Sequence record: MN988522.1
Strand: one strand, 5' to 3'
DNA: 64,000 nt
Shown here: positions 1 through 64,000 of the stretch, one piece after another
How the letters are laid out: the number at the start of each line of letters is the position of its first letter
How positions within the stretch are numbered: the stretch's first letter is position 1
The notes under the pieces: model-generated
What the model saw: only the letters and a program-made list of their open reading frames with translations
The model's database searches: none
What the model was told of the DNA's origin: nothing
Position numbers and translations under genes: made by a program

Positions 1-2
1 CA

Positions 3-1058
3 TTCAAGTTTCCTGATGAACGAGTTAAGACTAAGATCAAAGACATTGAATGGAATCTGTCGAGAACTGGTCGTATGGTTCCTAAGGCAATCCTGGAACC
101 TGTCAATCTAGCAGGAGCTACGATTTCCAGAGCGACCTTGAACAACTATGAGTACTTGACTGAACTAGGATGCGGTCCAGGATCTGAAGTTGAGATCATT
201 CGATCTAATCTGATTATCCCTAAGATTGTGAAGGTTCTGAATAAGGAACCTGCGAGACGACCACTTGTATGCAATAGATGCTATGAGGTATTGGAGGTCG
301 TAAAGACTGATTTGATGTGCGTCAATGAAATGTGCGCATGTCGAGTTATGTCGTCAGTCAATCGTCTCTTTTCATTGACGAAACCTGACGGTATCGGTGG
401 TAGTGCTTGTACGACTCTCGTTAATGGTCTTGCAATCGATAGTTGGGAGACTGCTAAGTCAAGACTCATAGATCAAGACGTAACTGGTTTGGATAAGATC
501 TTCGGTACAAAGACTGAGACTAAGATTCAGGAAATGATCTCGAAGATCAAGAGTCTGAATCAGATAATCACTGTCAAAGGTGTACTTTATCTCGCGAATA
601 TTCCTAAGCTTGGTAATTCGAGTACAGGACCTATCGCTGAGAATGTCTCAGTGGATGAATTCTTGACTGCTATTCGTGAAGATGAGATTCCTGTTTCATG
701 GAAGCAGTACTGTGCATCTGAACCTGCATTCAACAATCTTCGTAAGTCGATTCAACGAATTCGACTGATATTAGACTTCCTTAATTGGAAGGTCAATGCT
801 GTAGTGAAAGTTGAGAAAGTAGAAACTCGTCTGAAGTACTGCATGACAGGAACATTTAGTAAGAAGAGATCTGAGCTACAAACTGAGTTCTCTAAGTTAG
901 GTCTTGAATTCGTCGATGTCAAGAAAGCTCAAGTCTTGATGTGGGATGGAGAAGATCAGAAGAATAAGTATCATACTGCCAAGAAGCTCGGGATTGAGAT
1001 TATCTCCGAGAAGGAATTCAGAAGTCGATATGTCCAATCAGAAGAAGCCATCGTATAA
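3..1058 (+). CDS. ligA: NAD-dependent DNA ligase, C-terminal part (5' end lies outside window)
   Basis: Frame is open from position 3 (FKFPDERVKT..WNLSRTGRMVPKAILEPV, ligase motif V plus OB fold, RATLNN), followed by a Cys zinc finger, HhH-like region and C-terminal BRCT (CMTGTF...AKKLGIEII). Confidence 0.9.
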   Translation, partial: FKFPDERVKTKIKDIEWNLSRTGRMVPKAILEPVNLAGATISRATLNNYEYLTELGCGPGSEVEIIRSNLIIPKIVKVLNKEPARRPLVCNRCYEVLEVVKTDLMCVNEMCACRVMSSVNRLFSLTKPDGIGGSACTTLVNGLAIDSWETAKSRLIDQDVTGLDKIFGTKTETKIQEMISKIKSLNQIITVKGVLYLANIPKLGNSSTGPIAENVSVDEFLTAIREDEIPVSWKQYCASEPAFNNLRKSIQRIRLILDFLNWKVNAVVKVEKVETRLKYCMTGTFSKKRSELQTEFSKLGLEFVDVKKAQVLMWDGEDQKNKYHTAKKLGIEIISEKEFRSRYVQSEEAIV

Positions 1059-1974
1059 AAAGACTTATGAGATTCTAGATCCTAATGATCCTCCTACTCT
1101 AGCTAAAGAGACGGAGGATCATTATGTATTCTATTGTCCTAATTGTGTTGAGAAAAGAGGAAAGCCTGACAAAGATGGTAGGCTTTATTGGAGTAAGCCT
1201 AAGCAGGTAGGCTACTGCTTCAAATGCGTCACTTCATTCTTTCCTGCAGCAGATGAAAATCTGACTCCTGAGGAGAATGAGCTCTTCCATATGATTGGAC
1301 GAACTCTTTCAAAGATGGATAAAGACGAGTCAATCGTTGATCCTCCACCTATGGACTTCTCATTCGATGCCCTGGATTACGATCTTCTTACTTATTTGAA
1401 GAATCGTAATCCATTTTTGCCGTCTCTAGTGAAATTGCTCGGATGTAGAGCGTGGTATGGCAAGATTAATGGCGTAGCATTTCCATTTATCTACAAAGAT
1501 TACGTAGGTAAATTCCAGGTCCGATTTGATACCAAGATCAAGGATAAGAGATATTATACATCTCCTGGCAAGGACAAGCTACCGTACTCTCCTACAGGTC
1601 TGTTCACTGACTTCAAGTTGAGAGATGAACCTACAATCACAATCTGTGAAGGTGTATTCGATGCTATTGCATTGATGATTCTTGGCTATCCTAATCCAAT
1701 AGCTGTTCTAGGTAAGACATTGACAGCATTCCAAATCAGACTGTTGAGAACTATGATGCCTTCTAATGCATTCGTAGTAATGGATGATTGGGAGATCTCA
1801 AAGGCTATTAAAGGTCAGTTGATGAGCAATGTAATCTCAATGGAAGATGTTCGAATCGTTTCATACGGTGACGACGTTGATCCTGAAGAGTACCTAGTTG
1901 AAGAGATTAAGGATCCTGAGAAATTCAAAGTATACGCTAGTAATGTCGCAGAGATTATCAAAACGTATTCATAA
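1030..1974 (+). CDS. DNA primase (Zn-finger + TOPRIM)
   Basis: CPNC...CFKC zinc-binding motif; TOPRIM motifs ICEGVFDAIAL and VMDD. Start moved from 946 to the ATG at 1030 (MSNQKK) to reduce overlap with the ligase. Confidence 0.85.
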   Translation: MSNQKKPSYKKTYEILDPNDPPTLAKETEDHYVFYCPNCVEKRGKPDKDGRLYWSKPKQVGYCFKCVTSFFPAADENLTPEENELFHMIGRTLSKMDKDESIVDPPPMDFSFDALDYDLLTYLKNRNPFLPSLVKLLGCRAWYGKINGVAFPFIYKDYVGKFQVRFDTKIKDKRYYTSPGKDKLPYSPTGLFTDFKLRDEPTITICEGVFDAIALMILGYPNPIAVLGKTLTAFQIRLLRTMMPSNAFVVMDDWEISKAIKGQLMSNVISMEDVRIVSYGDDVDPEEYLVEEIKDPEKFKVYASNVAEIIKTYS

Positions 1975-2678
1975 TGAAATTCAATATTGTTGAAATGCAA
2001 ATTGATGGATATCTTCGGAAAGGCTCACTTCTTCTGACTAAAGAAGATCTGAAGATCCATATTCCTCGTAAGAAACGAGATCATTATATCGGTATCTCGA
2101 CTATCACAGGATGTGGTAGAATGCTATGGATGAATTATTTTCATCCAGAGCTCATTAAGTGGCCTGATAATTCCAATAATGATCATAAGAGTGCAAGAAT
2201 ATTTGATTACGGTCATATCGTTGAAGACATTGTCGTTCAATGTCTTCTTCTAGGTGGAGCTGAGATCACAGGAACTCAAGATCGATACTCAGACTTTGGT
2301 GGAGTATTCAAAGGTCACTCAGATGGTATTATCAACGGGAAGCTCGTTGGTGAAATCAAGTCAATGAACGAAGACTCATTTAATGACTGGATAGAACGAG
2401 GTACTCGTAAGTCTAAGTGGGGATATTATGTTCAGACTTTGATGTACGAATACTACTCCAAAACGTATGATGGAGTACTCATCTCGGCTAACAAGAATCG
2501 TGCCATCATGAAGTGCGAACACATTCCCTATGACGAAGAAGTAGTCAATTTTCATCTAGAGAAAGCTAAGAATATCGCTGAAGCTAAAAGCATGTGGCAT
2601 ATCGAGAAAGAATTCATTGAACAAGATATCGATAAGTGCACATTCTGTCCTCTGAGGAAAGCTTGTCATGGTTACTAA
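1974..2678 (+). CDS. PD-(D/E)XK Cas4/RecB-like exonuclease with Fe-S cysteines
   Basis: STITGCGR, GHSDG...GEIKS, QTLMY and C-terminal CTFCPLRKAC. Confidence 0.8.
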   Translation: MKFNIVEMQIDGYLRKGSLLLTKEDLKIHIPRKKRDHYIGISTITGCGRMLWMNYFHPELIKWPDNSNNDHKSARIFDYGHIVEDIVVQCLLLGGAEITGTQDRYSDFGGVFKGHSDGIINGKLVGEIKSMNEDSFNDWIERGTRKSKWGYYVQTLMYEYYSKTYDGVLISANKNRAIMKCEHIPYDEEVVNFHLEKAKNIAEAKSMWHIEKEFIEQDIDKCTFCPLRKACHGY

Positions 2679-2973
2679 AGTAGTCAATATGCACAAAGAT
2701 CGTCATTTTGATATCGATATCACACGCAATGGAATGTATGGCAACCCATTTATTCTTGGTAAAGATGGTGATCGAGTAAATGTAATTAACAAATTTAGAG
2801 ACTGGATCAAAGGTATTAGTTGTCAAGAAGTGGAGCCAATTCGACGTAGAAGCATAGTTGAAAGCCTTCCTTCTATGAAGGATAAGGTACTAGGATGTGT
2901 ATGTGCTCCTAATCCTTGTCATGGTGATGTTTATGTGGATTTCATTGAAGGAGTTGAAGAGATAATATGTTGA
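2668..2973 (+). CDS. DUF4326-like protein
   Basis: YGNPF...KVLGCVCAPNPCHGDV signature. Confidence 0.75.
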   Translation: MVTKVVNMHKDRHFDIDITRNGMYGNPFILGKDGDRVNVINKFRDWIKGISCQEVEPIRRRSIVESLPSMKDKVLGCVCAPNPCHGDVYVDFIEGVEEIIC

Positions 2974-3470
2974 AATGGCGTAAGAGATTTCTTAGGTTGG
3001 CTAGAGAGGTCGCATCCTGGAGTAAAGATCCTTCGACAAAAGTTGGATGTGTAGTAGTCGACCCTAAGACTAAGAAGATTATCTCACTCTCATACAATGG
3101 ATTTCCTCGCAATCATCCTGACGATGAAGAGTTGTACAAAGACCGACAGTATAAGCTTGATAATATTATCCATGCAGAGATGAATTCGGTCATCGGTAAT
3201 GATGTCAACGGGATGGATTTATATGTCTGGCCATTCTTCTGTTGTTCAAATTGTGCTAAACATGTAGTTCAATCAGGTATTAAGATGGTATGTTCATCTA
3301 ATCTTACACCTGAAAGATGGATAGATGATCTTAACAAATCTAAGAGTATATTTGAAACTAGTGAAGTTGAATATATTATCTTCAAAGATAAATTCCTAGA
3401 TATGTCCGAAGATGAAATAGAAATCGAAGTCATAGTAGATGAAGGTTATATTAAACCTGCAAGTTGGTAA
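2967..3470 (+). CDS. dCMP deaminase
   Basis: SKDPSTKVGC, YNGFPR, HAEMN and CCSNC zinc motifs. Confidence 0.92.
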   Translation: MLKWRKRFLRLAREVASWSKDPSTKVGCVVVDPKTKKIISLSYNGFPRNHPDDEELYKDRQYKLDNIIHAEMNSVIGNDVNGMDLYVWPFFCCSNCAKHVVQSGIKMVCSSNLTPERWIDDLNKSKSIFETSEVEYIIFKDKFLDMSEDEIEIEVIVDEGYIKPASW

Positions 3471-5185
3471 TAATGGCATCTCGTAGAATTTACAGTCAGC
3501 AAGAAATTGATAAGATTACTCCAATGGTCTGGAGGGAGATTGATAAACAATTTCCTTTCGATAGTGCTCGTTCAGGTCAGAAAGATCTGATTTTCAGAAT
3601 TGTTAAAGCTTATATGGAAGGCAAGAAGTACTTCATTCTTGAAGCTCCTACTGGTACAGGTAAGTCAGTTATTGGTACAACTGCTGCAAAAGTGATTTCA
3701 GCACTATTCACTCTAGAAGCAGAAGACGATAAGAAGGCTCCTCCTAGCAATAGTTGTGTATGTACTAAGACGAAAGCACTTCAGAAACAGTACTCTGACT
3801 CCTTTCCAGATATCGTTACACTCTGGTCAAAGACAGGATATCCTTGTAACCTAGAACCGTACAATCCGGATGCTTATTACGGATCGTATACATGTTCCAA
3901 GAAGTACTGCAAGCTATTCAATGAATGTAATTTCAGAGTAGCTCGTGAGAAGTTTAACAGTGCTAGTACTGGTACACTCAACTATGCGTACTACTTGAAT
4001 TTTCGTCATTATCGATCAAAAGTACTAGTGCTTGACGAATGCCATACACTAGAGCAAGTTCTATGCAATCACCTGAGTGTTAAGTTCAATGTAGAATTCA
4101 CTCATCGTACTCTACAAGTTATGCTTAAGTACGATTTGATATCCTCTGAACTAGCTTCTAAACTTTATGCACTGCTGACTAATGCGATTTCTATCAAGGA
4201 TACAATGCCGAGATGGTTTCTTGTTATGAAGTCGATCATTCAAGCTATGAAGCCTATTGTATCCCTGATGGTATCGAATTTTAATAGTCTTCAGGATGAA
4301 ATTGATATGGGTAACTATACAATTGATCCTACGGCTAAGAAGAATCTGTACCATCATGCTGGTTTAGTGAATACTCTAGAAGGTAAGTTACAGAAGCTAC
4401 TTCATTCTTCTGTTGAATGGGTTATTTCTGAACGTAAGGACAATGACTTCATTGAATTGAAGCCTGTGGAATTGCATGAAGAGGCACATATTCTATTCAA
4501 TAGATGTGAGTTCGCAATCTTAATGTCTGCTACGATCTGTGGTATTCAAGTCTTCGCAGAGAATCTTGGCATCAAGTTACATGAGTATTCATCAACTCAG
4601 TTGAATTCTACTGTACCTATTGAGAATCGTCGAGTATATTCTGTTGGACTACCTTCATTCTCTCGTGAAACTAAAGAAGAAGTATTTCCACTTTATGTCC
4701 ATGTTATGGACGAGTTGATTAGTCAATTTGCACCTAATGATCGAGGAATCATTCATAGTGTATCTTACGATAATGCGAGATTTATCGTTGATAATTCTAA
4801 GCATTCTCACCGTATGAAGATTCCTGAATCTTACGAATTGATGCATATCAAAGACTATATGTCAATGGAAGATGATCGTATTATCGTGACTCCTGCAGCA
4901 ATCGAAGGTCTTGATCTTGAAGGTGATCTATCCAGATTTCAAGCATTCTTGAAAGTACCTTATCCATATCTTGGAGACAAGTGGGTAGCTCGTAAGAAAG
5001 AAATCAGTAATGATTGGTACCTGCGAGAGACTATCTCAGCTATCGTACAAGGTGCTGGACGAAGCGTTCGTGGTGGTGATGATTATGCTACCACTTTTAT
5101 TATGGATAGTAATTTTGATCGCTTAACTTATCGAGGAGATTTGATTCCTCAATGGTTCAGTGAAGCTATTGTTAAATTAGGTTAA
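3464..5185 (+). CDS. SF2 helicase, DinG/XPD-like
   Basis: Walker A APTGTGKS, Cys cluster (CNL..TCSKKYC..NEC), DECH box, motif VI QGAGRSVR. Confidence 0.85.
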   Translation: MVIMASRRIYSQQEIDKITPMVWREIDKQFPFDSARSGQKDLIFRIVKAYMEGKKYFILEAPTGTGKSVIGTTAAKVISALFTLEAEDDKKAPPSNSCVCTKTKALQKQYSDSFPDIVTLWSKTGYPCNLEPYNPDAYYGSYTCSKKYCKLFNECNFRVAREKFNSASTGTLNYAYYLNFRHYRSKVLVLDECHTLEQVLCNHLSVKFNVEFTHRTLQVMLKYDLISSELASKLYALLTNAISIKDTMPRWFLVMKSIIQAMKPIVSLMVSNFNSLQDEIDMGNYTIDPTAKKNLYHHAGLVNTLEGKLQKLLHSSVEWVISERKDNDFIELKPVELHEEAHILFNRCEFAILMSATICGIQVFAENLGIKLHEYSSTQLNSTVPIENRRVYSVGLPSFSRETKEEVFPLYVHVMDELISQFAPNDRGIIHSVSYDNARFIVDNSKHSHRMKIPESYELMHIKDYMSMEDDRIIVTPAAIEGLDLEGDLSRFQAFLKVPYPYLGDKWVARKKEISNDWYLRETISAIVQGAGRSVRGGDDYATTFIMDSNFDRLTYRGDLIPQWFSEAIVKLG

Positions 5186-5187
5186 TT

Positions 5188-5496
5188 ATGAGCAAATATC
5201 GTACAGTACATACTCTCAAAACGCTTGCACCATTCTACTATGCTGTAATGGGTGGTGAGAAGACATTTGAGATTCGTAAGAATGACCGACAATTTCAGAA
5301 GGGTGATCTTCTAGTCCTTGATCTTTACGAACCAGATGCTCAAACAAAGAATAGTGTGATTAGACCAGTATCTATTTACTGTGAAGTAACTTGGGTACTC
5401 GCTGGAGGTCAATTTGGTATTGAGCCAGGATATGCAGGACTAGCTATTCGTAATCTTGTTTTGCAGGAATTCAACGAATTAAGAGGTCCTTTCTGA
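5188..5496 (+). CDS. ASCH/PUA-like (DUF3850-type) protein
   Basis: GEKTFEIRKNDRQFQKGDLLVL signature. Confidence 0.75.
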   Translation: MSKYRTVHTLKTLAPFYYAVMGGEKTFEIRKNDRQFQKGDLLVLDLYEPDAQTKNSVIRPVSIYCEVTWVLAGGQFGIEPGYAGLAIRNLVLQEFNELRGPF

Positions 5497-5503
5497 TATT
5501 ATT

Positions 5504-5532
5504 CAGCGAATCTGACGTCTAAAAGCCTTCCT
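5504..5532 (+). promoter_or_regulatory. Bipartite motif CAGCGAA-N12-AAGCCTTCCT, candidate phage-specific promoter (copy 1)
   Basis: Intergenic, 32 nt upstream of the HD/polymerase operon; identical boxes and spacing at 17112-17140 (-) and 63734-63762 (+). Confidence 0.65.
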
Positions 5533-5564
5533 TTCTACGACCCCTTAGATGAGATCGATACTTT

Positions 5565-6236
5565 ATGAAAGACATTGTCTTTAATCCTCTCCTTAAGATC
5601 TCTAGTGTGAACCGGTATTCCGGAGTTTATCTGACCAAGAATGAGTCAGTTTCAGATCACACTACTCAAACTGGATTACTATGTATTCTAGTTGGCAACG
5701 AGATCAATAAACGTCTTGCGAAATTGAAATCCTCTGTTAGAGTGAATCTCGAGAAATTAGCCTACAAGGCTTTAATCCACGATCTCGAGGAATCCAAGAC
5801 TTGTGACACTCCTAGAAATGTTAAATACTTCAATGACTTGATTTATCAAGAATTTGAGAGAATGGGTGATCAGGTTGTTCTTGAACTATCTGAACTCTAT
5901 GAATTTCCTGAGCTCTATGAGCAATGGAAAAATGCTAAGGATAAGACTCTAGAAGGGTATATTCTTAAAATCTGCGATATGATTCATGTCGTACGTAAAC
6001 TAGTTGATGAAGTTGTACTTCTTGGAAATCTTAACATGCTTCAGGTAGCACTGGAGTTGAAGGATCATCTGAAGAAGACTCACGATTATATTAATAAGAT
6101 TACAGATCTACCTGCTGAAGCGATTGACGTCTTTAATGAATTGACGATTTTCTCATTGGATACCGTTAACTATATTCTTAAGAAACATCAATCGGAGATT
6201 ACAGATTATAACTTTACATCTCTGAAGAGCGCATAA
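5565..6236 (+). CDS. HD-domain 5'-deoxynucleotidase (YfbR-like)
   Basis: NRY...ESVSDH...HDLEES..CDTPRNVKYFN...KICD matches the YfbR pattern; its stop overlaps the polymerase start (TAATG). Confidence 0.8.
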   Translation: MKDIVFNPLLKISSVNRYSGVYLTKNESVSDHTTQTGLLCILVGNEINKRLAKLKSSVRVNLEKLAYKALIHDLEESKTCDTPRNVKYFNDLIYQEFERMGDQVVLELSELYEFPELYEQWKNAKDKTLEGYILKICDMIHVVRKLVDEVVLLGNLNMLQVALELKDHLKKTHDYINKITDLPAEAIDVFNELTIFSLDTVNYILKKHQSEITDYNFTSLKSA

Positions 6237-9200
6237 TGTCCTTAGAAATTGAATCCATTATTAACAAAGTTGATCTGACTAGTGATGTTCGTGTATGTCA
6301 CATGTGCCCACTAGCTGAGAAGTTTGGTGGATGTGATAATCTTGGACGAGTATCTTTTGAGATTGTAGGTCAGAATCCTAAGGTTCTACTTGTAGGTGAA
6401 GCACCTGCAGCTGAGGATCTGAAATCTGAACGACCATTCAGTAGTCAGTCTGGTTCATTCTTGAGAATGGCGATGGCTGAAATTGGCATTAATGATTACG
6501 CTCTAGCGAATGTGATCATGTGTCAACCTAAGAGTGTAAATATCTACACTCCGACTCCTGAAGAGTCCGCTCACTGTAAAGCACATATTCAAAGATTTGT
6601 TGAAAAGTACAAACCTGAGACAGTCATCTTGCTCGGACGAGGAGCATATGAAGTCATTCTACCAGAGAGTTACTTCGCAGGTCAGTCAGTTACGAATGTA
6701 ACCAAGAAGAAGGCTATCGAAATTGATGGTGTACGTTATGGAGCAGCATTTCATCCATCGTATATCTTCCGTAATGGTGGTAAAGAATCACCACAGTACA
6801 TCGACTTCTTGAATCGATTGAGACGACTGACTCAGAATAGTGTTGATGCAGAATTCATCGTACCGTTTAAGATCGTTAATCTCGATCAACTAGATGAGAC
6901 TCTCGAAGAGTTTGATGTCTACAAAGAACTAGGCTTCGACTATGAAGGTACCTCGCTTGATCCGTATGACGTCAATTATCAGGTTCTCGGACTTGGTATG
7001 TCATCGATGGACAAGGCAGTTTATATCGACTTTCATCGAGAGCCTACTCAAGAAGAAAAGAATAAGATATCTGACTTCATTCGTAAGAAGCAGATGTGGG
7101 TTTATAACGTCAACTATGAAACCAAAGTTACATGGTCTAAGTTGAGTAATGATCTTATTCGATTCCACGATGCGATGACTCTTGTAAAGATCGACTGTTC
7201 TCCTGGATCACTGAAGGACAATGCTCGTAAATATCTGAATGCAGAAATCTGGGAAGAGATCGTAGGTAACTTGACTACCTTGTTCTACGATATCTTCCAA
7301 TTTATGAAGAAGATTGAGGAGAAATCTCCTAAACTATATAATGCTTGTAGACAAGCTAATATGGAGGCGATCTATCTTCTTAAGGAAGATACTGCTGAGA
7401 AAATCACTGGTGGTAAGAAGAATCCTAAGGTTACGAGATATCGTACCAAGCAGGCAGATCATGCAGACTACATATCTGCTAAGATCTCTGCACTTAGAGA
7501 ATTCTGCTCTGATGAAGATATCCAACGTGGATTTACTAAGTTTCCTTACGAGTGGGCAGCTGTTCCTCCGAAGATTCTAGGTGAATACTGCTGCTACGAC
7601 TCTTATTACACACTAGGTCTTAAGAATCATCTGTGGGATAAGTATAAGAGCGTTTACCAGTATTATATCACCCAAGGGTGGCTAGGCTCTACGATGGAGA
7701 GCTATGGTCTGAATTGGGATGATGATAAAGCTTCTGAGCATGAACGATTCTATCTCGTTGAAGCTACGACATGCTTGAATCAGATCATTCAGAAATTGGA
7801 TTTTGGTGAGAAAACTCTTGATATTCATACAAGAGCAAGCATGATTTTCAATGACTCTAGTCTTCCTGATGCTAGGAAACTCATTGATCTGAAAGGTATC
7901 TTTAATCCAGGTACTCCAGATAAACTTAAACAGAAACCCTTCTGGGATAAGTACGTAACTGACTTTACGACTGCAATATCCATCTATCTTGTTCTCAGTG
8001 AACAGATTCTAATGTCTCCAATCATTCCTGACCAAGCGATTGAGTTAGTCGATCGTCAAGATCTCAATAAAGCTATTGAGAATTTGATGTCAGTAGATTG
8101 GACTAAGTACGATGGAGTTGATCTTAAGACTGCCAAGTCAATTCAGAAATTGATGATGGATCTTATTGGTACACTCGATGAGAAGATCGGATGGAAGCTA
8201 TATGCATTCAGAAGTGATGTTCTAGAGTGGCAATATAAAGCTCACGAAACGTACGGTGGACTAGATATCGACAATCGTGAGACTTGGACTCCTGAGTTCG
8301 AGTTGTTATATCTTCTGAGAAGATATAAAAAGGTTGAGAAGAGTAAGAATACGTACATCAATGGTAAGGTAGGTAGAGCACGAGTATGGTTGTCGACAGT
8401 CGATGATTACCAGAAGCCTCCTGTTCGACTGAAGCGTTACTTTGATGTTATGGAAGAGAGACAGTGGAAGAAGTATGAACTTCAGCATAACGAGAGATGG
8501 ATTCTTGATACAGAATTCAATGTTGCTGGTGCAAATACTAAACGATGGAAAGCAGCTATTCATACTGTTCCATGGGGATCAGAACTCCGAGAGATCTATG
8601 CATCTCGTTGGTGGGATGGTCTGTTTATGCATTACGACTACTCTCAGGCAGAAGTTCGAATTCTAGCAGCTATCTCTCAGGATAGAGCACTACTGGAAGC
8701 ATTCGCTGATCCTGATACTGACATTCACATGTTCGTTGCATCTCGAATCTGGAAGAAAGATCCTAAGGATGTGACTCCAGCTGAGCGTCGATATGCTAAG
8801 GTCTGCTCGTTCTCGATTTTGTACGGTAAGTCTATCGAAGGATTTGCTACTGAACATACCAAGGGTGATGTTGCAGCAGCTAAGCGTATCTTTGATGACT
8901 TCTATGCAGCATTCCCTCAAGTTAAGGAGTGGATTGAGAAACAGCATAGAGATGCGAAAGTATCTGGTAAGGTCTTTACCTTATTCGGAGATCCTCTGTA
9001 TCTTGATATGTCGGACCCTAATGGTGCTATGCGTGATGCTCAAAACTGGCCAATTCAGTCCTCGAGCAGCTGTGTAGCAGGATGGGCTATCTGGATGAAC
9101 TACGAGTTTTCTAGAAATAGAAACATTCCGATTCTTCCAATGGTCTTTACTCACGACTCTCACGATATGGAATTCAGATGTCAACATCTATTCGAGACGA

Positions 9201-9565
9201 TTGATACTGTTCTCGAAACTGCAGTTGATCTACCTAAGCGTAGATTTAATCTTCCGATGAAGATCGACTGGGAAATCGGTGTTAATCAGTCTGATGCAAT
9301 TGAGTTCAAAGAAACATCTCGATTTGATGAAGGTCGAGGTCGTACGTATCACTTTGAATGCAATGAAAATGCAATGATGCCTGTATTCGATCGTCTAAAG
9401 AACTACTTTGACATCGAATATGAAGTCACTTCTAGAGAGACTGAGAGAGCATCGCTGAAAGAAATGTTCGTTGCAAGACGAGCATTCTCTAAGTATCTTG
9501 GTACAGATGTAACCGTCGTAGGTGGTAACCTCAAACTAGTGAAGAAAAATGGGATAAAAATATGA
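6236..9565 (+). CDS. polA: Family A DNA polymerase with N-terminal family-4 uracil-DNA glycosylase domain and 3'-5' exonuclease
   Basis: UDG: CHMC, VGEAP, RPF, ANVIMC, FHPSY. Exo: FDYE, YCCYD. Pol motif A DYSQAEVRILA, motif B RRYAKVCSFSILYG, motif C THDS. Confidence 0.92.
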   Translation: MSLEIESIINKVDLTSDVRVCHMCPLAEKFGGCDNLGRVSFEIVGQNPKVLLVGEAPAAEDLKSERPFSSQSGSFLRMAMAEIGINDYALANVIMCQPKSVNIYTPTPEESAHCKAHIQRFVEKYKPETVILLGRGAYEVILPESYFAGQSVTNVTKKKAIEIDGVRYGAAFHPSYIFRNGGKESPQYIDFLNRLRRLTQNSVDAEFIVPFKIVNLDQLDETLEEFDVYKELGFDYEGTSLDPYDVNYQVLGLGMSSMDKAVYIDFHREPTQEEKNKISDFIRKKQMWVYNVNYETKVTWSKLSNDLIRFHDAMTLVKIDCSPGSLKDNARKYLNAEIWEEIVGNLTTLFYDIFQFMKKIEEKSPKLYNACRQANMEAIYLLKEDTAEKITGGKKNPKVTRYRTKQADHADYISAKISALREFCSDEDIQRGFTKFPYEWAAVPPKILGEYCCYDSYYTLGLKNHLWDKYKSVYQYYITQGWLGSTMESYGLNWDDDKASEHERFYLVEATTCLNQIIQKLDFGEKTLDIHTRASMIFNDSSLPDARKLIDLKGIFNPGTPDKLKQKPFWDKYVTDFTTAISIYLVLSEQILMSPIIPDQAIELVDRQDLNKAIENLMSVDWTKYDGVDLKTAKSIQKLMMDLIGTLDEKIGWKLYAFRSDVLEWQYKAHETYGGLDIDNRETWTPEFELLYLLRRYKKVEKSKNTYINGKVGRARVWLSTVDDYQKPPVRLKRYFDVMEERQWKKYELQHNERWILDTEFNVAGANTKRWKAAIHTVPWGSELREIYASRWWDGLFMHYDYSQAEVRILAAISQDRALLEAFADPDTDIHMFVASRIWKKDPKDVTPAERRYAKVCSFSILYGKSIEGFATEHTKGDVAAAKRIFDDFYAAFPQVKEWIEKQHRDAKVSGKVFTLFGDPLYLDMSDPNGAMRDAQNWPIQSSSSCVAGWAIWMNYEFSRNRNIPILPMVFTHDSHDMEFRCQHLFETIDTVLETAVDLPKRRFNLPMKIDWEIGVNQSDAIEFKETSRFDEGRGRTYHFECNENAMMPVFDRLKNYFDIEYEVTSRETERASLKEMFVARRAFSKYLGTDVTVVGGNLKLVKKNGIKI

Positions 9566-10293
9566 GTCGAGCAAAATCACTGATCGACATGATTAAAGGA
9601 ACCAAGAACGAGTCTGGTGACGATGACGACGAAATCTCAAATCGTCGTCGTGGTGGTACTTGGATTGATCCTCATCATGTTGACGCAGCATCCAAGAATC
9701 TGAAGCGTACTCAGTCATTCTACAAGAAGGCTAGTAATGCTAGCTCAGTTGAAGATCAAGAGTATTGGTTAGCTCGAGTCTTTAACAAGAATGCTGTTGC
9801 TAAGAGAATCTCCTCTGGATTCTATAACAAGGAAGCTAAGGCAGGAGTCGTAGGCGTCGATGACGTTGAAGATCTGTCAGCATCTCTTGTTACAGGTAAT
9901 CCAAGAGCATCGGGTCGTGTTACGACTAAGGATCACACACGTAATCCTGAAGAGATCTTTGCTGCTAACCAGATCGTTAAAGCTCTCTACGATACGATTG
10001 ACAAGAAGTGGCCTGGACGTCCTCAGAACAAGATGGTTCTGACATACTTCCTCAAGGTCAATAAAGCTGATCATCTTATTAACTTTAAGCTTCCATACGA
10101 TGATCGTGTGGAAGAAATCATCTCTTCTATTGAGAAATATGCTAAAGACAATAACTCCAAGATTACTTGGACTACTCCTAAGCAGTTTCAGAATTTTTCA
10201 GGTATTGAAGACAGAATGTATGCAAAGGTCATGCAGTTCCTAGCAGATAATGCTGTAGAATTGGGTGCTCTTATCATTCGAGGTAAGAAATAA
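9562..10293 (+). CDS. Putative sigma-factor-like protein A, with candidate capsid-targeting N-terminus
   Basis: Paralog of 10736-11392 (shared EYW..VF..N and VL[TS]YF blocks); NPEEIFAANQIVKALYDTID...VLTYF resembles the sigma region 3-4 linker; starts MSRAKSLIDMI. Confidence 0.45.
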   Translation: MSRAKSLIDMIKGTKNESGDDDDEISNRRRGGTWIDPHHVDAASKNLKRTQSFYKKASNASSVEDQEYWLARVFNKNAVAKRISSGFYNKEAKAGVVGVDDVEDLSASLVTGNPRASGRVTTKDHTRNPEEIFAANQIVKALYDTIDKKWPGRPQNKMVLTYFLKVNKADHLINFKLPYDDRVEEIISSIEKYAKDNNSKITWTTPKQFQNFSGIEDRMYAKVMQFLADNAVELGALIIRGKK

Positions 10294-10640
10294 TGGACCA
10301 GAGAGTACTTGACGTTCTAGCTCAAGGATATATTAATCGTGAGCTTACACTACCAGCCGCTGATCTATCTAAGGCTGTTATTTATATTGTTAATTATCAT
10401 GTTAGACATAAGACAAGTGGACTGGCAGATCTAAAGACTGCTTATGGTAGTCCTGAGTCTTCTAATCTGGCAGTTAGGTTCTACTCTACAGGTCTATTTA
10501 ATGGTGTTGTAGATAATGATTCTAAGAGCTCAGATCTATTCTGGTCTCTATTCAATTCGATGACTACATCTCTGATGATTGAGTCCATCAATGAATCGTT
10601 AGCTGAATCCTCGAAAGAAGTTGAAGTGATCGCCGAATAA
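10293..10640 (+). CDS. Hypothetical protein with E-rich C-terminus
   Basis: Start overlaps the upstream stop (TAATG); ends MIESINESLAESSKEVEVIAE. Confidence 0.6.
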   Translation: MDQRVLDVLAQGYINRELTLPAADLSKAVIYIVNYHVRHKTSGLADLKTAYGSPESSNLAVRFYSTGLFNGVVDNDSKSSDLFWSLFNSMTTSLMIESINESLAESSKEVEVIAE

Positions 10641-10679
10641 AGGCGCTTACTTGTTGGGTAAATGGGTGCAGTTAGGCTC

Positions 10680-10711
10680 TTGGAGGGATTCTTATTCGGT
10701 GAGCCCTCCAA
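10680..10711 (+). promoter_or_regulatory. Intergenic hairpin upstream of sigma-like B
   Basis: TTGGAGGG / CCCTCCAA 8-bp inverted repeat, no U-tract. Confidence 0.4.
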
Positions 10712-10735
10712 GGCTTCCAGAAAGAGGGTAATGTA

Positions 10736-11392
10736 ATGGCTAGCGATAGACAGATGAAAGGTTACATCTGGGGAGAGCAAATCCTGGATCATGCTCACAT
10801 TGAGCATTATGCAAGGGCGATGAGATCCGATGATGTACGTACCGAGGAGTACTGGTACCAGGCAGTATTTCATGGGAAGAACCACTCTAAGGTTCTTCAG
10901 TCGGAAGTCTTTCATAAGAAAATCCGCAACAACGTTACAAATAAAGTAGAAGTTGAGACTCTGGTTTCTACTTCTAACTCTGACGTCGTTAATGATGTTC
11001 TAGCAGAGGAGAGAAAGAATGAAGTAAAATATTCTCGAGTTATCGAGGATGATAAGGTCGGTAATATGTCCGACTATCTTCCCGATGCAACTGTTGGGTT
11101 CTCAGTTATTATCAGAGAAATAGCTGACAAATGCAACGATGATGAAATCAAGGTCCTGAGCTACTTTGTATGTCAGGAACATCTGGATAATATCCTATTC
11201 GAGGGGAATTCGATTCATTCATCAAACGATCGCTTCAATCGTACGATCCTAGGTATCTGGGAAAAGAATGTGAAGAGCATCAATGATCTGAATCGATTTG
11301 TAGGTACTCGTGCTCGTGCTGATAAAGCTAGGTGGAGACTCTGCAATCTCTTGAAGAAGGAGTATCCTGAACTCTTGTCAGGAAAACGATGA
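10736..11392 (+). CDS. Putative sigma-factor-like protein B
   Basis: Paralog of 9562-10293; C-terminal KSINDLNRFVG..ADKARWRLCNLLKK resembles a region-4 HTH; located next to beta-prime. Confidence 0.5.
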   Translation: MASDRQMKGYIWGEQILDHAHIEHYARAMRSDDVRTEEYWYQAVFHGKNHSKVLQSEVFHKKIRNNVTNKVEVETLVSTSNSDVVNDVLAEERKNEVKYSRVIEDDKVGNMSDYLPDATVGFSVIIREIADKCNDDEIKVLSYFVCQEHLDNILFEGNSIHSSNDRFNRTILGIWEKNVKSINDLNRFVGTRARADKARWRLCNLLKKEYPELLSGKR

Positions 11393-11628
11393 GTCCATCT
11401 AACAAGCCCTATGACCCAAAGTTAGACACAATCATCTACGAAAATAGACATCCTGAAACGGGTTTGTGCATCTCGGTGCATAAATACGGAAGCAGTGAAC
11501 CGAAGATCAAGTTAGGTCCAAGAATCGTCGGTGACGACTCCAAACCTGTCTACTTGAAATTAGGTAGAATATCTATAAACGAGTTTTTGTGGATATCCGA
11601 GGTCCTAAAACCCTACGTTAAATCTTAG
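11389..11628 (+). CDS. PC4-like small ssDNA-binding/transcription cofactor
   Basis: YDPKLD...ISVHKYGSSEPKIKL...KLGRIS pattern typical of small PC4-fold proteins. Confidence 0.5.
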   Translation: MSPSNKPYDPKLDTIIYENRHPETGLCISVHKYGSSEPKIKLGPRIVGDDSKPVYLKLGRISINEFLWISEVLKPYVKS

Positions 11629-11640
11629 AGGATCTAAAAC

Positions 11641-14600
11641 ATGCAACTTTCTCTGAAGCCAGTCTCTCCAGAATCTGTACTCTTGACTTCACAAGGAGAG
11701 GTCAAGTCGTATGAGACTCTGAACTTCAAGACAGGTCTACCTGTTCGAGACGGTCTCTTGTGCCAGAAGGTATTCGGACCGATTAGAGACTACGTATGTG
11801 AATGCGGCAAGTACGATGGTAAGAAATACCAGGGACATACTTGTGAGAAGTGCGGTGTTACGGTAGCGAGTTCACGTGCTCGTACTGTGAGAATGGGTCA
11901 TATTGATCTTCAAGTTCCCATTCTTAATCCGTTGATGATCGAGTCGATCGAATCGATTATAGGTCTCCCATCCAGAAAGATGGAGGACTTTATGAAGAAC
12001 AAGATCTGCCTGAAATTTTCAGCATCTGGTACAGGTAATCTTGTTCGTAAGGACGGTACACGAGGTATCGCGTATTTTGTAGATCCTAAGGAATCTGATC
12101 CTCGATCTCCTACTCTGCAGCATACGAAGTCGTCTCTGGTTCTTTATGAACTCTTGACGGATCTCGATATTGAAGAGACGCTCAAAGTCAATGGATCCAA
12201 GATCCTGAAGACCTATGTGCAGAAGAACTTCCCTCTTTCTAATCTCTTCATTCGTTATCTACCGGTATCTCCAGCAGGATACCGTCCAGTCACTCGTATG
12301 AGAAACTACTATTCTCAGCATCCCAAGAATGACCTTTATCAGAAGATCATTCGACGTACTCTGCGAGTGAAGGAACTGGTTAATATCAATGCAGACTCAA
12401 TGATTCTTCAGGAAGAGGCAGGCATTCTGTATAAGTCTGTCGATCAACTCTTCACTGGAGGAGCTCGAGATGGCGATGGGAACCCTCTTCCTGGAACCAT
12501 TGAGAAGATGATGGGTAAGAGAGGTATTCTCCGAGGAAATCTTCTCGGTAAGCGTACCGACTACTCTGGACGTTCAGTTATCACTTCAGCAGGTGATCGT
12601 GTAGAAGTGGACCAGATTGGTCTACCTCGTAAGATGGCATACATCTTGTTTCGTCCTTTCATTCTCCGTTATCTGATGACGGAGTATCTGGATCATTATA
12701 CTGAAGCACTGAAGCACTACGAGAAGAAGACTGTTATCGCACTGAAGTCTCTCGAGATGGTAGCTAAGGATTATCCGATCATCATGAATCGTGCTCCTAC
12801 GCTTCATAGATACGGTGTAATGTCTTTCCGTACCAAGTTGGTAAATGGTAAGGCTATCCTCGTTCATCCGATTGTATGTTCTCCATTCAATGCAGACTTC
12901 GACGGAGATACTGTAGCTATCCACTTGCCTCTTTCAGCTAAGTCTGTTCAGGAGTGCAAAGATTATCTCATGCCTCAGAACAATCTCCTGTCTTCACTTG
13001 ATGGTGATCCGATCATCAATATGTCGCACGAGATGGTTATCGGTCTTGCTATCATGTCTCGTATTAAGGATCATGATAAGGGATTCGGTACATTCCGACG
13101 TATGGATGAGCTCGAGTATCTTCATACTGTCACCAATCCTCAGACTAGCCGTCCTACACTTGAGATCTACGATAGAATCAAGTGGAAAGATGAACGAGGA
13201 GTGACAGAGACGTGCTATGGTCGACTTCTTCTCGAGCAGACATTCAAGACCAAGAATCTTCCGAAGGACTTCTCTAAGAAGACTATTCGTCGGATGATCA
13301 GTGATGCGTACGACAAGCTTGGACCTGATGAACTGATTAAGGTACTGGATGTAGCTACTCAGCTTTCATTCAAGTATGCTACGAACTCTGGTTTCTCAGT
13401 TTCGATTGATGATTGTAAGGTACCTTCTACGAAACCTGCTAAGATTGCGAAAGCTAGAGAGCAGGAAGCTGAGAATTATCGTCAATTCGATAACAATGAA
13501 ATCAATCTTGCAGAGCGTCGAGAGAACAATATTCGTCTCTGGAACGATGTCTTTGAAGATCTTCATCACGATTGGATGAAAGAAGCAGGTGAGGACAATC
13601 CGGTAGTTCTTATGTATACTACTGGTGCTCGTGTTAGTAAGTCTCAGGTCAATCAGATCGGAGTCGCTAAGGGTCTTGTATCCAATGCACTCAATCAGAT
13701 CATCGAGAAGCCTATGGTTAACTCCTTCCGTGAAGGATTGTCGACGTTTGAGTACTTTGCATCTTGCTCTGGATCTCGTAAGTCCATGGCAGACAAGAAG
13801 AATCTGACTCCCAAGTCTGGTTATCTTACACGTCGAATGATTACTGCTAGCCGAGATTTCTTCATTAATTCAGATGATTGTGGTACCGATAAGGGTATCA
13901 TGCGTACGATGAAGTCCTCGTATGGACGTTATCGTTGCGACAATGGTGAGATGATTGGTACGAACAATAGTGAAGAACTCGTTAAGGTTCGTAGTCCGAT
14001 TCATTGTGAGTCGCATGGTGGTATCTGCGTTAAGTGCTACGGTATTGATCCTGCTAAGCGTAAGATCGTCACGAAGGGGTCCAACGTAGGAGCTATTGCA
14101 GCTCACTCGTTGACTGAATCTACAACTCAGATGACGATGCGTACCTTCCATACATCTGGTGCAGTCGTTCTGAAGGATAGTCCGATGGTCATTACTGCCC
14201 AGAAGGATGGTAAGATCAGCTGGGATACTCTTCATCCTGTCTACAGCAAGATTCATGTTGTTGCAGATATGGAAGATTGGGATACACCTCTCAATGATCG
14301 ATTGACGTATACAGTTCATAACAAGATGTCTCGCATTCTTGTTAAGGATGGTCAGTCTGTCAAGAAGGGTGATCCTCTAGCGATCTACGTTGATGAAGAT
14401 CTTGAGAGCGACGACGTCAGTGGATCGCTCCCTAAGATTGAATCTCTGTATGAAGGTCGAGTACCTCCGAAAGCGTACAAGTCAGTTATCTCGAAGGTAG
14501 CTGGTAAGATTGGTATTAACATCGGAGATGAAGGTCTTAAGATCTTCGTTGATGGTGAATACCAAGGTACTGCTCATCCTAAGACTCCGGTATTCGTTGC

Positions 14601-15024
14601 TCAAGGTCAGTATGTTGAAGCTGGTCAGACTCTCTCGTTTGGTTCTCCAGACGTAGTAGGTTTGTTCAAGGAGACAAAGGATCTTGATCTCGCTTACAAG
14701 GTCTTTGAGAAGACTCTGATGGATATCTACAATAAGGAAGGTCTCCAGCCAGTACCAACTCATTCGGAGATGATCTTCAGAGCGATGTCTAATCTGGTAT
14801 ACACCGAGAGTGGTCCTTATGGTCTTCGATCCCATGGAGACAAGGGTAGCATTATGCTGAAGGGTATTACTCAGATTGGTGCGAATCATCCGTCCTGGTT
14901 GAAGTCAATCGGATTCGGATGGGTAGCTCAGACGATCAGAACTTCTGCTGTGAATCTTGCTACCACGTACGATCTTCCTACCGAACGTCTGATGTCTGGT
15001 GAATTGATTTACGAGGATAAATAA
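11641..15024 (+). CDS. rpoC: DNA-directed RNA polymerase beta-prime subunit, unsplit, bacterial type
   Basis: Zn ribbon DGLLCQKVFGP..CECGKY..CEKCGV..RMGHI; GNLLGKRTDYSGRSVI; NRAPTLHR; catalytic NADFDGD at 12889-12909; bridge helix TPKSGYLTRR; trigger loop TQMTMRTFHTSG. Confidence 0.97.
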   Translation: MQLSLKPVSPESVLLTSQGEVKSYETLNFKTGLPVRDGLLCQKVFGPIRDYVCECGKYDGKKYQGHTCEKCGVTVASSRARTVRMGHIDLQVPILNPLMIESIESIIGLPSRKMEDFMKNKICLKFSASGTGNLVRKDGTRGIAYFVDPKESDPRSPTLQHTKSSLVLYELLTDLDIEETLKVNGSKILKTYVQKNFPLSNLFIRYLPVSPAGYRPVTRMRNYYSQHPKNDLYQKIIRRTLRVKELVNINADSMILQEEAGILYKSVDQLFTGGARDGDGNPLPGTIEKMMGKRGILRGNLLGKRTDYSGRSVITSAGDRVEVDQIGLPRKMAYILFRPFILRYLMTEYLDHYTEALKHYEKKTVIALKSLEMVAKDYPIIMNRAPTLHRYGVMSFRTKLVNGKAILVHPIVCSPFNADFDGDTVAIHLPLSAKSVQECKDYLMPQNNLLSSLDGDPIINMSHEMVIGLAIMSRIKDHDKGFGTFRRMDELEYLHTVTNPQTSRPTLEIYDRIKWKDERGVTETCYGRLLLEQTFKTKNLPKDFSKKTIRRMISDAYDKLGPDELIKVLDVATQLSFKYATNSGFSVSIDDCKVPSTKPAKIAKAREQEAENYRQFDNNEINLAERRENNIRLWNDVFEDLHHDWMKEAGEDNPVVLMYTTGARVSKSQVNQIGVAKGLVSNALNQIIEKPMVNSFREGLSTFEYFASCSGSRKSMADKKNLTPKSGYLTRRMITASRDFFINSDDCGTDKGIMRTMKSSYGRYRCDNGEMIGTNNSEELVKVRSPIHCESHGGICVKCYGIDPAKRKIVTKGSNVGAIAAHSLTESTTQMTMRTFHTSGAVVLKDSPMVITAQKDGKISWDTLHPVYSKIHVVADMEDWDTPLNDRLTYTVHNKMSRILVKDGQSVKKGDPLAIYVDEDLESDDVSGSLPKIESLYEGRVPPKAYKSVISKVAGKIGINIGDEGLKIFVDGEYQGTAHPKTPVFVAQGQYVEAGQTLSFGSPDVVGLFKETKDLDLAYKVFEKTLMDIYNKEGLQPVPTHSEMIFRAMSNLVYTESGPYGLRSHGDKGSIMLKGITQIGANHPSWLKSIGFGWVAQTIRTSAVNLATTYDLPTERLMSGELIYEDK

Positions 15025-15027
15025 AGG

Positions 15028-15225
15028 ATGCAAGACCTATCTCAACTATGTGAAGTTGAGATGGAGAAGTTAGTTGAAATACTAATGAGATCGACTCACT
15101 TGACACTCGACGGTGTTGAGCTGAGTCGATCTCATGAATATCATAATAGCCCATCTGTCTCTACAATTAAAACTCATAAAGTCCTTGATGACTCATACAT
15201 TACAGTTAGACTGAAATATGTATAA
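15028..15225 (+). CDS. Hypothetical protein
   Basis: Starts 3 nt after the rpoC stop and overlaps the next gene; no motif recognised. Confidence 0.5.
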   Translation: MQDLSQLCEVEMEKLVEILMRSTHLTLDGVELSRSHEYHNSPSVSTIKTHKVLDDSYITVRLKYV

Positions 15226-15931
15226 CTTGCAATACGATGATGGAATTCTTAAATCAAATAGGGAGTCTCTCGTAAACATACGAGCTCCATTCTTCAAACG
15301 GATTGATCGACGATCTCGCAAGTCGTCCATCGAGAGATTAATGATCTCACCTGATACAACAAGAAATTGTAGTCAGATTAAGAGATTTCTCGTTCCGTTC
15401 AACGATAAGTACTTGTACAGCATGCATGTGACTTATCGTGACGACTTAAAGTGTCAATCTATTTATGACACTAACAAGTCTCTCAAGCGAATCCTCCGAT
15501 CTAAAATGTTAATGTCAGCTGTGAACAGGATAAATGAGTATCCTCAACTCAAAGCAGACATATTGTCTGTAATCAAGCTTGTAGTTAATTCTTGGGAGTT
15601 TGATGGTCTTATCACAGACATTGAATGGCTCCAGGATGAAAATCTACTGGATACTGTGATATCTAAGTGGAAACTGAAGAAGTACGAATCCTCTACAGAG
15701 CGAGGGTCAGTGATCAATCTCTTAATAAAGAGTTTTGATGGAGTTCCACTTAATCTTCTATCTCATCTAGAGATGAAGAAAATCAGTATTGAGGATACTG
15801 ACATTGAGGACGTTAAGTTTAAATGTCCTCTGATATTAATGCGATCGAATTCATCTTGTGCAGGATTCATATCTAAGTCCTTGGATAAAGGACTACCTGT
15901 GAGTCTGTTCAAGATTGATATAAAAGAGTAA
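15218..15931 (+). CDS. Hypothetical protein
   Basis: 237-aa ORF filling the space to the terminator. Confidence 0.65.
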   Translation: MYNLQYDDGILKSNRESLVNIRAPFFKRIDRRSRKSSIERLMISPDTTRNCSQIKRFLVPFNDKYLYSMHVTYRDDLKCQSIYDTNKSLKRILRSKMLMSAVNRINEYPQLKADILSVIKLVVNSWEFDGLITDIEWLQDENLLDTVISKWKLKKYESSTERGSVINLLIKSFDGVPLNLLSHLEMKKISIEDTDIEDVKFKCPLILMRSNSSCAGFISKSLDKGLPVSLFKIDIKE

Positions 15932-15988
15932 AAATAAAGGCCACTAGGCGGGACCCTTCTCGGAGGATTCACCTAGTGGCCTATTTTT
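15930..15988. terminator. Bidirectional intrinsic terminator between convergent modules
   Basis: AGGCCACTAGG (15938-15948) / CCTAGTGGCCT (15972-15982) stem, with an A-tract on the left and a T-tract on the right. Confidence 0.85.
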
Positions 15989-15993
15989 GTGTC

Positions 15994-16248
15994 TTATGGA
16001 AGAAGTGGTACGAAACTCTTCAGCTTATTGTACACATCATCCTGCTTACCCATTTCAGTCGAATACTTATCAAGAATCGTCTGATTATCTGGGAATTCAT
16101 TACCTTGATTAGCTACCCAGTCGACATAATCATGCCAATCCTGGTCATCGTGAAGATCACGATGCTGCTTAATCAGATTTGCATATTCAGCATCTGTGAA
16201 TTCATGCAATGATGAAAGCTTCTCAAGAATGTCTTTAGCTCTACTCAT
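15994..16248 (-). CDS. Small acidic protein with candidate capsid-targeting N-terminus
   Basis: GGAG-6nt-ATG at 16248 gives MSRAKDILEKLSSLHE. Confidence 0.7.
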   Translation of the reverse strand: MSRAKDILEKLSSLHEFTDAEYANLIKQHRDLHDDQDWHDYVDWVANQGNEFPDNQTILDKYSTEMGKQDDVYNKLKSFVPLLP

Positions 16249-16259
16249 ATTAATCTCCG

Positions 16260-16715
16260 TCAAGCTACTACAGCGAGTTCATTACTTGGTACTTCATGAA
16301 CGTCACCATCGACTTCGATCATGCAGATTTCACCGTTCACTTTAAGAACAGTGCCTGTACCGTGAACTGATTCAACAGTGTTATTAAGAAGGATCTCACG
16401 ACCATTCTTATCTTCGCATTCGATGAATGCTCTCTGACCATTGTCAGGAGTGTAATCAGGAGCTTTACCTGTTACGCCATCTGCATTCACATTGTTCCAG
16501 TGACCGTATGCGTCAAAGTATAGTACGTCGAGATCCGAACTATCTTGGAACTTGTCACGTTCAGCCATAGCATCCTTGAAAGGCATTGCTAGAGGACCTA
16601 GGATAACTTTATTGTTGGTACGATTAACAATGTACGTACCAATGCGTTTACTGGTATCTTCGTCGATACCTGTGATCTTTGACAGATCACTAATCAGACC
16701 TGATGCTCTGCTCAT
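16260..16715 (-). CDS. Hypothetical protein with candidate capsid-targeting N-terminus
   Basis: AAGGA SD; begins MSRASGLISDL; small beta-barrel-like C-terminus. Confidence 0.7.
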   Translation of the reverse strand: MSRASGLISDLSKITGIDEDTSKRIGTYIVNRTNNKVILGPLAMPFKDAMAERDKFQDSSDLDVLYFDAYGHWNNVNADGVTGKAPDYTPDNGQRAFIECEDKNGREILLNNTVESVHGTGTVLKVNGEICMIEVDGDVHEVPSNELAVVA

Positions 16716-16743
16716 ATTAAATATCCTTGTTAGCGTTTATGAC

Positions 16744-17043
16744 TTAGAGACCAGCAGCCTTGCGCTTTCTCATAGTCATTTGACGCTTACGAGAGATAGC
16801 AGCTTGCTGTCCTCTCTTCTTACGAGCACCCATCTTCGCAGCCTTACGCTTAGCGATGATCTCACCGGCACTCATCTTGACGCAAGTCTTACCATCAATC
16901 TTGTAACCTGGAGGGCAATCAAGAATAACACTCTTGGCTCCACCTCTGAATGTTACTTTCTTCTTAGGAGCAGCTTCACTAGCTGGAATAGAAGACTCAT
17001 AGTAAGCATCAATTTTAGTGATCAAATCTGCAGATTTAGACAT
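16744..17043 (-). CDS. Prohead core protein, T4 gp68-like
   Basis: KKVTFRGG..CPPGYK..RKAAKMGARKKR..RKRQMTMRKRKAAGL matches the gp68 pattern; start taken at MSKSADLITKI (17043). Confidence 0.65.
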   Translation of the reverse strand: MSKSADLITKIDAYYESSIPASEAAPKKKVTFRGGAKSVILDCPPGYKIDGKTCVKMSAGEIIAKRKAAKMGARKKRGQQAAISRKRQMTMRKRKAAGL

Positions 17044-17111
17044 AATGTACATCCATTTTAGTTTATTTAATGAGGATTATCACTTTACACAATTATAAAG
17101 TGTGCACAAAG

Positions 17112-17140
17112 AGGAAGGCTTATGTCGCCTTCCTTCGCTG
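17112..17140 (-). promoter_or_regulatory. Bipartite motif copy 2, overlapping a terminator-like hairpin
   Basis: Minus strand reads (ATT)CAGCGAA-GGAAGGCGACAT-AAGCCTTCCT; AGGAAGGC/GCCTTCCT also forms an 8-bp stem just after the SGNH gene. Confidence 0.6.
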
Positions 17141-17155
17141 AATCCTTAGCTTTAT

Positions 17156-19000
17156 TTACGTTATTAACTTATTCTTCTCACTAGCAGGTATCCCATTAGC
17201 GATTCGATCCATCATTATAGGATACGGATGAACACCATCTTGTGTAACACTAGGTCGTACAATAGATCCTACAGGTAAAATTGCAGCACGTGGAATTGAG
17301 AGTATAAGAGTATTTCCACTAACACTTAGAATAGTAGTCGTAGATAGTCTAGCAATTCCATCAGGCGCTGCATAAGTATTGATTTCTTGTTCTCCTCTAA
17401 ACAAGTTAGCATTAGCAACTTGAATAGATGAATAAGTTTCTACTCCATCAGTACCAGCTTGGACAGTGACAGTTGTGCTAGGTAGTTCTAACGTACCTGG
17501 CCATGCACCACCCTTTACACTTGATACCCATGCGTAATAAGTATCAATAGAATCATCGCAACATGATGATGTCTTTGCTAAGATATCATTTCTCAGGCGC
17601 CATTTACCACTATTGTCTGTTCCATCAGCAGGCCATGAATTCTGAGATGAGTATGTCTGGAATTCTGCCTGAAGATATAGATTACTAGCAGTGATCGACC
17701 CTGTAGCAGGAGTCGTAGCAGACCCTGCAAAGTTATAAGTGAAACTATTTGGACCTGTGACTGTTATAATCACATTACCATTGTACTCAGTTTGAGTAGC
17801 TCCACCAATCGTAACTGTTTGACCTGTTACAAGTCCGTTAGTACCAGAAGCGATAGCCGCAGTTACAACAGTTCCTACAGATGTCAATGTGACAGTACGT
17901 GTAGTCACTGTACGACCGAGAGGGGTCGTCGCAACGATCTTAACACCTGGATAACGTGCACGTAGTCTGGTAACCAAGCTGCGGTAATTGGTATTGAAGA
18001 ATGTCGTATAAACTGTACTAGTATCATTCTGACCCATCTGATTCAAGATAACAGTAAAAGGTTTCTTATTGTTATTGAATGCAGTGATTTCATCAAGAAT
18101 TGCCCATCGACGAGTAGCAATCGTACTACCACTACCTGTAAGTTCGAGTACAGAGTGTGATCCTGGCATACCAATCATAAAGTGAGGAAGACGTCCAATA
18201 CCGTCTGCTTTATCTAGCCATCTACGTAACCATCCTAAGTTACCTCGAGCATCAGCACCTGCACTATATTCTTGACGAGCTTCACCGATACTATCAACGA
18301 CTGCTAGTACTACAGGTCGACCATCCCAGTCACCTTTAGCAACCATAAAATCAGGACCGTAGTATGCTGGTTGAGTTACTAGAATGTAATTTATATCGAG
18401 TGATGCAGTGCAGTCTGCAAGTGGTGTATCTTTATAAGCTAGAAGTGTATTGAGATCACTAGCGCCCCATATTCTTTCACCACGATGTTTCTGAATACGA
18501 TATACTGGCCAGACTTTCTCACCTACTGCAGTATGATAGAAAGTCCAAATTTCCATCTCACTTTCAGGAGCAACATCGCGTAGAACTAATTCATCCGTCC
18601 ATGCACCATTACTCTGGTCAGCAATTGTTATAGTATCTAGACCTGAGAACTTGCACTGATAGAATACGCCAGCAACTTTGATAAACAAAGCATCGACTAC
18701 TACAGAGTTACCAGGAGTACCAATTGTACCAGTTACAACTGTTTCTTGAGGTGAATTTCCACCTTCTGTTGCAGCGAATCCAGATAGATGGAATTTGAAT
18801 GAACGTGTTGCATATGAAGGAGTATTTACAATAATCTTACTGCAAAGATAGTTCGTGCCAGATGCTGCTGTAACTAAGTTACCAGATGGTACACGATTTC
18901 TAGTTGCAAAGAACATATAGCGACTAGGATCAACTGGACGAGCTCTTCGTCCATTAAATGCAGTATTAACAATTTTTAATGATTTTTTGGATATAGCCAT
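17156..19000 (-). CDS. SGNH/GDSL hydrolase-domain virion-associated protein
   Basis: Block I VVDSIG, block III GQND, block V DGVHP; a beta-rich domain is inserted in the fold. Confidence 0.75.
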   Translation of the reverse strand: MAISKKSLKIVNTAFNGRRARPVDPSRYMFFATRNRVPSGNLVTAASGTNYLCSKIIVNTPSYATRSFKFHLSGFAATEGGNSPQETVVTGTIGTPGNSVVVDALFIKVAGVFYQCKFSGLDTITIADQSNGAWTDELVLRDVAPESEMEIWTFYHTAVGEKVWPVYRIQKHRGERIWGASDLNTLLAYKDTPLADCTASLDINYILVTQPAYYGPDFMVAKGDWDGRPVVLAVVDSIGEARQEYSAGADARGNLGWLRRWLDKADGIGRLPHFMIGMPGSHSVLELTGSGSTIATRRWAILDEITAFNNNKKPFTVILNQMGQNDTSTVYTTFFNTNYRSLVTRLRARYPGVKIVATTPLGRTVTTRTVTLTSVGTVVTAAIASGTNGLVTGQTVTIGGATQTEYNGNVIITVTGPNSFTYNFAGSATTPATGSITASNLYLQAEFQTYSSQNSWPADGTDNSGKWRLRNDILAKTSSCCDDSIDTYYAWVSSVKGGAWPGTLELPSTTVTVQAGTDGVETYSSIQVANANLFRGEQEINTYAAPDGIARLSTTTILSVSGNTLILSIPRAAILPVGSIVRPSVTQDGVHPYPIMMDRIANGIPASEKNKLIT

Positions 19001-19031
19001 AACATCAACTCTCAGATTTATCCATGATTAC

Positions 19032-20309
19032 TTATAGAGGAGCAAGTCTCACGTAGTTAGGTGGGACCCAATAAGGATCTAGCATAGGAGCCATAGCTGC
19101 AGCGAAGTATGGTGCCATGTTAGCATGATCTGTTTGCCCAGGGTGAATTGTATCTGACGGATACGAATTAGGATCTCCCTGATATGGTCTCATATCGATC
19201 GCAACATCACAATATCCATCAGCTCCTGATAGAATCCAATTGTTGTAATCATTCTTTACAGTATTCTGAGCACCTGTGAACGTTCCACGATTCAAGCAGC
19301 AGACTGCTACCATAAGTAGCGGGAGTCCATAAGGTCCGATTGTATTCTTAACTGCAGTAGCAATTGAGATGAAGTCAGCTTTGATCGCTGCTAATGTTCT
19401 ATTTGCTGCAATATCGTTAGTAATACATTGTAGAATTACACAAGTTAGCAGGTCAAGATTGACCCATTGAAGAGGAGCGAGTGCAGGAGTCTGAAGTTGC
19501 ATTTTATTAGCATCAACAGCAGCAAACTGCCATACAAACGTCTCTCCATTAATATTATTTAATCCACGTTTGATGTAACCACCAGTCGTTCCTGTATTGG
19601 TATCATTGAGATACTGAGCAATACTGTCACCGATGACTCTACAAGCAGCCATAGGAACATCAGGAATTCCTGTAATCATCCATGGCCATACAGCGTTACC
19701 TCCACCAGATCCAGATGCATTCATAGCACCTACGCTATTAACCTGAGCACCACCTACTGTACGAAATCCTTGTGATGATGGGCCAACCATGTTGACACCA
19801 TTAATATTGTCAAGCGCTGGATCGAATACTCCAGTCGTAGCATTCTTTACAGTTCTAGTACCTCTGGTGAAGATCTGACTATTAGCAAGAGCAAATGCTC
19901 CAACAATATTGTCAGTTTCAATCAATCCACCACTGACTAGATCTTTAGATATCGCACCACTATAGGTTGCAGGATACGTAGTTGATCCAATTTCAATTGC
20001 ACGCCTCCAGATACTTGTAGCAGCAGGAGATGCAACTTCTGCTCCAGATCCAGGTGTCAGTCTTGCTTGTATATCCTGAATTCTAAGATCTTTAATATTA
20101 GCTCGCCCGATTTTATGAGCATTTCTAACTTGGTTAGCAGTATACGATCCACCTGAAGCCATTAATGATGGAGCTAGGTTAGGAGTTGCGCACCAACTAG
20201 CTACAAGTTGTCTTTTAGTAGGTGTAGGTCGAACTAAAGGTCGATTATTGTTGCGAGGATTTATTAAGATTAATTTTGACTTCAATAATCTGGTTTTAGA
20301 GATTGCCAT
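19032..20309 (-). CDS. SGNH/GDSL hydrolase-domain virion-associated protein
   Basis: VIGDSIA, ITNDI, SDTIHPG catalytic blocks. Confidence 0.8.
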   Translation of the reverse strand: MAISKTRLLKSKLILINPRNNNRPLVRPTPTKRQLVASWCATPNLAPSLMASGGSYTANQVRNAHKIGRANIKDLRIQDIQARLTPGSGAEVASPAATSIWRRAIEIGSTTYPATYSGAISKDLVSGGLIETDNIVGAFALANSQIFTRGTRTVKNATTGVFDPALDNINGVNMVGPSSQGFRTVGGAQVNSVGAMNASGSGGGNAVWPWMITGIPDVPMAACRVIGDSIAQYLNDTNTGTTGGYIKRGLNNINGETFVWQFAAVDANKMQLQTPALAPLQWVNLDLLTCVILQCITNDIAANRTLAAIKADFISIATAVKNTIGPYGLPLLMVAVCCLNRGTFTGAQNTVKNDYNNWILSGADGYCDVAIDMRPYQGDPNSYPSDTIHPGQTDHANMAPYFAAAMAPMLDPYWVPPNYVRLAPL

Positions 20310-20334
20310 AATGCTATCCTTAATGAGATATAAA

Positions 20335-20366
20335 TGTTAGTAGGTGAAATTTTCCACCTACTAACA
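20335..20366 (-). terminator. Intergenic hairpin
   Basis: TGTTAGTAGGTG / CACCTACTAACA 12-bp stem followed by TTTAT on the minus strand. Confidence 0.65.
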
Positions 20367-20380
20367 GATTTGAGAGTCTA

Positions 20381-22741
20381 TTAACTCTGTATGTATCTCC
20401 AGCAATATCCGTCATCATAACGAGCAGGTACAGCTACTGTTGCTCCATTTGAGAGCGTATAAACTACAGCACATGATACAGTTGGTGTGTTACGATATGT
20501 TGGCATATTCGGATTAACAACTTGTCCAGCAGGAATAATGAACGTCAATCCTGTTTCATTAAGGACTTTCTGGTCATTAATTAGCCATTGAACAACAGAT
20601 GTTGCTCCAGCAATTTCAGGAACAGTCACTGTCAGAGTAGATCCTGCAGTCATCGTACCAGAGATTGTAGGTTTAACTACAGGATCAGTAGTCGTTACTG
20701 AATTAACGAAATTAGGACCCTTCGTGAATGCAGGGTAGTCTGGTGTGACGAATGTACCACTAGCGTTTGTATAACCGGTAGCTGCTCCACCACTTCCTGA
20801 GAATCCATTATTGTTATTCTGTTCAGCGATATTGTCTGTAACGAACCCTGTTGCAGGACGGTCTTGCTTGAAGAATGCTTTATTCTTACGCGTATGGTTA
20901 TAAAGGATTTCATAGTCCATACGCTGCCATCCACCGTCTGGGTCATCATATCCAGATAGTGCCATAGCAAACCAGTTACCTTCGATACGATTGAAAATCC
21001 ATCGTTGATCACGAGTATGAATGATTGCACCAGTACCGATACCGAATGAGTTATCATTCAATATAGCACCACGAAGATAGTTATCACGTACGGTAACGAG
21101 ACTTGATAGTGATGACAAGCAGAAGTAGTTACCTTCACAGTCGTTACGTTCGAATAGAACTCTACTTGCACCTTCAATAACGCAGTTACCTTTAAGAGCA
21201 TTCGAAAGTACTGAGTGTCTGAAGATATTGTCTGAGACTTCTACGTCAGCAGGTTCCATACCAGACTTGCGTTCGGAGGTGATCTGAAGATTATCTGCTC
21301 CAGTACCTGTAGGAATACCAAACTTACACCAACGAACTCGACCTTGTCTCCATTTACGGAGATACATTCCGTCACCGTCAATACCATCAACAAGTGTACA
21401 ATGATAGATATTACTATTAACGAATCCATGTAAGTAGATACCGTTACCGTACTGACTATTCTTCTCAATCTGGAGTCGCAAGAATGTACTTCCTGTACCA
21501 TCCGTAAGACTGATCGCTCGTTGTGTGCCAGTAATCTTCAGATCTTTAAGAATAACGTTAGTTAATGTACCAGATACTGATGCACCAATTGCAAATCCAC
21601 TTGGAACTGTGGTTATAAAGTGAGGAGGTGGTTGTGAAGGGTCACCATAAGCTTGAATTGTTGTATAATTGCGAAGTGCGTGACCTGTTGTAGTCGTAGG
21701 AGTATCGTAAACAGTACCACGCTTATACATCGTGATATATGTACTGAAAACGTCTGCTCCTCGAATACCATTAGCCTTACCAAAGGTCTTGAATGGAGTA
21801 GCAGGAGTCTTACCATTGTTAAGACTATCGTCACCATTGACACTATCAACGAAGTAGGTTCTTGTTAGTCCAGCAGTCGGTACAAGAGTAATAGGAACAA
21901 TTGTGCTCTGACTTCCAGCAATATTAGATGCTGTGATCGTTACATAATAAGTTCCTGCAGCTTTTGCTGAATTGACAAGAGTGATCATACCTGTACTTGC
22001 ATCAATAGCAAAATCAACATCATCAATTGAATAAGTGACTGCAGGTTTAGGTGAATTCAATGCAAGGACACGTCCTACACTCGTACCAGATGCAGCACCT
22101 TGAGTTATATACATATAACCTAGGTATCCATACTTACCATTCTTCTCACTATCAACCCATGTCGTATAAGAAGGAGGCATCTGAGGAGCTTCATTAGGCT
22201 TATCTGTAGTAACACTAATCGTATTACTGATGATTTCGATGAATCCACTAGCTACCGTACCAGCAGTTACACGGAATTGATAAGTACCATCTTCTAACAC
22301 GTCTTGGAATACGTGAGTAGAATTACCAGAAATATCTGACAATTCTGAACCGTCAACGATCCATTCTGTATTACCGAAAACTCTATATTCATAAACTATG
22401 ATTCTATCATTGACAGGAGCGCCATTCTCTAGATATAGATTAGAACTAAGAGTAGGGTGGATAGTATTTTGCGGACTAGTACCTGTAATTTTTAGACGTG
22501 CCAAGGAGATCTCCATATCTGTAACTTTAGGAATATTGATTTTGTCGTATTCACGAGCTTTAATCTCAACACTTCCTGGTGGTAAATTTGAGAACGATAC
22601 AGACCAGTCCCCATTCTCGTCTGCTACGATAGAATAAGTATTTGATCCTATCGTACCCTTAACGCGCTTCCCAGGAGTAGCTTTACCATGGACTGTTGCA
22701 GTATTACCTGAAGCATTTTTAGATGTAATTGATATAGCCAT
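20381..22741 (-). CDS. Right-handed beta-helix (pectate-lyase-like) putative depolymerase with Ig/cadherin-like domains
   Basis: YFVDSVNGDDS..GKTPATPFKT start motif then Asn-ladder repeats; N-terminal Ig-like and cadherin-like (YSIDDVDFAIDASTGMITL) domains. Confidence 0.7.
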   Translation of the reverse strand: MAISITSKNASGNTATVHGKATPGKRVKGTIGSNTYSIVADENGDWSVSFSNLPPGSVEIKAREYDKINIPKVTDMEISLARLKITGTSPQNTIHPTLSSNLYLENGAPVNDRIIVYEYRVFGNTEWIVDGSELSDISGNSTHVFQDVLEDGTYQFRVTAGTVASGFIEIISNTISVTTDKPNEAPQMPPSYTTWVDSEKNGKYGYLGYMYITQGAASGTSVGRVLALNSPKPAVTYSIDDVDFAIDASTGMITLVNSAKAAGTYYVTITASNIAGSQSTIVPITLVPTAGLTRTYFVDSVNGDDSLNNGKTPATPFKTFGKANGIRGADVFSTYITMYKRGTVYDTPTTTTGHALRNYTTIQAYGDPSQPPPHFITTVPSGFAIGASVSGTLTNVILKDLKITGTQRAISLTDGTGSTFLRLQIEKNSQYGNGIYLHGFVNSNIYHCTLVDGIDGDGMYLRKWRQGRVRWCKFGIPTGTGADNLQITSERKSGMEPADVEVSDNIFRHSVLSNALKGNCVIEGASRVLFERNDCEGNYFCLSSLSSLVTVRDNYLRGAILNDNSFGIGTGAIIHTRDQRWIFNRIEGNWFAMALSGYDDPDGGWQRMDYEILYNHTRKNKAFFKQDRPATGFVTDNIAEQNNNNGFSGSGGAATGYTNASGTFVTPDYPAFTKGPNFVNSVTTTDPVVKPTISGTMTAGSTLTVTVPEIAGATSVVQWLINDQKVLNETGLTFIIPAGQVVNPNMPTYRNTPTVSCAVVYTLSNGATVAVPARYDDGYCWRYIQS

Positions 22742-22747
22742 CTTATG

Positions 22748-24223
22748 TTATCCATGACTCTTAAGTTCAACTGTAATAAGCATACTATCTGTACCGCTAT
22801 TAGTGAATGCTGACTGCGGATCTGTATTAACAGGTCCATTAGTATCATAAACTGCTAGTCTTGATGTAGACGATGAGTTAGTATGGTCTTGTCTGACTGT
22901 CCATGAAGCTCCTATACTACCTAACGTGGTACTACGGATAGCAGCCATACAAATCAACCATGAGGTACTATCAGTATTCTGAAGTGCCATAACATCAGCA
23001 TTCTTACGCGTAGTTCCTGAAGCTGCGAATACAGTATTAATTGCACCTATTGGTGCAGCATTGTTTGCACCTCTATACACCATTACTACAGTATCTGTAG
23101 CACTTGTTGAAACGATAGAAGGTTCTGAGCTAGTAGCAGCCACCTTCCAGAAGACTCTACCTAGATAACCACCAGCACTTAAGAAAGCACTAGTAGCAGT
23201 CCAACCTGAAGGTAGTGTGAATGTTCCTCCATCACGGAATACACATGCTACAAATAGGTCACCCGCTTGGTGAGTAGGCATAGCTACAGTAGAAACACCC
23301 ATTGCAGATGATACGAACGTAATTGCATCATCGATCGTAATAGAGTCGAGTGCTTCTTCACCTACTGGAAAGTCAGTAACCATCAAGTCAGCTAGATTGT
23401 AGCTACCTGCTGGTAGATCTTCTGTGTATGTATAAGTCCAATCACCTTCTGCATCTGTAACTGCTGTGCCATTTTCTGTACCACTAGGCATAAGGAAGTG
23501 AATCGTAAGACCTGATACACCTGTATTTGATCGAACGTAACCTGTTAATGTAGGTCTAGTATTCGTTGTGATATTACCTGAAGAAACCGGTACACCGTCA
23601 ATCGCAGATAGGTACAGACCTTCTACTTCAGTAGCTGTAATCAAAATTGTCAATGTTCTACCTGCTGTCGTAGTAACAAGTAGTTCAGTCGACCCTACTG
23701 TTACTGGACTCTCTCCTTTAAGAATTCTATTAGTAGTATCACTGAATGTGAATCGGCCATCATCTGGAGAGATGCTAAAGATCTTCTCATCAGCACCTAT
23801 ATCAAGACCTGTCAAGGTAGCGATAGTTGTTCCTTCGAGATCGTCAATGGTAAGAGTACCAGTAGTAGGTCCTAATACACCTTCGATCGTATTAACAACG
23901 TTAATTGTAAAGGTACGGATAACAGGAAAATCTATTCCGTTATCAGCTTGAATCGTGACTGTGTGTGAACTATTAGTTTCAAAATCTAATGAGCCACTAA
24001 GTCGTAGAGTTTTATTAACTAGAGAGAATTTGTTGTCTGGATCATCAATTTTAGTAAAGATATAATTAGCTTGTCCACCTGTAATTGACAGATGTCCAAT
24101 GACTGAATTATTCAAAGAATTCTCGAATATTGTAGCATTAGAAAGATAAATTGTACCAGGCAGTCTCGTAGATTTAACGATACTGTTACCGAGAATTCTA
24201 ATAAATTTCTTGGATATAGTCAT
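22748..24223 (-). CDS. Cadherin/Ig-like repeat virion protein
   Basis: Cadherin-like LDFETNSSHTVTIQA, Ig-like NTRPTLTG, C-terminal beta domain. Start placed at MTISKK (24223) behind GGAGG; 24247 is an alternative. Confidence 0.65.
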   Translation of the reverse strand: MTISKKFIRILGNSIVKSTRLPGTIYLSNATIFENSLNNSVIGHLSITGGQANYIFTKIDDPDNKFSLVNKTLRLSGSLDFETNSSHTVTIQADNGIDFPVIRTFTINVVNTIEGVLGPTTGTLTIDDLEGTTIATLTGLDIGADEKIFSISPDDGRFTFSDTTNRILKGESPVTVGSTELLVTTTAGRTLTILITATEVEGLYLSAIDGVPVSSGNITTNTRPTLTGYVRSNTGVSGLTIHFLMPSGTENGTAVTDAEGDWTYTYTEDLPAGSYNLADLMVTDFPVGEEALDSITIDDAITFVSSAMGVSTVAMPTHQAGDLFVACVFRDGGTFTLPSGWTATSAFLSAGGYLGRVFWKVAATSSEPSIVSTSATDTVVMVYRGANNAAPIGAINTVFAASGTTRKNADVMALQNTDSTSWLICMAAIRSTTLGSIGASWTVRQDHTNSSSTSRLAVYDTNGPVNTDPQSAFTNSGTDSMLITVELKSHG

Positions 24224-24254
24224 TTCAGGTATCTTACCTCCGAACATAGAATAG

Positions 24255-24285
24255 TGACGCTACTTACATCGTGTAAGTAGCGTCA
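24255..24285. terminator. Perfect intergenic hairpin
   Basis: TGACGCTACTTACA-TCG-TGTAAGTAGCGTCA, 14-bp perfect stem. Confidence 0.6.
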
Positions 24286-24291
24286 TATTAC

Positions 24292-24957
24292 TTACACTTC
24301 GATGGTATGAAGAGTTACCTTATAAACTTCGCTATTAGCTGCAGGTGTATAAGCTCCAGCAGTAACAAGATAAGCGAATAGATCTGTACCTGTGGTACGA
24401 ATCTGCTTACCAATGTTATTAACTTCGACGTATAGAGTTGAACCGATCAGAACAGGCGTACCTAGATCGACGTATCCAAGGAATGATGGACGATCAGTTG
24501 CATCGAATACGAATGCTCCATTATCTGCAACAGCAGATCCTGGTGTTGCACTGTAAAGATATAGTCTGAAAGAAGTCATACCTGCTGGAACAGATGCAAT
24601 ATCGAGTTCCAGCTGTGTACCTGTAACAAGGAGAGCTCCTGCAGCAGATCTTACAGCAGCAAATGTAAGAGGTCCACCTACAACGTCGTTAGCAGCATAT
24701 GCGTTCATATCTGCAGGACGTGTAATAGTTAGAGCAACATCCTTAGCAGATGATGTCTGGTTGACAGGTAGAGTATCCTGGTTACTTGCGAGAACTACAG
24801 GTAGAGATGCAGTCTTAGTCTGTTGACCAAACGTCAGATCTGCTGCTGCACCATCAGCTCCAATAGCTACCTTAATTCTTTGATAGAGTACGCCACCAAC
24901 ATCGTCAGCAGCGATTGTTGCACCATTACCTGGTGTTACACTCATATTATCAGCCAT
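24292..24957 (-). CDS. Putative virion structural protein
   Basis: TIAADDVGGVLYQRIK, SLPVVLAS and ITRPAD..AYAANDVVG motifs typical of phage structural proteins. Confidence 0.55.
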   Translation of the reverse strand: MADNMSVTPGNGATIAADDVGGVLYQRIKVAIGADGAAADLTFGQQTKTASLPVVLASNQDTLPVNQTSSAKDVALTITRPADMNAYAANDVVGGPLTFAAVRSAAGALLVTGTQLELDIASVPAGMTSFRLYLYSATPGSAVADNGAFVFDATDRPSFLGYVDLGTPVLIGSTLYVEVNNIGKQIRTTGTDLFAYLVTAGAYTPAANSEVYKVTLHTIEV

Positions 24958-24971
24958 TTTCGTATCCTAAT

Positions 24972-25283
24972 TTAGCTGTTTAACAATAGAAGACCACGGT
25001 ATGTGCTACCTGAGGTCGGTGGTGAAGTATTTTGACCTGCATAGGTCATGAGTAGTGTTAGTCCCATAGGACGTCCTACTCTATCATCTACAGGAGGCGT
25101 GTCACCTGCTGTATAAGTCAATAACAATAGAAGTCCTAGAGACTTACCTGTTAAACTCGGATCTGGCGGATCAGGAGGATCTACAGGCGTTCCAGGACTA
25201 TCAATTGTAGTCGAAGAGTATTGGTAGCCGTAACTGAACACTCCTTTGACTCCTTGGAATTCGTTAAATATAACGCCAACCAT
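24972..25283 (-). CDS. Small Pro-rich protein with three GL-hydrophobic motifs
   Basis: GKSLGLLLLLTY, GRPMGLTLLMTY and YRGLLLLNS separated by Pro-rich linkers. Confidence 0.55.
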   Translation of the reverse strand: MVGVIFNEFQGVKGVFSYGYQYSSTTIDSPGTPVDPPDPPDPSLTGKSLGLLLLLTYTAGDTPPVDDRVGRPMGLTLLMTYAGQNTSPPTSGSTYRGLLLLNS

Positions 25284-25323
25284 CTTATGTCCTACTCAGA
25301 GATTTGAATCTCTATAAGATTCA

Positions 25324-25665
25324 TTAGTCGTGTTCTACGTGAATTTCGACACCAGTACCTACAACTGATACAATTCTTCTAACAAATTTTGGTAGAATCC
25401 ATGCTCCTTGTGGACGTTTATATGTCTGAGGCTCACTATCTTCATTACTGATTGGGACTACAGTGATTTCAGCTACGATACCCGATGGAACATAGATATC
25501 CAATGCCTTACCATAAATTGGTAATTCTTTATTACCTATCATTTCCGATGTAAGTAGATATGATTTTGTAGACTGATGAGTTCTTCTCTTCTCACCAAGG
25601 TTGTAGAGATTAGACTCTCTATCGCTATACCAACCAGATGGATCTTTTTCTATGTCGTAAGGCAT
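25324..25665 (-). CDS. Putative head-spike base protein (RcGTA Rcc01079-like)
   Basis: KALDIYVPSG..EITV..QGAWILPKFVRRIVS resembles the Rcc01079-type pattern; recognised by eye only. Confidence 0.4.
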   Translation of the reverse strand: MPYDIEKDPSGWYSDRESNLYNLGEKRRTHQSTKSYLLTSEMIGNKELPIYGKALDIYVPSGIVAEITVVPISNEDSEPQTYKRPQGAWILPKFVRRIVSVVGTGVEIHVEHD

Positions 25666-25680
25666 CGAATCTATTCCGTA

Positions 25681-26265
25681 TCACTGATTAAAATATTTTA
25701 TGACACCATCGTAGATTGCATCTGCAACAAAGTCATGTTTATCATTAGCAATATACTTATCACAGTCTTTAATTGAAGAGATGTAATAAGGTTCAATAAT
25801 TGCACTAGGCGCATTAATCTTACTCAAGAAGAGATCGATCTTAGGTTTAAAGTCAACTTTAAATTTGTTGCTTTCTACCATAGATGGAGACATCTTCTTA
25901 AACCATCCTACCCATGCCCCTCTATTGTGAGATCCTAGCATTCTCACACATGACTCTAATAGATTTTCAGCGAGCTTTTTAGATGAATCTTTGTGCATCA
26001 TAAAGAAAGCTCGACTGCCATCAGTCTTGGTATTGTTAGTATTACCAAGATGAACTTCGATAGCTAGATCCGGATTGATTTCGTTGATGCGAGTAACCTT
26101 GTCTAAAAGCTTACCTTCAACAACGTGAATCTGGTAAATCGACGGATCGAACTTAAGTTTTAATTGATCTACAATTTTGACTACTTCGTCGTATTCGACG
26201 TAGCCATTTTTAGATACTCCACGATAATTCTCATAATGACCAGGACTGATGGCAATAACCTTCAT
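25681..26265 (-). CDS. N-acetylmuramoyl-L-alanine amidase (Amidase_3)
   Basis: IAISPGH, VEYD, IEVHLG, SAIIEPYY zinc/catalytic pattern. Confidence 0.8.
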   Translation of the reverse strand: MKVIAISPGHYENYRGVSKNGYVEYDEVVKIVDQLKLKFDPSIYQIHVVEGKLLDKVTRINEINPDLAIEVHLGNTNNTKTDGSRAFFMMHKDSSKKLAENLLESCVRMLGSHNRGAWVGWFKKMSPSMVESNKFKVDFKPKIDLFLSKINAPSAIIEPYYISSIKDCDKYIANDKHDFVADAIYDGVIKYFNQ

Positions 26266-26274
26266 TTTATATCT

Positions 26275-26577
26275 CTACTTTTTCTTCTTGTGACGGTATG
26301 CGTCTAATTGTGTTTCTAATCTACCAGCGTAGTTAGAAAGAATTTCTATAGACATTAATGCAGCTTTAGCTACACTAGGTGAACTTGTATCGAAGTCTTC
26401 AGTACTTAAACTTGTGATAGGTAGCTTAGGTCTGACATTCTTAGGTGGCTCAGGCCAGTCTTGTACAACGACTTTCTCGATGACCTTGACTGGAGGCGGG
26501 AGAGGCGTCCGTGACTTGCTCGTACTTACACAAGAACTCAGAAGAATTACAGGAATCATTGCATATACGTACTTCAT
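26275..26577 (-). CDS. Outer-membrane spanin (o-spanin)
   Basis: Lipobox LLSSC after a hydrophobic leader; Pro-rich; ATGA overlap with the i-spanin stop. Confidence 0.8.
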   Translation of the reverse strand: MKYVYAMIPVILLSSCVSTSKSRTPLPPPVKVIEKVVVQDWPEPPKNVRPKLPITSLSTEDFDTSSPSVAKAALMSIEILSNYAGRLETQLDAYRHKKKK

Positions 26578-27005
26578 TGTCCTGATTCCCACTTATTACC
26601 TAGCTTATTACCCTCTTCTTTGAGCCATTTCATAGATTCTTGACAAGAATTGCCAATAACTGCTGAAGATAGTTCACTTAGAAGGTGATTATGCTCGATA
26701 TCTTTCTTATTAATGACCGTTTCAGAGTCTTCGAGATTCTTCATAAGATCTCTCTTATTCGCCTCAAGAGCGCTGATTTTCTCGTTATTAAGAGTGACAA
26801 CTTCTGACATTTGATTGTAAGAATTCTGCCACTGTTTGATAGCTTCATCTTTGATTTCAATCGTCATAGCAGAATTAACTAATTGAGTCTTAAGACTCTT
26901 AATTTCGATATGACAGTAATAAAGATAAAGTCCAAGAATTGCTACGACGAACAGTCCAATAATTTTAGTTAGATTGTTTGTCAGAAGGGTTGCTAGTATA
27001 CTCAT
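26574..27005 (-). CDS. Inner-membrane spanin (i-spanin)
   Basis: N-terminal TM helix followed by a coiled coil; directly upstream of the o-spanin. Confidence 0.75.
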   Translation of the reverse strand: MSILATLLTNNLTKIIGLFVVAILGLYLYYCHIEIKSLKTQLVNSAMTIEIKDEAIKQWQNSYNQMSEVVTLNNEKISALEANKRDLMKNLEDSETVINKKDIEHNHLLSELSSAVIGNSCQESMKWLKEEGNKLGNKWESGQ

Positions 27006-27354
27006 CTGTTGGAGAACCTCTAAAATCTAAATATTTCTTCCCGAGTACTTCTACCATGAAGATTGACATATAAATTGTCATAAACCATTCTGTGAGTTTA
27101 TCATTTAAGACAAGAAATATGAAAGCCCATGTAGATACTACTGTTGCCAGAAGCATACGAATCTTCGAACCACTTAATTTGTTATCCTGAGGATCAACAA
27201 TTAAATCTGTAAGATCGATGTTAGGATACTTTCTGGATGAATGCAATTTGAGGATAACCATGATAGCTACCACAAGAACTACAACGAGACTGAATGCTCG
27301 CTCTGACATCCACCCAGAGATGTCATGAATTAAATTGAATAGTGCGTCATCCAT
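26965..27354 (-). CDS. Putative holin
   Basis: Three hydrophobic segments, charged C-terminus, lysis-cassette context. Confidence 0.55.
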   Translation of the reverse strand: MDDALFNLIHDISGWMSERAFSLVVVLVVAIMVILKLHSSRKYPNIDLTDLIVDPQDNKLSGSKIRMLLATVVSTWAFIFLVLNDKLTEWFMTIYMSIFMVEVLGKKYLDFRGSPTDEYTSNPSDKQSN

Positions 27355-27362
27355 AATAGTTC

Positions 27363-28142
27363 CTATGAATATTTCTCCTTGAGAGTTTTCATGGAGATCA
27401 TTTGATGGTCGATGATCTTACCTTCACCAACTCGTAATCTACAAATTCCGTATGTCCAACCAGTAGCACTTAGTCCAGCGTAGTGTTCAACTTCTCCATC
27501 AGGTAGAGAGGTGCCGACATTGAACACTTGAACAGATTGATTAGAACCAATCTTAGCTTCATGGTGAATACGGTGACGATGAGTGTGTCCTAGAACGACT
27601 GAGAAGAGAGTATCTCTTGCGATCGCTGCTTCGACATTCTTACCTTTATAAGGTACACCCATCGTATTGAATGGAACATGAGTAAATCCTACTCCACCTA
27701 AGAATAGAAATTTACCGTATGCGGATACATTAAAATTGTATCTGGCGTATAATTGCTCGATGAGAAGACCGAAATGACCACACTCCTTTGGTCTAGCTTT
27801 AGCTTCTCGATGAGCTCTGTCCTCGTGATTTCCTAGTGTAATATGGCGTTCGACTTCTGTATGAGATGGAGCTTCTTTATCAAACATATAAAGAGCTTCT
27901 TCACCAGCACTAATATCGTCCATAAAAGTTGGACGTTCAAGATCCTCTTTGGATCCAGGCAATTGATGCCTAGACAAACTATCGAGAGATAGAAAGTCAC
28001 CTATGCTAACAACACAGTCAGATGGATTGGCAGATAGATAACGACCGATCCAAGTCATTCTTTCATTGGATCTTTTGGGACTGACGTGAGCATCAGCGAT
28101 GACCACCACGTCTTGAGATTTGTCGTCAGTAGATTTAATCAC
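27363..28142 (-). CDS. Calcineurin-like metallophosphoesterase
   Basis: IADAH, IGDF, LGNHE, FTH, GHTH motifs; GTG start. Confidence 0.85.
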   Translation of the reverse strand: MIKSTDDKSQDVVVIADAHVSPKRSNERMTWIGRYLSANPSDCVVSIGDFLSLDSLSRHQLPGSKEDLERPTFMDDISAGEEALYMFDKEAPSHTEVERHITLGNHEDRAHREAKARPKECGHFGLLIEQLYARYNFNVSAYGKFLFLGGVGFTHVPFNTMGVPYKGKNVEAAIARDTLFSVVLGHTHRHRIHHEAKIGSNQSVQVFNVGTSLPDGEVEHYAGLSATGWTYGICRLRVGEGKIIDHQMISMKTLKEKYS

Positions 28143-28166
28143 GGAATAATCCTTAAGGAGACATTA

Positions 28167-28192
28167 GAGAGGTCACAAGAATGTGACCTCTC
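28167..28192. terminator. Intergenic hairpin after endolysin
   Basis: GAGAGGTCACA-AGAA-TGTGACCTCTC, 11-bp stem. Confidence 0.6.
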
Positions 28193-28206
28193 CCTCGTCA
28201 ATTCAA

Positions 28207-28812
28207 CTACGCAAGTACTGAATTAAACTTCTGAGCGTAAGTTGCTACATCTTTGGCTCGATCGAGACCATTGATGATTCTTCTTGCATTTACCCAGTCA
28301 GTTGTATTAGAGTTAAAGTAATTCTCTAGAGATACTCCTGTGAAGTCACCTCTAGTGCTCTGCCCCTTAGTCATTCCTTCAATCATGATTCTAGCAGCGA
28401 TCTTAGGATCCATTGCTAGTTCAGGATTGCCTACCAGATCAACTCCTAGGAGTTTACCCATATTTAAATAGTTATTGTACCATGTAAGTTGTACATATCC
28501 TCGTCCACAGTACTTAGCTCCATCGCCTGGATTTTTATTACCCATTTGAAGAGCTAACTTAGGACGAGTCCCCTTGATGTCGTACATCTTGGTATAATAA
28601 GCATTGCCACCATACTCCTTAACAGGGAGCATAGTCTTAGCAGTTTCATGATAAGCAGTTGCTAACATGTAAGCTGCCCATCTTGTATCTTCTACTTCAG
28701 CCTCGATTTCTCCAAGAATGAAGTTTAATCCATTAACTTGAGATTGAGTCAATGAAGTGAAGAGACCATTCTTCTTAATGCCATCGTAAAATTTTTCACG
28801 ATTGATTAACAT
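28207..28812 (-). CDS. Glycoside hydrolase family 19 endolysin
   Basis: AYMLATAYHET, GDGAKYCGRGYVQLTW..NY, NPELA, ARRIING. Confidence 0.9.
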   Translation of the reverse strand: MLINREKFYDGIKKNGLFTSLTQSQVNGLNFILGEIEAEVEDTRWAAYMLATAYHETAKTMLPVKEYGGNAYYTKMYDIKGTRPKLALQMGNKNPGDGAKYCGRGYVQLTWYNNYLNMGKLLGVDLVGNPELAMDPKIAARIMIEGMTKGQSTRGDFTGVSLENYFNSNTTDWVNARRIINGLDRAKDVATYAQKFNSVLA

Positions 28813-28825
28813 ATTGCACCTATCG

Positions 28826-29179
28826 CTAAGGGTTAATCTTACTGTTCAAGGTCTGGATCTGTACCTTCAGATTATCATTCTCTAATTTAAGATCACTGAT
28901 TTCATCTAGAAGAAACTTAACTTGCATCTCTAATTTGGCACTATCTGCAATAGCCTTGTTACGCTCTTCATTCAGCTTGTCAGTTCTAGCTTCAAGTTCT
29001 AGTACTCTTTTAACGAGACTATCTCTGTAACTATCAAATGACTCCGTGGCACGATCATCTCTCAGATCTCGCTTAACCATACGGAATGCTTTGTAAGAAC
29101 CTCCAATTATTAGAGCAGCACACGATCCGACTGCAGCCCAGAATCCTCCTGAAGCATCGGTCGGTAAAAAGTCCACCAT
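28826..29179 (-). CDS. Membrane-anchored coiled-coil protein (holin/antiholin-like)
   Basis: One N-terminal TM segment plus a long coiled coil, immediately upstream of the endolysin. Confidence 0.5.
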   Translation of the reverse strand: MVDFLPTDASGGFWAAVGSCAALIIGGSYKAFRMVKRDLRDDRATESFDSYRDSLVKRVLELEARTDKLNEERNKAIADSAKLEMQVKFLLDEISDLKLENDNLKVQIQTLNSKINP

Positions 29180-29181
29180 GG

Positions 29182-29643
29182 CTATTCTCCAACAGATTTA
29201 TCGATTTTATTTTTATCAAATCTTAAGAAGTCCCACCAAGCAGCAACCATAACAATTGCAGTATCCATTACTGCAGCAGCTGGAGGATATTTAGAGCTGA
29301 TACAGGATAGAGATACAAATGTCCATACTGCACATGAAAAGAATTTGATGAGGAGTTCAAATTTGAATGTCTTCTTACTCGATACACGATAAAATCTCCA
29401 CAATTGAATCGATGCGAGAAAGAAGAATAGCAATACCCATTGAATCTCAGACAGGATAGAACTCATTAATCCGTAGACAGGTCTGTCAGGACTCATTGTC
29501 TGTCCAGGTAAAGCTAATGAAATTGCCCAGAGATATCCTGACATAATCGAACAGATTATGGCAGGACTTGTGTCAGCATTTTTAACTGTTGATGAGAATG
29601 CATAATATATCTCAAATATATTATTTTTAAAATGGCTTAACAT
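29182..29643 (-). CDS. Multi-TM membrane protein
   Basis: Several hydrophobic segments; start moved to MLSHFK at 29643 (TGATG overlap with the upstream stop). Confidence 0.6.
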   Translation of the reverse strand: MLSHFKNNIFEIYYAFSSTVKNADTSPAIICSIMSGYLWAISLALPGQTMSPDRPVYGLMSSILSEIQWVLLFFFLASIQLWRFYRVSSKKTFKFELLIKFFSCAVWTFVSLSCISSKYPPAAAVMDTAIVMVAAWWDFLRFDKNKIDKSVGE

Positions 29644-30564
29644 CACAACTCCGCATCTAAGCTGAATGCAAACGTATTTGTAACCGAATGAGTAAAGTAC
29701 ATCCCAGTCGCGAATACTTGTGTATTTCCATTTGCAGCCGTACCAATCCATGAAATCGATGGAACTGTTCTCATTGGAGTTGGCGTGATATGGACTGTAT
29801 AGTTTCCAGAATTACCAACAGTTACAGGATATTTTATATAGTATCTGTAGCAGAGCAAAGTTTCAGTTATAAGTGGACGCTCATAGAATGGATCCGACTC
29901 ACTTGTGGCATCACCTTCAACTAGAGATACTCTAGCGATATCGAATGTCCCTGACTGTTGACCTAAGCTGACAGTATTCGCGTTCCAATTTGATCCTGCA
30001 TCGAACCAAAATCTTAACCCTAAATAATTATCAGGATTCGATCCTAAAGTTTTACCGCTGATCGACGGGATATTAACAGTATACGAGAATTTCTGCCAGC
30101 TAGTACTCAGAAGAACTTTCTTAGGAGCAAAATCAACATTCGATGAGGGAGATCCACCAGTACCGAATACTTGAACTAGATCTACAGCAATATTTTTAGC
30201 TGAGTCAGCCTTAGCATAAAATGTAATAGTAGCTCTCTTTCCGACGAGCGTTCGTACATTTTCAATCTTTTGATGCTTTAATACATAATTTCCTGCACCT
30301 GCAACTGATGTTACTACTGTTCTTGAGAAGTAAATCGGTTCGCCAGGTACTTCAGTCTGACCTACTGTAAATGGTTGCTGCGAATGAGTCTTTGTTGATC
30401 CTACATGAGTATTAGCCCATCTATCGTCAGATCCATAGTCTGCAGTTGTCTGAGAAGTAGCACGTTGCCAGATTCTAAAAATCACCATTAATAATTTTAT
30501 TTCTTGATGGATCTGAGATCGGTATACTAGCTCGACCTGCTAATAATGTATTTTTACTAGTCAT
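29643..30564 (-). CDS. Tail-fibre/receptor-binding protein interrupted by a +1 frameshift (programmed, phase-variable or sequencing error)
   Basis: GAGGA SD and ATG at 30564 give MTSKNTLL..RNKIINGDF-TAG (stop 30475-30477); the +1 frame continues RIWQRATSQ..GSDDRW; the paralog 32431-33483 reads RNKIINGDFDIWQRGTSQ without a break. Confidence 0.8.
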
Positions 30565-30584
30565 TTAATTATCCTCAGGTCCGA

Positions 30585-31892
30585 TCAGAATTCCCACATC
30601 ACATTAGCATTACCTGTCATCGTAGGAGTACCACTAACAGTAGTTAATCTTAGTGATGCTAACTCACCTGGTAGTGTGACTTGAGCATTACCTCGAGAGT
30701 TACCACTACCTTGATAAGTTCCATCCACTGTCATCATCCAAGTACTAGCACCTGCCGATCCAGTTACTCTGTTAATGACTACAGTTACTGATGCATAAGC
30801 ATTGACTGTAGTTCCACTAACAAAATTTAATCCTAGTGTATTCATAACAGCACTACTCATACTACTAGCACCTAAATTAGTAATAACTCCAGTGTAGCCT
30901 GTAGTAACAATGCCAGTTGAAATTCCTAGTTGAAGAATTGGTGTCTGATTAGCACTTAATGTTAATGTAGGAATTAGAACAGTGACTCTATTAATTGCAG
31001 GTGGTAAATTAGGCCAATCTATAAATGTACCGGATAGAGTGGTTACTGCATTTCTCTTTAGACCTTTAGTAGTCTGGAGATTTACAACATCATTAGTAAG
31101 ATTAGTTAGATTGATTGTTGCAATATCGACGGGAGCATTATATGCTTTGATCCAGTAAGTAACTGTAATGTTAGTAGGACGAGTTTCAGATGCAGTACGA
31201 GGAGTACCATTAACACCGTCGGTGACAGGATCACCTGTACTTCTTGATCCGCTACCATATGAGTTAGGATCATTTGAACCTGCTTGGACAATACCTGTAG
31301 TTGTCGATACGTTACTAACTACAAATCTATGACCTTGGAATGCATCTTGTTGAGTTGATCCAAATACGCGGCCTGAGTCCACAGTCTGACCAGGAGTCCA
31401 TCCACGCATGAAGTAACCGCCCATATCAGGTAGGAGTGGATCTCCGTTTCCATTCAATGGTCGACCAATCGTGATTAAGTGAGCTCTGAGTTCAGGATAT
31501 GTACTCGTAACTGCTGCACCATTCATCAGTAGGCATCCAGGAGGAGGCGTCGTGTCACTACCAAACATAGTAACAATCTCACCTACTCTACGTCCAACAG
31601 ATGCCTGAAGATCAGATACTGACTTAGTTATAGCAGTCGATCCATATGATCTAATGACAACATTGTCATTAGCATTTCGACCATCAATTAAAGTAACAGT
31701 TGATGGAGTAGCGAATACAATATCTGACTGGAGAATTAAGATACCATTGATAAAGATATCGTAATTGTAAGGATCTATACTTAAAATTCTGCCGTCATTT
31801 GAGACGCCACTGAATACAGTTTGACCCTCGGTCGCAGTAAATGAATAGTCAGATCGAGCTACTAAATTTGGTCTATTTCCGAGATAGGTCAT
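30585..31892 (-). CDS. Tail fibre protein with tail-collar domain
   Basis: VGEIVTMF..PPGCLLMNG..LPDMGGYFMRGW..GSTQQDAFQGH..ETRPTNI tail-collar pattern. Confidence 0.8.
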   Translation of the reverse strand: MTYLGNRPNLVARSDYSFTATEGQTVFSGVSNDGRILSIDPYNYDIFINGILILQSDIVFATPSTVTLIDGRNANDNVVIRSYGSTAITKSVSDLQASVGRRVGEIVTMFGSDTTPPPGCLLMNGAAVTSTYPELRAHLITIGRPLNGNGDPLLPDMGGYFMRGWTPGQTVDSGRVFGSTQQDAFQGHRFVVSNVSTTTGIVQAGSNDPNSYGSGSRSTGDPVTDGVNGTPRTASETRPTNITVTYWIKAYNAPVDIATINLTNLTNDVVNLQTTKGLKRNAVTTLSGTFIDWPNLPPAINRVTVLIPTLTLSANQTPILQLGISTGIVTTGYTGVITNLGASSMSSAVMNTLGLNFVSGTTVNAYASVTVVINRVTGSAGASTWMMTVDGTYQGSGNSRGNAQVTLPGELASLRLTTVSGTPTMTGNANVMWEF

Positions 31893-31909
31893 TGATCAAA
31901 ATCCAATTA

Positions 31910-32416
31910 TTAATCAGTCCAGTATTCATCGTCTGCAAAATTATAAGGAATAGGATCCATTGCTTTAATCGTCCAGGATTTGTCGTAAAGATACGATACA
32001 TATGCAGTGGACTTTAAGAATAATTCAACGATTTGACCAGGAGTAAGATTCTGGGTTGCATTATTGGCGTCTCTAAAAGGTGTAATTGTTGTTGTGTCAC
32101 CTGTAGAGATCCTACTTGTAGCTACTGAGAATAGTGATTGAAGATTTCTGGTATCTTGTGTTGTACCTGTAATAGGTATAGATCCTACTCCAGTTACTTC
32201 AATCGAGATTCCTTTAGAAATACGTCTCTCACGTTCTGCATTAATTTGATCTGAGGTAGGTCTAGGTGGAATGTAAGGAGAAATCTCATTACCTTGACTC
32301 TCCCACTCAAGAACCATTTGACGATAACGATTTCCCATATCGTCTGGAATAATTACAGTCTGACCGTCAATATCCGCTTGGATCGACCCATTTTCTAAGT
32401 ATTTTACATTTTCCAT
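31910..32416 (-). CDS. Tail-fibre assembly/chaperone-like protein (DUF4376-like)
   Basis: IPDDMGNRYRQ..W..GNEISPY..INAERERRI..FRDANN pattern. Confidence 0.6.
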   Translation of the reverse strand: MENVKYLENGSIQADIDGQTVIIPDDMGNRYRQMVLEWESQGNEISPYIPPRPTSDQINAERERRISKGISIEVTGVGSIPITGTTQDTRNLQSLFSVATSRISTGDTTTITPFRDANNATQNLTPGQIVELFLKSTAYVSYLYDKSWTIKAMDPIPYNFADDEYWTD

Positions 32417-32430
32417 CTGATTCTCTTTAA

Positions 32431-33483
32431 TTATAATTCAGCGTCAGCTGTAAATTGGAACTGATAAAATCCACTTTGATTTGTTGCATTAGCAGTTAGA
32501 TATACTCTGCATCTATCGGCATTCAAGTCATCAGTAGTTGGCGTACTACTAGGAAAACTATTAACACTGATTATAGTAAGTCCAAGTGTAGGAGCAGTTC
32601 TCATTGTTACAGGAAAATATAACATCGTAGTATATGTAGCACCTGAAATCGTATCACCTTGCCATGTAACTGCATTTAATGATTTTGTGTAGTACCGATA
32701 GCACAGTCTGATTTCATCACCTAGATGTCTTTTTGAAAAAGGGTCAGTTTCATATTGAGCGTCACCCTCTACTACAGATACATGAGATAGATCAAATGTT
32801 CCAGACTGTTGACCTAAGTTACTTGCTCGACTCGCAAGAGTCGATCCAGCATCAAACCAGAAGTTGAGTATTAGTGTATGATTGCTATCACTTCCTAGAA
32901 TTTTTCCTGAAATCGATGGGAGAGTTACAAGTATAGAGTATCTCTTCCATGATGATGTAAGAGATACTAGACCTAGTGGGATCGAAACTGAAGTTGATGG
33001 TGATCCACCACTACCAAAACTTTGGTAAAATTCTAGAGCAATATTACGATTAGTATCAGCTTTAGCGTAAAATGTAACTGTAACTGTTTTGTTAGCTAGA
33101 AAATGAACACCTTCTATAGCTTGTGATTTTACAGCATAATTTCCAGAACCTGCTACAGAGGCTACAACTGTACGACTGAAGTAAGACGGATTATTTGGAA
33201 CTTCAGTATGACCCAATGTGAATGACTGCCTGGATGCAGTTTTAGTAGTTCCGATATTCAGATTCATCCATCGATCATCAGATCCGTAACCAGAAGATGT
33301 CTGAGAAGTGCCTCGTTGCCATATATCAAAGTCACCGTTGATAATCTTATTTCTGAAACCTGGCAGATTATCAACTAGTAGATTAGCACGTGATTTAGGT
33401 AGTGAAATTAAGTCGCTTAGATTATTAGAACTGTCTAATTTACCATAAGCAACTTCAGGAGTTTCTGCTCCAATATATGACAT
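32431..33483 (-). CDS. Tail-fibre/receptor-binding protein with carbohydrate-binding-like beta-sandwich
   Basis: FRNKIINGDFDIWQRG..DRW..TVTFYAK..CYRYY domain; begins MSYIG. Confidence 0.7.
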   Translation of the reverse strand: MSYIGAETPEVAYGKLDSSNNLSDLISLPKSRANLLVDNLPGFRNKIINGDFDIWQRGTSQTSSGYGSDDRWMNLNIGTTKTASRQSFTLGHTEVPNNPSYFSRTVVASVAGSGNYAVKSQAIEGVHFLANKTVTVTFYAKADTNRNIALEFYQSFGSGGSPSTSVSIPLGLVSLTSSWKRYSILVTLPSISGKILGSDSNHTLILNFWFDAGSTLASRASNLGQQSGTFDLSHVSVVEGDAQYETDPFSKRHLGDEIRLCYRYYTKSLNAVTWQGDTISGATYTTMLYFPVTMRTAPTLGLTIISVNSFPSSTPTTDDLNADRCRVYLTANATNQSGFYQFQFTADAEL

Positions 33484-33815
33484 TAACTACTCTCCATCAA
33501 AGATACATAAGCATCAATCGATGCAGCTGTACTGGATACAATATATAAAGAATATCCTGGCATCAATACAAGTTTCTGATCTCCACCTACAAGTACAAGA
33601 GATGACCCTTGAATAATCGGAGCATTCTTAACAATATAAATATTGTTAGTTCCATCGTTGACATACACGTCGACATTTACAGATGCGATCAGTAGGTTAG
33701 CGACTGAAAATCCGATAACTGTAGCTGTAGTACTAGCAGGTACGTTGTAATTAGAAATCTTAACAGGAGTCGTACCGATTACTCTACTGTTAATAGATTT
33801 AAATACAGTAGCCAT
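33483..33815 (-). CDS. Small beta-rich tail-fibre adaptor protein
   Basis: YNVPASTTATVIG..ANL..GSSL..KLVL pattern common beside phage fibre genes. Confidence 0.55.
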   Translation of the reverse strand: MATVFKSINSRVIGTTPVKISNYNVPASTTATVIGFSVANLLIASVNVDVYVNDGTNNIYIVKNAPIIQGSSLVLVGGDQKLVLMPGYSLYIVSSTAASIDAYVSLMESS

Positions 33816-33819
33816 TTTA

Positions 33820-34050
33820 TTATCCTAACGCAATAGCCATAGCAATTGCAGTTGAAGTATCCGATACAGAATTTGCATCAATTGCAGTAGATAGTTCTGC
33901 AAGTGTATCACGACTAGCAGGTGCACTACCTTTGATTGTATTGATCTTATCTGTTACAACAGTATTAACAAATTCTGTCGTAGCTACTCGGCTGGAACTA
34001 TTATTATTCTCAGCAGTTATTCCGACGAATGGTGGAACTGATAGTGGCAT
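33820..34050 (-). CDS. Short tail-fibre-related protein
   Basis: RVATTEFV..SAP..DTLAEL and C-terminal AIAMAIALG. Confidence 0.55.
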   Translation of the reverse strand: MPLSVPPFVGITAENNNSSSRVATTEFVNTVVTDKINTIKGSAPASRDTLAELSTAIDANSVSDTSTAIAMAIALG

Positions 34051-34054
34051 TGTA

Positions 34055-34837
34055 TTATCCTCTAATCCCTTCTAGAACAATATTTCCAGTGATGTTACCT
34101 GCAGATGCAATAAATCTAATAGCATTTTGACTACCTGTTAAAGTAGCTGACTTAGACGCTAGTGTAACTCCTGCATGCAAGCTACTTGTAACTAGTCCTG
34201 TAAAGTGGGTAATCATATACTTGATAGTTGATGCTTTATTAAGATTAGTCAACGTTGCAGTAATCAGAGAAGGATCATTAGCCAATGTAGTAACTGTCAT
34301 TTGATAACCAACTGCAGTACTTGAGGTACCATTTACAACTGCTGTACTATATCCATAATAAGCCAAAGAGTGATTTCCACTCGTTGTGAATGTCGATCCG
34401 TTATCTGAACTTAATTGAATAAATCCTAAACCACCTGAAGTCAGTGCCAAGTCACCAGTAATTCTCAGAGTTTTAAATGCTACTAGATTAGTAATAGGAA
34501 AGTTTGCAACGTTAGTAAATGAGTAGGATCCAATAAGTTCCCAGGCATTAGGTCTAAATACTTTCGTACCAGTCCCATCACCTACTGCTATAGAGTTATC
34601 GTCGGTATCCCACTCCATCACACCTTCTTCGGTTGGAAGTGATGATGTGCTTTGAGTGAGAATAATCTTAGGACTCGATAAAGTTTTATTAGTAAGTGTT
34701 TCAGATCCAGTCAAGGATGCTTTGGCATCTAAACTTGACTGAACAGTTGATGCGACTGCCTTTGTAGCTAGTGCGTCTTTAATCGAGGAGTTAGATCCTC
34801 GTAATGCTTCAATTGAGTCTCTAACTTTGCTCGACAT
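34055..34837 (-). CDS. Tail-fibre-related protein
   Basis: ETLTNKTL repeat, EGVMEWDTD..IAVGDG, C-terminal beta domain ending VLEGIR. Confidence 0.55.
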   Translation of the reverse strand: MSSKVRDSIEALRGSNSSIKDALATKAVASTVQSSLDAKASLTGSETLTNKTLSSPKIILTQSTSSLPTEEGVMEWDTDDNSIAVGDGTGTKVFRPNAWELIGSYSFTNVANFPITNLVAFKTLRITGDLALTSGGLGFIQLSSDNGSTFTTSGNHSLAYYGYSTAVVNGTSSTAVGYQMTVTTLANDPSLITATLTNLNKASTIKYMITHFTGLVTSSLHAGVTLASKSATLTGSQNAIRFIASAGNITGNIVLEGIRG

Positions 34838-34838
34838 A

Positions 34839-35531
34839 TTAAGTACTTTCTGAGAATACTACAACATCCACTACGTCACCTAGAGTTAAAGCAGGTGTGA
34901 ATGTTATAAGAGTAGCTTCTATAACATAATCAGTACCAGCTACAATCTTCATACCGTTGACCCATACCATAACGATTTTATTTAGGAATGAACCATTGAA
35001 TGTCGATTGACCTGCTACTGCTGTGAATGATGATGAACCGTCAAAACTGAGAGATGTTGGAGTATAAAGAATCGTTAGATTTGATTCTTTACATGTAAAC
35101 TGATCACCTGTGGTACCGTAAACATACATCTTACCAGGGTTAATCATATAGGATGGCATTTCGTAAAGTGCATAAGGAGGTAATATAATACTACCAGCAC
35201 CTAATGTGGCAGGTGAGTCAAAATTGATCGCCATCACATTTTGTTGACTCAAATTCTGAAATGTAAGTCCTGATCGATTAAAGTTCGTATCAACAACCAT
35301 CGAGTTGGTAGTGTTAATAGCTCTACTGTAATCTATCCAACTAGTTAGATTAGCCTTTGTACGGATCAGCTCATTTTCACCGATCGTAACATTCAAAGGA
35401 TTAGTTTCACTAACTGGTACTCCATCAGGAGTCGAAGGAACGTGCTGATGGACATGAATCCCACCCGTTTCAATCGAACGGAATGTCTTCATATTACCAG
35501 AAGCGTCTACAACATTATAATTATTGCTCAC
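34839..35531 (-). CDS. Virion structural protein (fibre/baseplate-associated)
   Basis: C-terminal FTAVAGQSTF..VWVNG..GTDY module resembles the N-terminal module of 30585-31892. Confidence 0.5.
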   Translation of the reverse strand: MSNNYNVVDASGNMKTFRSIETGGIHVHQHVPSTPDGVPVSETNPLNVTIGENELIRTKANLTSWIDYSRAINTTNSMVVDTNFNRSGLTFQNLSQQNVMAINFDSPATLGAGSIILPPYALYEMPSYMINPGKMYVYGTTGDQFTCKESNLTILYTPTSLSFDGSSSFTAVAGQSTFNGSFLNKIVMVWVNGMKIVAGTDYVIEATLITFTPALTLGDVVDVVVFSEST

Positions 35532-35549
35532 TTTAATACTCCTGAAGAG

Positions 35550-35580
35550 AAGGAGATAGGATCTAAGATCCTATCTCCTT
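35550..35580. terminator. Perfect intergenic hairpin
   Basis: AAGGAGATAGGATC-TAA-GATCCTATCTCCTT, 14-bp stem. Confidence 0.6.
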
Positions 35581-35585
35581 ATGTC

Positions 35586-35813
35586 TTAGACTTCGTCCCA
35601 GGTAAACTCACCCTTGTATCTAAATCTCTTACCAGTATCGTTTTCGACAACAATTGTACCACGTACAGGATTCATTGTCTTACGATCTTCAGAAGATCTG
35701 TACAGAAGAGAAGGTTCACTTGCAGATACCTCTACGAATGTATGAGTGTACTCAATAACTCGCGTAGGATCTTCTTGTCCAAGTTCTGGTTTGACTTCAG
35801 TTTTCTTAGCCAT
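35586..35813 (-). CDS. Hypothetical protein
   Basis: Fits between DUF4815-like gene and hairpin, with AAGG upstream. Confidence 0.6.
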   Translation of the reverse strand: MAKKTEVKPELGQEDPTRVIEYTHTFVEVSASEPSLLYRSSEDRKTMNPVRGTIVVENDTGKRFRYKGEFTWDEV

Positions 35814-35822
35814 ATTTACACC

Positions 35823-38800
35823 TTAAGAGATTGTAAGTCTGATATTACGAATTGCAGGAGCAGTTGTAAAGTCAGTCTTGTCTAGAGTTAATCTCAGTCG
35901 ACTTGCGTTAGCAGCCAGACCTGTATACGTGTAGACTGAAGTCGTCCACTCGTTACCGATTTGAGTACTAGATACGAAAGTCATTGAGGCAAACGATGAG
36001 TTAGCCAACTGGACTGATGGTTGGAAGGTTGACCCTGTAGGAACATACTGATCGATAACGAGCTTGAGAGTCGCTGGCGTAGTAGATCCATTAGGAATGT
36101 CAAACTGACGAGAAGTATACGTACCAGGCTTAACAGGTGTTCCACCATATAAGCAGAGACCCTTTCCGATAATCGGAGACTTGTTAGTAGATGATGAGAT
36201 CATATCTACTTTAAGTAGAACCGTACCAGAAAGTGGGACTGTATAGAGAGGAATACCAGGAGTGATATCGTACTGAGTACCTGCTTGATCCTGAAGATAG
36301 AATCTTGCTGTTGTACTCTGAGGAACCGTAATCGTCTCGTCTGATAGAACCCAATCAGAGATTGAGGTCAATCCTGTTAGAGTTAGAAGTGTAGCTGTCG
36401 AAGTTCCACTAGTGTAGACAGCTTTTCTCAGAATCATCGTCAAGTCAGAGTCCTGGAATGCAGTCCATGTAGACTCGTTAGCCGAGACCTGGAATACACC
36501 ACCATAAGGCTGCTGAGTGACACGCTTCTGAGTAAGCATATCATTGTAACCGAGTTTAGCAATACCTACTGAACCAGCAGGTTGAGATGTAAGTACAACA
36601 AGTGCCTTTTCATCACCTCGGGATACAGGAATTGGAGACTCGAATGAAATCTTATTCCAACCTGCTACAACACTAGCTTTCTTAATACGACCAGACTCTG
36701 ACTGCGTAGCAGATAAAGGAATACCGTATTCAGCTTCTGCTACCTTGGTAACGATATCGTCATCTGGCAGCTCTGTAACATACAGTGAAACTGATGTCAA
36801 GTCACCGTCATCTTCATCCAGAACGAATGTTTCAGCGATCGGATCGTAATAAACAACTTCAGTAGTAGCCGTCGTCATGACACGAAGGACCGCACTGGCA
36901 GTCGTATTACTTGACAGTCCTACACCTTTGATCTCGTAGTTGTTAGTAGGCGTACCTGCTGCAACTGAGAGGTTATAAGTGTAAGCACCGCTACCATCTG
37001 CTGTTACGTTCTGACTGATGGAACGATACGTAATATGAATCGTTTCACCTGGAGCAAATCCTAAGAATCGAGCCTGAACAGTTTCTGTCGTGATCGTACT
37101 AGTCTTAGTCTGAGACGTCAACGGAGTTGAGAACAGATCACGAATTGTATTCCAGACGTTCTTCTTCCAAGATCCTGTAGCAGATGGAATTGTACGATAC
37201 TGATACCAGATCGTAGTCTGCGTGATATTGGATGGAGTTAACTGGAGCTGACCAATAGGAGGTGCACCTGCAACTGCATAAGGATTGATCTTCTGACTAG
37301 TCGTAACTTGTGTCTGACTAATTACATCAGTTTCCGTGAATGGAAGAGTTGTAGTAGCAGATGTAACACCAAGTCTGTTGTATGTTGAATCAAGAATCAG
37401 AGATTCAAGATACAGAATCATATTGTTAGTAAGACCTAGGTCTTGCTTAACATTCGACTTCAAGTTATCAACGAACAGATTTCTCTTGTTAGTTGTCGGA
37501 TCTGTTGAACGTGCACTATCCATTAGCGATAGAGTTGCAACATTATCTTCAACTGAGAAGAGTCTTGATTTCAGACTATTCAATTCTGACTGCGGAATAT
37601 TAGTAACGGTATCTGCAGTAATTACAGGATTCGAACCATTGATCAATTCGATCGTGAACAGTGAAAGAGCATTGCTCAGATACTGCGGAGGATTATAAGT
37701 TGTATAACCTGGAGTACCTCTACTGATAACGAACTGCTTGTTCTCAGTAATACTGAGACGATCAATACGTTTCAAGAAGTAGTCGTAGTCAACGTAGAAC
37801 ACACTACCATTAACAAGAACGTTACTTGAATCAAGAACGACTCCTAGACCGTCACCTGAAATCGTAGGTACGAACGTCGAGATGTAAGTATAAGTTACAG
37901 TGTAGGTTGAACCTGGAGCAGGTTCAGCACCACCTGGAGACCAGTTAATACTATCACCTGATACAATGTAATCTGTGTTTACAACGTAAGTCGTACCACC
38001 TTGTGTAACGGATGATACTGCAAGAACTGGAGTATCTGGCAGTACGTCAATCGCTCCTGAGAAGCTACCGTGCGTAATCGTACGAGTTACAGACTTAGTA
38101 CCTTGAATACGAGTTACTGTATTGATCTTATTGTATCGAAGATTGTACGTTGCACTACCTGTGTAGGTATATGGTTCACCAGCTACTGCACGATTGTCAA
38201 CAACAGGGTCGAATAGAACCTTCTGCTGAGTTTCAATGATAACTGGTACACCATTCACACGAGCTTTACCAGAACTGATATTAACAATCGCAGAATTACT
38301 ACCATCGAATGAGTCAAACGATGCACTCATACCATAAAGAACAGTACTACCACGAGTTTCTCTATCGTACTGGTTAAGAAGCTTATTCATAACCAAGGAT
38401 ACATCATCAGTCTGACGAGAGATCGTCTGAATGACACCATCAACAATAGTGATAATCGGGAAGAATACTTCATCACCGGTTAGCTCACCTTGTGCGATCC
38501 ATCTTGCAGACATCTTCTCGCGCATAGCACCTGGCTGACCTACGTTAGGAGATGCAGGATCTGGCTCGAGAATGAGAGGATCTTCAAGTTCAGTGATGAG
38601 AACAGTCTTAGCAGCAACACCTACAACGTAGGTGCCAGTTGCAGTAATCGGAACTACTCGAGTAGGTACTTGAGCGGTTACACCATCAAGATATACCGTA
38701 GCATTCTTAAGAGTGATACCTGTAGTTGTAACAGCTTCAACTTCACCACCAGTAAGAATGCTACCGTTAGTGACAAGCTGAGTTAGAATGAGCTTTAGAT

Positions 38801-38933
38801 CGTTTCTAATCGACTCCTGAATTTCATTCAATTCAGCTGCTTGTAGACCACTACCTGCAAGGAATAGAAGACGACTATAATTCTTAGTCGCATCAAATCT
38901 ATTAAAATATGCGTTAGGAGGCGTATATGTCAT
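35823..38933 (-). CDS. Large baseplate/tail structural protein (DUF4815-like)
   Basis: YFNRFD..LFLAG..LQAAELNEIQ N-terminus; DPIAETF; baseplate context. Confidence 0.75.
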   Translation of the reverse strand: MTYTPPNAYFNRFDATKNYSRLLFLAGSGLQAAELNEIQESIRNDLKLILTQLVTNGSILTGGEVEAVTTTGITLKNATVYLDGVTAQVPTRVVPITATGTYVVGVAAKTVLITELEDPLILEPDPASPNVGQPGAMREKMSARWIAQGELTGDEVFFPIITIVDGVIQTISRQTDDVSLVMNKLLNQYDRETRGSTVLYGMSASFDSFDGSNSAIVNISSGKARVNGVPVIIETQQKVLFDPVVDNRAVAGEPYTYTGSATYNLRYNKINTVTRIQGTKSVTRTITHGSFSGAIDVLPDTPVLAVSSVTQGGTTYVVNTDYIVSGDSINWSPGGAEPAPGSTYTVTYTYISTFVPTISGDGLGVVLDSSNVLVNGSVFYVDYDYFLKRIDRLSITENKQFVISRGTPGYTTYNPPQYLSNALSLFTIELINGSNPVITADTVTNIPQSELNSLKSRLFSVEDNVATLSLMDSARSTDPTTNKRNLFVDNLKSNVKQDLGLTNNMILYLESLILDSTYNRLGVTSATTTLPFTETDVISQTQVTTSQKINPYAVAGAPPIGQLQLTPSNITQTTIWYQYRTIPSATGSWKKNVWNTIRDLFSTPLTSQTKTSTITTETVQARFLGFAPGETIHITYRSISQNVTADGSGAYTYNLSVAAGTPTNNYEIKGVGLSSNTTASAVLRVMTTATTEVVYYDPIAETFVLDEDDGDLTSVSLYVTELPDDDIVTKVAEAEYGIPLSATQSESGRIKKASVVAGWNKISFESPIPVSRGDEKALVVLTSQPAGSVGIAKLGYNDMLTQKRVTQQPYGGVFQVSANESTWTAFQDSDLTMILRKAVYTSGTSTATLLTLTGLTSISDWVLSDETITVPQSTTARFYLQDQAGTQYDITPGIPLYTVPLSGTVLLKVDMISSSTNKSPIIGKGLCLYGGTPVKPGTYTSRQFDIPNGSTTPATLKLVIDQYVPTGSTFQPSVQLANSSFASMTFVSSTQIGNEWTTSVYTYTGLAANASRLRLTLDKTDFTTAPAIRNIRLTIS

Positions 38934-38940
38934 TTTATCC

Positions 38941-39759
38941 TCAGAATGTCATAACTATTTCGTAGAACTCTCTAGTTGAAGAGTTTCTAATAATAGGAGA
39001 AACGTTCTCAATTGAAAGTAGTGAACCCTTATCGGAGACTTCACTTGGTATTAGGTATTGCTTATTCTCATTACCTGCTGTAGGTACTGTACCAATAAAT
39101 ATACCGTATTGATAGATAGTATTATTAGGCGCATCTGTGAGATCGTAAGCAATATAAGCGTAGATATATTTCGTCGGAGTTAATGACTCAGCCCATCGTC
39201 CCTGGTTTGTAACATACGCACCATTCACATCAGGTTTAACATACTTAACACTCATAACTTTTCTACGACCAAGTTCTCTATAAAGACCTTCGTAGGTCAA
39301 TAGAGGACTCGGAGGAGATGTAGTCCAAAGTGCAGAAGAAGTAGTGTTAACAGTCGGTATTGAAACAGTACCGACTGTAACTGAACCGTTATCAATCCAT
39401 TCAGCAGCAGTAACTGTTACAAGATACTTGTAATCATTTGATGCTGTTCTACCATAAACTTTGTAGGATTTAGCACCAGATACTGCACTCCAAGTCAACT
39501 TGATTGAACTACCAACTGAACTTAGAGTGAATGCAATAGCAGAAGATCCCGTAGTTTCTCCAGCATCTGTCGTACAAGTAACCTTGTAAGTATAACTTCC
39601 CAGAGGAAGCGTTCCTGCAACAGCTGATAGTGTGGCAGCTCCACTTGTCGGAGGGTCCATGTAAGGAGGGATATCTCCCCATGCAAGGTACAGTTGCTGA
39701 TCTTTAATCGATTTAGCGATCGCAACGTGACCTGTATTGGTTAGCACCATAAAAGCCAT
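38941..39759 (-). CDS. Baseplate protein with FN3-like insertion
   Basis: LYLAWG...ELGRRKV..YIAYD...IYQYGIF pattern; start at MAFMVL behind GGAG. Confidence 0.55.
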   Translation of the reverse strand: MAFMVLTNTGHVAIAKSIKDQQLYLAWGDIPPYMDPPTSGAATLSAVAGTLPLGSYTYKVTCTTDAGETTGSSAIAFTLSSVGSSIKLTWSAVSGAKSYKVYGRTASNDYKYLVTVTAAEWIDNGSVTVGTVSIPTVNTTSSALWTTSPPSPLLTYEGLYRELGRRKVMSVKYVKPDVNGAYVTNQGRWAESLTPTKYIYAYIAYDLTDAPNNTIYQYGIFIGTVPTAGNENKQYLIPSEVSDKGSLLSIENVSPIIRNSSTREFYEIVMTF

Positions 39760-39771
39760 AATTAACTCCAA

Positions 39772-40950
39772 TTATAGAACAGTAAGATAGATACTGTTGA
39801 ACTTCTTACCAAAATTCAAGGTACCTCCACTGCTCTGATCGCCAGCGAGTGTAGGTGTTGTAATCGCATCTACATCTGCACTAATACCATGTCGATACAT
39901 CGCGATGTGATTAGTTCTTAAAGTTTCAGCTCTATCTAGCATCGACTTACCGAGTACGAAGTTATGCGAAAGTGATTTATCTTGCCATGAATAATTTATG
40001 TTACCATCAAGTGGTCTTAGATCCTGGTCAAGCTTACTTTCATCAAGTGTGAAAGCATAGATATTATGACGTCTACGTCTGATATCGAATGCGAACGAGT
40101 CGTCTATAACAAGATCGTGAGATGTAATACGACCAGTTGTTGTCTGGAACATATAATAATCTTCACGGACGAATCTGTCCAGAATAAGATTAACGTCAAG
40201 CAGATTAGGTCTGAATCTATCGTAAACAAGATCCGACGATATCTGGTGACCTCTGATGGTCTCAATCTTGATTTCAGAATAATCGTAAATCAGATCCGAG
40301 TCAAAAGTATTACATAGAAGTAGATTAATCGTATTTGAGGTCGAAGTTGATGTTGATCCATAAGGTCTGCTCAACTTACTCATATCAAGAGTAAAGTCTC
40401 TTGACAGACGATGCATACCTAGAGATACAACATTGTTAGAATAATCGACTGATTCATCATAAACTCGACAATTCGTAATACCTTGAAGAGTCAAGCATAG
40501 AGGAAAGATTTCTCTCGCGAAGTCTTCAAGAGTAAGAATCTGATCAAGTGTGATTCTTACCTCATTCTCGAATACGAGAGTAACGTCTGTACAACCATTC
40601 TCTGACTTAACATAGATTATGTTCTTAGGTTGGAGATTCAATAGTCTCAAGACTAATTGAAATCCTTCTTCAGTACCTTTGATATTAGCCAAGTCTGACA
40701 TAATCATCGAAACTGATGTTTCGTCGACATTGCCAGAAAGTAGCTTACCTAGAGTACTGGAACCTAAAAACTTAAGAATCTGCTGAGCATCGTAGTGTTC
40801 GGATGCTGGATTGTACAGATTCTTGATCTTGTTAATTTCTGGAGATACTGTATCATTGATAACCTTATCGAGAACGTTCGTTACGTTCTCGTAAAGTGGA
40901 TACTCTCGCAGATTAGGTGGTAAGTAATTAATACTTTTCATCATATTCAT
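39772..40950 (-). CDS. Baseplate wedge/tail protein (gp7/tail protein I-like)
   Basis: LANIKGTEEGFQLVLRLL motif; follows the wedge gene. Confidence 0.5.
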   Translation of the reverse strand: MNMMKSINYLPPNLREYPLYENVTNVLDKVINDTVSPEINKIKNLYNPASEHYDAQQILKFLGSSTLGKLLSGNVDETSVSMIMSDLANIKGTEEGFQLVLRLLNLQPKNIIYVKSENGCTDVTLVFENEVRITLDQILTLEDFAREIFPLCLTLQGITNCRVYDESVDYSNNVVSLGMHRLSRDFTLDMSKLSRPYGSTSTSTSNTINLLLCNTFDSDLIYDYSEIKIETIRGHQISSDLVYDRFRPNLLDVNLILDRFVREDYYMFQTTTGRITSHDLVIDDSFAFDIRRRRHNIYAFTLDESKLDQDLRPLDGNINYSWQDKSLSHNFVLGKSMLDRAETLRTNHIAMYRHGISADVDAITTPTLAGDQSSGGTLNFGKKFNSIYLTVL

Positions 40951-42317
40951 TAGCTATATCCTAAATCAGGATCAGTACCTGAAACATCCAGTGTATTGAT
41001 ATCAAGAGAATACTGGATATCATAGCTGTTGATTTTAAAGTATTGATTATAGTTTGCACGCTTGTCTGCGATCGGATACTTAGGATAAACTCTCTTGACT
41101 CCAGGTAGATCCATAGCGATCAAACCTGAGACTGAGAAGATTCCACCTAACTTGTATTCCATTGATTGGAAGTAAGACTTAATAAGAGCATCTACTTCAA
41201 CACTGTCTGCAATTGTACTGAGTACGACTAGTACCTTGATATTGACACCTAGTTCAACAGGATCTTGAAGAACAATATTCGTACCTAGAACTTTATGTTT
41301 ATCTAAGTACGCATAAAATTGATCTTTCTCGTAACTGAGAAGATGTCTTTTCTGGTCTGTAACGTATGCGAGATCAACAGTACAACACGTATTTTGTCTC
41401 TTCACTGCATAACTTGAGATGATACCTGCATAAGATAGCGAGATGCTATTATAGTCCGCTAGTGTAATTAGACGTCTTTTAGTCGTGAAGTATCCTGGAG
41501 CGACTGATTTCAGTTTCTCGAGACTGTCTTCATTAGATCCATAAGAGAGAATTGTACCAGATAAGACTTCACCAGCATTGAATGTCAACTGAGATAGATC
41601 CAAACTCAGATCTTCAGTAGCTGCTCCAGGTTGAATGTATTCAACTTTAACGATATCGCCATTGTTAAGTTTCATCCCTAGATCGTCATCACCAAAGATG
41701 AAGTAGGTACCTGCCGTATAAGTTCTTTCTAGAACATCAGCATCAACTAGCTCTTCAGCATTTCGTACAACAGTTACAAGTTCGTCATTTACCATGACGT
41801 TGTAGAGATTGTTGTCAATGGTGTCTTCAACAAGAAATCGTTCGAATACTTTCGTACTTGTAGAAGTGAATTGTACTGACTTCCAGAGACCAATAACTAC
41901 ATCAACAGTATTCTGACCAGCAACAAATCCTGTATCAGATAGAATCGAAAGAAACTCACCTCGATAGTTACCGATCGGAGTCTCTTTGGTCCACTGAACA
42001 GGATTAGTTAATGTGAATGTAATTCTGAATCTAGGTGCTGCCATTCTATTGACATTGTAACCTAGAGTCGTTGACAATCCTACTACTGAAGATCGTAGTC
42101 GAGCAGTATCAATGTAGGCCTCTCTACGATTAGCAGATGCCATGTAGCTCAAGAATGATCCAAGACCTGCAGCGAGTTCGATGGTGGTCATACCAGCACC
42201 ACCCTCGTAGAAGTCTTTCCATCTTCTCTGGTAGTCGTTCAGTGACTGAACATATGTCTTCAAGTCGTTTCTGATAGACTCAAAGGAGATTGAAGTAGGA
42301 TTGATAATATTACTCAT
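40950..42317 (-). CDS. Baseplate wedge subunit (T4 gp6/baseplate J-like)
   Basis: SFESIRNDL..DFYEG..REAYIDTARLRSSV..LGY; RLITLADY. Confidence 0.8.
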   Translation of the reverse strand: MSNIINPTSISFESIRNDLKTYVQSLNDYQRRWKDFYEGGAGMTTIELAAGLGSFLSYMASANRREAYIDTARLRSSVVGLSTTLGYNVNRMAAPRFRITFTLTNPVQWTKETPIGNYRGEFLSILSDTGFVAGQNTVDVVIGLWKSVQFTSTSTKVFERFLVEDTIDNNLYNVMVNDELVTVVRNAEELVDADVLERTYTAGTYFIFGDDDLGMKLNNGDIVKVEYIQPGAATEDLSLDLSQLTFNAGEVLSGTILSYGSNEDSLEKLKSVAPGYFTTKRRLITLADYNSISLSYAGIISSYAVKRQNTCCTVDLAYVTDQKRHLLSYEKDQFYAYLDKHKVLGTNIVLQDPVELGVNIKVLVVLSTIADSVEVDALIKSYFQSMEYKLGGIFSVSGLIAMDLPGVKRVYPKYPIADKRANYNQYFKINSYDIQYSLDINTLDVSGTDPDLGYS

Positions 42318-42682
42318 TTGGACAGTCCTATGACTTGTTCAAATCTATCGTCTCCTAGTCCGACGACCTCAAATACAAGATATACTCGATAGATATGATT
42401 ATCGTAATCCGGATCAACACTAGATCTTGATGTGTCCAGAATTACTCTAGGCTCCCATCTGTAGATAGCTTCGACGATTTCGTTATACATCTGAAACGCG
42501 AGAGCTTCAGTCATAGGTTCGAAAAGTAAGTCTTCCAGATTAGATCCGAAGTCTGCTAGGAATAGTCTCGTATTTTTACTCGTGGTTAGGATCGATATGA
42601 TTGATTGTTTGATCGAATCAATATCGTAAACGTAATTAGATTTCAACGATTGATTGATATCGGAGTAAACATAATACTGCAT
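42314..42682 (-). CDS. Baseplate wedge gp25-like
   Basis: SIKQSIISILTT..RLF..DFGSNL..LLFE..IYRWEPRV. Confidence 0.88.
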   Translation of the reverse strand: MQYYVYSDINQSLKSNYVYDIDSIKQSIISILTTSKNTRLFLADFGSNLEDLLFEPMTEALAFQMYNEIVEAIYRWEPRVILDTSRSSVDPDYDNHIYRVYLVFEVVGLGDDRFEQVIGLSK

Positions 42683-42683
42683 G

Positions 42684-43289
42684 TCAATTCAGATTAATCT
42701 TATCACCAGTAACATTGATTTCTCCATTACTGGTAACATTAATCTCTCCCTCTGCACTAATGTTAATCGTACCTTTGAGACTGAGACTCAAGGAGCCATC
42801 CTTCTCAATTTTCATATTCAACTTAGGCTCGTCAGACGATTGAGTAGAAGACCCTTCATCTTCTTCAGTAGCCATGTGGATGTACTCTGCAGTACCTTTC
42901 TTCTTATTCTGTCGATAGACATTACCAGAAGTATCTCTCCAACCATAGCTCTCAGGATAATCTTCGTCGAAATCTCCTGTAGACTCTTTCTCACTCTGCC
43001 AATGACCTGAGTAGAATGGCTGATAAACATTACCATGAGGAAAGGTAACAGATAGATGTGATCCAATCACTGGCACACTAAACTGACTACCTTTTCCAGA
43101 CCCTCCTTGGAAGGTAGGTTGATTAGGATAAACCCATGGAAGGTCTTCAGTATTACCTTTGTAAATACCATCAATCGTGACTTTAACTCGACCTAGCTTC
43201 TTAGGGTCTTTGTTGTCAACAACAGTACCCTTCTGAGGCTTATTCAAATTATTAGTCTTGCTCATCCACTCTGCTGGTTTTAGAAGCAT
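42684..43289 (-). CDS. Baseplate central spike (gp5/VgrG OB-fold, no lysozyme domain)
   Basis: GTVVDNKDPKKLGRVKV..LPW..SVPVIGS..G..YQPFY; C-terminal beta repeats ending INLN. Confidence 0.8.
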   Translation of the reverse strand: MLLKPAEWMSKTNNLNKPQKGTVVDNKDPKKLGRVKVTIDGIYKGNTEDLPWVYPNQPTFQGGSGKGSQFSVPVIGSHLSVTFPHGNVYQPFYSGHWQSEKESTGDFDEDYPESYGWRDTSGNVYRQNKKKGTAEYIHMATEEDEGSSTQSSDEPKLNMKIEKDGSLSLSLKGTINISAEGEINVTSNGEINVTGDKINLN

Positions 43290-44413
43290 TAATTATTTCC
43301 TACTGCACCGTTCATAGCTTCACGATTCAATACGAGATTAGTTTTGAATGAATAATCTTCGATGATTCTAGCTACTTTAGATACAATCCAGTAACCTGAA
43401 TAGTTCTCTGAACTGTATTCACGAGTGGTAGGACCGTCTGTGAATTTAACTAGATCGAGAGCACGTACTGGAAAGAATCTATTTGAACAATTGACGGTCA
43501 ACTTATTGCTACTGAAAGTAGCAAGATTAGCTAGATTGTTAGATTTAGCTTCATGGAATTTCTTATTAGTATTCTCATTAAGAATCAGATTCTCACCTGT
43601 TCTAAGAAGAGCACTAGCCGACTGTTCAAGACTTGATCCCATCGACATTACTTGAGATACGACTGAACTGAATAGAGAAAGAAGTCCTCCGTCGAGATCA
43701 ATAACATTGTTAGATCTGGAGTAACCTTGCCAATAGTTCATAAATCCTGTATCTGCTTCAATTACATAATTGGTATCGTAATAGATCGTATTCGGACCTT
43801 CATTACGATTTGACAGAATGAATTTAGGACTACCTGCCATAACATTTTCGATAGATCGTAATCTGAATCTTCCATCTGAAGTAATTGCGACCATAGGAAA
43901 ATTCTTAGATCCTAAGTCGGATCTCGTCCACAATTCATTAACGAATGACTTATCTGTGATACTATGTTGGATCCAATTTTGGATATCTGAAGATGCTGAG
44001 ATATCGAAATCTGGAATAAAGTGCTTGCTAACAATTTGACTCATTGTGGCAATAGCTGACTGCTTAGGGGTGACCATAACATCGGTACCAGTTAGGTATT
44101 CGATTCTATCGTACAACCCCTTCACAGTCATAATGTAACTCGAACCTGAACGTCTTGAAAGCTCTTTCTTCATAGGCTTCAATCTCATGTTCGATAGTTC
44201 TAAGGTATCTAATCCCATCGCAGCGTTGATGACAGATTTCTCATTCATATGAGAGATAACTTCGTCACTATCAGACTCGAATGTCAACTCGAAAGTTGGT
44301 AAAGTATTACCAGCTTCTTCGACAACCATGAATCTCTTTAGATCTGAGTTACCGAGAAAGTTACGTCCATTGATATCGAATGATGCGACATACTGACCTT
44401 TAACACCTATCAT
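43289..44413 (-). CDS. Baseplate hub protein (gp27-like)
   Basis: Size and position between gp53-like and gp5-like genes; YSGYWIVSKV..TNLVLNRE C-terminus. Confidence 0.6.
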   Translation of the reverse strand: MIGVKGQYVASFDINGRNFLGNSDLKRFMVVEEAGNTLPTFELTFESDSDEVISHMNEKSVINAAMGLDTLELSNMRLKPMKKELSRRSGSSYIMTVKGLYDRIEYLTGTDVMVTPKQSAIATMSQIVSKHFIPDFDISASSDIQNWIQHSITDKSFVNELWTRSDLGSKNFPMVAITSDGRFRLRSIENVMAGSPKFILSNRNEGPNTIYYDTNYVIEADTGFMNYWQGYSRSNNVIDLDGGLLSLFSSVVSQVMSMGSSLEQSASALLRTGENLILNENTNKKFHEAKSNNLANLATFSSNKLTVNCSNRFFPVRALDLVKFTDGPTTREYSSENYSGYWIVSKVARIIEDYSFKTNLVLNREAMNGAVGNN

Positions 44414-44423
44414 CTTAAGTCCT

Positions 44424-44771
44424 CTACGATGAAACTCCTGGCACTAGCGAGAAGTAGATATTCTCAAGCGTTGATACACTTGGATAACGGATAACTGTAC
44501 CTGTAACAATATCCTCAGGATCTACAATATCGTTGTAGAGCATGAGGATCCACCAATACTGAGAATAACCTAGACCATAGATCTTCTCAGCAATCAGATC
44601 AGGACGACCGTCCTCACTTGTGACAGTGAAGACACCGTATTTACCAATAGTTCTCAGTTTATCCATAAATGTCGAATCAAGGATATCGTACATGTCCTCT
44701 GAATAAGGCATAAACTTTGCTTGATCGTATCTATTGATAACATTAGCGTCGTAATTGATTTTGAATGCCAT
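44424..44771 (-). CDS. Baseplate wedge gp53/LysM-like
   Basis: GRPDLIAEKIYG...WWILMLYNDIVDP..G..IRYPS. Confidence 0.8.
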   Translation of the reverse strand: MAFKINYDANVINRYDQAKFMPYSEDMYDILDSTFMDKLRTIGKYGVFTVTSEDGRPDLIAEKIYGLGYSQYWWILMLYNDIVDPEDIVTGTVIRYPSVSTLENIYFSLVPGVSS

Positions 44772-44780
44772 TTACGACTC

Positions 44781-45464
44781 CTAACGAATGTTGTCCAAGA
44801 ACCATCCTTGGACTTCCTTCTTAGTAGGAAGTATTGCAGGTTGGAATTGGAGAGTTACCTTAGCATAAAGTGGTTTATTCGTACCCTTCACAGTCTCTTT
44901 CGAGAATACTGTAGATACACTCATCAGTACGAGTCGACTAGCTCTAAACCAATTGGCATATTGGATTGACCATGTCCCTCGTAGTGAATTTCTGAATGAG
45001 TCTTCTCCGACATTAGCATCAACATCTGGTGTCCATCCGTCCATACTAATATCGACGATCTTCGAACTGTACCCATAAGGTGCTTGAAGAAGTGGAAAGG
45101 AGTATTCAGGAGTAACACCACCATAGAGATATTTAATATCGTCAAAGATATTAACATTTCTATTGTAAGTGATAAGAGTGATAGGGATTACGAACGTCGG
45201 TTTACTTGAACCATTCCATCTCGATAATGTCTGCTGGAGTGATTTAACAACTCTCTGAGTCATACCGAATGGATTGGTAGCTGCATTTAAGAATTTACTG
45301 GCTGCTTCACCTAGACTGGCTGAGTCTGCATCGCTGAATTCACTAGTAATGTCGAAGCCAAAATCGGCTTCGACAAGTGCAGTGATGGCTCTACCTGGAC
45401 CAGCAATCATAACTGTAGCATTTCCATTTTTCTTAAGAGATTCTACATAGAGAGATTTTGTCAT
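44781..45464 (-). CDS. Tail tube initiator / baseplate-tail junction protein (gp48/54-like)
   Basis: Position after tape measure; C-terminal LMSVSTVFS..PLYAKVTLQF. Confidence 0.5.
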   Translation of the reverse strand: MTKSLYVESLKKNGNATVMIAGPGRAITALVEADFGFDITSEFSDADSASLGEAASKFLNAATNPFGMTQRVVKSLQQTLSRWNGSSKPTFVIPITLITYNRNVNIFDDIKYLYGGVTPEYSFPLLQAPYGYSSKIVDISMDGWTPDVDANVGEDSFRNSLRGTWSIQYANWFRASRLVLMSVSTVFSKETVKGTNKPLYAKVTLQFQPAILPTKKEVQGWFLDNIR

Positions 45465-48400
45465 CCTAGAAACATCTGTTGGAACATAGATATACCAAGA
45501 TCGTCGATAGAGTTCTTCGTGTCCTTAGCAGTGGATGTATTCATAGCAGTCTGAAGACTAGCTGGAGCAGCTGCAGCAGGAGCTTGAGATATATTAGGTG
45601 CAACAGTAGGTGGTTGTATTCTGTTGACGTTAGGCATATCCATCTGAGGGACAACTGTAGTTCTCACTTTTCTAGGATCTGTACCTTGAGGAGTGAAATT
45701 AGGTCCGTTCAGATAAGCATCTGCTTCAGCATCAGTATACTTGTACTCAGGATTAACTCCTGCGAGACCTTGATCGATAAGTCTCTGAGACTCCTTCGAT
45801 ACGATAGGTCCACCTTCGTTATTGTAGTTCCAGAATTTAGCACGATCGGTATGTTTATCCATATGGATACCACCACCGCTCATCTGCATTCCTACTCCAC
45901 CATAACCTGAAGCAATATATCCTTGACTTACTCTTGCATACTCTTCTTGAGAGATCTGCTTGCCATCAGGTCCGATAATCTTAAGGTCTGCAGCACCTCC
46001 ATGGTCGTGACGAGTTGATCCTGTACGAGGACCTCCTTCTTCCTTACCATTTTGACCACCACTATATACCTCTACACGGTATCCTGGACCTAGAGTCTTG
46101 TAAACACTTCTGGCAATATTTCTCTTCAGATCAGGTTCAATACCTTGCTTACGAATACCAGCTGTCTGACCTTGATTCTCTGAAACAATCTTATCTACAC
46201 CTGCTGATCCTTGACCTGGACCAAAGTTAGGCATCATAAGGGACATTCCAGATCCAGGACTTGCACCTAATAAATTGAAATTAGGCTTACCAGAAGCTTG
46301 AGTATCGTTAAGATACTGGCTACGTTTACCTATTTCACCTGAAGGATTCTGAGGTCTCTCAAACCCACTAATATGTGCAGACATTGCCTCTGCAGCAGTT
46401 GTGGCAGACATGATCTTAGCATTGGCTCTAGATTCAGATCCTAACATCTCTTGACGATAGTACTGTTGTTGAACACCAACGTCAGTCCAATCTTTTCCTT
46501 GAGATGCAGCGAACTTCTTCAGATCAGTGAATCTCGTAGATCCATTTCTGGAACTATCGTGCCACTGAGCAGTACCACCTGATTCACCGTCAACGTCATT
46601 AGCATTGTAAGCAGCAGAATTCAGACCAGATCCACTCTCGCCTCTCATCGAAGCGATTTCACCTCTAGCTTGTTCAGGAGTTCTTCCTAGTCCACCTTGA
46701 GATACTGGTTTGGTTAAGAAATCATACCAACTCTTAACGTTGTCATTAGCGCCTGATCCACTGATACCTGGTTTAGACAAGTCTTGAGCAGATGCTCCTA
46801 ACATCTTGAAGTTACTACCAGATGATCCTGAGAATCCTGCAGATTGAGGCATATTGCTATTGGAGAAACTCCCTTTACCATCTCCTAAGAATCCGGAGTT
46901 GAATAAGTTAGCTCTCTGTCTTTCAGCAGCAATCTGTTGAGGAGTCTTAGCTGAACGACCTGATCTTCTTGATCGACCTGATCCTCCACCACCTCCAGAT
47001 CCTGTCGAACTTGATCCTCCTAATCCAGGAAGACCATCTGCAGGATTATAACTGATTCCTGATGCAGATACACCTGCTCCAGGATAATTAGGTAAACCTG
47101 AATTGAAATTCAAGCGAGGATTAAGTTCTTTAGCTATCTTCTTAGCTAAGTCTTCTCTTTCCTTCTCTCTTTCTCTATTCAATTGACTTTCAGATTTACG
47201 AGAATCTTCAAGTGACTTCTGACCGAGTCCGAGCCAGCTTCTAGGAGTACCTATATTGTCAAGGATCCATTTGTCCAGACCTTCAGCACTCTTACTGTTC
47301 TTCTCAATAAACTTCTGAAGTTCTTTAGGGTCAGTAGGTATTTCATCTACAAGACTGTATGCTGTATAAGCTCCGATGAGTGGAACTGCTTTACCTAGGA
47401 CCTTACCAAGTATAGAAGACGATCCTTTGAAGATACCTCCAACAGATCCTCCTTTACCTTTCAGCCATCCTAAGAGTCCACCTCCACCAGCTGCTCCTCC
47501 ACCAATTCCGAGAGCATCCTTCCAATTCAATCCACTTCCGTCAGCAATACCTGCTAACATACCTAGTAGACCTTTGGATGCTTTCTTTTCACGAAGACTA
47601 TCTGAGATGTTGTCTCTATTAATAGCTTCACTGATTTCAGAGATAGACTTCTCTTCAAGACGAATCTGCGTCATTTGATTGTTGATCATCTTGGTCTGAG
47701 TAACCTCAGATTCTTTAAGTTGATCAATAACCGTCTTGTTAGACTTAGCTAGACTCTGAATTCCTGTCTTGATATCTTCAAGATTTTCAGAGTCATCTTC
47801 TTGACGTTTCTCATCTGCAACACTAGACTCTTTATCTACACTTGCAAACTTATTCAGATAGTCCTTCTTAGAATATCTGCCACGGAGCTTACCTAGTCCG
47901 ACTTTAGTGACACCAGATAATCGATCGGATATTCCAAGAATATCATCAATACCGTGAAGTCCTAGTGAACCAAAACCTACTCCGTAGATATCCTTAATGA
48001 GATCGTCAGGATTGAATCGACCTGGATTTTTCAGGAATGCATCTTTAAATTTCTCGCTACCGACTCTTCGATTATCGAGATTGATACGTTCTCTGTGAGA
48101 GTAGAGTGACAGGTCAGAGGATCTTTTCAGATCCATGACACTGATCTTCTTTGATTGCTGTTCTAATTTCTTGATAGCTGCATCAAGATTTTGATTAGAG
48201 CGATCTTGATCATATATACTATATGATCCTGAGACTCCACTTTTGGATAGAACTTTATTAAGTTCTCTAACAGCTTTCTTCTTAATGTCACTTGAGTAAT
48301 GCTTCGTACTCAATAGTGCACGGTAATTATTAATCACGTCTTGAACGTTAACGTAGACCATAAGATCTGACGCTTCAGCATCCTTAACGAGATCTGCTAC

Positions 48401-48673
48401 ACGTGATCGTAACTTACGAATAGAGATAGCGTCTGAACGATCGAGATCTCTTTTATGCTTATAGATCTTCTCGTTCAGACGAGCTAGTTCATTGAAGTCA
48501 GATTGACTTAATCTACGATTAGTCTCAGCGTCGAATTTACGAAGATTATTCATCGTCATCTTAAATTCGACGAGTTCTTCTTCGACCTCAAGTCTCAGTT
48601 TTCTGAGTTCTTTATCTGAGATTTTAGATCCATTATCTCTGTCGGGATGAGATCCCTCGCGGGTCGTTACCAT
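45461..48673 (-). CDS. Tape-measure-like protein with tail-lysozyme and M15-type peptidase domains
   Basis: Helical N-terminus, Gly-rich hydrophobic segment, ASMRGES..GTAQWH..FERP lysozyme-like domain, and RHDHGGAAD..IHMD (H-x6-D..H) motif. Confidence 0.75.
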   Translation of the reverse strand: MVTTREGSHPDRDNGSKISDKELRKLRLEVEEELVEFKMTMNNLRKFDAETNRRLSQSDFNELARLNEKIYKHKRDLDRSDAISIRKLRSRVADLVKDAEASDLMVYVNVQDVINNYRALLSTKHYSSDIKKKAVRELNKVLSKSGVSGSYSIYDQDRSNQNLDAAIKKLEQQSKKISVMDLKRSSDLSLYSHRERINLDNRRVGSEKFKDAFLKNPGRFNPDDLIKDIYGVGFGSLGLHGIDDILGISDRLSGVTKVGLGKLRGRYSKKDYLNKFASVDKESSVADEKRQEDDSENLEDIKTGIQSLAKSNKTVIDQLKESEVTQTKMINNQMTQIRLEEKSISEISEAINRDNISDSLREKKASKGLLGMLAGIADGSGLNWKDALGIGGGAAGGGGLLGWLKGKGGSVGGIFKGSSSILGKVLGKAVPLIGAYTAYSLVDEIPTDPKELQKFIEKNSKSAEGLDKWILDNIGTPRSWLGLGQKSLEDSRKSESQLNREREKEREDLAKKIAKELNPRLNFNSGLPNYPGAGVSASGISYNPADGLPGLGGSSSTGSGGGGGSGRSRRSGRSAKTPQQIAAERQRANLFNSGFLGDGKGSFSNSNMPQSAGFSGSSGSNFKMLGASAQDLSKPGISGSGANDNVKSWYDFLTKPVSQGGLGRTPEQARGEIASMRGESGSGLNSAAYNANDVDGESGGTAQWHDSSRNGSTRFTDLKKFAASQGKDWTDVGVQQQYYRQEMLGSESRANAKIMSATTAAEAMSAHISGFERPQNPSGEIGKRSQYLNDTQASGKPNFNLLGASPGSGMSLMMPNFGPGQGSAGVDKIVSENQGQTAGIRKQGIEPDLKRNIARSVYKTLGPGYRVEVYSGGQNGKEEGGPRTGSTRHDHGGAADLKIIGPDGKQISQEEYARVSQGYIASGYGGVGMQMSGGGIHMDKHTDRAKFWNYNNEGGPIVSKESQRLIDQGLAGVNPEYKYTDAEADAYLNGPNFTPQGTDPRKVRTTVVPQMDMPNVNRIQPPTVAPNISQAPAAAAPASLQTAMNTSTAKDTKNSIDDLGISMFQQMFLG

Positions 48674-48782
48674 TCTTCATCTCCTCTTGGAGTCTCTCGT
48701 AGATGTAGGTAGCTTCCACATAGTCAAGGGATTTCAGACTCATAGGATCAGCGTTCAGGTAGAATGCCAAACCGAACGACAT
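48633..48782 (-). CDS. Unannotated 49-aa ORF / +1 frameshift extension of tail chaperone (gp51- or gpT-like)
   Basis: Frame is open from 48809 to TAA at 48633-48635: FVNPQSLLEMSFGLAFYLNADPMSLKSLDYVEATYIYERLQEEMK..; no clear SD before the ATG at 48782. Confidence 0.65.
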   Translation of the reverse strand: MSFGLAFYLNADPMSLKSLDYVEATYIYERLQEEMKNGNDPRGISSRQR

Positions 48783-49533
48783 TTCTAACAGACTCTGCGG
48801 ATTGACGAAAGGGAAATATCAAATCATTGATATCCTCCATCGCCAAATGGTTATCCGCACCACAATGACTACATTTAGTTTCGATTGATTGTCTGCCAAG
48901 ATACATCATCTTGTCTACGTAATTGAGCATATCAAGAAGATCGCCAGTAGCGTTCTCGATAATGCCCTTTGCTGTACTATAAGGCAGGTTACTTACAGAT
49001 CTCGCGAAAATCTCGAGACCTTTATCCTCGTCTTCATCTTCATCAAAGTCGATCTTCAGATAGTTACCGACTGAGAGTGGCATAATGTGTAAATCAATGT
49101 CATCTCCGACAGGGATCACAGCAGGTAGTGCTGGAACTTGAATATCGGAGAATTCAATATTTGACAATTCATGTGTTTGAGAATTTGATTCTTCGCACGA
49201 ATTGCATCTAAATCTGCTGGTAAACTTAGTATGGGAGAATGAAGAGATCTTTCTCAGAGATGAGACATAGAGAAAATCGTAATACGACAGATCGTTCTTA
49301 TCGAATCCCTCTGTAGTAATGCCGTCCAGTACGAATAGGAATCGATCTCGTAAGCTCAATTTGGATGAGCTGAACTTCTGAAGTTCACCGTAAGTGAATG
49401 GAACATACTTAACGGTCGAGCCCTTCGGGTATGGAAGGAACTTGGATGGCAGATCTCTTACTTGAATAATAGGTAGATGTGACTTATCAGATGCTGCTTT
49501 AGTTAAGTCAGCTAAATTGTCTATGACTTTCAT
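48748..49533 (-). CDS. Baseplate hub assembly / tail assembly chaperone (gp26-like)
   Basis: LPSKFLPY, DFLYV..LRKIS, CNSC and CSHC zinc knuckles; directly upstream of the tape measure gene. Confidence 0.7.
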   Translation of the reverse strand: MKVIDNLADLTKAASDKSHLPIIQVRDLPSKFLPYPKGSTVKYVPFTYGELQKFSSSKLSLRDRFLFVLDGITTEGFDKNDLSYYDFLYVSSLRKISSFSHTKFTSRFRCNSCEESNSQTHELSNIEFSDIQVPALPAVIPVGDDIDLHIMPLSVGNYLKIDFDEDEDEDKGLEIFARSVSNLPYSTAKGIIENATGDLLDMLNYVDKMMYLGRQSIETKCSHCGADNHLAMEDINDLIFPFRQSAESVRNVVRFGILPER

Positions 49534-49558
49534 TTCTGTTTATCCTCTAGAAATAGCG

Positions 49559-50044
49559 TTAGCTATCTTGATGCCCTACAACGTTGAATGCAACAGAGTA
49601 GAGCTTTAAATCTGCTTGTGAGTTCAAAGATTCCTGAACATTACCATCTGGGTAAGCAAAGTATGTAGTTGACTTAATGATATTCTTCTTAGTATCCAAC
49701 TTACACACGATAATCTCTCTGGCAGCATCGTCAATGCACATAACGCCATCAGAGTCGTCGTAGATTTCATCGTGCCATGCTTGTAACCATGTTGATAATG
49801 ATTTCTTAACATTATCTGCAAATGTCATCTGAAGTTCAGGAGTCGAACTATTTTGAGGAAACTTGTACTGCTTGAGAAAGAATGGAGTAGTGAATGAAGA
49901 ACTAAAGATTCTATTCTCAGTAATATCAACTGCAGGAAACCATGCGTTGAAAGGTGATGGTGCAGAGGGAATACGAATATCCCAGAGGTTAGTCGTACCC
50001 CACTGCACTTCACGTAGTTGATCAATGGACTTGAGGAATGGCAT
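49559..50044 (-). CDS. Tail tube-like protein 2
   Basis: Tube-fold pattern (W..W..I, TTYFAYP) paralogous to the adjacent tube gene. Confidence 0.6.
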   Translation of the reverse strand: MPFLKSIDQLREVQWGTTNLWDIRIPSAPSPFNAWFPAVDITENRIFSSSFTTPFFLKQYKFPQNSSTPELQMTFADNVKKSLSTWLQAWHDEIYDDSDGVMCIDDAAREIIVCKLDTKKNIIKSTTYFAYPDGNVQESLNSQADLKLYSVAFNVVGHQDS

Positions 50045-50076
50045 TGGATAATCTCCTTATGACATTCCTCGTCGCA

Positions 50077-50604
50077 TTATAGAGGAGTGTCTTCAAAGTA
50101 ATCATACGAGATAGTGAGCGTAGGCTTCAGGATGTCCGCAGACTGACCCTGAAGCTGACCACCAGCATCGTAATCTTCTAGATAACAACCAAGTAGGTTG
50201 TACTCCCAGATGGGAACGTCTCTACGGTTGAGACGTTCGATCTTAATCATGCATTCAACCTGAGATTTCTCTTGCTGAACACCTGTCTTCGTTTCAGAGC
50301 AGATTTCTCTCCAGTTACGAATGAACGTAGAGATCTTGTTGTCGACCGATTCGTTCATTGTAAGAGTAATCGTACCAGAAGGTAGATAGAGACCTGGCTG
50401 CTTAACGCGATGACCTCGGATCATGATTTCAGTTGATGTACCAGTCGACTTAGGAATGTCGGTTGATTCACAACGTAAGTTCAGATCCTGAAAGGTTACA
50501 GTTCTAGCTAAAGCTCTCGGAAACGTGACGAATGTCAAGTTCCAGTTAACTGTAGTAGCCCAGTCACCTACATTTCTAACATTTTCAATAGTTGGACGAG
50601 CCAT
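50077..50604 (-). CDS. Tail tube protein (gp19-like)
   Basis: LRCESTDIP..IRGHRVKQPG..ITLT..NWRE..LTISYDYF; follows the sheath. Confidence 0.85.
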   Translation of the reverse strand: MARPTIENVRNVGDWATTVNWNLTFVTFPRALARTVTFQDLNLRCESTDIPKSTGTSTEIMIRGHRVKQPGLYLPSGTITLTMNESVDNKISTFIRNWREICSETKTGVQQEKSQVECMIKIERLNRRDVPIWEYNLLGCYLEDYDAGGQLQGQSADILKPTLTISYDYFEDTPL

Positions 50605-50618
50605 CTTATATTATCTCC

Positions 50619-52448
50619 TTAAACTGCTGCCTGAGCAAGCTTAAATTCAGTACCCTTACGAGTAACGATAAGCGAGCATGGGATTTCTTCAACAGATTCA
50701 ACAGGCTTAATAAAGACGTCAACAATTAGCTTGTGATTACTAATATCATCGTCGCTATTGTTATCGGTATCGCACTGTACTCTGTACTCATAGATACCTC
50801 TTCTCGAGACGTACGATTCGAGTGCAGCAGATACCATTGATCTGACGAGAGATCTTGTAGTATCGTCGTTGACTTCGAATAGGAATTCTTCGAGAGCTTC
50901 CTTGAGAGAAGGCTCGATTGAGATGAGAAGTAGTCTTGTATTGAGACGATCCAGAGTCGAAGGAGTAGCAAGAAGTGTCTTCTGCCCCCATACAACGATA
51001 CCTCTACCAGGAGCGAATCTGAGAGGATTGATACCGTTATCGTACAGGTAGTCCATCTCACCCTTGGTGAATCTGCGACGAACATCGATAACGTTTAGAA
51101 CACCTCTACGGAAACCAGCAACTGGGAACCATAGTTCATAGTTGTCTGCAGTTTCAGATACGAGACCTGCTACGAAACCGTCTGGAGAGACATAAAGATC
51201 ACGGTCGTTGTAACGATCGTAAATCTTGACGTGAGTCGTATAAATTGCAGCATATGATGAATTAGCATTCAGAGTGTAATTCTTGTATGCAACGATCTGA
51301 TTCAGATAGTCACTATCATCTTCTGCAGAATAAGGTGTTGAGAGAATAGCTACACAATCCATTCTGGCTGTGCAGATATCAATCATTGCCTTATGATAGT
51401 TGACAGTAGCACGACCACCGTCAATCAGAAGAGTCATCGGATTGCTGTCAGGATTAGCTAGAGTCTGGAGAGCCAGAATACAATCACTGTCAGTTGCAGC
51501 AGAACCATCAGCACCACCTACAATTGCTAGTGCAACAGCTTGATCCTTGATCGCTCCAGTAACAGAGGGATTATCTACTGCTCTAATATAATTGGACGAT
51601 GCTAGAACATCTTCCAGATAGATATTATTGTTGTAGCCATCCTTGGTACCAGGAGTCTTCGAGCAGATGAAGGATTCAACATACGTATTCATATTGTCTT
51701 TCTTGAAGACCTGAATAGCGAATGTACCTGTCTGTCTTGTGAACTCAGTGGCTGGACGAATCGAGAAAGTACCACTACCTGCAGTTGTTAGTACGATTGC
51801 AGTACCAGCTACAGCTAGATCTGCAGAAGCAGCAAGCTTAATAGTGGTAGCAGATACTCTGATTGCAAAGTAGGTCGTAGCTGAATCAAGAGGAGCAGGA
51901 AGCGTTGCTGTAGAACTTAATCTAACAGGATATCCTGTACCCCAGTCTTGTGTTACTGTCCAGATACCTGTACCTTGAACAACTGTCGCAGTTTCAAGAG
52001 CTTTGTAATTAAAGATTTTGATACGTAGATCGTTGTTCCATGCTCCAGGGTTAGAACCTACAATCGTGAACGATTCAGTGCTAAAAGAGTGAGCATCAAC
52101 ATCGACTTCACCAGCTGAGAATGAAGAGTTAGCCGTAGCATTAGATGCTGGCTCGACCTTCAGACCACCAGTCAACATGCCTGTAGTGCTAGGTCTAACT
52201 GTCCAGACTTTATTACTCTTCTGGAGAGCAGCTAGAACTGAATAGTGAGCATTGTCAAAACCTACTCCAACAGTCTCGTTAGGAGTAAACGTCTTTAGAA
52301 ATTGAGTATCAGAAGTACTTAGGACTGCCTTATTAACAGGACCCTTCTTAGCTCCAGGAACAACTACACCGATGTACAGTCCAGGGAAACTAGGAACTCT
52401 AGTACTTATATCAATTTCTTTAATTTGTGCATAAGGAGCTGCCATCAT
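50619..52448 (-). CDS. Tail sheath protein (gp18-like)
   Basis: LWFPVAGFRRG..GINP..VVWGQKTL..DRLNTRLL..FLFEVND. Confidence 0.95.
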   Translation of the reverse strand: MMAAPYAQIKEIDISTRVPSFPGLYIGVVVPGAKKGPVNKAVLSTSDTQFLKTFTPNETVGVGFDNAHYSVLAALQKSNKVWTVRPSTTGMLTGGLKVEPASNATANSSFSAGEVDVDAHSFSTESFTIVGSNPGAWNNDLRIKIFNYKALETATVVQGTGIWTVTQDWGTGYPVRLSSTATLPAPLDSATTYFAIRVSATTIKLAASADLAVAGTAIVLTTAGSGTFSIRPATEFTRQTGTFAIQVFKKDNMNTYVESFICSKTPGTKDGYNNNIYLEDVLASSNYIRAVDNPSVTGAIKDQAVALAIVGGADGSAATDSDCILALQTLANPDSNPMTLLIDGGRATVNYHKAMIDICTARMDCVAILSTPYSAEDDSDYLNQIVAYKNYTLNANSSYAAIYTTHVKIYDRYNDRDLYVSPDGFVAGLVSETADNYELWFPVAGFRRGVLNVIDVRRRFTKGEMDYLYDNGINPLRFAPGRGIVVWGQKTLLATPSTLDRLNTRLLLISIEPSLKEALEEFLFEVNDDTTRSLVRSMVSAALESYVSRRGIYEYRVQCDTDNNSDDDISNHKLIVDVFIKPVESVEEIPCSLIVTRKGTEFKLAQAAV

Positions 52449-52465
52449 TATCTCCGTTGGTATAC

Positions 52466-52660
52466 TTAGAAGCGTACGAAGCTAATGGCGCTAGGTAGCT
52501 CTTCTTCAATCAACTCTTCGGTCAAATCTAAGGCATTCCCTCTTGCAGGAATGAAAATATTAGTAGAGTCGTACTTAAGTGTAATAGGGTAGTCTGCTCT
52601 AGAATAGAGGTTGATCTTAGTCAACTTCTTGTCTAGAGATGATTCATTCTTATCAGCCAT
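52466..52660 (-). CDS. Small hypothetical tail-associated protein
   Basis: Fills the gap between terminator-like and sheath genes. Confidence 0.55.
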   Translation of the reverse strand: MADKNESSLDKKLTKINLYSRADYPITLKYDSTNIFIPARGNALDLTEELIEEELPSAISFVRF

Positions 52661-52661
52661 T

Positions 52662-53297
52662 TTAACCTCTGATGATATCGTTACTTAGCAATTCACTTTC
52701 AGAAGTGTATATATTGCTACGGATTTCGTTAATGAGAGGAGTGTCACCTATGAACGAGAGGAAGCGACCTCGAATAGTACAAGACCCTGTTAGAGACTTG
52801 TATGCCGTACCGTCCATATTAAGAACCATATCTTCCAATGGATAATTCCATGTAATATAATATGGCCATACTCCGTATTCACCTACATCGACGTCAAGCT
52901 GAATATTCTCGTTGAGAGATTCTTGAGAGCAATACATAATCTCGAATCTTTCAATCTCTGCCATATCCTTCGATACGTATAGAAATCTAAAATCAAAGTT
53001 ACAGTCTGCTATTCTCAATGACTTAGCGTCATCTGTAGTACCGATACGATTATATGCTAGTCTTTGAGTTCGACTACCTAACTGTTCATTTCGTAAAACA
53101 GATCTATTATAAGCAAGAAGAGGTAGAGTCTTTCTCTCACTATCCTTCTCGTTATAATTCTTGTCCATTCTGGAGAGTGATGCACTTCTTGAGAAAGTTA
53201 ATTCAGGATCATATACAGAGTGCTTAATTCCATACTCATCCATGAATTTAGTTTTCAATGCTTTCACAACCATTGCTACAGTACTAACAACTTCCAT
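52662..53297 (-). CDS. Tail terminator/completion protein (gp15-like)
   Basis: LPLLAYNRS..FDFRF pattern and synteny. Confidence 0.5.
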   Translation of the reverse strand: MEVVSTVAMVVKALKTKFMDEYGIKHSVYDPELTFSRSASLSRMDKNYNEKDSERKTLPLLAYNRSVLRNEQLGSRTQRLAYNRIGTTDDAKSLRIADCNFDFRFLYVSKDMAEIERFEIMYCSQESLNENIQLDVDVGEYGVWPYYITWNYPLEDMVLNMDGTAYKSLTGSCTIRGRFLSFIGDTPLINEIRSNIYTSESELLSNDIIRG

Positions 53298-53719
53298 CAG
53301 TCTGATTCTCCTAGATTTGTCAACTTAAATCTTTTGAGGATTTTAGTTGTGATACCTAGAATCTCAGTACCTAGTACTTGGAAAGTTATCTTCTCACCAT
53401 CTTCTCTTGTCAACGATACGAGATCGCCGTCAATAATATCGTACATACAGTACATATACCCGATATCGTCGAACCACCCTCCTTCGTATGAAGTAGCGAT
53501 TCGCCATTGAGACGTACTCATCAGAATTTTAGTCGTACTTAGAACGTCGACATCCGATGTACCCGCATGAGTACCGTAAACATCATCTTCGAGTCTTGGA
53601 ATCTTTCGAGAGATCTCGCAATCGATACCTTGAATCGCAATCAGCATAGGAAAGTGAGCTTGATAATAAATCCTAGAGAGCTTCTCTGAAGATTTAAACA
53701 TCTGGATAGGGTCAGACAT
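53297..53719 (-). CDS. Head closure/neck protein (gp14-like)
   Basis: Synteny; DDVYG..DGDLV pattern. Confidence 0.45.
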   Translation of the reverse strand: MSDPIQMFKSSEKLSRIYYQAHFPMLIAIQGIDCEISRKIPRLEDDVYGTHAGTSDVDVLSTTKILMSTSQWRIATSYEGGWFDDIGYMYCMYDIIDGDLVSLTREDGEKITFQVLGTEILGITTKILKRFKLTNLGESD

Positions 53720-53720
53720 C

Positions 53721-54368
53721 TTATCCTCCTATCGCATAATACCATGAATTTGTATCTGAGATAGACTGTTCGATTTCGGAAACGATTTGTTGACCTTCAG
53801 AGATGAGCTCATTTGAGTCCATCTGGATAGGGAAATCTTGAGATGTGAATGCTCTTCTAGATCTGCCGAGAGATAGTAGAAAATTGCCCTTGATATGAGT
53901 GAGGAGTTTATACTCAGACTCATCCAAATCAGGAATATCAACGTCTACAATCTTCTTATCGTCTACCGTATCAAATTCAATCGTGAATTTATACTTGAAG
54001 TGAGCTGTAATCTCAACTTCAGAAGCATTAGCGACATGAAGTTTACCTTCATCCTCGTTGTACTGAAATACTACAGGTATCAATTCTAAGTTAGCACCTA
54101 TATTAAAGATACCAAAGTTAGCAGGGATACCTGTAGGATAGACTCTAGAAATCCAGGAAGGCTTCTCGTCGGGAGGGAATACATAAGGCGTAGAAGGAAT
54201 ATAACGATATAACTTCTTCGTAATAGGCTTATGCTTTTCGTAATACTTTAGACTACGCTTTACAATAAGCCAGAATCTATTCATATCGAAGTTGATAAGA
54301 CTGATATCACCGACGATGAATTGTCCTGTTTCAAGTAACATATAGTCAATTATCTCGGTGAGTTTCAT
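53721..54368 (-). CDS. Neck/adaptor protein (gp13-like)
   Basis: IKGNFLLSLGRSRRAF..IQMDSNELISEGQQ resembles the gp13 C-terminus. Confidence 0.6.
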   Translation of the reverse strand: MKLTEIIDYMLLETGQFIVGDISLINFDMNRFWLIVKRSLKYYEKHKPITKKLYRYIPSTPYVFPPDEKPSWISRVYPTGIPANFGIFNIGANLELIPVVFQYNEDEGKLHVANASEVEITAHFKYKFTIEFDTVDDKKIVDVDIPDLDESEYKLLTHIKGNFLLSLGRSRRAFTSQDFPIQMDSNELISEGQQIVSEIEQSISDTNSWYYAIGG

Positions 54369-54370
54369 TA

Positions 54371-54688
54371 TCAGTCATCCTCGTCGTCTGAATCAACTTC
54401 TTCAGTGTAGGATACGCCAGCATCATCGAGCTTAGACTTCAGAGTTTCATAGAAGCTCTGAGCATCTTCAACACTCATCTTGACAACGCAGTCATAGATT
54501 CCAAGTTCTCCTGTATCGTCAACAGAAGCTAGCTGATCAGCTACCCAGTCTTCAATCTCTTCAGGAGCATCTTCCATTGAATCAACAATATTCTCGCATG
54601 CGATAGCGATCGCATCCAGTGTATCTTCATCATCTTCAACGATGGCATTAGGATACACCTTGTTAAGTAGTTCACTAGAACGCGACAT
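54371..54688 (-). CDS. Small acidic protein with candidate capsid-targeting N-terminus
   Basis: GGAG-6nt-ATG at 54688 gives MSRSSELLNKVYPNAIVEDD. Confidence 0.65.
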   Translation of the reverse strand: MSRSSELLNKVYPNAIVEDDEDTLDAIAIACENIVDSMEDAPEEIEDWVADQLASVDDTGELGIYDCVVKMSVEDAQSFYETLKSKLDDAGVSYTEEVDSDDEDD

Positions 54689-54700
54689 TCTAATCTCCAA

Positions 54701-55207
54701 TTACTTCAAAATCTTCATCTGAACAAGTCTGCCTGTAAGCGTCATAAGATGCTTACACATACCAGGAGCATGTTCTTTATTACGTTCAGGGTAATTCGTA
54801 GTTTTACGTACGTATGGCTTCATTGGAGGACCTGACAATGTCTTGTTCTCCTTATTCCAGTATCCCCATGTATAATAAAAGTCGTCACAAGTACAACGTA
54901 CCTGAGCACGAGCTTTTCTCATATCAATCTGCTTAGCGAACTTATATTCACCATCACCTAAACTGACAGTCAATGGAAATTCAGCTGATTGCATATCTGA
55001 ATACTGAACATCGAAGATCGTCATCGTCAACGAGTACAGCTTAGTGCTCTGAGCGAGAGCTTTGACAGACAGTGTCTTGTTATTGATGACAGGTGTCATG
55101 TCGACGATCGAGACTTTTCTCTTATCGCCAGTAGCATGACCAAGTACGTCCTTACCTTTAGTCAACTCGAACAGAGTAGCTTGAATTTTAGGAGTCTTAT
55201 CTGCCAT
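54701..55207 (-). CDS. SWIM-type zinc-finger protein
   Basis: VRCTCDDF...MCKHL motif. Confidence 0.6.
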   Translation of the reverse strand: MADKTPKIQATLFELTKGKDVLGHATGDKRKVSIVDMTPVINNKTLSVKALAQSTKLYSLTMTIFDVQYSDMQSAEFPLTVSLGDGEYKFAKQIDMRKARAQVRCTCDDFYYTWGYWNKENKTLSGPPMKPYVRKTTNYPERNKEHAPGMCKHLMTLTGRLVQMKILK

Positions 55208-55217
55208 CTATGAGACC

Positions 55218-55553
55218 TTACTTCTTGTTCTCAGCTGCTTTCTTAGCAGCTTCTTCGTCAGCTTTCTTCTTAGCTGCAGATGCTTCATCGGCCTTCTTCT
55301 TAGATTCAGCAGCTAGTCTCTCTGCTTCTTCCTTAGCCTTCTTAGCATTAGCTGCTGCCTTCTCTACTTCTTCCTTGCTAGGCATAGGCTCAAGTACGAG
55401 ATCGAAATCCTTGACATAATCCTGAAGCACTAGATATTCTTCATTAGAGATATTCTCCTTGGAAGTCTTAGACTCAAGATAGAATACAAGTCCGAGATCT
55501 GGACGGTTGAAGAATAGTGCACCTGCAGAATTATTAGTTAGTTTATAAGCCAT
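55218..55553 (-). CDS. Hypothetical protein with Lys/Ala/Glu-rich C-terminal tail
   Basis: KAAANAKKAKEEAERLAAESKKKADEASAAKKKADEEAAKKAA low-complexity tail. Confidence 0.65.
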   Translation of the reverse strand: MAYKLTNNSAGALFFNRPDLGLVFYLESKTSKENISNEEYLVLQDYVKDFDLVLEPMPSKEEVEKAAANAKKAKEEAERLAAESKKKADEASAAKKKADEEAAKKAAENKK

Positions 55554-55608
55554 AATAAATCCTCTATTTTATATTCAGAATGAGTAGCAATCTACTTATT
55601 ATAAATAT

Positions 55609-55640
55609 AAAGAATGAGGTGGATCTTTCGACCCACCTCA
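55609..55640 (-). terminator. Intrinsic terminator after major capsid gene
   Basis: Minus strand TGAGGTGGGTC-GAAA-GATCCACCTCA followed by TTCTTT. Confidence 0.8.
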
Positions 55641-55646
55641 CTAAAA

Positions 55647-57059
55647 TTATGCCGTAATCGTGATCTTCGTGATGAAGTTCGGTACGAGAACGTCGATAGC
55701 AGCCCATACTGCAGCAGCACGCTGGTTGATGAGCGGGTTAACGCCACCAGGTAGAGCTGAAGTAACAACGAGCGGCATGTACGGAGCGTACACGAGTGCA
55801 GACTCGAACGGAGATACTGCATTGTACATGCAGAGGATGGTGTCTGCGTTCAGAACGTTACCGTTAGGAACACGAACAACAGTCATACCGTCAAGAGTAC
55901 CGAAGATGTGAGGACCAATGGTCGAACCATCAGAGATCTTCACGAATCCAGGAAGCGTCTGGATGATAGCTGCAGCGTTACGTCCAGCGATCATGACGTT
56001 AACAGTACCACGACCAGCTACTGAGAGGATGTTAGCTTCTGCAACAGAGAGCTGATCCTTCAGAGACTGCTTGTGTTCGAAGTACGATACACCATCAGGT
56101 GCAGTCTTCGACCAGTTAACGTTACCGATAGCCTTAGCAGCTAGCTGAGCGATACCTGTGTTAACAGTTTCAGCGTTGATAGCTGATACGAGGTCTGTAG
56201 CAACTTCGTCTTCAGCGATCATGCCGAAACGACGACGTAGAGCATATGACTGCTCAAGACCGATGGTATCCTTCAGAGCGAATACGCGAGCATTAACGCT
56301 CTTCGTATCGAGCTTGAAGAGGATCTTCGGAATATCGGTCGAAGCTTCGAAGTCCGTAGCGAAGGTTAGAACAATGTTCTTACCAGCGGTAGGGTTAGCA
56401 GCGAAGTTAAGTACTACAGCACCAGTCGTGTAGTTAACGGTACCAGAGATACCGCGACCTAGGATATTACCCAGACCGTCATCGATACATGCTGGTAGAC
56501 CAGTTACAGTTGTTTCAACTGTCAGCGATCCTGGACGAATCGGAGGATTCGAGATCGTGATGTTGTAAGCAAGCTGTGCATCAACAGTAACAACTGGAGC
56601 CATCGTTAGACGGTCACCAGCGAAGCCCTGAGGAGCTACCTGTTCGATGTCAGTCGCACCAGCGATCATCTGACCTGCAGTAACGTTACCACGAGTCGTC
56701 TGAGCGATGACGTTCTTGTAGTATACGGTACCGCGTTCTTCATCGATCGGCTGAACCGATGCGATAGCTGAAAGTGGCGATGTACCATAAGCTACAGTGA
56801 TAACGTCGAATGCAACGTTAGGGATCTTACCTAGCTGAGCTAGTGTACCGTCTTCTTCGCAGAGAGCCTTATAGACTTCGAAAGATTCGAGCTGCTTACC
56901 AAGAGCGTATACGTCCTGAGCAGTGATCGAACGAACCTTCGAAAGTACAGATTTACTTTCAAGAGACTCAACGAAGGTACGGTACTGCTTGAGATAACGC
57001 TCAGCGTCCTTCTCAACCTTCTGACCCTTCAGTTGTTCAGCAATAGAGATGTCACTCAT
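55647..57059 (-). CDS. Major capsid protein (T4 gp23-like)
   Basis: IASVQPI..GTVYY, SVNARVFALK...LEQSYAL..AEIN-like region, YAPYMPL; probable cleaved N-terminal leader. Confidence 0.93.
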   Translation of the reverse strand: MSDISIAEQLKGQKVEKDAERYLKQYRTFVESLESKSVLSKVRSITAQDVYALGKQLESFEVYKALCEEDGTLAQLGKIPNVAFDVITVAYGTSPLSAIASVQPIDEERGTVYYKNVIAQTTRGNVTAGQMIAGATDIEQVAPQGFAGDRLTMAPVVTVDAQLAYNITISNPPIRPGSLTVETTVTGLPACIDDGLGNILGRGISGTVNYTTGAVVLNFAANPTAGKNIVLTFATDFEASTDIPKILFKLDTKSVNARVFALKDTIGLEQSYALRRRFGMIAEDEVATDLVSAINAETVNTGIAQLAAKAIGNVNWSKTAPDGVSYFEHKQSLKDQLSVAEANILSVAGRGTVNVMIAGRNAAAIIQTLPGFVKISDGSTIGPHIFGTLDGMTVVRVPNGNVLNADTILCMYNAVSPFESALVYAPYMPLVVTSALPGGVNPLINQRAAAVWAAIDVLVPNFITKITITA

Positions 57060-57079
57060 TATTTTGTATTCCTATTAAA

Positions 57080-58591
57080 TTACTTAGAGAATGATTCCAT
57101 GAGACGGCTGGTCAGACTTCCACCACGTGTGCGGAGCTCAGATTCCTGATGATCTTCATTTAGAGATTCATTCTGGACTGGCTTCTTAGTCTTACTAGTT
57201 GCATCGTAACGATCAGCAACTGCATCACCCTTGATTGATTCAAGGAGAGACTTAGTTTCTGAAACACCATGCTTCTTGACCATTGCCTCAACTGCTTCGG
57301 ACTTAACTCCGAATTCGGTAGCGATAGATTCAACATCCTTACGGAATGCTTCATCCTTAGACTTAGAAACGATAGACTCAGTCATATCGAAAGCCTTAGA
57401 GATGTCTTCTGGCGTACCTAATGCAGCATAGCTCTCTAGGGTAGCCTTCAGATTCTTAATTTCTTCAGGATTACCTAGTGCCTCGTATTTACCGAGGGAT
57501 TCAAGCTTACTACCTAGCTCTTCAAGATTGCCAAGTTCAGAATAGTTACTGACGACATCTAGCATCCCACTGAGTTCGTCAGGAGATCCAAGATCCTTGT
57601 AATCTTCTACCAGAGTGTCGATACGGTTGAAAGCCTCAGTGAGCTCTTCTGGAGTACCAAACTCTTTATACTGAACAAGCATAGCTTCAGCTTCATCTAG
57701 AGCCTTAGCAACCTGTTCAGCTGTACCTAGATCCTTGTATCCAGATACGGTTGTCTGGAGATCAGCGACCTGACCTTCGAGAACAGTAACCTTGCGATTA
57801 CTATTAGCGACGGACTCTTCAAGTCTACCGATTTCCTTGTCCTTGAGTGCAATCGACTGACTAAGTGCATCAGCTTCATTCGTCTTAGACTTAACTGTGT
57901 TCAGAGCCTCATCAAGTGCTAGCTGGAGCTTAGCCTTGTCCTTTGAGAGAGACTCTAGTAATTCTGTGCTCATGTTATTCTCCGAAATATTATCATCGGT
58001 ATCGATGTTGTCTTGGTTTTCACTTTCGACTAGTACAGGAATAGCCGTCGGTACTCCTGGTCTCTGCACAAAGTCGAATCCTTCTAACTTAAACGTATCA
58101 GGATCTACGACCTTGGAACCACTCTTGGTTGTTCCCTTGTACTCACCAGTTGCTCTTGAAGATACTTTAAGTCGAACTCCACCACGTAGTAGTGCATTTA
58201 GATTGCGACCAGCATCAGTATTCAGGACCTGGATTTCTCCCATCCCAACACCTGTATCTTCGTCAATCCAAAGCTTAGTGACTTTATGACTTGCTTTACC
58301 TTCAAGTAATGATTGATCATCGAGAGGTTGCTCGTGACCAATTGTACCTAATACTTCACCGTAGGACATTCTTTCGGCACTCTCGAAGATCGCTTTCTCC
58401 CAGAGCTTGTCTGAATAGAATCGACCGTTGAGAGACTCACCGTTAACTGTAAAGAATGGTCCTGCGACTCTCGCTAGGATATTGACACCGTCAACAACAC
58501 GATCTTCTTCCGACTCAGTCATAACCGTCCAAGGCTTCATATGCTTAGGATCGATATTGAATGAGTCAACGATCAGTTTCTTTTCAGACAT
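57080..58591 (-). CDS. Prohead protease fused to scaffold (gp21 + gp22-like)
   Basis: NGRFYS..LW..GTIGH..SHKV..VSSRATG..FDFVQRPG protease motifs, then a coiled-coil scaffold region. Confidence 0.88.
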   Translation of the reverse strand: MSEKKLIVDSFNIDPKHMKPWTVMTESEEDRVVDGVNILARVAGPFFTVNGESLNGRFYSDKLWEKAIFESAERMSYGEVLGTIGHEQPLDDQSLLEGKASHKVTKLWIDEDTGVGMGEIQVLNTDAGRNLNALLRGGVRLKVSSRATGEYKGTTKSGSKVVDPDTFKLEGFDFVQRPGVPTAIPVLVESENQDNIDTDDNISENNMSTELLESLSKDKAKLQLALDEALNTVKSKTNEADALSQSIALKDKEIGRLEESVANSNRKVTVLEGQVADLQTTVSGYKDLGTAEQVAKALDEAEAMLVQYKEFGTPEELTEAFNRIDTLVEDYKDLGSPDELSGMLDVVSNYSELGNLEELGSKLESLGKYEALGNPEEIKNLKATLESYAALGTPEDISKAFDMTESIVSKSKDEAFRKDVESIATEFGVKSEAVEAMVKKHGVSETKSLLESIKGDAVADRYDATSKTKKPVQNESLNEDHQESELRTRGGSLTSRLMESFSK

Positions 58592-59300
58592 CCTGAATCT
58601 CCATTAGGGACTTCAGATAGTCAACATTTGACTTCATCTCAAGTATTTTAAAGTACTTAACGAGCATTCCATATGTCAGGTCTTCATTGACATCCTGCGA
58701 CTCTAATTGAGAAGATAACTCTTCTGGTTCGAAATCCACGACTGTCGATAACGCTGATAATACCTCAACTTGTTCTACAAGTCTCAGTAGTAATTCGAGT
58801 TCGTCATATGAAATGTCTTCATACTTGCCATCATGAACTTTCTGTTCAAGAGAAGCAAGGTGAGGTAGCGAATACTCAAGAAGAAAATCGAAATCTACAT
58901 CTTCATCCATGCTCGATCGGTAATATTCACCTTCGATGAATAGATGAGTACGCAGAGAACTTAATGCTTTAAGAGTCTCGTACTTCGTATTATCAATACT
59001 CTCGAATCTATTGGTAATACGAGTAGCAAGAAATCGACCGAGTTGTCGATGGAATTTCTTACCTTCAGTAGACTTATGCCACTTTCGTACACCTTTCAGA
59101 TGCGAGTATCTATGTCTTCTCCAGCTAGCTTTGCCTATCTGAGATCTTCTGAAATCTTTTACTTTAGATACCAGAGTTTTACGATTCTTAAGGAATATTT
59201 CATGCAGATCGTCAGGGATCGTGTCCTGACCGATAAGATCTATTCTCTCCATTTCTGTACAGAATAGAGACCTATCAAGATCTGATTTGAACTTGACCAT
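58584..59300 (-). CDS. Putative prohead core-associated protein
   Basis: Basic R/K/H-rich segment then acidic region; lies between portal and protease. Confidence 0.4.
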   Translation of the reverse strand: MVKFKSDLDRSLFCTEMERIDLIGQDTIPDDLHEIFLKNRKTLVSKVKDFRRSQIGKASWRRHRYSHLKGVRKWHKSTEGKKFHRQLGRFLATRITNRFESIDNTKYETLKALSSLRTHLFIEGEYYRSSMDEDVDFDFLLEYSLPHLASLEQKVHDGKYEDISYDELELLLRLVEQVEVLSALSTVVDFEPEELSSQLESQDVNEDLTYGMLVKYFKILEMKSNVDYLKSLMEIQDV

Positions 59301-59369
59301 GATTATATCCTACACGGAGGGTCGTGCTACCGTCCCTCCTCCTGGAGTTATCTGAGGATTAAACGACTA

Positions 59370-60914
59370 TTAAGATGGTGCTGAACCATCGTCGTCTTTA
59401 CTATCCGAATCTTTAACAATCTTAGGTTCTAATTTAGAAGTCTTGGGATTGGGTTGATTCGTATTTCGGCTATTGCCTTTATGTTCACCATCGTATTTCA
59501 AGAAGTTCAGCTTATCCTGAAGGAATGTCTTCAAGGCATCTTCGTCAACAATATCATTCAGACCTGCCTCTTCAATGTCATTCAAGAAGGTGAAAGTATT
59601 ACGCAACATACCAACGGTAGCGTCATGATACTCTAGCTTCTCGAGTTCGTCAACATTGACTGTTTCATTAAGGAACTGAACTTCTAGATCTGCGAGAGTT
59701 ACATCGCGAGTAGCAGTACAATTCTTCAAGTGAGTTAAGCAGATTTGAAGAACACCAGATGCAATACTGTTCTGGATGGCTTTAATCTTACGCAGATATC
59801 TAGCGTACTTCTTAATAGTCTCTGTCTTGGATGCTCCACCGAAGAAGAGCTCTGTAGGGAATCCAATTGATGTACAGATTACGTCTCGAGTATCTCGAAT
59901 CGTATTCATAACGTCACTGACATTACTATTATTTCGAACGTCGATATTCTGCATACCACCTTTACCAGCAAAGGTAGGTACAACTTTAATTCGACCTGCA
60001 ACAGTCAGAATATCTGATGCAGTCAACATTCCTGACTGTGGATCAACAGCAATCTTCTTATTGAAAAGATTTTCATACTCTCTTGCAATATTGAATGCTT
60101 CCTTAGGGTCAGTTGATGCAGGAACTTCTACACCAACGATCGATCCAGCTGTAATATCAGAAAGCTTAACTGCAGGAATCAATTTCTCAAGAAGTTGTAG
60201 CTCCTTGATCTTTGATAGAACTCCGAACAGAATAGGCTTGCCAATACGAGCATGAGATGGTAGCTGAGATAGTCCTTCAATTTTGGACAATTCCTGCTTC
60301 TCATGTTCTGAGAATGTAGGTACTCTGATCTTGCGACCAGAAAGAATAAAGTGAGCGATCTCGTGAGGATCTTTCAATTCATAAGAATCTTGATTAGAAC
60401 GATTCTTAGTCTTGACAAGAAACTTGAACGGATAACCTTGACGATAAAATCCGAGAATTGCTGATGGATTCAGATCGTCAGTAATTTCAGTCACACCCTT
60501 ACCAGGTTGGATTGTCATACGAAGAGGATACTCACCATATGAAAGCAAGTCTGGCGTAATATCATTTACGATATTATCGAGGTCGAACATCTTCTGAAAC
60601 TTCTCAAGTTCTCTATTGTACTTCTCATTAGGAGAAGTAACTTTGAGAATCTCACCTGAACTGATGTCTGGAGTGAGAGCGTCTTCAGAGATATTTGTGA
60701 GAAGAGCATCAACCAGATAATAACCTTTGACCTGATTGAACTCTTTAAGATAGTCATCTCTCGAATTCACTGCTGATGTGAAGACAGATGCCATAGCACT
60801 AGCTACAACTGGAGATGCTTTAGGAGTTGCACCTGTAGACTTCTTAGCCACAGGTGCAGGAGTAGTCTTGGCTTCGAATACCGAGCCATATAGTCTTTCA
60901 AAGAGTCCTGCCAT
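59370..60914 (-). CDS. Portal protein (gp20-like)
   Basis: Position after terminase; LVDALL..ISEDAL, YGE..LR and FPTELF patterns. Confidence 0.82.
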   Translation of the reverse strand: MAGLFERLYGSVFEAKTTPAPVAKKSTGATPKASPVVASAMASVFTSAVNSRDDYLKEFNQVKGYYLVDALLTNISEDALTPDISSGEILKVTSPNEKYNRELEKFQKMFDLDNIVNDITPDLLSYGEYPLRMTIQPGKGVTEITDDLNPSAILGFYRQGYPFKFLVKTKNRSNQDSYELKDPHEIAHFILSGRKIRVPTFSEHEKQELSKIEGLSQLPSHARIGKPILFGVLSKIKELQLLEKLIPAVKLSDITAGSIVGVEVPASTDPKEAFNIAREYENLFNKKIAVDPQSGMLTASDILTVAGRIKVVPTFAGKGGMQNIDVRNNSNVSDVMNTIRDTRDVICTSIGFPTELFFGGASKTETIKKYARYLRKIKAIQNSIASGVLQICLTHLKNCTATRDVTLADLEVQFLNETVNVDELEKLEYHDATVGMLRNTFTFLNDIEEAGLNDIVDEDALKTFLQDKLNFLKYDGEHKGNSRNTNQPNPKTSKLEPKIVKDSDSKDDDGSAPS

Positions 60915-60922
60915 TTGCTTCT

Positions 60923-62758
60923 CTACTTGTAAACTTGGAAGTCACTCGTACCTAGAATGCCTTCATAACTATTAGTAGGCTTACTACTTGAAGCGATAGC
61001 CTCAATGAATTCCTCCGTTGTCGTATTCGCACGATAACGATTCATACCGAGTTTAGCACTCCAGATAGATCCGCAGATAGCATCAGCACCGTCTTTACTA
61101 CCTTCCATAGGATGGTCGACCTTACGAGTACCGACTTCAAGTTCTTTCAATTCTTTACTTAGGATAGGATGCTTGATCCCATGCCATCTACTCTCAAGAA
61201 TTGCAAGCTTGAATTCATTGTAAGGATCGAAAGTTCTATCACAAGATAGAAGTTCAGTATTGAAACCTTCTAGGAGCAAGTCCTGACGAAGATTTGTTGA
61301 CTGATAACCGTCGGTAGTAATGCAAGTGACTGGATAACCTCGAGCTCGAAGATCAATCATAAGATTCTTGATCTTATAAATTGGTACTTCTTGACCGATA
61401 CGCGCCTCGATGTACATGACAAAGTCAGTACTGTATACCGGAGAGGACTCAACGATCTCCTTACCTGCGATAGCGTCAAATCGCTTCGTAGTAATGATAC
61501 CATCAAGTCTCGTCGATGCAATACCAGTTTTATCGTGTTTGATACCAAGGTCAACATGAATAAATCTCGGACGACGATCCTTGTCAAGTTTAGTGAAGTC
61601 AATAAACTCAATCAATCTCTCATTCGGATTGAAGAAGTCAACAGATACCACATCCTTGTGAACAGGATTATCTTTCTTGAAGGACTCTTCGATCTTCTCC
61701 ACTGATGGAATGAATCGATGAGCTGCCTGAGTACTCTTACCAGCGATGTCCTGAAGTGCTCGGTAAATATCTTTCTCGAAGTTTACCTGATACTCAATTG
61801 GGACATCCATGATGTAGGACTCGTCAATACCAATCGTTCCAGTTTGTGGAGTGATAATGAACGGATCCTTGAATTGGTTACCTACGAATACCTTAAAGGT
61901 CTGACCAGAATACTGAATCTTCCACGGAGGGAGAACCTTCCAGATCGGGTTGTCCCAAATTCTAATCTTAGGATCGTCTTCTCTACCCTTAAGTAGATAA
62001 TCTTCGATGAATGAACCTGAGTCAGTCTTCGAGGAGTCGATCCACATACGTCCTGGGTACGATTCATTCTTCATGAAACGTGACTGGAGACGAGCTAGAA
62101 CACCGTTATAGTTCTCGACTGCCTGACCTGCAACCTTATTCTGGAAGTTAATTTCCGATAGAATAGTTGAGAAGACAGCTTTACCGAGAACGTCTGATGG
62201 ACGAGAACCTGTAATGATATCGATATTGTTAGGAAGAATCGACAATTTACCTGAAGTCTTCTTCATCTCTGATTTGAAGAATGGTGAATTCTTAAGGTAA
62301 GTAATGATCTGGTCGTAAAGAACGGTACCAGCTAGACTCTTCGTAGCGTTCATCAGAGCCAAGACGATCTTGGTACTCTTGATGAGATTATACTTTTCAT
62401 GCGGATCCTTGAGATACAGCAACTTACATAGATCGTAAGTCACACCTGCAAGTGCGCATGTAGACTTACCCTGACCAATCGATCCTGTAAGAACGATCTC
62501 AAGATAAGGTGAGAAGAATGGATTAGGGTAGATCTCATAAAGAGCGCTACGCCAGATCGGATAGGTATTGTCACCAAACATGTCACCCATGAAGTAATCA
62601 TCATCGATGAACTTGTCAATGGTCGGAGGAGCATCTACGTACCCTCCCATTTTAGCGAGAGTACGTAGTGTTTCAGTCTTACCATGAGCAGCCATGAGAT
62701 TCTGTACAAGAGCTCCCATCGACTGATCAACAGGACTCGTGTTATTCTCAGTGCTCAA
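60923..62758 (-). CDS. Terminase large subunit
   Basis: Walker A TGSIGQGKS; RNase H-like nuclease acidic residues HVDLG, TTDGYQS, KDGADA. Confidence 0.92.
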   Translation of the reverse strand: MSTENNTSPVDQSMGALVQNLMAAHGKTETLRTLAKMGGYVDAPPTIDKFIDDDYFMGDMFGDNTYPIWRSALYEIYPNPFFSPYLEIVLTGSIGQGKSTCALAGVTYDLCKLLYLKDPHEKYNLIKSTKIVLALMNATKSLAGTVLYDQIITYLKNSPFFKSEMKKTSGKLSILPNNIDIITGSRPSDVLGKAVFSTILSEINFQNKVAGQAVENYNGVLARLQSRFMKNESYPGRMWIDSSKTDSGSFIEDYLLKGREDDPKIRIWDNPIWKVLPPWKIQYSGQTFKVFVGNQFKDPFIITPQTGTIGIDESYIMDVPIEYQVNFEKDIYRALQDIAGKSTQAAHRFIPSVEKIEESFKKDNPVHKDVVSVDFFNPNERLIEFIDFTKLDKDRRPRFIHVDLGIKHDKTGIASTRLDGIITTKRFDAIAGKEIVESSPVYSTDFVMYIEARIGQEVPIYKIKNLMIDLRARGYPVTCITTDGYQSTNLRQDLLLEGFNTELLSCDRTFDPYNEFKLAILESRWHGIKHPILSKELKELEVGTRKVDHPMEGSKDGADAICGSIWSAKLGMNRYRANTTTEEFIEAIASSSKPTNSYEGILGTSDFQVYK

Positions 62759-62766
62759 GTGAAATC

Positions 62767-63270
62767 CTATTCTTCAGTTGTTTTCTTAGGTGGAGCAGCT
62801 ACAGCATTAACATTCAAGTTAGATAGAATCGCAGAGACGATCGCTTGAACGTCAGTACCTGCTTGAGTCTTATCTGCTGGATCAGTTGCAGCTAGAGCGA
62901 GTAGCTGAGCTTCAACATTACCCCAGTCGATTGACTTAAGAGTCGATCTAACATAAGACGAAGATTCGTTAAGTGCTTCAACACCCATCTTGTAGAGACC
63001 AACCAGTTTGGAGGGTTCTAGATTACGAATCGTATCTTCACTGAAGACCTGACTTTCAAGATTATATACAAGCGCAGATAGATTCGAGACCCTCTTAGCC
63101 TGAACTTCTGCTAGACCGAAGAGGGCCAGTTGAAGACCGACCTCCTTGATTCTCCAGTCATTGAATCCATTTACCTTACGATCGACAAGCTGAATAGCGT
63201 AGTCAATCGATTTCGTTAATTCTGGTGCTTGGGAACTTTCTGAGAATTCATCAGCCAGATCATCACTCAT
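62767..63270 (-). CDS. Putative terminase small subunit
   Basis: Helical 167-aa protein directly upstream of TerL with an AAGGAG SD. Confidence 0.5.
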   Translation of the reverse strand: MSDDLADEFSESSQAPELTKSIDYAIQLVDRKVNGFNDWRIKEVGLQLALFGLAEVQAKRVSNLSALVYNLESQVFSEDTIRNLEPSKLVGLYKMGVEALNESSSYVRSTLKSIDWGNVEAQLLALAATDPADKTQAGTDVQAIVSAILSNLNVNAVAAPPKKTTEE

Positions 63271-63296
63271 CAGGTTCTCCTTAATTGAATAAAGTT

Positions 63297-63660
63297 GGTG
63301 TCCCGATTTCTCAGGACACCATAGTATTATTACATTATATAAATGCCCTTATAAACTGGGCGCTACTAAAAATTGATAAAGGGAGGAGATCAAATAACTT
63401 TGACGAGGATAGTTACGATCTCCTCCCATGCTACTCAGAAAGAGGAGTAGCCACTCAGGCGACAAGACAGACTAGAGAGCTCCAGCACAAACTCAATCTA
63501 GCGAAACGTCTCGTCAGCCAACTACCAAGGAGAGGTTCCCAGTAAGAAGCGCTTCTCATGTATTATGAAAGCTAGTTCTTCCAGAAGGGTTACCTTAAAG
63601 AACTTTCCGACCGGCGTATTGCGGCGCACCCTTCTTCTGAGGAGGACCGACTTACATTAT
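63297..63660. other. Hairpin-dense non-coding region (candidate structured RNA/leader or packaging/origin element)
   Basis: Inverted repeats at 63297-63320, 63381-63427 (11-bp perfect), 63430-63451, 63545-63556 (12-bp palindrome) and 63574-63604. Confidence 0.45.
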
Positions 63661-63733
63661 CAATTATTGGATAATTGTATAATAACTCACGACAAAATAA
63701 AACGCTCTTTCTTTCTTGATTCACGGTTACCTA

Positions 63734-63762
63734 CAGCGAATTGAGCTCTCAAAAGCCTTCCT
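63734..63762 (+). promoter_or_regulatory. Bipartite motif copy 3
   Basis: CAGCGAA-TTGAGCTCTCAA-AAGCCTTCCT, pointing out of the window. Confidence 0.6.
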
Positions 63763-63952
63763 CTACGTAATGCCAGGACCCTCCTTATTATCACATGACA
63801 TTCCACACGAGATTGCATTCGCATTATTCTTATTATAAGAATTGTAATAGACTTTATTACTTATCTCGATTTATCCTACCTTATGGAATTTCATTTTCTC
63901 CTTATTAAAATAAAAATTTTACGAATTTTCACGATCTGACTTTCTTAATTAG

Positions 63953-63998
63953 TTATTATATTATAATAATTATAATTATTATATAATTATTATAATAA
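63953..63998. repeat. 46-bp pure A/T low-complexity TTATA/ATAAT repeat (DUE-like)
   Basis: No G or C from 63953 to 63998; contains palindromic TTATTATA-T-TATAATAA. Confidence 0.7.
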
Positions 63999-64000
63999 GA

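Follow-up and report, generated by a model that had tools for sequence, protein, structure and literature searches.

The last 64 kb of the 207,431-bp genome of Rhizobium phage RHph_TM40 (hereafter the window, i.e., the whole stretch of DNA analyzed) contains three exact copies of a bipartite motif, CAGCGAA-N12-AAGCCTTCCT, which belong to a larger family of sites, here termed class M. Class M probably represents a phage-specific "middle" promoter class. Its orientation, intergenic placement, distance to start codons and tRNAs, selection on both boxes, and conservation in distant relatives all fit a promoter reading, from which we infer initiation, its timing, and the reader.

The motif was matched three times in the window and not once in 100 dinucleotide-preserving shuffles, and the intergenic location of all three copies agrees with the deposited annotation (Table 1). 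A preliminary description had put the number of copies at exactly three; this holds for the exact 17-base pattern within the window, but the whole genome contains about 25 good sites, all of them in the sense orientation relative to the local genes. The 17-nt gap between CAGCGA and CTTCCT was confirmed, as was an ATT directly 5′ of copies 1 and 2; the CTACG after copies 1 and 3 is also present, though at offsets unequal by 2 nt. The spacers, previously considered unrelated, are not fully so: a weak A-R-S-K-T-C-S consensus is present at positions 11–17 across the family. Box 2 (AGCCTTCCT) alone has five occurrences in the window, all of them sense-strand, two of which have no recognizable box 1. 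A further site with three mismatches scored 22.6 against the position weight matrix (PWM), as compared with 34–53 for the good sites, and is probably not a functional member of the class.

Table 1. Positions of motif copies, related elements, and the RNA polymerase beta-prime module in the 64-kb window
Feature	Position	Strand	Context
Class M copy 1 (ATT-CAGCGAA-TCTGACGTCTAA-AAGCCTTCCT-TTCTACG)	5501..5539 (exact match 5504-5532)	+	ASCH gene stop 7 nt upstream; ATG of HD 5'-deoxynucleotidase / UDG-PolA operon 32 nt downstream
Class M copy 2	17105..17143 (exact match 17112-17140)	-	Ends 68 nt before prohead-core (T4 gp68-like) gene
Class M copy 3	63734..63768 (exact match 63734-63762)	+	320 nt upstream of gene 001, in ~800-bp divergent non-coding region between structural (- strand) block and + strand block
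Weak site, three mismatches (CAACGAA-N12-TAGACTTCCT)	753..781	+	Within DNA ligase coding sequence
Extra box 2, no recognizable box 1	2863-2871	+	In small ORF, 95 nt before dCMP deaminase start
Extra box 2, no box 1	54155-54163	-	In structural-block ORF, sense strand
Class E sister motif (AATGGGTGCAGTTAGGCTCTTGGAGGGATTCTTATTCGG)	10661..10703	+	Upstream of 218-aa A1 gene and beta-prime
TATAAT element	17092..17097	-	14 nt downstream of copy 2; candidate late promoter
A3	9562..10293	+	243 aa, unknown fold; A1 paralog; kept beside beta-prime in relatives
A1	10736..11392	+	218 aa; A3 paralog; homolog adjoins beta-prime in Va2 (E = 1e-14)
RNA polymerase beta-prime homolog	11641..15024	+	1127 aa; Rpb1 domains 1-5

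Alignment of the 25 sites shows an essentially invariant box 2, a degenerate box 1 (vAGCGAA), and a box-to-box spacing fixed at 12 nt in 25/25 cases; the fuller consensus reads vAGCGAA, 12 nt, wAGCCTTCCT, then y-TT-k. The family is concentrated beyond 52 kb (22/25 sites), and no 8-mer in the + strand gene block is more enriched than AGCCTTCC, with 20 sense occurrences in the 50–159 kb segment, as compared with 0.45 expected and 3 antisense. The earlier observation that the motif points toward genes extends to this wider set, the sense-strand, intergenic placement of which is compatible with a promoter. In 11 of 24 sites, a start codon lies 26–33 nt past the motif end (mode 29), while the distance of these sites from the upstream stop codon is scattered from −21 to +200; the site is thus tied to the downstream gene rather than the upstream one. 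The 26–33-nt gap leaves no space for a second promoter. Two class M sites end 9 and 17 nt ahead of tRNA-Ser and tRNA-Asn, respectively, which argues against a signal for translation only, and a purine enrichment at alignment positions 37–39 fits a start site. The bipartite DNA signal would direct initiation a few nucleotides downstream of CCTTCCT, yielding leaders of ~20 nt; through approximately 25 such copies, RHph_TM40 would express its "middle" genes (nucleotide metabolism, replication, and tRNA), and two further copies precede the prohead-core operon and the first + strand gene, respectively. Against this reading, class M sequences lack an A/T-rich −10-like element, and strong canonical terminators occur within ~30–50 nt of the sites at record positions 17559 and 64845, before the next gene.

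Comparison of orthologous sites among TM40, Y65, TM30, and TM2_3B recovered box substitutions at 0/160 positions and spacer substitutions at 14/120 (Fisher p = 4e-6); purifying selection acts on both boxes, and the spacer is free. In phage Y65, copy 1 retains identical boxes with 7 of its 12 spacer bases changed, copy 2 is unchanged, and copy 3 is the same apart from the base preceding box 1. The preliminary description had staked its proposal on conservation in related phages, and the motif is indeed found both in other strains and in distant relatives, which were identified via a protein database and exact-protein look-ups. The copy 1 site upstream of HD/PolA is kept in the relatives L023, L021, and L025; metagenomic relatives carrying the orthologous HD/PolA motif have beta-prime proteins 41–55% identical to that of TM40. 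In the 39 kb available for the 41% relative, AGCCTTCC is again the top 8-mer (six sense and zero antisense occurrences; 0.17 expected); however, three of these six sites lie within or border coding sequences, which counts against a promoter. Vibrio phage Va2, which carries a lone beta-prime (28% identical) plus an A1 homolog, has 24 gene-strand occurrences of the near-identical core AACCTTGCT, of which 16 are positioned 19–41 nt ahead of start codons. The promoter-like core conserved between TM40 and Va2 is A-R-CCTT-S-CT, and its presence in a Vibrio phage speaks for a reader that is carried by the phage rather than specific to the host. No ARCCTTSCT motif was identified in the 17 kb examined of YerA41, in which both beta and beta-prime are present, and E. 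coli phage EP_H11, with an intron-split beta-prime homolog, contains different intergenic motifs. Scanning IMG/VR with AGCGAA-N13-AGCCTTCCT returned 15 lone matches on unrelated contigs, none with two copies, which were judged to reflect chance; querying viral and metagenome contigs with beta-prime did not identify related loci.

A sister motif, class E, shares the architecture of class M (consensus gATAGGTkCAsTTAGGGTC-N5-AAGGGATTCTTCTTTGAAGG; 17 genome copies), and its PWM aligns with that of class M in a single register beyond 1000/1000 column shuffles. Most class E sites (13/17) lie within 0–62 kb, mostly before early genes, and one ends 22 nt ahead of gene 001; the class would serve mainly the early-gene region. 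An apparent likeness of class E to the SP6 promoter (TAGGTG...) was dismissed as coincidental. Canonical sigma70-like promoters are not enriched in the genome (16 matches vs. 32.7 in shuffles), and their matches have neither sense-strand nor region bias. TATAAT-like elements precede many structural genes, separate from class M.

The reader of class M is more likely an RNA polymerase with phage components—the beta-prime and/or proteins of the A1/A3 family—and probably not an ordinary sigma70 holoenzyme. However, only the beta-prime subunit of a phage RNA polymerase was detected in TM40, which weighs against a promoter: Pfam searches of ten large unknown ORFs found no beta subunit gene, and phmmer likewise returned no match when YerA41 beta was used to query the complete ORF sets of TM40, Va2, and the 41% relative. 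The two proteins encoded near beta-prime, A1 and A3, are paralogs (hhalign 94%) and candidate specificity factors. The suggestion that one such paralog is sigma-like found no support, as neither protein has a sigma match in Pfam, PHROGs, PDB sequence, or Foldseek searches; Foldseek queries with AlphaFold2 models of A1 and A3 (pLDDT 59 and 72.6) returned only A3 itself and A1 as significant matches. Sigma70_r2 and r4 domains were likewise absent from six small proteins around beta-prime and from the ten large ORFs. The lack of detectable similarity of A1 and A3 to sigma factors or DNA-binding proteins is a further point against the promoter reading. A possible, if doubtful, arrangement is a hybrid polymerase in which the lone phage beta-prime replaces that of the host within the host core and a non-sigma A1/A3 protein gives specificity; such a system, reading both motif classes, would be common to phages of Rhizobium (Cuauhnahuacvirus) and Vibrio (Va2) and to related uncultured ones. 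These carriers fall within or near the UDG-PolA ("SP15-like") group, several members of which contain hypermodified thymidine; the unusual, pyrimidine-rich promoter may thus have been adapted to the transcription of modified DNA.

Several established systems resemble class M in part. Its hexamer spacing of 17 nt in 25/25 sites falls within that of the sigma70 family (17 ± 1 bp), but vAGCGAA and AGCCTTCCT are unlike the −35/−10 boxes TTGACA and TATAAT (A at −11, T at −7). Promoters of ECF-type (group 4) sigma factors are similarly bipartite, with informative boxes, rigid spacing, and a non-TATAAT downstream box; however, the TM40 sequence differs from GGAAC-N16-CGTT and other known ECF motifs, and its box 2 is an invariant block of 9–10 bp. 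The middle promoters of T4, in which a MotA box is combined with a sigma70 −10 through AsiA appropriation, likewise constitute a phage-specific class of delayed-early, replication, and tRNA genes in a T4-like myovirus, with an upstream box replacing the −35 and temporal classes having distinct motifs. Neither a (a/t)(a/t)TGCTT(t/c)A box nor a TAnnnT −10 at a fixed distance appears in the 25-site alignment, however; TM40 has no annotated MotA or AsiA, and supplies a beta-prime subunit. The sole −10 element of T4 late promoters, TATAAATA, is absent from the motif. The SPO1 promoters read by gp28 and gp33/34 are also successive, phage-specific bipartite classes with unusual boxes, in which the host core is combined with phage specificity proteins, as compared with two sister classes and two paralogous candidates in TM40; unlike A1 and A3, however, the SPO1 factors are recognizable members of the sigma70 family, and the promoter sequences are unrelated.

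PeSL cassettes of T4-type phages, which are possible substrates for modular gene shuffling, are repeated intergenic cassettes of ~45–50 bp that border small ORFs, often with a stem-loop; those of TM40 differ in having no canonical sigma70 early promoter and in having optional, site-specific stem-loops. The non-virion RNA polymerases of phiKZ and AR9 read non-canonical promoters with a phage beta/beta-prime-related enzyme and no classical sigma, but in these phages both beta and beta-prime are encoded as split sets and the motifs are short, A/T-rich, and close to the start site, whereas the bacterial-type beta-prime of TM40 is a single intact protein and no beta was detected. A T7-like single-subunit promoter would be a contiguous conserved block of ~20 bp across the start site; class M is bipartite with a variable spacer, and no T7-like RNA polymerase is annotated among the record's 383 features.

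Among alternative explanations, class M may instead act at the level of RNA, as a processing/cleavage or 5′-UTR site on a polycistronic transcript that is bound by a phage protein and separates mRNAs and tRNAs, or controls translation or stability. Its strict sense-strand placement, constant distance to start codons, and occurrence immediately 5′ of tRNAs would agree with such a role, as would the resemblance of the pyrimidine-rich GCCUUCCU to an anti-Shine–Dalgarno sequence, the position of several sites inside hairpins, and the overlap of some with the 3′ ends of upstream ORFs. However, the sites have no common secondary structure. The spacer of copy 2, AGGAAGGC, is complementary to its box 2, GCCTTCCT, and forms an 8-bp terminator-like hairpin followed by CUUUGUG (MFE −15.2 kcal/mol, z −3.2), while copies 1 and 3 (MFE −0.2 and −2.5 kcal/mol, respectively) and ~10 further sites are unfolded; both a universal hairpin and a structured RNA family were rejected, with no Rfam family matched by the motif. 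Pairing between spacer and downstream sequence is site-specific and not significant (permutation p = 0.14), the downstream Shine–Dalgarno sequence at most sites is not complementary to the motif, and no sense-strand gene lies upstream of copy 3 from which it could be processed. Two boxes at rigid spacing around a free spacer are, moreover, the typical DNA target of a two-domain protein. An RNA-level signal is therefore considered unlikely.

It is also quite unlikely that class M is an operator or activator site, at which a phage protein (repressor, activator, or antiterminator loader) would bind both boxes to modulate transcription initiated elsewhere. The high information content and conservation of both boxes could reflect such binding, and no melting element is recognizable; a TATAAT element follows copy 2, and TAGAAT or TAAGAAT occurs after several other sites. 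The TAGAAT-like elements are, however, limited to ~5 sites at variable offsets of 5–10 nt, no second conserved element occupies the short interval between box 2 and the start at most sites, and the gene strand shows no enrichment of sigma70-like promoters.

A sequence-specific terminator or attenuator, in which box 2 plus UUCUU would supply the 3′ arm and tail and punctuate long + strand transcripts, is very improbable. Canonical terminators of this genome do end in GGCC-TTTTCTTT, similar to GCC-TTCCTTCTT, and 5–8 of the 25 sites form terminator-like hairpins in which box 2 supplies the 3′ arm, an enrichment relative to random sequence (p = 5e-4). Such hairpins are formed by copy 2 and at record positions 63823, 128419, and 61208, the last of which is embedded in a terminator with an 11-bp stem, and they count against a promoter; copy 1 of Y65 has also gained a GGCTC-TGA-GAGCC hairpin. 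However, a hairpin with a U-tract is confined to this subset, so class M does not qualify as an intrinsic (Rho-independent) terminator; the invariant CC at positions 27–28 is odd for a U-tract, position follows the downstream start rather than the upstream stop, efficient termination would leave the genes 26–33 nt downstream promoterless, and at its true convergence point the genome instead has a classic bidirectional terminator. Copy 3 is preceded on its strand by nothing that requires termination; as this copy heads the + strand block, it counts in favor of a promoter. Under the promoter reading, copies whose spacer pairs with box 2 may use the same DNA to encode a terminator-like hairpin for incoming upstream transcripts.

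To our knowledge, nothing is known about transcription in Kleczkowskaviridae; literature searches returned no promoter report for this family and nothing on the motif or on transcription with a lone beta-prime. If class M is a promoter, these data would place about 25 middle and 17 early transcription units on the 207-kb genome, would provide a compact orthogonal promoter part, and would link the conserved core to a lone beta-prime and two paralogs of unknown fold. This lone-beta-prime/paralog module recurs in Rhizobium and Vibrio phages, raising the question of how a phage uses a single large RNA polymerase subunit, and what substitutes for sigma.

The motif CAGCGAA-N12-AAGCCTTCCT occurs three times in the window, as the preliminary description had it, and none of 100 dinucleotide-preserving shuffles contained a match. 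All three copies are intergenic and oriented with the local genes; CAGCGA and CTTCCT are 17 nt apart, and copies 1 and 2 share the reported ATT extension. CTACG does follow copies 1 and 3, but with a 2-nt difference in offset. The count of exactly three holds for the exact pattern within the window and fails genome-wide: in the full phage genome, assembled from its record pieces for this and the other genome-wide counts, a mismatch search followed by a weight matrix recovered approximately 25 good sites (class M). What was observed thus holds up, and its true extent is far greater than was reported.

The window spans positions 143,432-207,431 of the 207,431-bp genome of Rhizobium phage RHph_TM40 (MN988522.1), classified in the Kleczkowskaviridae, genus Cuauhnahuacvirus. 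Genes 001-329 occupy the + strand of record 83-159,362, and the lysis and structural genes the - strand of 159,425-206,701; a non-coding region of ~800 bp at the record ends parts the two blocks, and a strong bidirectional intrinsic terminator (GGCCACTAGG...CCTAGTGGCC, with A and T runs at its flanks) marks their exact convergence. Very A+T-rich blocks of TATAAT/TTATAA-type repeats, found at three intergenic places, might serve as strong promoters of the host type or be regions resembling an origin. A gene for a TROVE (Ro60-like) RNA-binding protein, located outside the window, lies within the phage's 24-tRNA region.

Features of RHph_TM40 and its relatives, in window or record (whole-genome) positions
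Feature	Positions	Strand	Remark
Class M copy 1	window 5504-5532	+	
Class M copy 2	window 17112-17140	-	
Class M copy 3	window 63734-63762	+	
Box 2 alone	window 2863, 54163	sense	within ORFs
Class M sites followed by terminators	record 17559-17653, 64845-64960		outside window
Copy 1 orthologous position, L023			CGGCGAA-N12-AAGCCTTCCT-TATTAG
Copy 1 orthologous position, L021			AAGCCTTCTT
Copy 1 orthologous position, L025			AAGCCTTCCT
Class E, in window	window 10661-10703	+	upstream of A1 gene and beta-prime
Class E, elsewhere (16)	record 50, 6907, 14394, 18268, 21436, 27097, 30021, 32240, 34997, 44222, 46117, 46693, 58172, 61827, 107137, 142551	+	
TATAAT-like elements, example gene starts	window 63270, 55553, 50044, 39759, 19000, 17043	-	
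HD and UDG-PolA genes	window 5565-9565		
A3 gene	window 9562-10293		
A1 gene	window 10736-11392		
Beta-prime gene	window 11641-15024		
Bidirectional terminator	window 15931-15994		
A+T-rich blocks	window ~63850-64000; record ~67,480, ~107,760		first is just downstream of copy 3
TROVE gene	record 140226-141794		L005 (record piece) 44326-45894
PolA with intein	L021 4045-8079		
EP_H11 region	record 14675-43217		

Every class M site is sense to its genes (24 of 25 on the + strand, copy 2 alone on the -), and 22 of the 25 lie beyond 52 kb. Box 2 (A-G/A-CCTTCCT) never varies among the 25, nor does the 12-nt spacing, while box 1 (vAGCGAA) is degenerate; a weak A-R-S-K-T-C-S consensus occupies spacer positions 11-17, y-TT-k directly follows box 2, and alignment positions 37-39 are rich in purines. 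The 8-mer AGCCTTCC is the most over-represented in the + strand block, with 20 sense occurrences in the 50-159 kb segment against 0.45 expected, and three antisense. Box 2 alone has two further sense-strand occurrences in the window.

At 11 of 24 sites, going by the gene coordinates of the deposited record, 26-33 nt separate the end of the site from the annotated start codon (mode 29); at the same sites box 1 lies anywhere between -21 and +200 nt from the preceding stop codon, so the element is tied to the downstream gene. Two sites end 9 and 17 nt 5' of the tRNA-Ser and tRNA-Asn 5' ends. Downstream genes mostly concern nucleotide metabolism, replication, and tRNA, and include ThyX, topoisomerase II subunits that carry the annotations gyrase A and gyrase B, a 5'-3' exonuclease, and the operon of HD and UDG-PolA. 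Ten comparisons with orthologous sites of congeneric phages found substitutions at none of 160 box positions and at 14 of 120 spacer positions (Fisher p = 4e-6). At copy 1 in Y65, one of these phages, boxes and flanks are identical and seven of 12 spacer bases plus position 20 differ; at record 133522 the motif forms an island of identity within a stretch only 84% identical, and at record 63823 and 129397 changes are confined to spacer bases. Class M is probably a phage-specific middle-class promoter.

A site acting at the RNA level, in processing or regulation, is an unlikely alternative that would suit the strictly sense orientation and those sites that fold. Strong hairpins, with the spacer as 5' arm and box 2 as 3' arm, form at only 5-8 of the 25 sites examined by folding (copy 2 among them, at -15.2 kcal/mol), more than random sequence would give (p = 5e-4). 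No folding was seen at copies 1 and 3 or at approximately 10 other sites, spacers paired no better with their own downstream sequence than with that of other sites (p = 0.14), and no Rfam family matched class M sites. Slightly less probable still is a regulator-binding site beside an unrecognised promoter, a reading compatible with the conserved boxes; most class M sites leave no space for another promoter. A sequence-specific terminator, although GGCC-TTTTCTTT does end this genome's canonical terminators, is very improbable given how few sites fold. In so compact a genome, box 2 with TTCTT may often have been co-opted as the terminator 3' arm and tail for incoming transcripts, and RNAs initiated downstream of box 2 would be without the 5' arm. 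Two class M sites are followed within ~30-80 nt, before the next gene, by strong canonical terminators; if class M sites are promoters, these two could give rise to short (non-coding) RNAs or attenuation.

Conservation in related phages, the lack of which would have counted as refutation in the preliminary description, was found: the motif stands at the position orthologous to copy 1 in three metagenomic contigs. No intermediate relatives were found in the phage collection or in IMG/VR; protein database searches returned beta-prime (RNA polymerase subunit) homologs 39-55% identical. Wherever they overlap, the examined contigs, whose beta-prime is 40-55% identical, keep one gene order: ligase, primase, exonuclease, dCMP deaminase, helicase, HD, PolA, three small genes, beta-prime, then another two small genes, with lysis genes converging from the other side; HD is present in two lineages of these contigs. 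An intein interrupts the PolA of the metagenomic relative L021 (two DNA_pol_A halves flank a Pfam Intein_splicing match), and the polymerase region of L025 and L034 is split among several ORFs. In the relative with 41% beta-prime identity (39 kb), AGCCTTCC is again the top 8-mer (six sense, none antisense, 0.17 expected). Vibrio phage Va2 has the same layout as RHph_TM40, a beta-prime 28% identical, and an A1-family homolog (E = 1e-14); its gene strand carries 24 copies of AACCTTGCT, 16 of them 19-41 nt ahead of start codons, and the motif is followed, as in RHph_TM40, by nn-kTG. Escherichia phage EP_H11, which has an intron-split beta-prime homolog, carries its own repeated intergenic motifs, AAGCCCGTTCTTTTGGG (six copies, preceded by A/T-rich TTTTTCAAATAAACGA blocks and followed by a GC hairpin) and AAAGGCTGTTAA (five copies), and may prove tractable as a model for signals of this kind. 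No such motif was found within the 17 kb examined of YerA41, which encodes beta and beta-prime.

The intact 1127-aa beta-prime encoded by the phage is of bacterial type: it contains Rpb1 domains 1-5 and shares 32-35% identity with cellular beta-prime. Neither Pfam searches of ten large ORFs of unknown function nor phmmer with the beta of YerA41 as query found a beta subunit in RHph_TM40, and none was detected in Va2 or the metagenomic relative tested; YerA41 encodes beta-prime N, beta-prime C, and beta. Beside beta-prime lie the paralogs A1 and A3 (hhalign probability 94%), the only two members of their family in the genome; A1 homologs adjoin beta-prime in all five relative lineages, and A3 homologs occur in the four with contigs reaching far enough upstream. 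The suggestion that a sigma-like paralog reads the motif went unsupported in every test run: profile searches (Pfam, PHROGs, PDB) and Foldseek searches of PDB and BFVD with AlphaFold2 models of A1 and A3 (pLDDT 59 and 72.6) returned no sigma factor or other known family. In a modified form of the idea, a specificity protein of the A1/A3 family may act with the lone beta-prime. Upstream, a YfbR-like HD 5'-deoxynucleotidase precedes a 1109-aa UDG-PolA fusion polymerase; this belongs to the "SP15-like" polymerase group, several members of which have hypermodified thymidine (PMC13697223).

Inspection of all + strand intergenic gaps revealed a second conserved element, gATAGGTkCAsTTAGGGTC-N5-AAGGGATTCTTCTTTGAAGG (class E), in 17 copies on the + strand only. 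The class is concentrated in the early-gene region, with thirteen copies in 0-62 kb, and its copies usually have a variable hairpin 3'; one ends 22 nt ahead of gene 001. The class E and class M weight matrices align in a single register (score 12.2; the best of 1000 column shuffles reached 11.4). Both classes have the same box spacing, TTAGGsTC at the centre and TTCyTTCTTkG on the 3' side; box 1 and the leading four bases of box 2 (AGCC in class M, GGGA in class E) set them apart. In four relatives, class-E-like elements precede the A1 gene at the orthologous position. Two paralogs for two sister motif classes is an attractive match, and only a correlation. Many structural genes are preceded by TATAAT-like elements (cTcTATAAt, TTATATAAT), one of them 14 nt after copy 2; these are candidate late promoters distinct from classes M and E. 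Neither the gene strand nor the early region was enriched in canonical sigma70-type promoters. The signals of this genome thus appear to fall into three classes whose distributions complement one another, as those of temporal promoter classes usually do.

Follow-up and report, generated by a model that had tools for sequence, protein, structure and literature searches.

Phage takeover of transcription is known in three kinds: the host polymerase is modified by small proteins or new sigma factors, a single-subunit polymerase is encoded, or a complete multisubunit enzyme is encoded. In T4, gp55, a sigma domain 2-like protein, and gp33, a flap-binding co-activator, retarget the complete host core, and SPO1 runs a cascade of gp28 followed by gp33/gp34. 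Phages of the AR9 and phiKZ type carry genes for a β-like as well as a β′-like subunit, usually in split form, and do not depend on the host core, with gp226 and gp68 serving as the non-canonical promoter-specificity subunits of these jumbo-phage multisubunit RNA polymerases.

Here we describe a module that resembles each of these systems in part, located in the final 64 kb of the 207-kb genome of Rhizobium phage RHph_TM40 (MN988522.1), which is the stretch of DNA analysed and is referred to below as the window. It contains two related genes, A and B, with three small conserved partners, C, D and E, around a lone gene for a bacterial-type β′ subunit (Table 1). Like AR9 gp226 and phiKZ gp68, A and B are phage-encoded, carry no recognisable sigma signatures and would, in the role proposed here, be dedicated to phage polymerase subunits; unlike in those systems, β′ is encoded alone, and A and B have no significant match to a solved structure and only about half the size of gp226 and gp68. 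With T4 gp55/gp33 they would share the retargeting of a multisubunit polymerase by small phage proteins, again in the proposed role, and a T4-superfamily background (RHph_TM40 belongs to the T4-related Kleczkowskaviridae, as does ΦM9), whereas T4 uses the complete host core, encodes no β′ and has a gp55 and gp33 that are mutually unrelated, while A and B are paralogs. As in the SPO1 cascade, two paralogs stand behind different bipartite motif classes of fixed spacing, which suggests a cascade. Additionally, the size of A and B and their modelled layout (an acidic linker between two helical domains, the second ending in an HTH-like helix pair) are compatible with those of group 4 (ECF) sigma70 factors, which are about 25 kDa and have two helical domains, a flexible linker and a C-terminal HTH-like pair. 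A and B differ from ECF and SPO1 factors in showing no resemblance to sigma domain 2 or 4 in sequence, profile or fold, and their presumed partner is the phage β′ rather than the unmodified host core. A sigma-analogous role for A and B is plausible, if unproven.

Table 1 Features of the module and its upstream region (positions in the window).
Feature	Position	Strand	Remarks
Class II promoter-like element, AGCGAA-N13-AGCCTTCC	5505..5531	+	34 nt upstream of 5'-deoxynucleotidase gene
Protein A, EVB94_323, 243 aa	9562..10293	+	ORF and annotation; A-subfamily member
Protein C, EVB94_324, 115 aa	10293..10640	+	Small conserved partner gene separating A and B
Class I promoter-like element, TGGGTGCA-N15-GGATTCTT	10663..10693	+	C-B gap, 43 nt upstream of B start codon
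Protein B, EVB94_325, 218 aa	10736..11392	+	B-subfamily member
79-aa ORF, EVB94_326	11389..11628	+	Start overlaps B stop by 4 nt
Lone bacterial-type RNA polymerase β′, EVB94_327, 1127 aa	11641..15024	+	Pfam Rpb1 domains 1-5
Protein D, EVB94_328, 65 aa	15028..15225	+	Small conserved gene immediately 3' of β′
Protein E, 237 aa	15218..15931 (GenBank start: 15341)	+	Final gene of the module

The positions of A, B, the 79-aa ORF and the β′ start agree with the original prediction. The complete phage RNA polymerase that it assumed was not recovered: β′ is encoded without a detectable β, so that a functioning polymerase would have to combine host and phage subunits. The phage β′ is 33% identical to Salmonella RpoC over 950 aa, and in the 207-kb genome the RpoC control search gave E 1e-125, compared with a best E of 2 for Salmonella RpoB. 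No β is annotated in the genome, and no ORF of at least 80 aa contains a G[NQ]KG motif; among large unannotated ORFs, EVB94_178, 275, 276, 260, 224 and 225 were considered as a hidden β and carry no Pfam or PHROG polymerase signal. A phage β query returned 41 phage records, none of them a Rhizobium phage, Va2, 1.031.O, 150E35-1, IME392 or EP_H11. These checks cover the Rhizobium phage and the Vibrio and E. coli phage isolates, the metagenomic contigs being short. With no detectable β, β′ stands alone and is presumably incorporated into the host core. A landmark alignment shows that it retains the NADFDGD catalytic loop, the bridge helix and the Zn-binding cysteines, all conserved across the clade, and judged by these residues it looks catalytically intact and functional. 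The clamp-helix segment is present and gap-free, and keeps R275 and E295 (E. coli numbering), positions important for sigma70 binding.

A and B belong to a rare, unannotated and undescribed family of all-helical two-domain proteins. Word-indexed homolog searches found one to four close relatives per search, and it was an exhaustive HMMER search of 1.84 billion representative proteins that revealed the family, which comprises 47 clusters at 50% identity (E up to 1e-3). IMG/VR scans with family alignments, made with B first and then with the Vibrio protein first, yielded no confirmed relatives. The family divides into A-like (including P0019, P0022, P0026, P0031 and P0043), B-like and Vibrio-like subfamilies. 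Its signature, in B numbering, consists of Y25, A28, E37-E38-Y39, V44-F45-H46, E57 and R64, together with a C-domain helix at L141-A-Y143; it is conserved across at least 60% of 51 sequences and is carried by both A and B. Yersinia phage GN1 encodes a β of its own, and the 200-aa protein that precedes its β′ was rejected as a member (8 bits; hhalign 0.3%).

AlphaFold2 models of A and B (mean pLDDT 83 and 82.8, respectively) show two helical domains mostly above pLDDT 90, joined by a low-confidence acidic linker. B consists of an N-domain at about residues 14-64, the linker at 65-115 and a C-domain at 116-214 that ends in the HTH-like helix pair. A begins with an N-terminal extension containing an acidic run (1-36), followed by the conserved N-domain (37-93), from which a linker leads to the helical C-domain (129-240). 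In the models the N-domain packs short helices (6-17 residues) into a small bundle, unlike sigma domain 2, and the C-domain has two helices more than sigma domain 4. Conservation is highest in the N-domain; the C-domain is variable and basic, but retains G190/R192, and its last helix keeps basic residues. The HTH-like C-terminus proposed for B is consistent with the predicted secondary structure (helix 182-189, a turn, helix 192-209) and with a conserved G-[TS]-R…R pattern, without a match to any HTH family.

A and B are true, ancient paralogs, as had been proposed. Pairwise BLASTP aligns them weakly, in a single 55-aa block with E 6e-5. An HMM built from the Vibrio-phage relatives alone picked out both from 2330 ORFs (B at 2.5e-10, A at 8e-4, the next match at 0.34), the two being reciprocal best HMM matches across the entire genome, and hhalign of the disjoint A-like and B-like subfamily profiles gave a probability of 98.7% and E 3.1e-16 over 169 columns (A51-234 to B22-209). 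A Foldseek search of the B model against viral models also returned A as the top non-self match (E 9.4e-5, prob 1.0). In the hhalign register, three of the four sequence blocks on which the original prediction had relied are reproduced (DQEYWLARVFNKN/TEEYWYQAVFHGKN, MVLTYFL/KVLSYFV and ADHL/LDNI), and the fourth, IDPHHVD/LDHAHIE, is out of register. The PEE…VL.YF segment is likewise present, and A-subfamily members preserve it (TPEEI…MVLTY). A further HMM match, to the homing endonuclease EVB94_146, was lost under broader profiles and is attributed to chance.

The B subfamily is the type found in every relative examined, and in 10/10 contexts its gene lies beside or inside a bacterial-type β′ gene. 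It is directly upstream of β′ in the window, in contigs L011, L012, L016, L017 and L018 and in Vibrio phage 1.031.O; in Vibrio phage Va2 it is upstream with two small ORFs intervening, and in E. coli phages IME392 and EP_H11 β′ is split, with the B-type gene placed between its parts. The full A-C-B-β′-D-E order is preserved in divergent metagenomic phages whose β′ is 55% and 37.5% identical. Orthologs of C occupy the same slot in L011 (37% identity) and L012, and contig L017 encodes a 388-aa fusion of an A-like region (12-219) with a C-like region (278-350), placing C at the C-terminus of A. D has a 65-aa ortholog in L011 (32% identity, E 2e-9) and a 66-aa gene in its slot in L012, and E has a 233-aa ortholog in L011, 44% identical from residue 1 onwards, and a 250-aa gene in the corresponding slot of L012. 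This tight, ancient linkage of A/B to the β′ gene makes a role related to RNA polymerase the best reading of the family. The literature that we searched held no treatment of a lone phage β′, of this module, or of the phage genus and its relatives.

The original prediction took A and B to be sigma-like, highly diverged promoter-specificity subunits, and no homology to sigma was detected by sequence, profile-profile comparison or fold. When 46 members were scanned against Pfam with hmmscan (E up to 5), Sigma70_r2, Sigma70_ECF, Sigma70_r4 and r4_2 were missing from the 25 most frequent of the 35 matched families. The A-like, B-like, Vibrio-like and pooled profiles reached an hhalign probability of 0.6% or less against a profile of five sigmas, compared with 74.9% (E 2.6e-5) for the positive control, RpoE against four sigmas. 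No sigma chain came up in profile searches of the PDB with two family alignments (E cutoff 10) or in Foldseek searches of 350,542 PDB chains with the whole A and B models, both domains together (best E 4.1 for B and 0.79 for A). For T4 gp55 and gp33, a PHROGs scan of A and B gave nothing below E 0.1 and the PDB profile searches gave nothing; AR9 gp226 and phiKZ gp68, whose structures are presumably contained in the searched PDB copy, were matched neither by profile nor by Foldseek. Leads towards TFIIB-like proteins (ORC6, E 0.18; Rrn7 cyclin domain, E 0.11, one member) were not significant and found no echo in Foldseek. The annotations of this genome contain no sigma factor and no gp55.

Two classes of promoter-like motif accompany the module. 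Class I, TAGGT[TG]CA-N15-GGATTCTT, has 17 clear copies on the + strand, compared with about 1 in shuffles, and 23 regex matches on both strands; most copies fall where the genome carries its small ORFs, and a degenerate counterpart lies in the same C-B gap of L011. Class II, AGCGAA-N13-AGCCTTCC, has 22 matches genome-wide with a fixed 13-nt spacer, compared with 0-5 in 20 shuffles, and is retained at the syntenic site in L011 (L011:556). For both classes, about 1-2 copies would arise by chance. The CAGCGAA heptamer singled out in the original prediction is not enriched by itself in the window (9 matches, 5.07 expected), and corresponds to the upstream half of the longer, enriched class II motif. 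Sigma70-type sites are not enriched between 5300 and 16300 (13 observed, 25.8 expected), and a T4-late-like ATTTATAT box, enriched only about 2-fold among the structural genes, was set aside. B and β′ lie behind class I, and A behind class II, which heads the operon of A upstream of the 5'-deoxynucleotidase gene that begins the gene run PolA-A-C. The placement of A and B behind different non-sigma70 bipartite motifs fits different timing of the two; the order of any cascade is guesswork, because class II would also drive the operon encoding A. Both classes could instead be RNA-level or other elements. In class II, part of the spacer could pair with the downstream box by complementarity.

The reading that we favour, while holding it at somewhat below an even chance, is that A and B form a paralogous two-domain family, the genomic partner of the lone β′, and act as sigma-like initiation factors for a hybrid host-phage polymerase. 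The phage would supply β′ without β, α or ω, and β′ would assemble with host α2, β and ω into a hybrid core. The conserved N-terminal domain of A and B would bind this enzyme, most simply through the phage β′, and the variable, basic C-terminal domain, with its terminal HTH-like pair, would read DNA, so that the two proteins would work as small two-domain sigma factors outside the sigma70 family. The paralogs may serve different promoter classes, the class I element leading to the production of B together with β′ and the class II element, heading the replication operon, to that of A and its partner C. The wider scheme, in which a widespread, unstudied clade of phages that infect Rhizobium, Vibrio, E. 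coli and uncultured hosts neither brings a polymerase of its own nor just modifies that of the host, but swaps the single catalytic subunit β′ into the host core and uses a temporal cascade of non-sigma-fold A/B factors, duplicated early into the A and B types, on the bipartite classes TAGGTkCA-N15-GGATTCTT and AGCGAA-N13-AGCCTTCC, appears to us rather unlikely to hold in full.

A lone β′ faces an assembly problem, and A and B might be assembly or exchange factors that dock the phage β′ on host α2β in competition with the host β′, or omega-like stabilisers, in either case without reading DNA. The strict adjacency to β′ and the strongly conserved N-domain would suit β′ binding, no DNA-binding family is detectable in A or B, and the conserved partners C, D and E point to an assembly of several proteins. 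Two paralogs that diverged long ago and have variable, basic, HTH-like C-domains would however be unexpected of a chaperone, and neither D nor the A/B family shows similarity to known families in Pfam, PHROG and NCBIfam comparisons; we consider this role unlikely. A and B could also be RNA polymerase-bound regulators (co-activators, appropriators, anti-sigma-like or elongation/antitermination factors) rather than the primary specificity subunit, with a logic comparable to that of T4 gp33, AsiA/MotA or lambda-type antiterminators. As the β′ clamp helices keep positions that contact sigma70, the host sigma might still serve the hybrid enzyme, making a new specificity factor unnecessary. ΦM9, in the same family by current taxonomy, uses gp55 and an RpoE-like sigma without gp33 (PMC4621102), indicating that sets of transcription accessory factors vary in this lineage. 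Against such regulators, two abundant non-sigma70 motifs would be left without another candidate reader in a genome with no annotated sigma or gp55, and A and B resemble no solved RNA polymerase-binding factor; we regard the idea as quite unlikely.

That A and B are sigma70 family members diverged beyond the reach of the tests used is, in our judgement, very improbable. Phage sigmas can diverge very far, as T4 gp55 shows, and the size, two-domain layout and linker would fit, as would the 'VL.Y' helix followed by an HTH-like pair, which resembles the region 4.1/4.2 pattern; but four kinds of test were negative with a working positive control, and the short-helix N-domain bundle and the two extra C-domain helices depart from sigma architecture. 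A non-transcriptional function, in replication or in the handling of hypermodified-thymidine DNA, is suggested by the place of the family between a UDG-fused DNA polymerase and β′, with A immediately after PolA in the window, L011 and IME392. These phages are among those that have YerA41-type polymerases and in which T-hypermodification is suspected (PMC12686479, PMC13697223), which would agree with such a function. In L012, however, the A-like gene follows ribonucleotide reductase instead of PolA, and it is β′, not PolA, that the universal member B accompanies, to the point of lying inside the split β′ of the E. coli phages. Moreover, no convincing member of the family precedes β′ in GN1, a YerA41-type phage with the same polymerase type and a β of its own. 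We consider a non-transcriptional function improbable.

If β′ is indeed supplied alone with a conserved partner set, this would be an intermediate takeover strategy, of which we found no description in the literature searched. Should A and B be specificity subunits, they would represent non-sigma-fold initiation factors for a bacterial-type core, which bears on the evolution of promoter recognition. The module travels with the UDG-fused DNA polymerase, a type typical of hypermodified-thymidine phages, and may therefore be a transcription-side adaptation to a modified template. The presence of the family in E. coli phages IME392 and EP_H11 makes the question directly testable in a laboratory host.

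The 79-aa ORF between B and β′ had been described as PC4-like, a reading that was not confirmed. It resembles the PC4/p15 ssDNA-binding coactivator fold (PF02229) in length and, by eye, in a K-x-G-x-I-S…E-F-L stretch followed by a probable helix, but differs in having no Pfam PC4 match at E up to 1 and in not being conserved in relatives. Pfam, PHROG and NCBIfam gave no match of any kind, and the sole return of phmmer against the PDB was an unrelated dehydrogenase (E 0.076). The ORF is lineage-specific, being missing between the B-like gene and β′ in the syntenic modules of L011 and L012. A genuine PC4 protein, to which the 79-aa ORF gives no BLASTP alignment at E up to 100, is encoded elsewhere in the genome by EVB94_182 (record positions 68531-68743; E 7e-11 to PF02229).

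Two neighbouring genes, A (EVB94_323) and B (EVB94_325), precede the gene for the phage RNA polymerase subunit β′ (EVB94_327), and their products had been predicted to be paralogs. Pairwise BLASTP of A against B returned a single 55-residue block (27% identity, E 6e-5), which by itself would be suggestive but thin support for paralogy. The N-terminus of B matches a 211–213-aa protein found in three Vibrio phages, each time upstream of the β′ gene. A hidden Markov model (HMM) built only from these Vibrio proteins and metagenomic relatives retrieved B (2.5e-10) and then A (8e-4) from 2330 ORFs, comprising the whole phage and other loci, with noise beginning at 0.34. Searched against the same ORFs, an HMM of B only picked up A at 2.9e-5, and an HMM of A only had B as its top non-self match. 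HMMER, run exhaustively over 1.84 billion representative proteins, placed both in a family of 47 clusters, which BLAST splits into A-like, B-like and Vibrio-like groups. Profile-profile comparisons of these disjoint groups aligned A-like with B-like proteins over 169 columns (A51–234 to B22–209; 98.7% probability, E 3.1e-16), B-like with Vibrio-like at 99.5% (E 4e-22) and A-like with Vibrio-like at 95% (E 2.9e-8). When the AlphaFold model of B was compared with predicted viral structures using Foldseek, the first match after B was a 243-aa Rhizobium-phage protein (E 9.4e-5, probability 1.0), which must be A, followed by a protein of 211 aa that fits the Vibrio phage 1.031.O protein in length and accession series. 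Because HMM retrieval, disjoint-profile alignment and Foldseek are three independent lines beyond BLASTP, paralogy of A and B is solid, and we regard it as virtually certain. The profile alignment keeps three of the four sequence blocks originally aligned between the two proteins in register, but not the first pair, IDPHHVD/LDHAHIE.

AlphaFold2 models of B and A, built on alignments of 46–47 sequences, are all-helical and confident (mean pLDDT 82.8 and 83.0, helical domains mostly above 90), with a pTM of about 0.55, as expected of two domains with a flexible linker. The model of A follows the plan of B, with a 36-residue N-terminal extension bearing an acidic run. Almost all family-wide conservation is held by the N-domain (Y25, A28, E37-E38-Y39, V44-F45-H46, E57 and R64 in B numbering), while a 'VLAY' helix is conserved in the C-domain, joined in the B subfamily by G190-x-R192 and more basic residues where the last helix begins. 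This arrangement of a conserved, putative partner-binding module and a variable, basic HTH-like module resembles that of a specificity factor.

The original prediction had further described A and B as sigma-like, a description that four kinds of test failed to bear out. A Sigma70 domain was found in none of 46 members by hmmscan against Pfam (E up to 5), family profile searches across all PDB sequences gave no match, and both models, run through Foldseek against 350,542 PDB chains, gave a best E of 0.79 and no sigma. Finally, when each subfamily profile was compared by hhalign with one built from E. coli RpoD, RpoS, RpoH, RpoE and FliA, probabilities stayed at 0.6% or less, equal to an unrelated control, with RpoE against the other four sigmas, our positive control, reaching 74.9% (E 2.6e-5). 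As all four were negative, the family should not be filed under sigma70; the PDB profile and Foldseek searches likewise revealed no likeness to any other solved structure.

The window is identical to the final 64,000 nt of Rhizobium phage RHph_TM40 (MN988522.1, 207,431 bp; Kleczkowskaviridae, Cuauhnahuacvirus). A, B, the small partner genes C and D, the last gene of the module (E) and a 79-aa ORF have no match in Pfam, PHROG or NCBIfam.

Positions of features in the window (record position minus 143,431), in the B protein and in related phages
Feature	Position	Strand	Product	Annotation or remark	Counterpart in ERR2738329_8409
Class II element	5505-5531	+
UDG-fused family A DNA polymerase	6236-9565	+
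A	9562-10293	+	243 aa	GenBank: hypothetical	280 aa, 36%
C (EVB94_324)	10293-10640	+	115 aa	GenBank: hypothetical	136 aa, 37%
Class I element	10663-10693	+		43 nt upstream of B; module's only sizeable gap
B	10736-11392	+	218 aa	GenBank: hypothetical	218 aa, 38%
79-aa ORF	11389-11628	+	79 aa	GenBank: hypothetical
β′	11641-15024	+	1127 aa	Pfam Rpb1 domains 1-5	55%
D (EVB94_328)	15028-15225	+	65 aa	GenBank: hypothetical	65 aa, 32%
E	15218-15931	+	237 aa	GenBank: hypothetical	233 aa, 44%
Class II element	17113-17139	-
ATTTATAT boxes	20328, 27068, 33634, 63337 (-)
Class II element	63735-63761	+
B N-domain	residues about 14-64			small
B linker	residues 65-115			acidic, poorly predicted
B C-domain	residues 116-214			six helices; last: 8-residue helix, turn, 18-residue helix
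Split β′ locus, IME392 (L015)	7908-12869
Split β′ locus, EP_H11 (L008)	6908-11570

The entire neighbourhood is a conserved module, as seen in two divergent metagenomic contigs. The gene order is 5'-deoxynucleotidase, UDG-PolA, A-like, C, B-like, β′, D and E in ERR2738329_8409 (β′ 55% identical to that of the window), and ribonucleotide reductase, A-like (276 aa), a 113-aa gene, B-like (223 aa), β′, a 66-aa gene and a 250-aa gene in SRR19193837_39202 (β′ 37.5% identical). For E, a start at 15218, which puts its first 8 nt within the end of D, is more probable than the GenBank start at 15341, since the longer product aligns with its 233-aa ERR2738329_8409 ortholog from residue 1. In three other metagenomic contigs (L016, L017 and L018), β′ begins directly after a B- or Vibrio-type gene. 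The β′ gene of E. coli phages IME392 and EP_H11 is split into pieces of 504, about 228 and 522 aa, with a B-like gene (218 and 251 aa, respectively; E about 1e-11 for the B-like HMM, searched against a small database) between them, and a 486- or 483-aa protein with an A-like N-terminal part is encoded just after PolA. The C-terminal β′ piece of IME392 carries the annotation 'beta subunit'. In 10 of the 10 contexts examined, β′ has a B-type member beside it or inside it, and A and B probably function with the phage β′. The window has A and C as two genes side by side, whereas L017 (SRR10482246_1195837, 383–1549) encodes one 388-aa protein that is A-like at 12–219 and C-like at 278–350, a fusion which argues that A and C may work together. 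The C-terminus of a 467-aa protein of Vibrio phage Va2 is also C-like.

The 79-aa ORF had been called PC4-like, and to the eye its K-x-G-x-I-S…E-F-L pattern does recall PC4, but the searches do not confirm the label: Pfam gives no PC4 match, and BLAST gives no alignment with the genuine PC4/p15-domain protein encoded elsewhere in the genome (EVB94_182, 70 aa, record 68531–68743, L007:18531–18743; PF02229 E 6.8e-11). The ORF is also missing from both syntenic relatives, ERR2738329_8409 and SRR19193837_39202.

The motif CAGCGAA, put forward earlier as a promoter, is not enriched alone (9 matches in the window vs 5.07 expected), but forms the upstream half of an enriched bipartite element, class II (AGCGAA-N13-AGCCTTCC), in which the 13-nt spacer never varies, with 22 genome matches vs 0–5 in shuffles. 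Most matches fall in the stretch from 61 to 149 kb, 11–123 nt ahead of a gene; besides the three tabulated there are about 19 more in the genome. The first of the three heads the gene run 5'-deoxynucleotidase, PolA, A and C, and in ERR2738329_8409 the syntenic site, ahead of the deoxynucleotidase gene, carries a class II element as well. In many copies, spacer positions 4–8 could pair with the downstream box, and the two co-vary (AGGC/GCCT, AGGT/ACCT), a pattern suggestive of a hairpin. A second element, class I (TAGGT[TG]CA-N15-GGATTCTT), has a fixed start-to-start distance of 23 nt and 17 clear + strand copies vs about 1 in shuffles, 14 of them in the first 62 kb among small ORFs (mostly record 27–61,834) and three elsewhere. 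One of these three precedes B, and the C–B gap of ERR2738329_8409 holds a degenerate class-I-like element. A and B are thus found behind different classes of non-canonical, fixed-spacing bipartite candidate signal, and these promoter-like motifs would fit two specificity factors used at different times. Sigma70-type consensus sites around the module are, if anything, depleted, with 13 between 5300 and 16300 vs 25.8 ± 5.7 in shuffles, fewer than chance. By eye, B-type genes in ERR2738329_8409, SRR19193837_39202 and Vibrio phage 1.031.O are also preceded by a G[GA][AT]TTCTT-like box. The ATTTATAT boxes, which follow hairpins and lie in or ahead of late structural genes, are unconvincing as late promoters, being only about 2-fold enriched relative to the rest of the genome.

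Where the original prediction spoke of a phage RNA polymerase, MN988522.1 encodes a bacterial-type β′ with β, α and ω all undetectable. No β subunit is annotated across the 383-gene genome, and Salmonella RpoB searched by tblastn over all 207 kb gave a best E of 2, compared with 1e-125 for the control, RpoC from the same contig as RpoB. The G[NQ]KG motif, near-universal in β/Rpb2, occurs in 0 ORFs of 80 aa or more, and the large unannotated ORFs of the genome carry no polymerase signal. Jumbo-phage and YerA41-type β subunits are within reach of the RpoB query. A YerA41-type β query matched 41 phage records (complete listing), including no Rhizobium phage, Va2, 1.031.O, 150E35-1, IME392 or EP_H11; by tblastn with two β queries, the latter five have β′ but no detectable β. 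The phage β′ retains NADFDGD, the bridge helix and four Zn-binding cysteines, is ungapped and of about average identity (35%) in the clamp-helix segment, and is without most of the enterobacterial lineage-specific insertion and C-terminal tail. We infer that such a catalytically intact β′ without β would work only by joining host subunits, forming a hybrid host-phage polymerase.

A and B would then give the hybrid polymerase its promoter specificity, each paralog serving another promoter class, a reading that we hold tentatively, as a real possibility. The main rivals are that both proteins are assembly or exchange factors for the foreign β′, or that they are accessory regulators acting beside host sigma; the latter stays alive because the β′ clamp helices keep residues that we take to contact sigma70. 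A role in replication or DNA modification is less likely. We rate A and B as phage-encoded proteins that probably serve the phage polymerase subunit as dedicated non-canonical factors, with the lone-β′ hybrid polymerase as the more radical possibility.

We found no published study of the module under the phage names, the genus, related phages or a lone phage β′. The published context concerns the UDG-fused polymerase only, which is common to YerA41-type phages with hypermodified thymidine and for which RHph_TM30, IME392 and EP_H11 are named among the phages with this polymerase type (PMC12686479, PMC13697223). The DNA polymerase of the window, a UDG-family A fusion, belongs to this YerA41-type group. 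YerA41 encodes both β and β′ (PMC7354516).

Follow-up and report, generated by a model that had tools for sequence, protein, structure and literature searches.

An intact, lone RNA polymerase beta-prime gene in Rhizobium phage RHph_TM40 and a possible chimeric polymerase with host subunits

Rhizobium phage RHph_TM40 (Kleczkowskaviridae) carries an intact, unsplit gene for beta-prime, the largest of the catalytic subunits in bacterial-type RNA polymerase, and no gene for any of its partner subunits. The window analysed here, a stretch of 64,000 nucleotides, is the final 64 kb of the 207-kb genome record, and the gene (EVB94_327, already annotated as beta-prime in GenBank) is a single ORF of 1127 aa at 11641..15024 on the plus strand. 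Given that the genome holds no phage beta, the most likely outcome would be a hybrid polymerase completed by subunits of the host. We therefore favour, by a little, a chimeric core in which phage beta-prime would combine with the beta, alpha and omega of the host, under the direction of phage factors.

A first-pass annotation had described the source as a T4-like myovirus. This is correct for the virion, as the capsid protein matches Pfam Gp23 (E 4e-16) and sheath, tube and baseplate genes of a contractile tail are annotated. It does not extend to replication, where the polymerase is a UDG-fused family-A enzyme rather than the PolB of T4; the record of the related phage TM30 has no annotation for a family-B polymerase.

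The beta-prime gene is intact, and it evolves under purifying selection. Rpb1 domains 1-5 (PF04997, PF00623, PF04983, PF05000 and PF04998) are found in order, each above its cut-off, PDB beta-prime chains are matched at E 4e-152 (phmmer), and the protein matches the beta-prime annotated in the RHph phages at 100% identity. It carries, all on the plus strand, an N-terminal Zn ribbon of the form CxC-x12-CxxC (C53, C55, C68 and C71; 11797..11853), clamp helices placed by alignment at about aa 228-275 (12322..12465), which are the docking site of sigma region 2, the catalytic NADFDGD motif (aa 417-423; 12889..12909), a bridge helix region at about aa 708-742 with SGYLTRR at aa 726-732 (13762..13866), a second Zn site (C747, C789, C796 and C799; 13876..14043) and trigger-loop helix 1 with TQMTMRTFH (aa 829-837; 14125..14151). 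Among 10 phage homologues sharing 25-56% identity, the four ribbon cysteines (4/4), N417, D419, D421, G422 and D423 of the catalytic motif, and Q830 and H837 of the trigger loop are invariant. The second Zn site is likewise invariant within the phage clade, as are clamp-helix residues R239 and E259, which we take to align with R275 and E295 of E. coli.

Bacterial RpoC has the same domain order, Zn ribbon, clamp helices, NADFDGD motif, bridge helix and second Zn site, as well as a trigger loop with a sandwich-barrel hybrid insert, and is 31-35% identical to the phage protein over nearly its full length. The two are colinear throughout, and the bacterial architecture that contacts beta is fully kept. 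The phage protein is about 250-270 aa shorter, and its sole losses are about 100 aa (half) of SI3, five deletions of 12-21 aa and shorter termini. What remains of the SI3-like trigger-loop insert (14242..14520, plus strand) amounts to about one sandwich-barrel hybrid domain, as indicated by a Biotin_lipoyl_2 match at aa 898-915 and by an indel map in which the insert lacks about 100 aa relative to the beta-prime of Rhizobium or Vibrio.

Because TM30 and TM40 are identical across the entire operon, selection was measured on metagenome orthologues, where dN/dS of beta-prime is about 0.13-0.20 across the whole length. With its motifs complete, the encoded protein is most likely catalytically competent. 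These data bear on the idea that beta-prime is a non-catalytic decoy or assembly poison, which would titrate host beta, sigma or elongation factors and so shut off the host while making no phage RNA. Phages often shut off host polymerase, and both the lack of a phage beta and the retention of the sigma-docking clamp-helix residues would suit such a role. However, a decoy would have no need of the Asp triad, the bridge helix, the trigger-loop Q/H/R or the two Zn sites, yet these are invariant at 25-56% identity, and the dN/dS of 0.13-0.2 holds from end to end. We thus regard a decoy as unlikely.

Six complete phage genomes lack beta, alpha and omega alike, namely those of TM40, TM30 and four Vibrio and E. 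coli phages having the same gene (Va2, EP_H11, 1.031.O and 150E35-1). The first-pass annotation had reported that beta and alpha are missing from the window, and this absence extends to the whole TM40 and TM30 records; omega is missing from both as well. Six-frame HMM searches of the six genomes at E<=10 returned no match to Rpb2_6, Rpb2_7 or TIGR02013, and none to RNA_pol_A_bac or Rpb6. As controls, Rpb1_2 was detected in 5/5 phage records searched with it, and the same HMM tool readily detected the beta of Yersinia phage YerA41 and Cobetia phage Carin-5 (1e-31 to 1e-40). Used as queries with phmmer and hmmsearch, these two phage betas had no match in TM30 or EP_H11, whichever frame was searched, and no lone-beta-prime phage was among the matches when the Carin-5 beta was compared by tblastn with 50,697 phage records. 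Moreover, the 41 proteins common to TM30 and EP_H11 include no large beta candidate of unexplained function. A search of viral contigs with the beta-prime protein alone found no relative. The PF00940 model of T7-like RNA polymerase had no match either, a result that carries no information, as its control was equally empty.

A phage beta encoded elsewhere was one of the two explanations originally put forward for the lone gene, and could still be imagined if it had diverged past recognition, were split into small pieces or lay on unassembled DNA. The polymerases of crAss-like and some jumbo phages were recognised by structure only, three unexplained TM30 proteins of 749, 507 and 471 aa have no Pfam match, and in the relatives YerA41 and Carin-5 a beta does adjoin beta-prime. 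Set against this, the TM40 beta-prime is itself easily recognised (E about 4e-152), and the betas of YerA41 and Carin-5 are found at 1e-31 to 1e-40 although their beta-primes are the more diverged. None of the large unexplained TM30 proteins is common to EP_H11, each record is a complete genome, circular or linear, and the searches at E<=10 and with phage-beta profiles in all frames were empty. A hidden beta is now very unlikely, and the co-evolving phage beta that would speak against a chimera was found nowhere in the genome.

Beta-prime belongs to an operon spanning 5565-15931, whose genes described below all lie on the plus strand. Its first large gene encodes the UDG-fused family-A DNA polymerase (6236..9565; Pfam UDG and DNA_pol_A) of the SP15-like group. 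A published list of phages that have a YerA41-like DNA polymerase includes TM30 (PMC12686479), and the SP15-like UDG-PolA phage group has been described (PMC13697223). There follow g1 (243 aa; 9562..10293), which is conserved in relatives and reaches 513 aa in some, the small conserved gene g2 (115 aa; 10293..10640), g3 (218 aa; 10736..11392) and a 79-aa ORF (11389..11628) that has no counterpart at the same place in metagenome relatives. Downstream, g5 (65 aa; 15028..15225) starts 4 nt past the beta-prime stop, is found in all six metagenome relatives and is weakly conserved. The conserved gene g6 (237 aa; 15218..15931) completes the operon; its alignment is conserved from residue 1, and the start annotated in GenBank, at 15341, probably leaves out 41 codons. 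Past g5 and g6 lie structural genes in the opposite orientation, and no beta gene stands beside beta-prime. The order PolA-g1-g2-g3-beta'-g5-g6 is kept in those metagenome relatives whose contigs are long enough to cover it, and g3-beta'-g5-g6 is present in all six, never with a beta.

One could suppose that the non-homologous products of g1, g2, g3, g5 and g6, which travel with beta-prime in the relatives examined and have no assigned function, stand in for beta in a new minimal enzyme. The predicted folds do not agree with this. That of g6 is confident (pLDDT 86) and PRTase-like alpha/beta, not a beta-type barrel: its best PDB matches by structural alignment are PRTases (Z<=4.8), Foldseek against the PDB gave no match, and we describe the product as weakly phosphoribosyltransferase-like and not a beta. 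The predicted g3 fold is helical. In addition, beta-prime fully keeps the architecture by which its bacterial counterpart contacts beta, and we know of no two-barrel polymerase that lacks the second barrel. We consider a minimal enzyme of this kind highly improbable. An omega-like role for g5 or g2 was also considered and is unsupported, as neither has an Rpb6 match or informative features.

The gene g3 is a candidate for a sigma-like factor. Its orthologues lie directly upstream of beta-prime in the six metagenome relatives, and hhalign identifies the protein encoded ahead of beta-prime in the Vibrio phages as a homologue (98%, E 5e-14). Residues 117-218 of g3 align to sigma region 4 in 16/18 top hits (VIA-align), at Z 5.1-6.3, which is below the safe level for helical domains, and the C-terminal domain thus bears a weak resemblance to sigma region 4 in its predicted structure. 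Pfam sigma families had no match in 7 g3 orthologues, even at E<=10, and Sigma70_r2 had none in the TM30 genome. Foldseek of g3 against the PDB gave no match, and in the ESM Atlas search all matches had a TM below 0.35. The g1 product is a distant paralogue of g3, with a shared EEYW..VFH/N motif (BLASTP E 6e-5; hhalign 89%, E 2e-6), and may act in the same sigma-like manner.

A non-sigma70 promoter-like motif, GCGAA-N15-CCTTCC, lies ahead of the beta-prime operon, with CGAA-N15-CCTTCC at 5507..5531 on the plus strand. A second copy (17113..17137, minus strand) precedes a minus-strand prohead-core gene, and a third (63737..63761, plus strand) lies at the end of the record, facing gene 001 over the circular junction. 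These three matches in the window compare with 0.04 expected. TM30 has at least 17 copies of fixed spacing, mainly intergenic and co-oriented, and relative L025 carries the motif at the same place. By comparison, matches to sigma70-type promoters number 16, fewer than in shuffled sequence (29.8 +/- 5.5). The motif is real, and we suggest that it may be read by the proposed chimeric enzyme.

In a tree including 24 bacterial beta-primes from 15 named phyla, the phage protein is excluded from the bacterial clade with 100% support, and every phage beta-prime is placed on the same side of the bacterial branch. This is a quick LG+G4 tree of 760 well-filled columns, with long branches. Grouping of the phage protein with Pseudomonadota is rejected (AU p 0.0001); therefore beta-prime is not a recent capture from the host. 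The TM40 protein sits with those of YerA41 and Carin-5. Since both of these phages own a beta, a beta may have been lost from the TM40 lineage.

The YerA41 and Carin-5 phages, which are SP15-like UDG-PolA phages with hypermodified thymidine, belong by DNA polymerase to the same wider group (PMC12686479, PMC13697223). In both, a protein of roughly 200 aa precedes beta-prime, annotated in Carin-5 as a sigma factor, and the beta-prime of Carin-5 is unsplit. They differ in having a beta of 924-927 aa directly downstream of beta-prime, where the Rhizobium, Vibrio and E. coli phages have none, and in a far more diverged beta-prime (24% identity to bacteria, branch length 2.4). No similarity could be detected between g3 and the small upstream protein of these phages (hhalign 0.1%). 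We also dropped the notion that the TM40 locus is merely a YerA41 locus minus beta, because g6 has no sequence similarity to the phosphoribosyltransferase of YerA41 and Carin-5. The RNA polymerase subunits of YerA41 are virion-associated (PMC7354516). Polymerases of the phiKZ/AR9/PBS1 type are, like the TM40 protein, phage-encoded homologues of the cellular two-barrel enzyme, with beta and beta-prime homologues each made of at least two polypeptides; they are host-independent and lack sigma (PMC7824862). TM40, by contrast, has one unsplit beta-prime and no beta. The splitting of both subunits, taken at the outset as typical of phage polymerases, holds for the phiKZ/AR9 type and fails as a general rule, given the unsplit Carin-5 beta-prime beside its beta.

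The chimera is the best remaining reading, and it fits the conserved catalytic and clamp-helix residues, the linked sigma region 4-like protein and the phage-specific promoter-like motif. During infection, phage beta-prime would join host beta, the alpha dimer and omega. Half of the active centre would thus come from the phage, as would the clamp and the clamp helices on which sigma docks, and g3 and its paralogue g1 would probably guide the enzyme to phage promoters of the GCGAA-N15-CCTTCC type. Several observations count against a chimera. The phage subunit shares only about 32% identity with the beta-prime of Rhizobium; its neighbours in the tree own a beta, and switching partner to a host beta is not trivial; and the likeness of g3 to sigma region 4 is weak (Z 5-6.3, no Pfam sigma match).

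Such a chimera would have something in common with the T4 takeover by gp55, gp33, AsiA, MotA and Alt/Mod, in that dependence on the host core and small redirecting phage factors would remain; the head and tail modules are also T4-like. However, T4 replaces no catalytic subunit, whereas here the largest one would be exchanged. A functional analogy, and no more, exists with Q-beta replicase, in which one phage catalytic subunit works with host EF-Tu, EF-Ts and S1. That enzyme is RNA-dependent, its fold is unrelated, and none of its host partners is a polymerase subunit. From bacterial RpoC the phage protein differs also in its setting, in a phage genome without rpoB, rpoA or rpoZ, and in its place outside the bacterial clade.

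To our knowledge, phages rely on one of two strategies: small factors that decorate the host polymerase or inhibit it, or a complete polymerase that the phage itself provides. We found no description in the literature of a takeover of the host polymerase by beta-prime only. Exchange of beta-prime alone would, if true, be a third strategy. We are evenly divided on the broader proposal that this group of Rhizobium, Vibrio and E. coli phages replaces the host's largest catalytic subunit to form a hybrid core with its own sigma-like factors and promoter type, possibly adapted to modified DNA. The last point is speculative; the polymerase type found in these phages has a link to hypermodified thymidine, and the exchange may for that reason also have a bearing on transcription of modified DNA. 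If the proposal holds, the bacterial core enzyme accepts a subunit that shares only about 32% identity with the native one. It would also give a handle on the beta-prime surfaces essential for assembly. The phages may then possess a natural orthogonal transcription system, in which new sigma-like factors and a new promoter would act through an enzyme largely built by the host.

The window corresponds to positions 143432-207431 of the circular, 207,431 bp record of Rhizobium phage RHph_TM40 (MN988522.1) at 100% identity, and is 98.9% identical to Rhizobium phage RHph_TM30 (TM30); both are placed in the genus Cuauhnahuacvirus, family Kleczkowskaviridae. The ORF at 11641-15024 (+) is EVB94_327, which carries the existing annotation 'DNA-directed RNA polymerase beta' subunit protein'. 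Identical copies of its product occur in seven deposited RHph phages, and two further ones encode a protein of 99.7-99.9% identity. Therefore, the identity of this gene is already on record. We found no mention of the missing partner of the RHph beta-prime in the literature searched.

The first-pass annotation described an intact, unsplit beta-prime, and this was confirmed. All five Pfam Rpb1 domains scored above cut-offs in the 1127 aa protein, and bacterial beta-prime PDB chains matched it at E 4e-152 (phmmer), colinear across residues 8-1050. Moreover, we located the Zn ribbon (C53/C55/C68/C71), NADFDGD (residues 417-423), the bridge helix around SGYLTRR (726-732), a second Zn site (C747/C789/C796/C799) and the trigger-loop motif TQMTMRTFH (829-837). 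Compared with the beta-primes of Rhizobium and Vibrio, the trigger-loop insert SI3 is ~100 aa shorter, retaining one piece like a sandwich-barrel hybrid domain (Biotin_lipoyl_2 match at residues 898-915); five stretches of 12-21 aa are also lost and the termini are shorter, the rest being complete. The clamp-helix residues that align with E. coli R275 and E295, which are known sigma-binding determinants, are retained and are invariant within the clade.

Ten phage homologues that share 25-56% identity with the window protein were aligned, and in all of them the catalytic Asp triad, the cysteines of the Zn ribbon and trigger-loop Q830 and H837 were invariant. In the eight closest (40-55% identity) invariance extended to clamp-helix R239 and E259, the bridge-helix motif and the second Zn site. 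Pairwise dN/dS between metagenome orthologues was 0.13-0.20, with dS near saturation. This pattern of sequence conservation fits an enzyme as opposed to a decaying relic or pure decoy. A phage beta-prime serving as a non-catalytic decoy is improbable in our view, given the invariance of its catalytic residues.

The absence of beta and alpha from the window was borne out and can be extended to whole genomes. Six-frame HMM searches of the whole TM30 record and of four further phages with beta-prime homologues, namely EP_H11 (E. coli) and Va2, 1.031.O and 150E35-1 (Vibrio), returned zero matches at E<=10 for Rpb2_6, Rpb2_7, TIGR02013 (rpoB), RNA_pol_A_bac and Rpb6; Rpb2_6 was also absent from the RHph_TM40 record. 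As positive controls, Rpb1_2 was detected in all five phages, and Rpb2_6 in Cobetia phage Carin-5 and Yersinia phage YerA41, at ~1e-31 in the same search and 1e-39 to 1e-40 by direct hmmscan. The earlier suggestion that a beta is encoded elsewhere in the phage genome is now very unlikely, no rpoB-, rpoA- or rpoZ-type match having been found in TM30. A beta diverged beyond recognition is very unlikely given further negative searches. When all stop-to-stop frames of TM30 and EP_H11 were searched with the Carin-5 and YerA41 betas (phmmer and a two-sequence profile, filters off), only noise emerged, the best match (E 0.014) being antisense to gyrA, whilst the Carin-5 beta-prime found that of TM30 at 1.6e-73. 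In tblastn against 50,697 phage records, the Carin-5 beta had no match in the Rhizobium RHph phages, Va2, 1.031.O, 150E35-1, EP_H11 or IME392. Nor did the 41 proteins common to TM30 and EP_H11, comprising replication genes, beta-prime and the entire structural module, include a large unknown protein as candidate. On these sequence comparisons we lean, if only slightly, towards a chimeric core in which the phage beta-prime would join host beta, alpha and omega and be steered by phage factors.

The wider phage group has complete two-subunit enzymes, whereas the Rhizobium, Vibrio and E. coli phage lineages have beta-prime only. In Carin-5 and YerA41 a small protein is followed by beta-prime and then a beta of 924-927 aa. 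The small protein of Carin-5 carries a sigma factor annotation; the YerA41 subunits are early and virion-associated (PMC7354516). Lone beta-primes, those without a phage beta, are ~32% identical to bacterial beta-primes, compared with 24% for that of Carin-5. This lesser divergence would fit a need to match a bacterial beta, although it is only an argument. A word-based protein search recovered graded metagenome relatives (39-55% identity, 1120-1130 aa), below which it fell to ordinary bacterial beta-primes at 32-35%. In an unrooted tree with long branches (LG+G4, 760 well-filled columns), built from 13 phage sequences and 24 bacterial ones that span 15 named phyla and one unclassified, the bacterial sequences formed a single clade (SH-aLRT 100) with every phage sequence across that branch. 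Lone beta-primes formed two groups, the window with seven metagenome sequences and Va2 with 1.031.O and EP_H11. Constraining them to group with Pseudomonadota was rejected (AU p 0.0001), so the gene was not recently acquired from the host.

Upstream, at 6236-9565 (+), lies a UDG-fused family-A DNA polymerase gene (PolA; Pfam). RHph_TM30, EP_H11 and IME392 are among phages with a YerA41-like DNA polymerase (PMC12686479), and the SP15-like group includes EP_H11, SP-15, YerA41, Carin-5 and RP13, several members having hypermodified thymidine (PMC13697223). The window polymerase belongs to this group, tied by published work to thymidine-hypermodified genomes. Mobile elements are interrupters of both genes in relatives: one metagenome phage has an intein inside beta-prime (1516 aa; P0011, L028:10001-14551), another inside PolA (L022:4045-8079), and in Vibrio phage 150E35-1 beta-prime is split by a 251 aa ORF (L008:8001-12803). 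The EP_H11 beta-prime is split and permuted, its C-terminal half (domains 3-5) lying upstream of its N-terminal half (domains 1-2) and two genes, of 228 and 251 aa, separating the two (halves at 7908-9422 and 11002-12570 of locus L006).

The neighbours of beta-prime are the same as in the window in 6 metagenome contigs. The upstream gene g3 (10736-11392, +; 200-248 aa, one clipped by a contig end), beta-prime, g5 (15028-15225, +; 61-68 aa) and g6 (211-245 aa) occur in 6/6, and PolA, g1 (9562-10293, +; 217-514 aa) and g2 (10293-10640, +; about 117-136 aa) in all four contigs reaching far enough upstream. Beyond this block lie lysis and structural genes in the opposite orientation. We give scarcely any credence to an enzyme made of beta-prime and such linked small phage proteins. 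The g6 model is confident (pLDDT 86) with weak phosphoribosyltransferase-like matches, and g6 was rejected as a beta. GenBank has g6 start at 15341, giving 196 aa. Conservation among orthologues reaches back to an upstream ATG at 15218, and the added 41 residues have a confident fold. The gene probably encodes 237 aa in truth (15218-15931, +), overlapping the stop of the 65 aa g5 by 8 nt.

The motif EEYW..VFH/N is common to g1 and g3, which are distantly paralogous (BLASTP E 6e-5; hhalign 89%, E 2e-6). The protein directly upstream of the Vibrio phage beta-prime is homologous to g3 (hhalign 98%, E 5e-14), and that upstream of the EP_H11 N-terminal half is weakly similar (E 4e-4). The AlphaFold model of g3 is confident at residues ~120-215 only; in an exhaustive structural comparison, 16 of the 18 top matches of this part were to sigma region 4 (Z 5.1-6.3, with 55-69 residues superposed at rmsd 1.6-4 A), whereas Foldseek and Pfam gave no match. 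The resemblance of the modelled C-terminal part to sigma region 4 is a consistent signal, but a weak one.

Lastly, a fixed-spacing motif, (A)GCGAA-N15-(A/T)AGCCTTCC(TT), is enriched upstream of TM30 genes. At least 17 copies exist, nearly all intergenic and directed at the next gene, tRNA clusters included. Several lie inside an array that mixes ~22 tRNA genes with homing endonucleases (TM30 record 128636-142106, outside the window) and adjoins a TROVE (Ro60-like) protein gene. Also outside the window, TM30 has a 248 aa gene labelled 'transcription termination factor Rho protein' (35958-36704) and a 70 aa 'transcriptional coactivator' (68519-68731), possible further transcription components by annotation only. 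The window holds 3 copies against 0.04 expected, at 17113-17137 (-), 63737-63761 (+) and 5507-5531 (+), the last preceding the operon 5565-15931 (PolA, g1-g3, beta-prime); the closest metagenome relative has one at the equivalent place (L025:558-582). Sigma70-type promoter matches in the region were fewer than in shuffles, and the motif is dissimilar to sigma70 promoters. The motif probably marks a promoter class peculiar to the phage, for which a phage sigma-like factor would be the obvious candidate reader.
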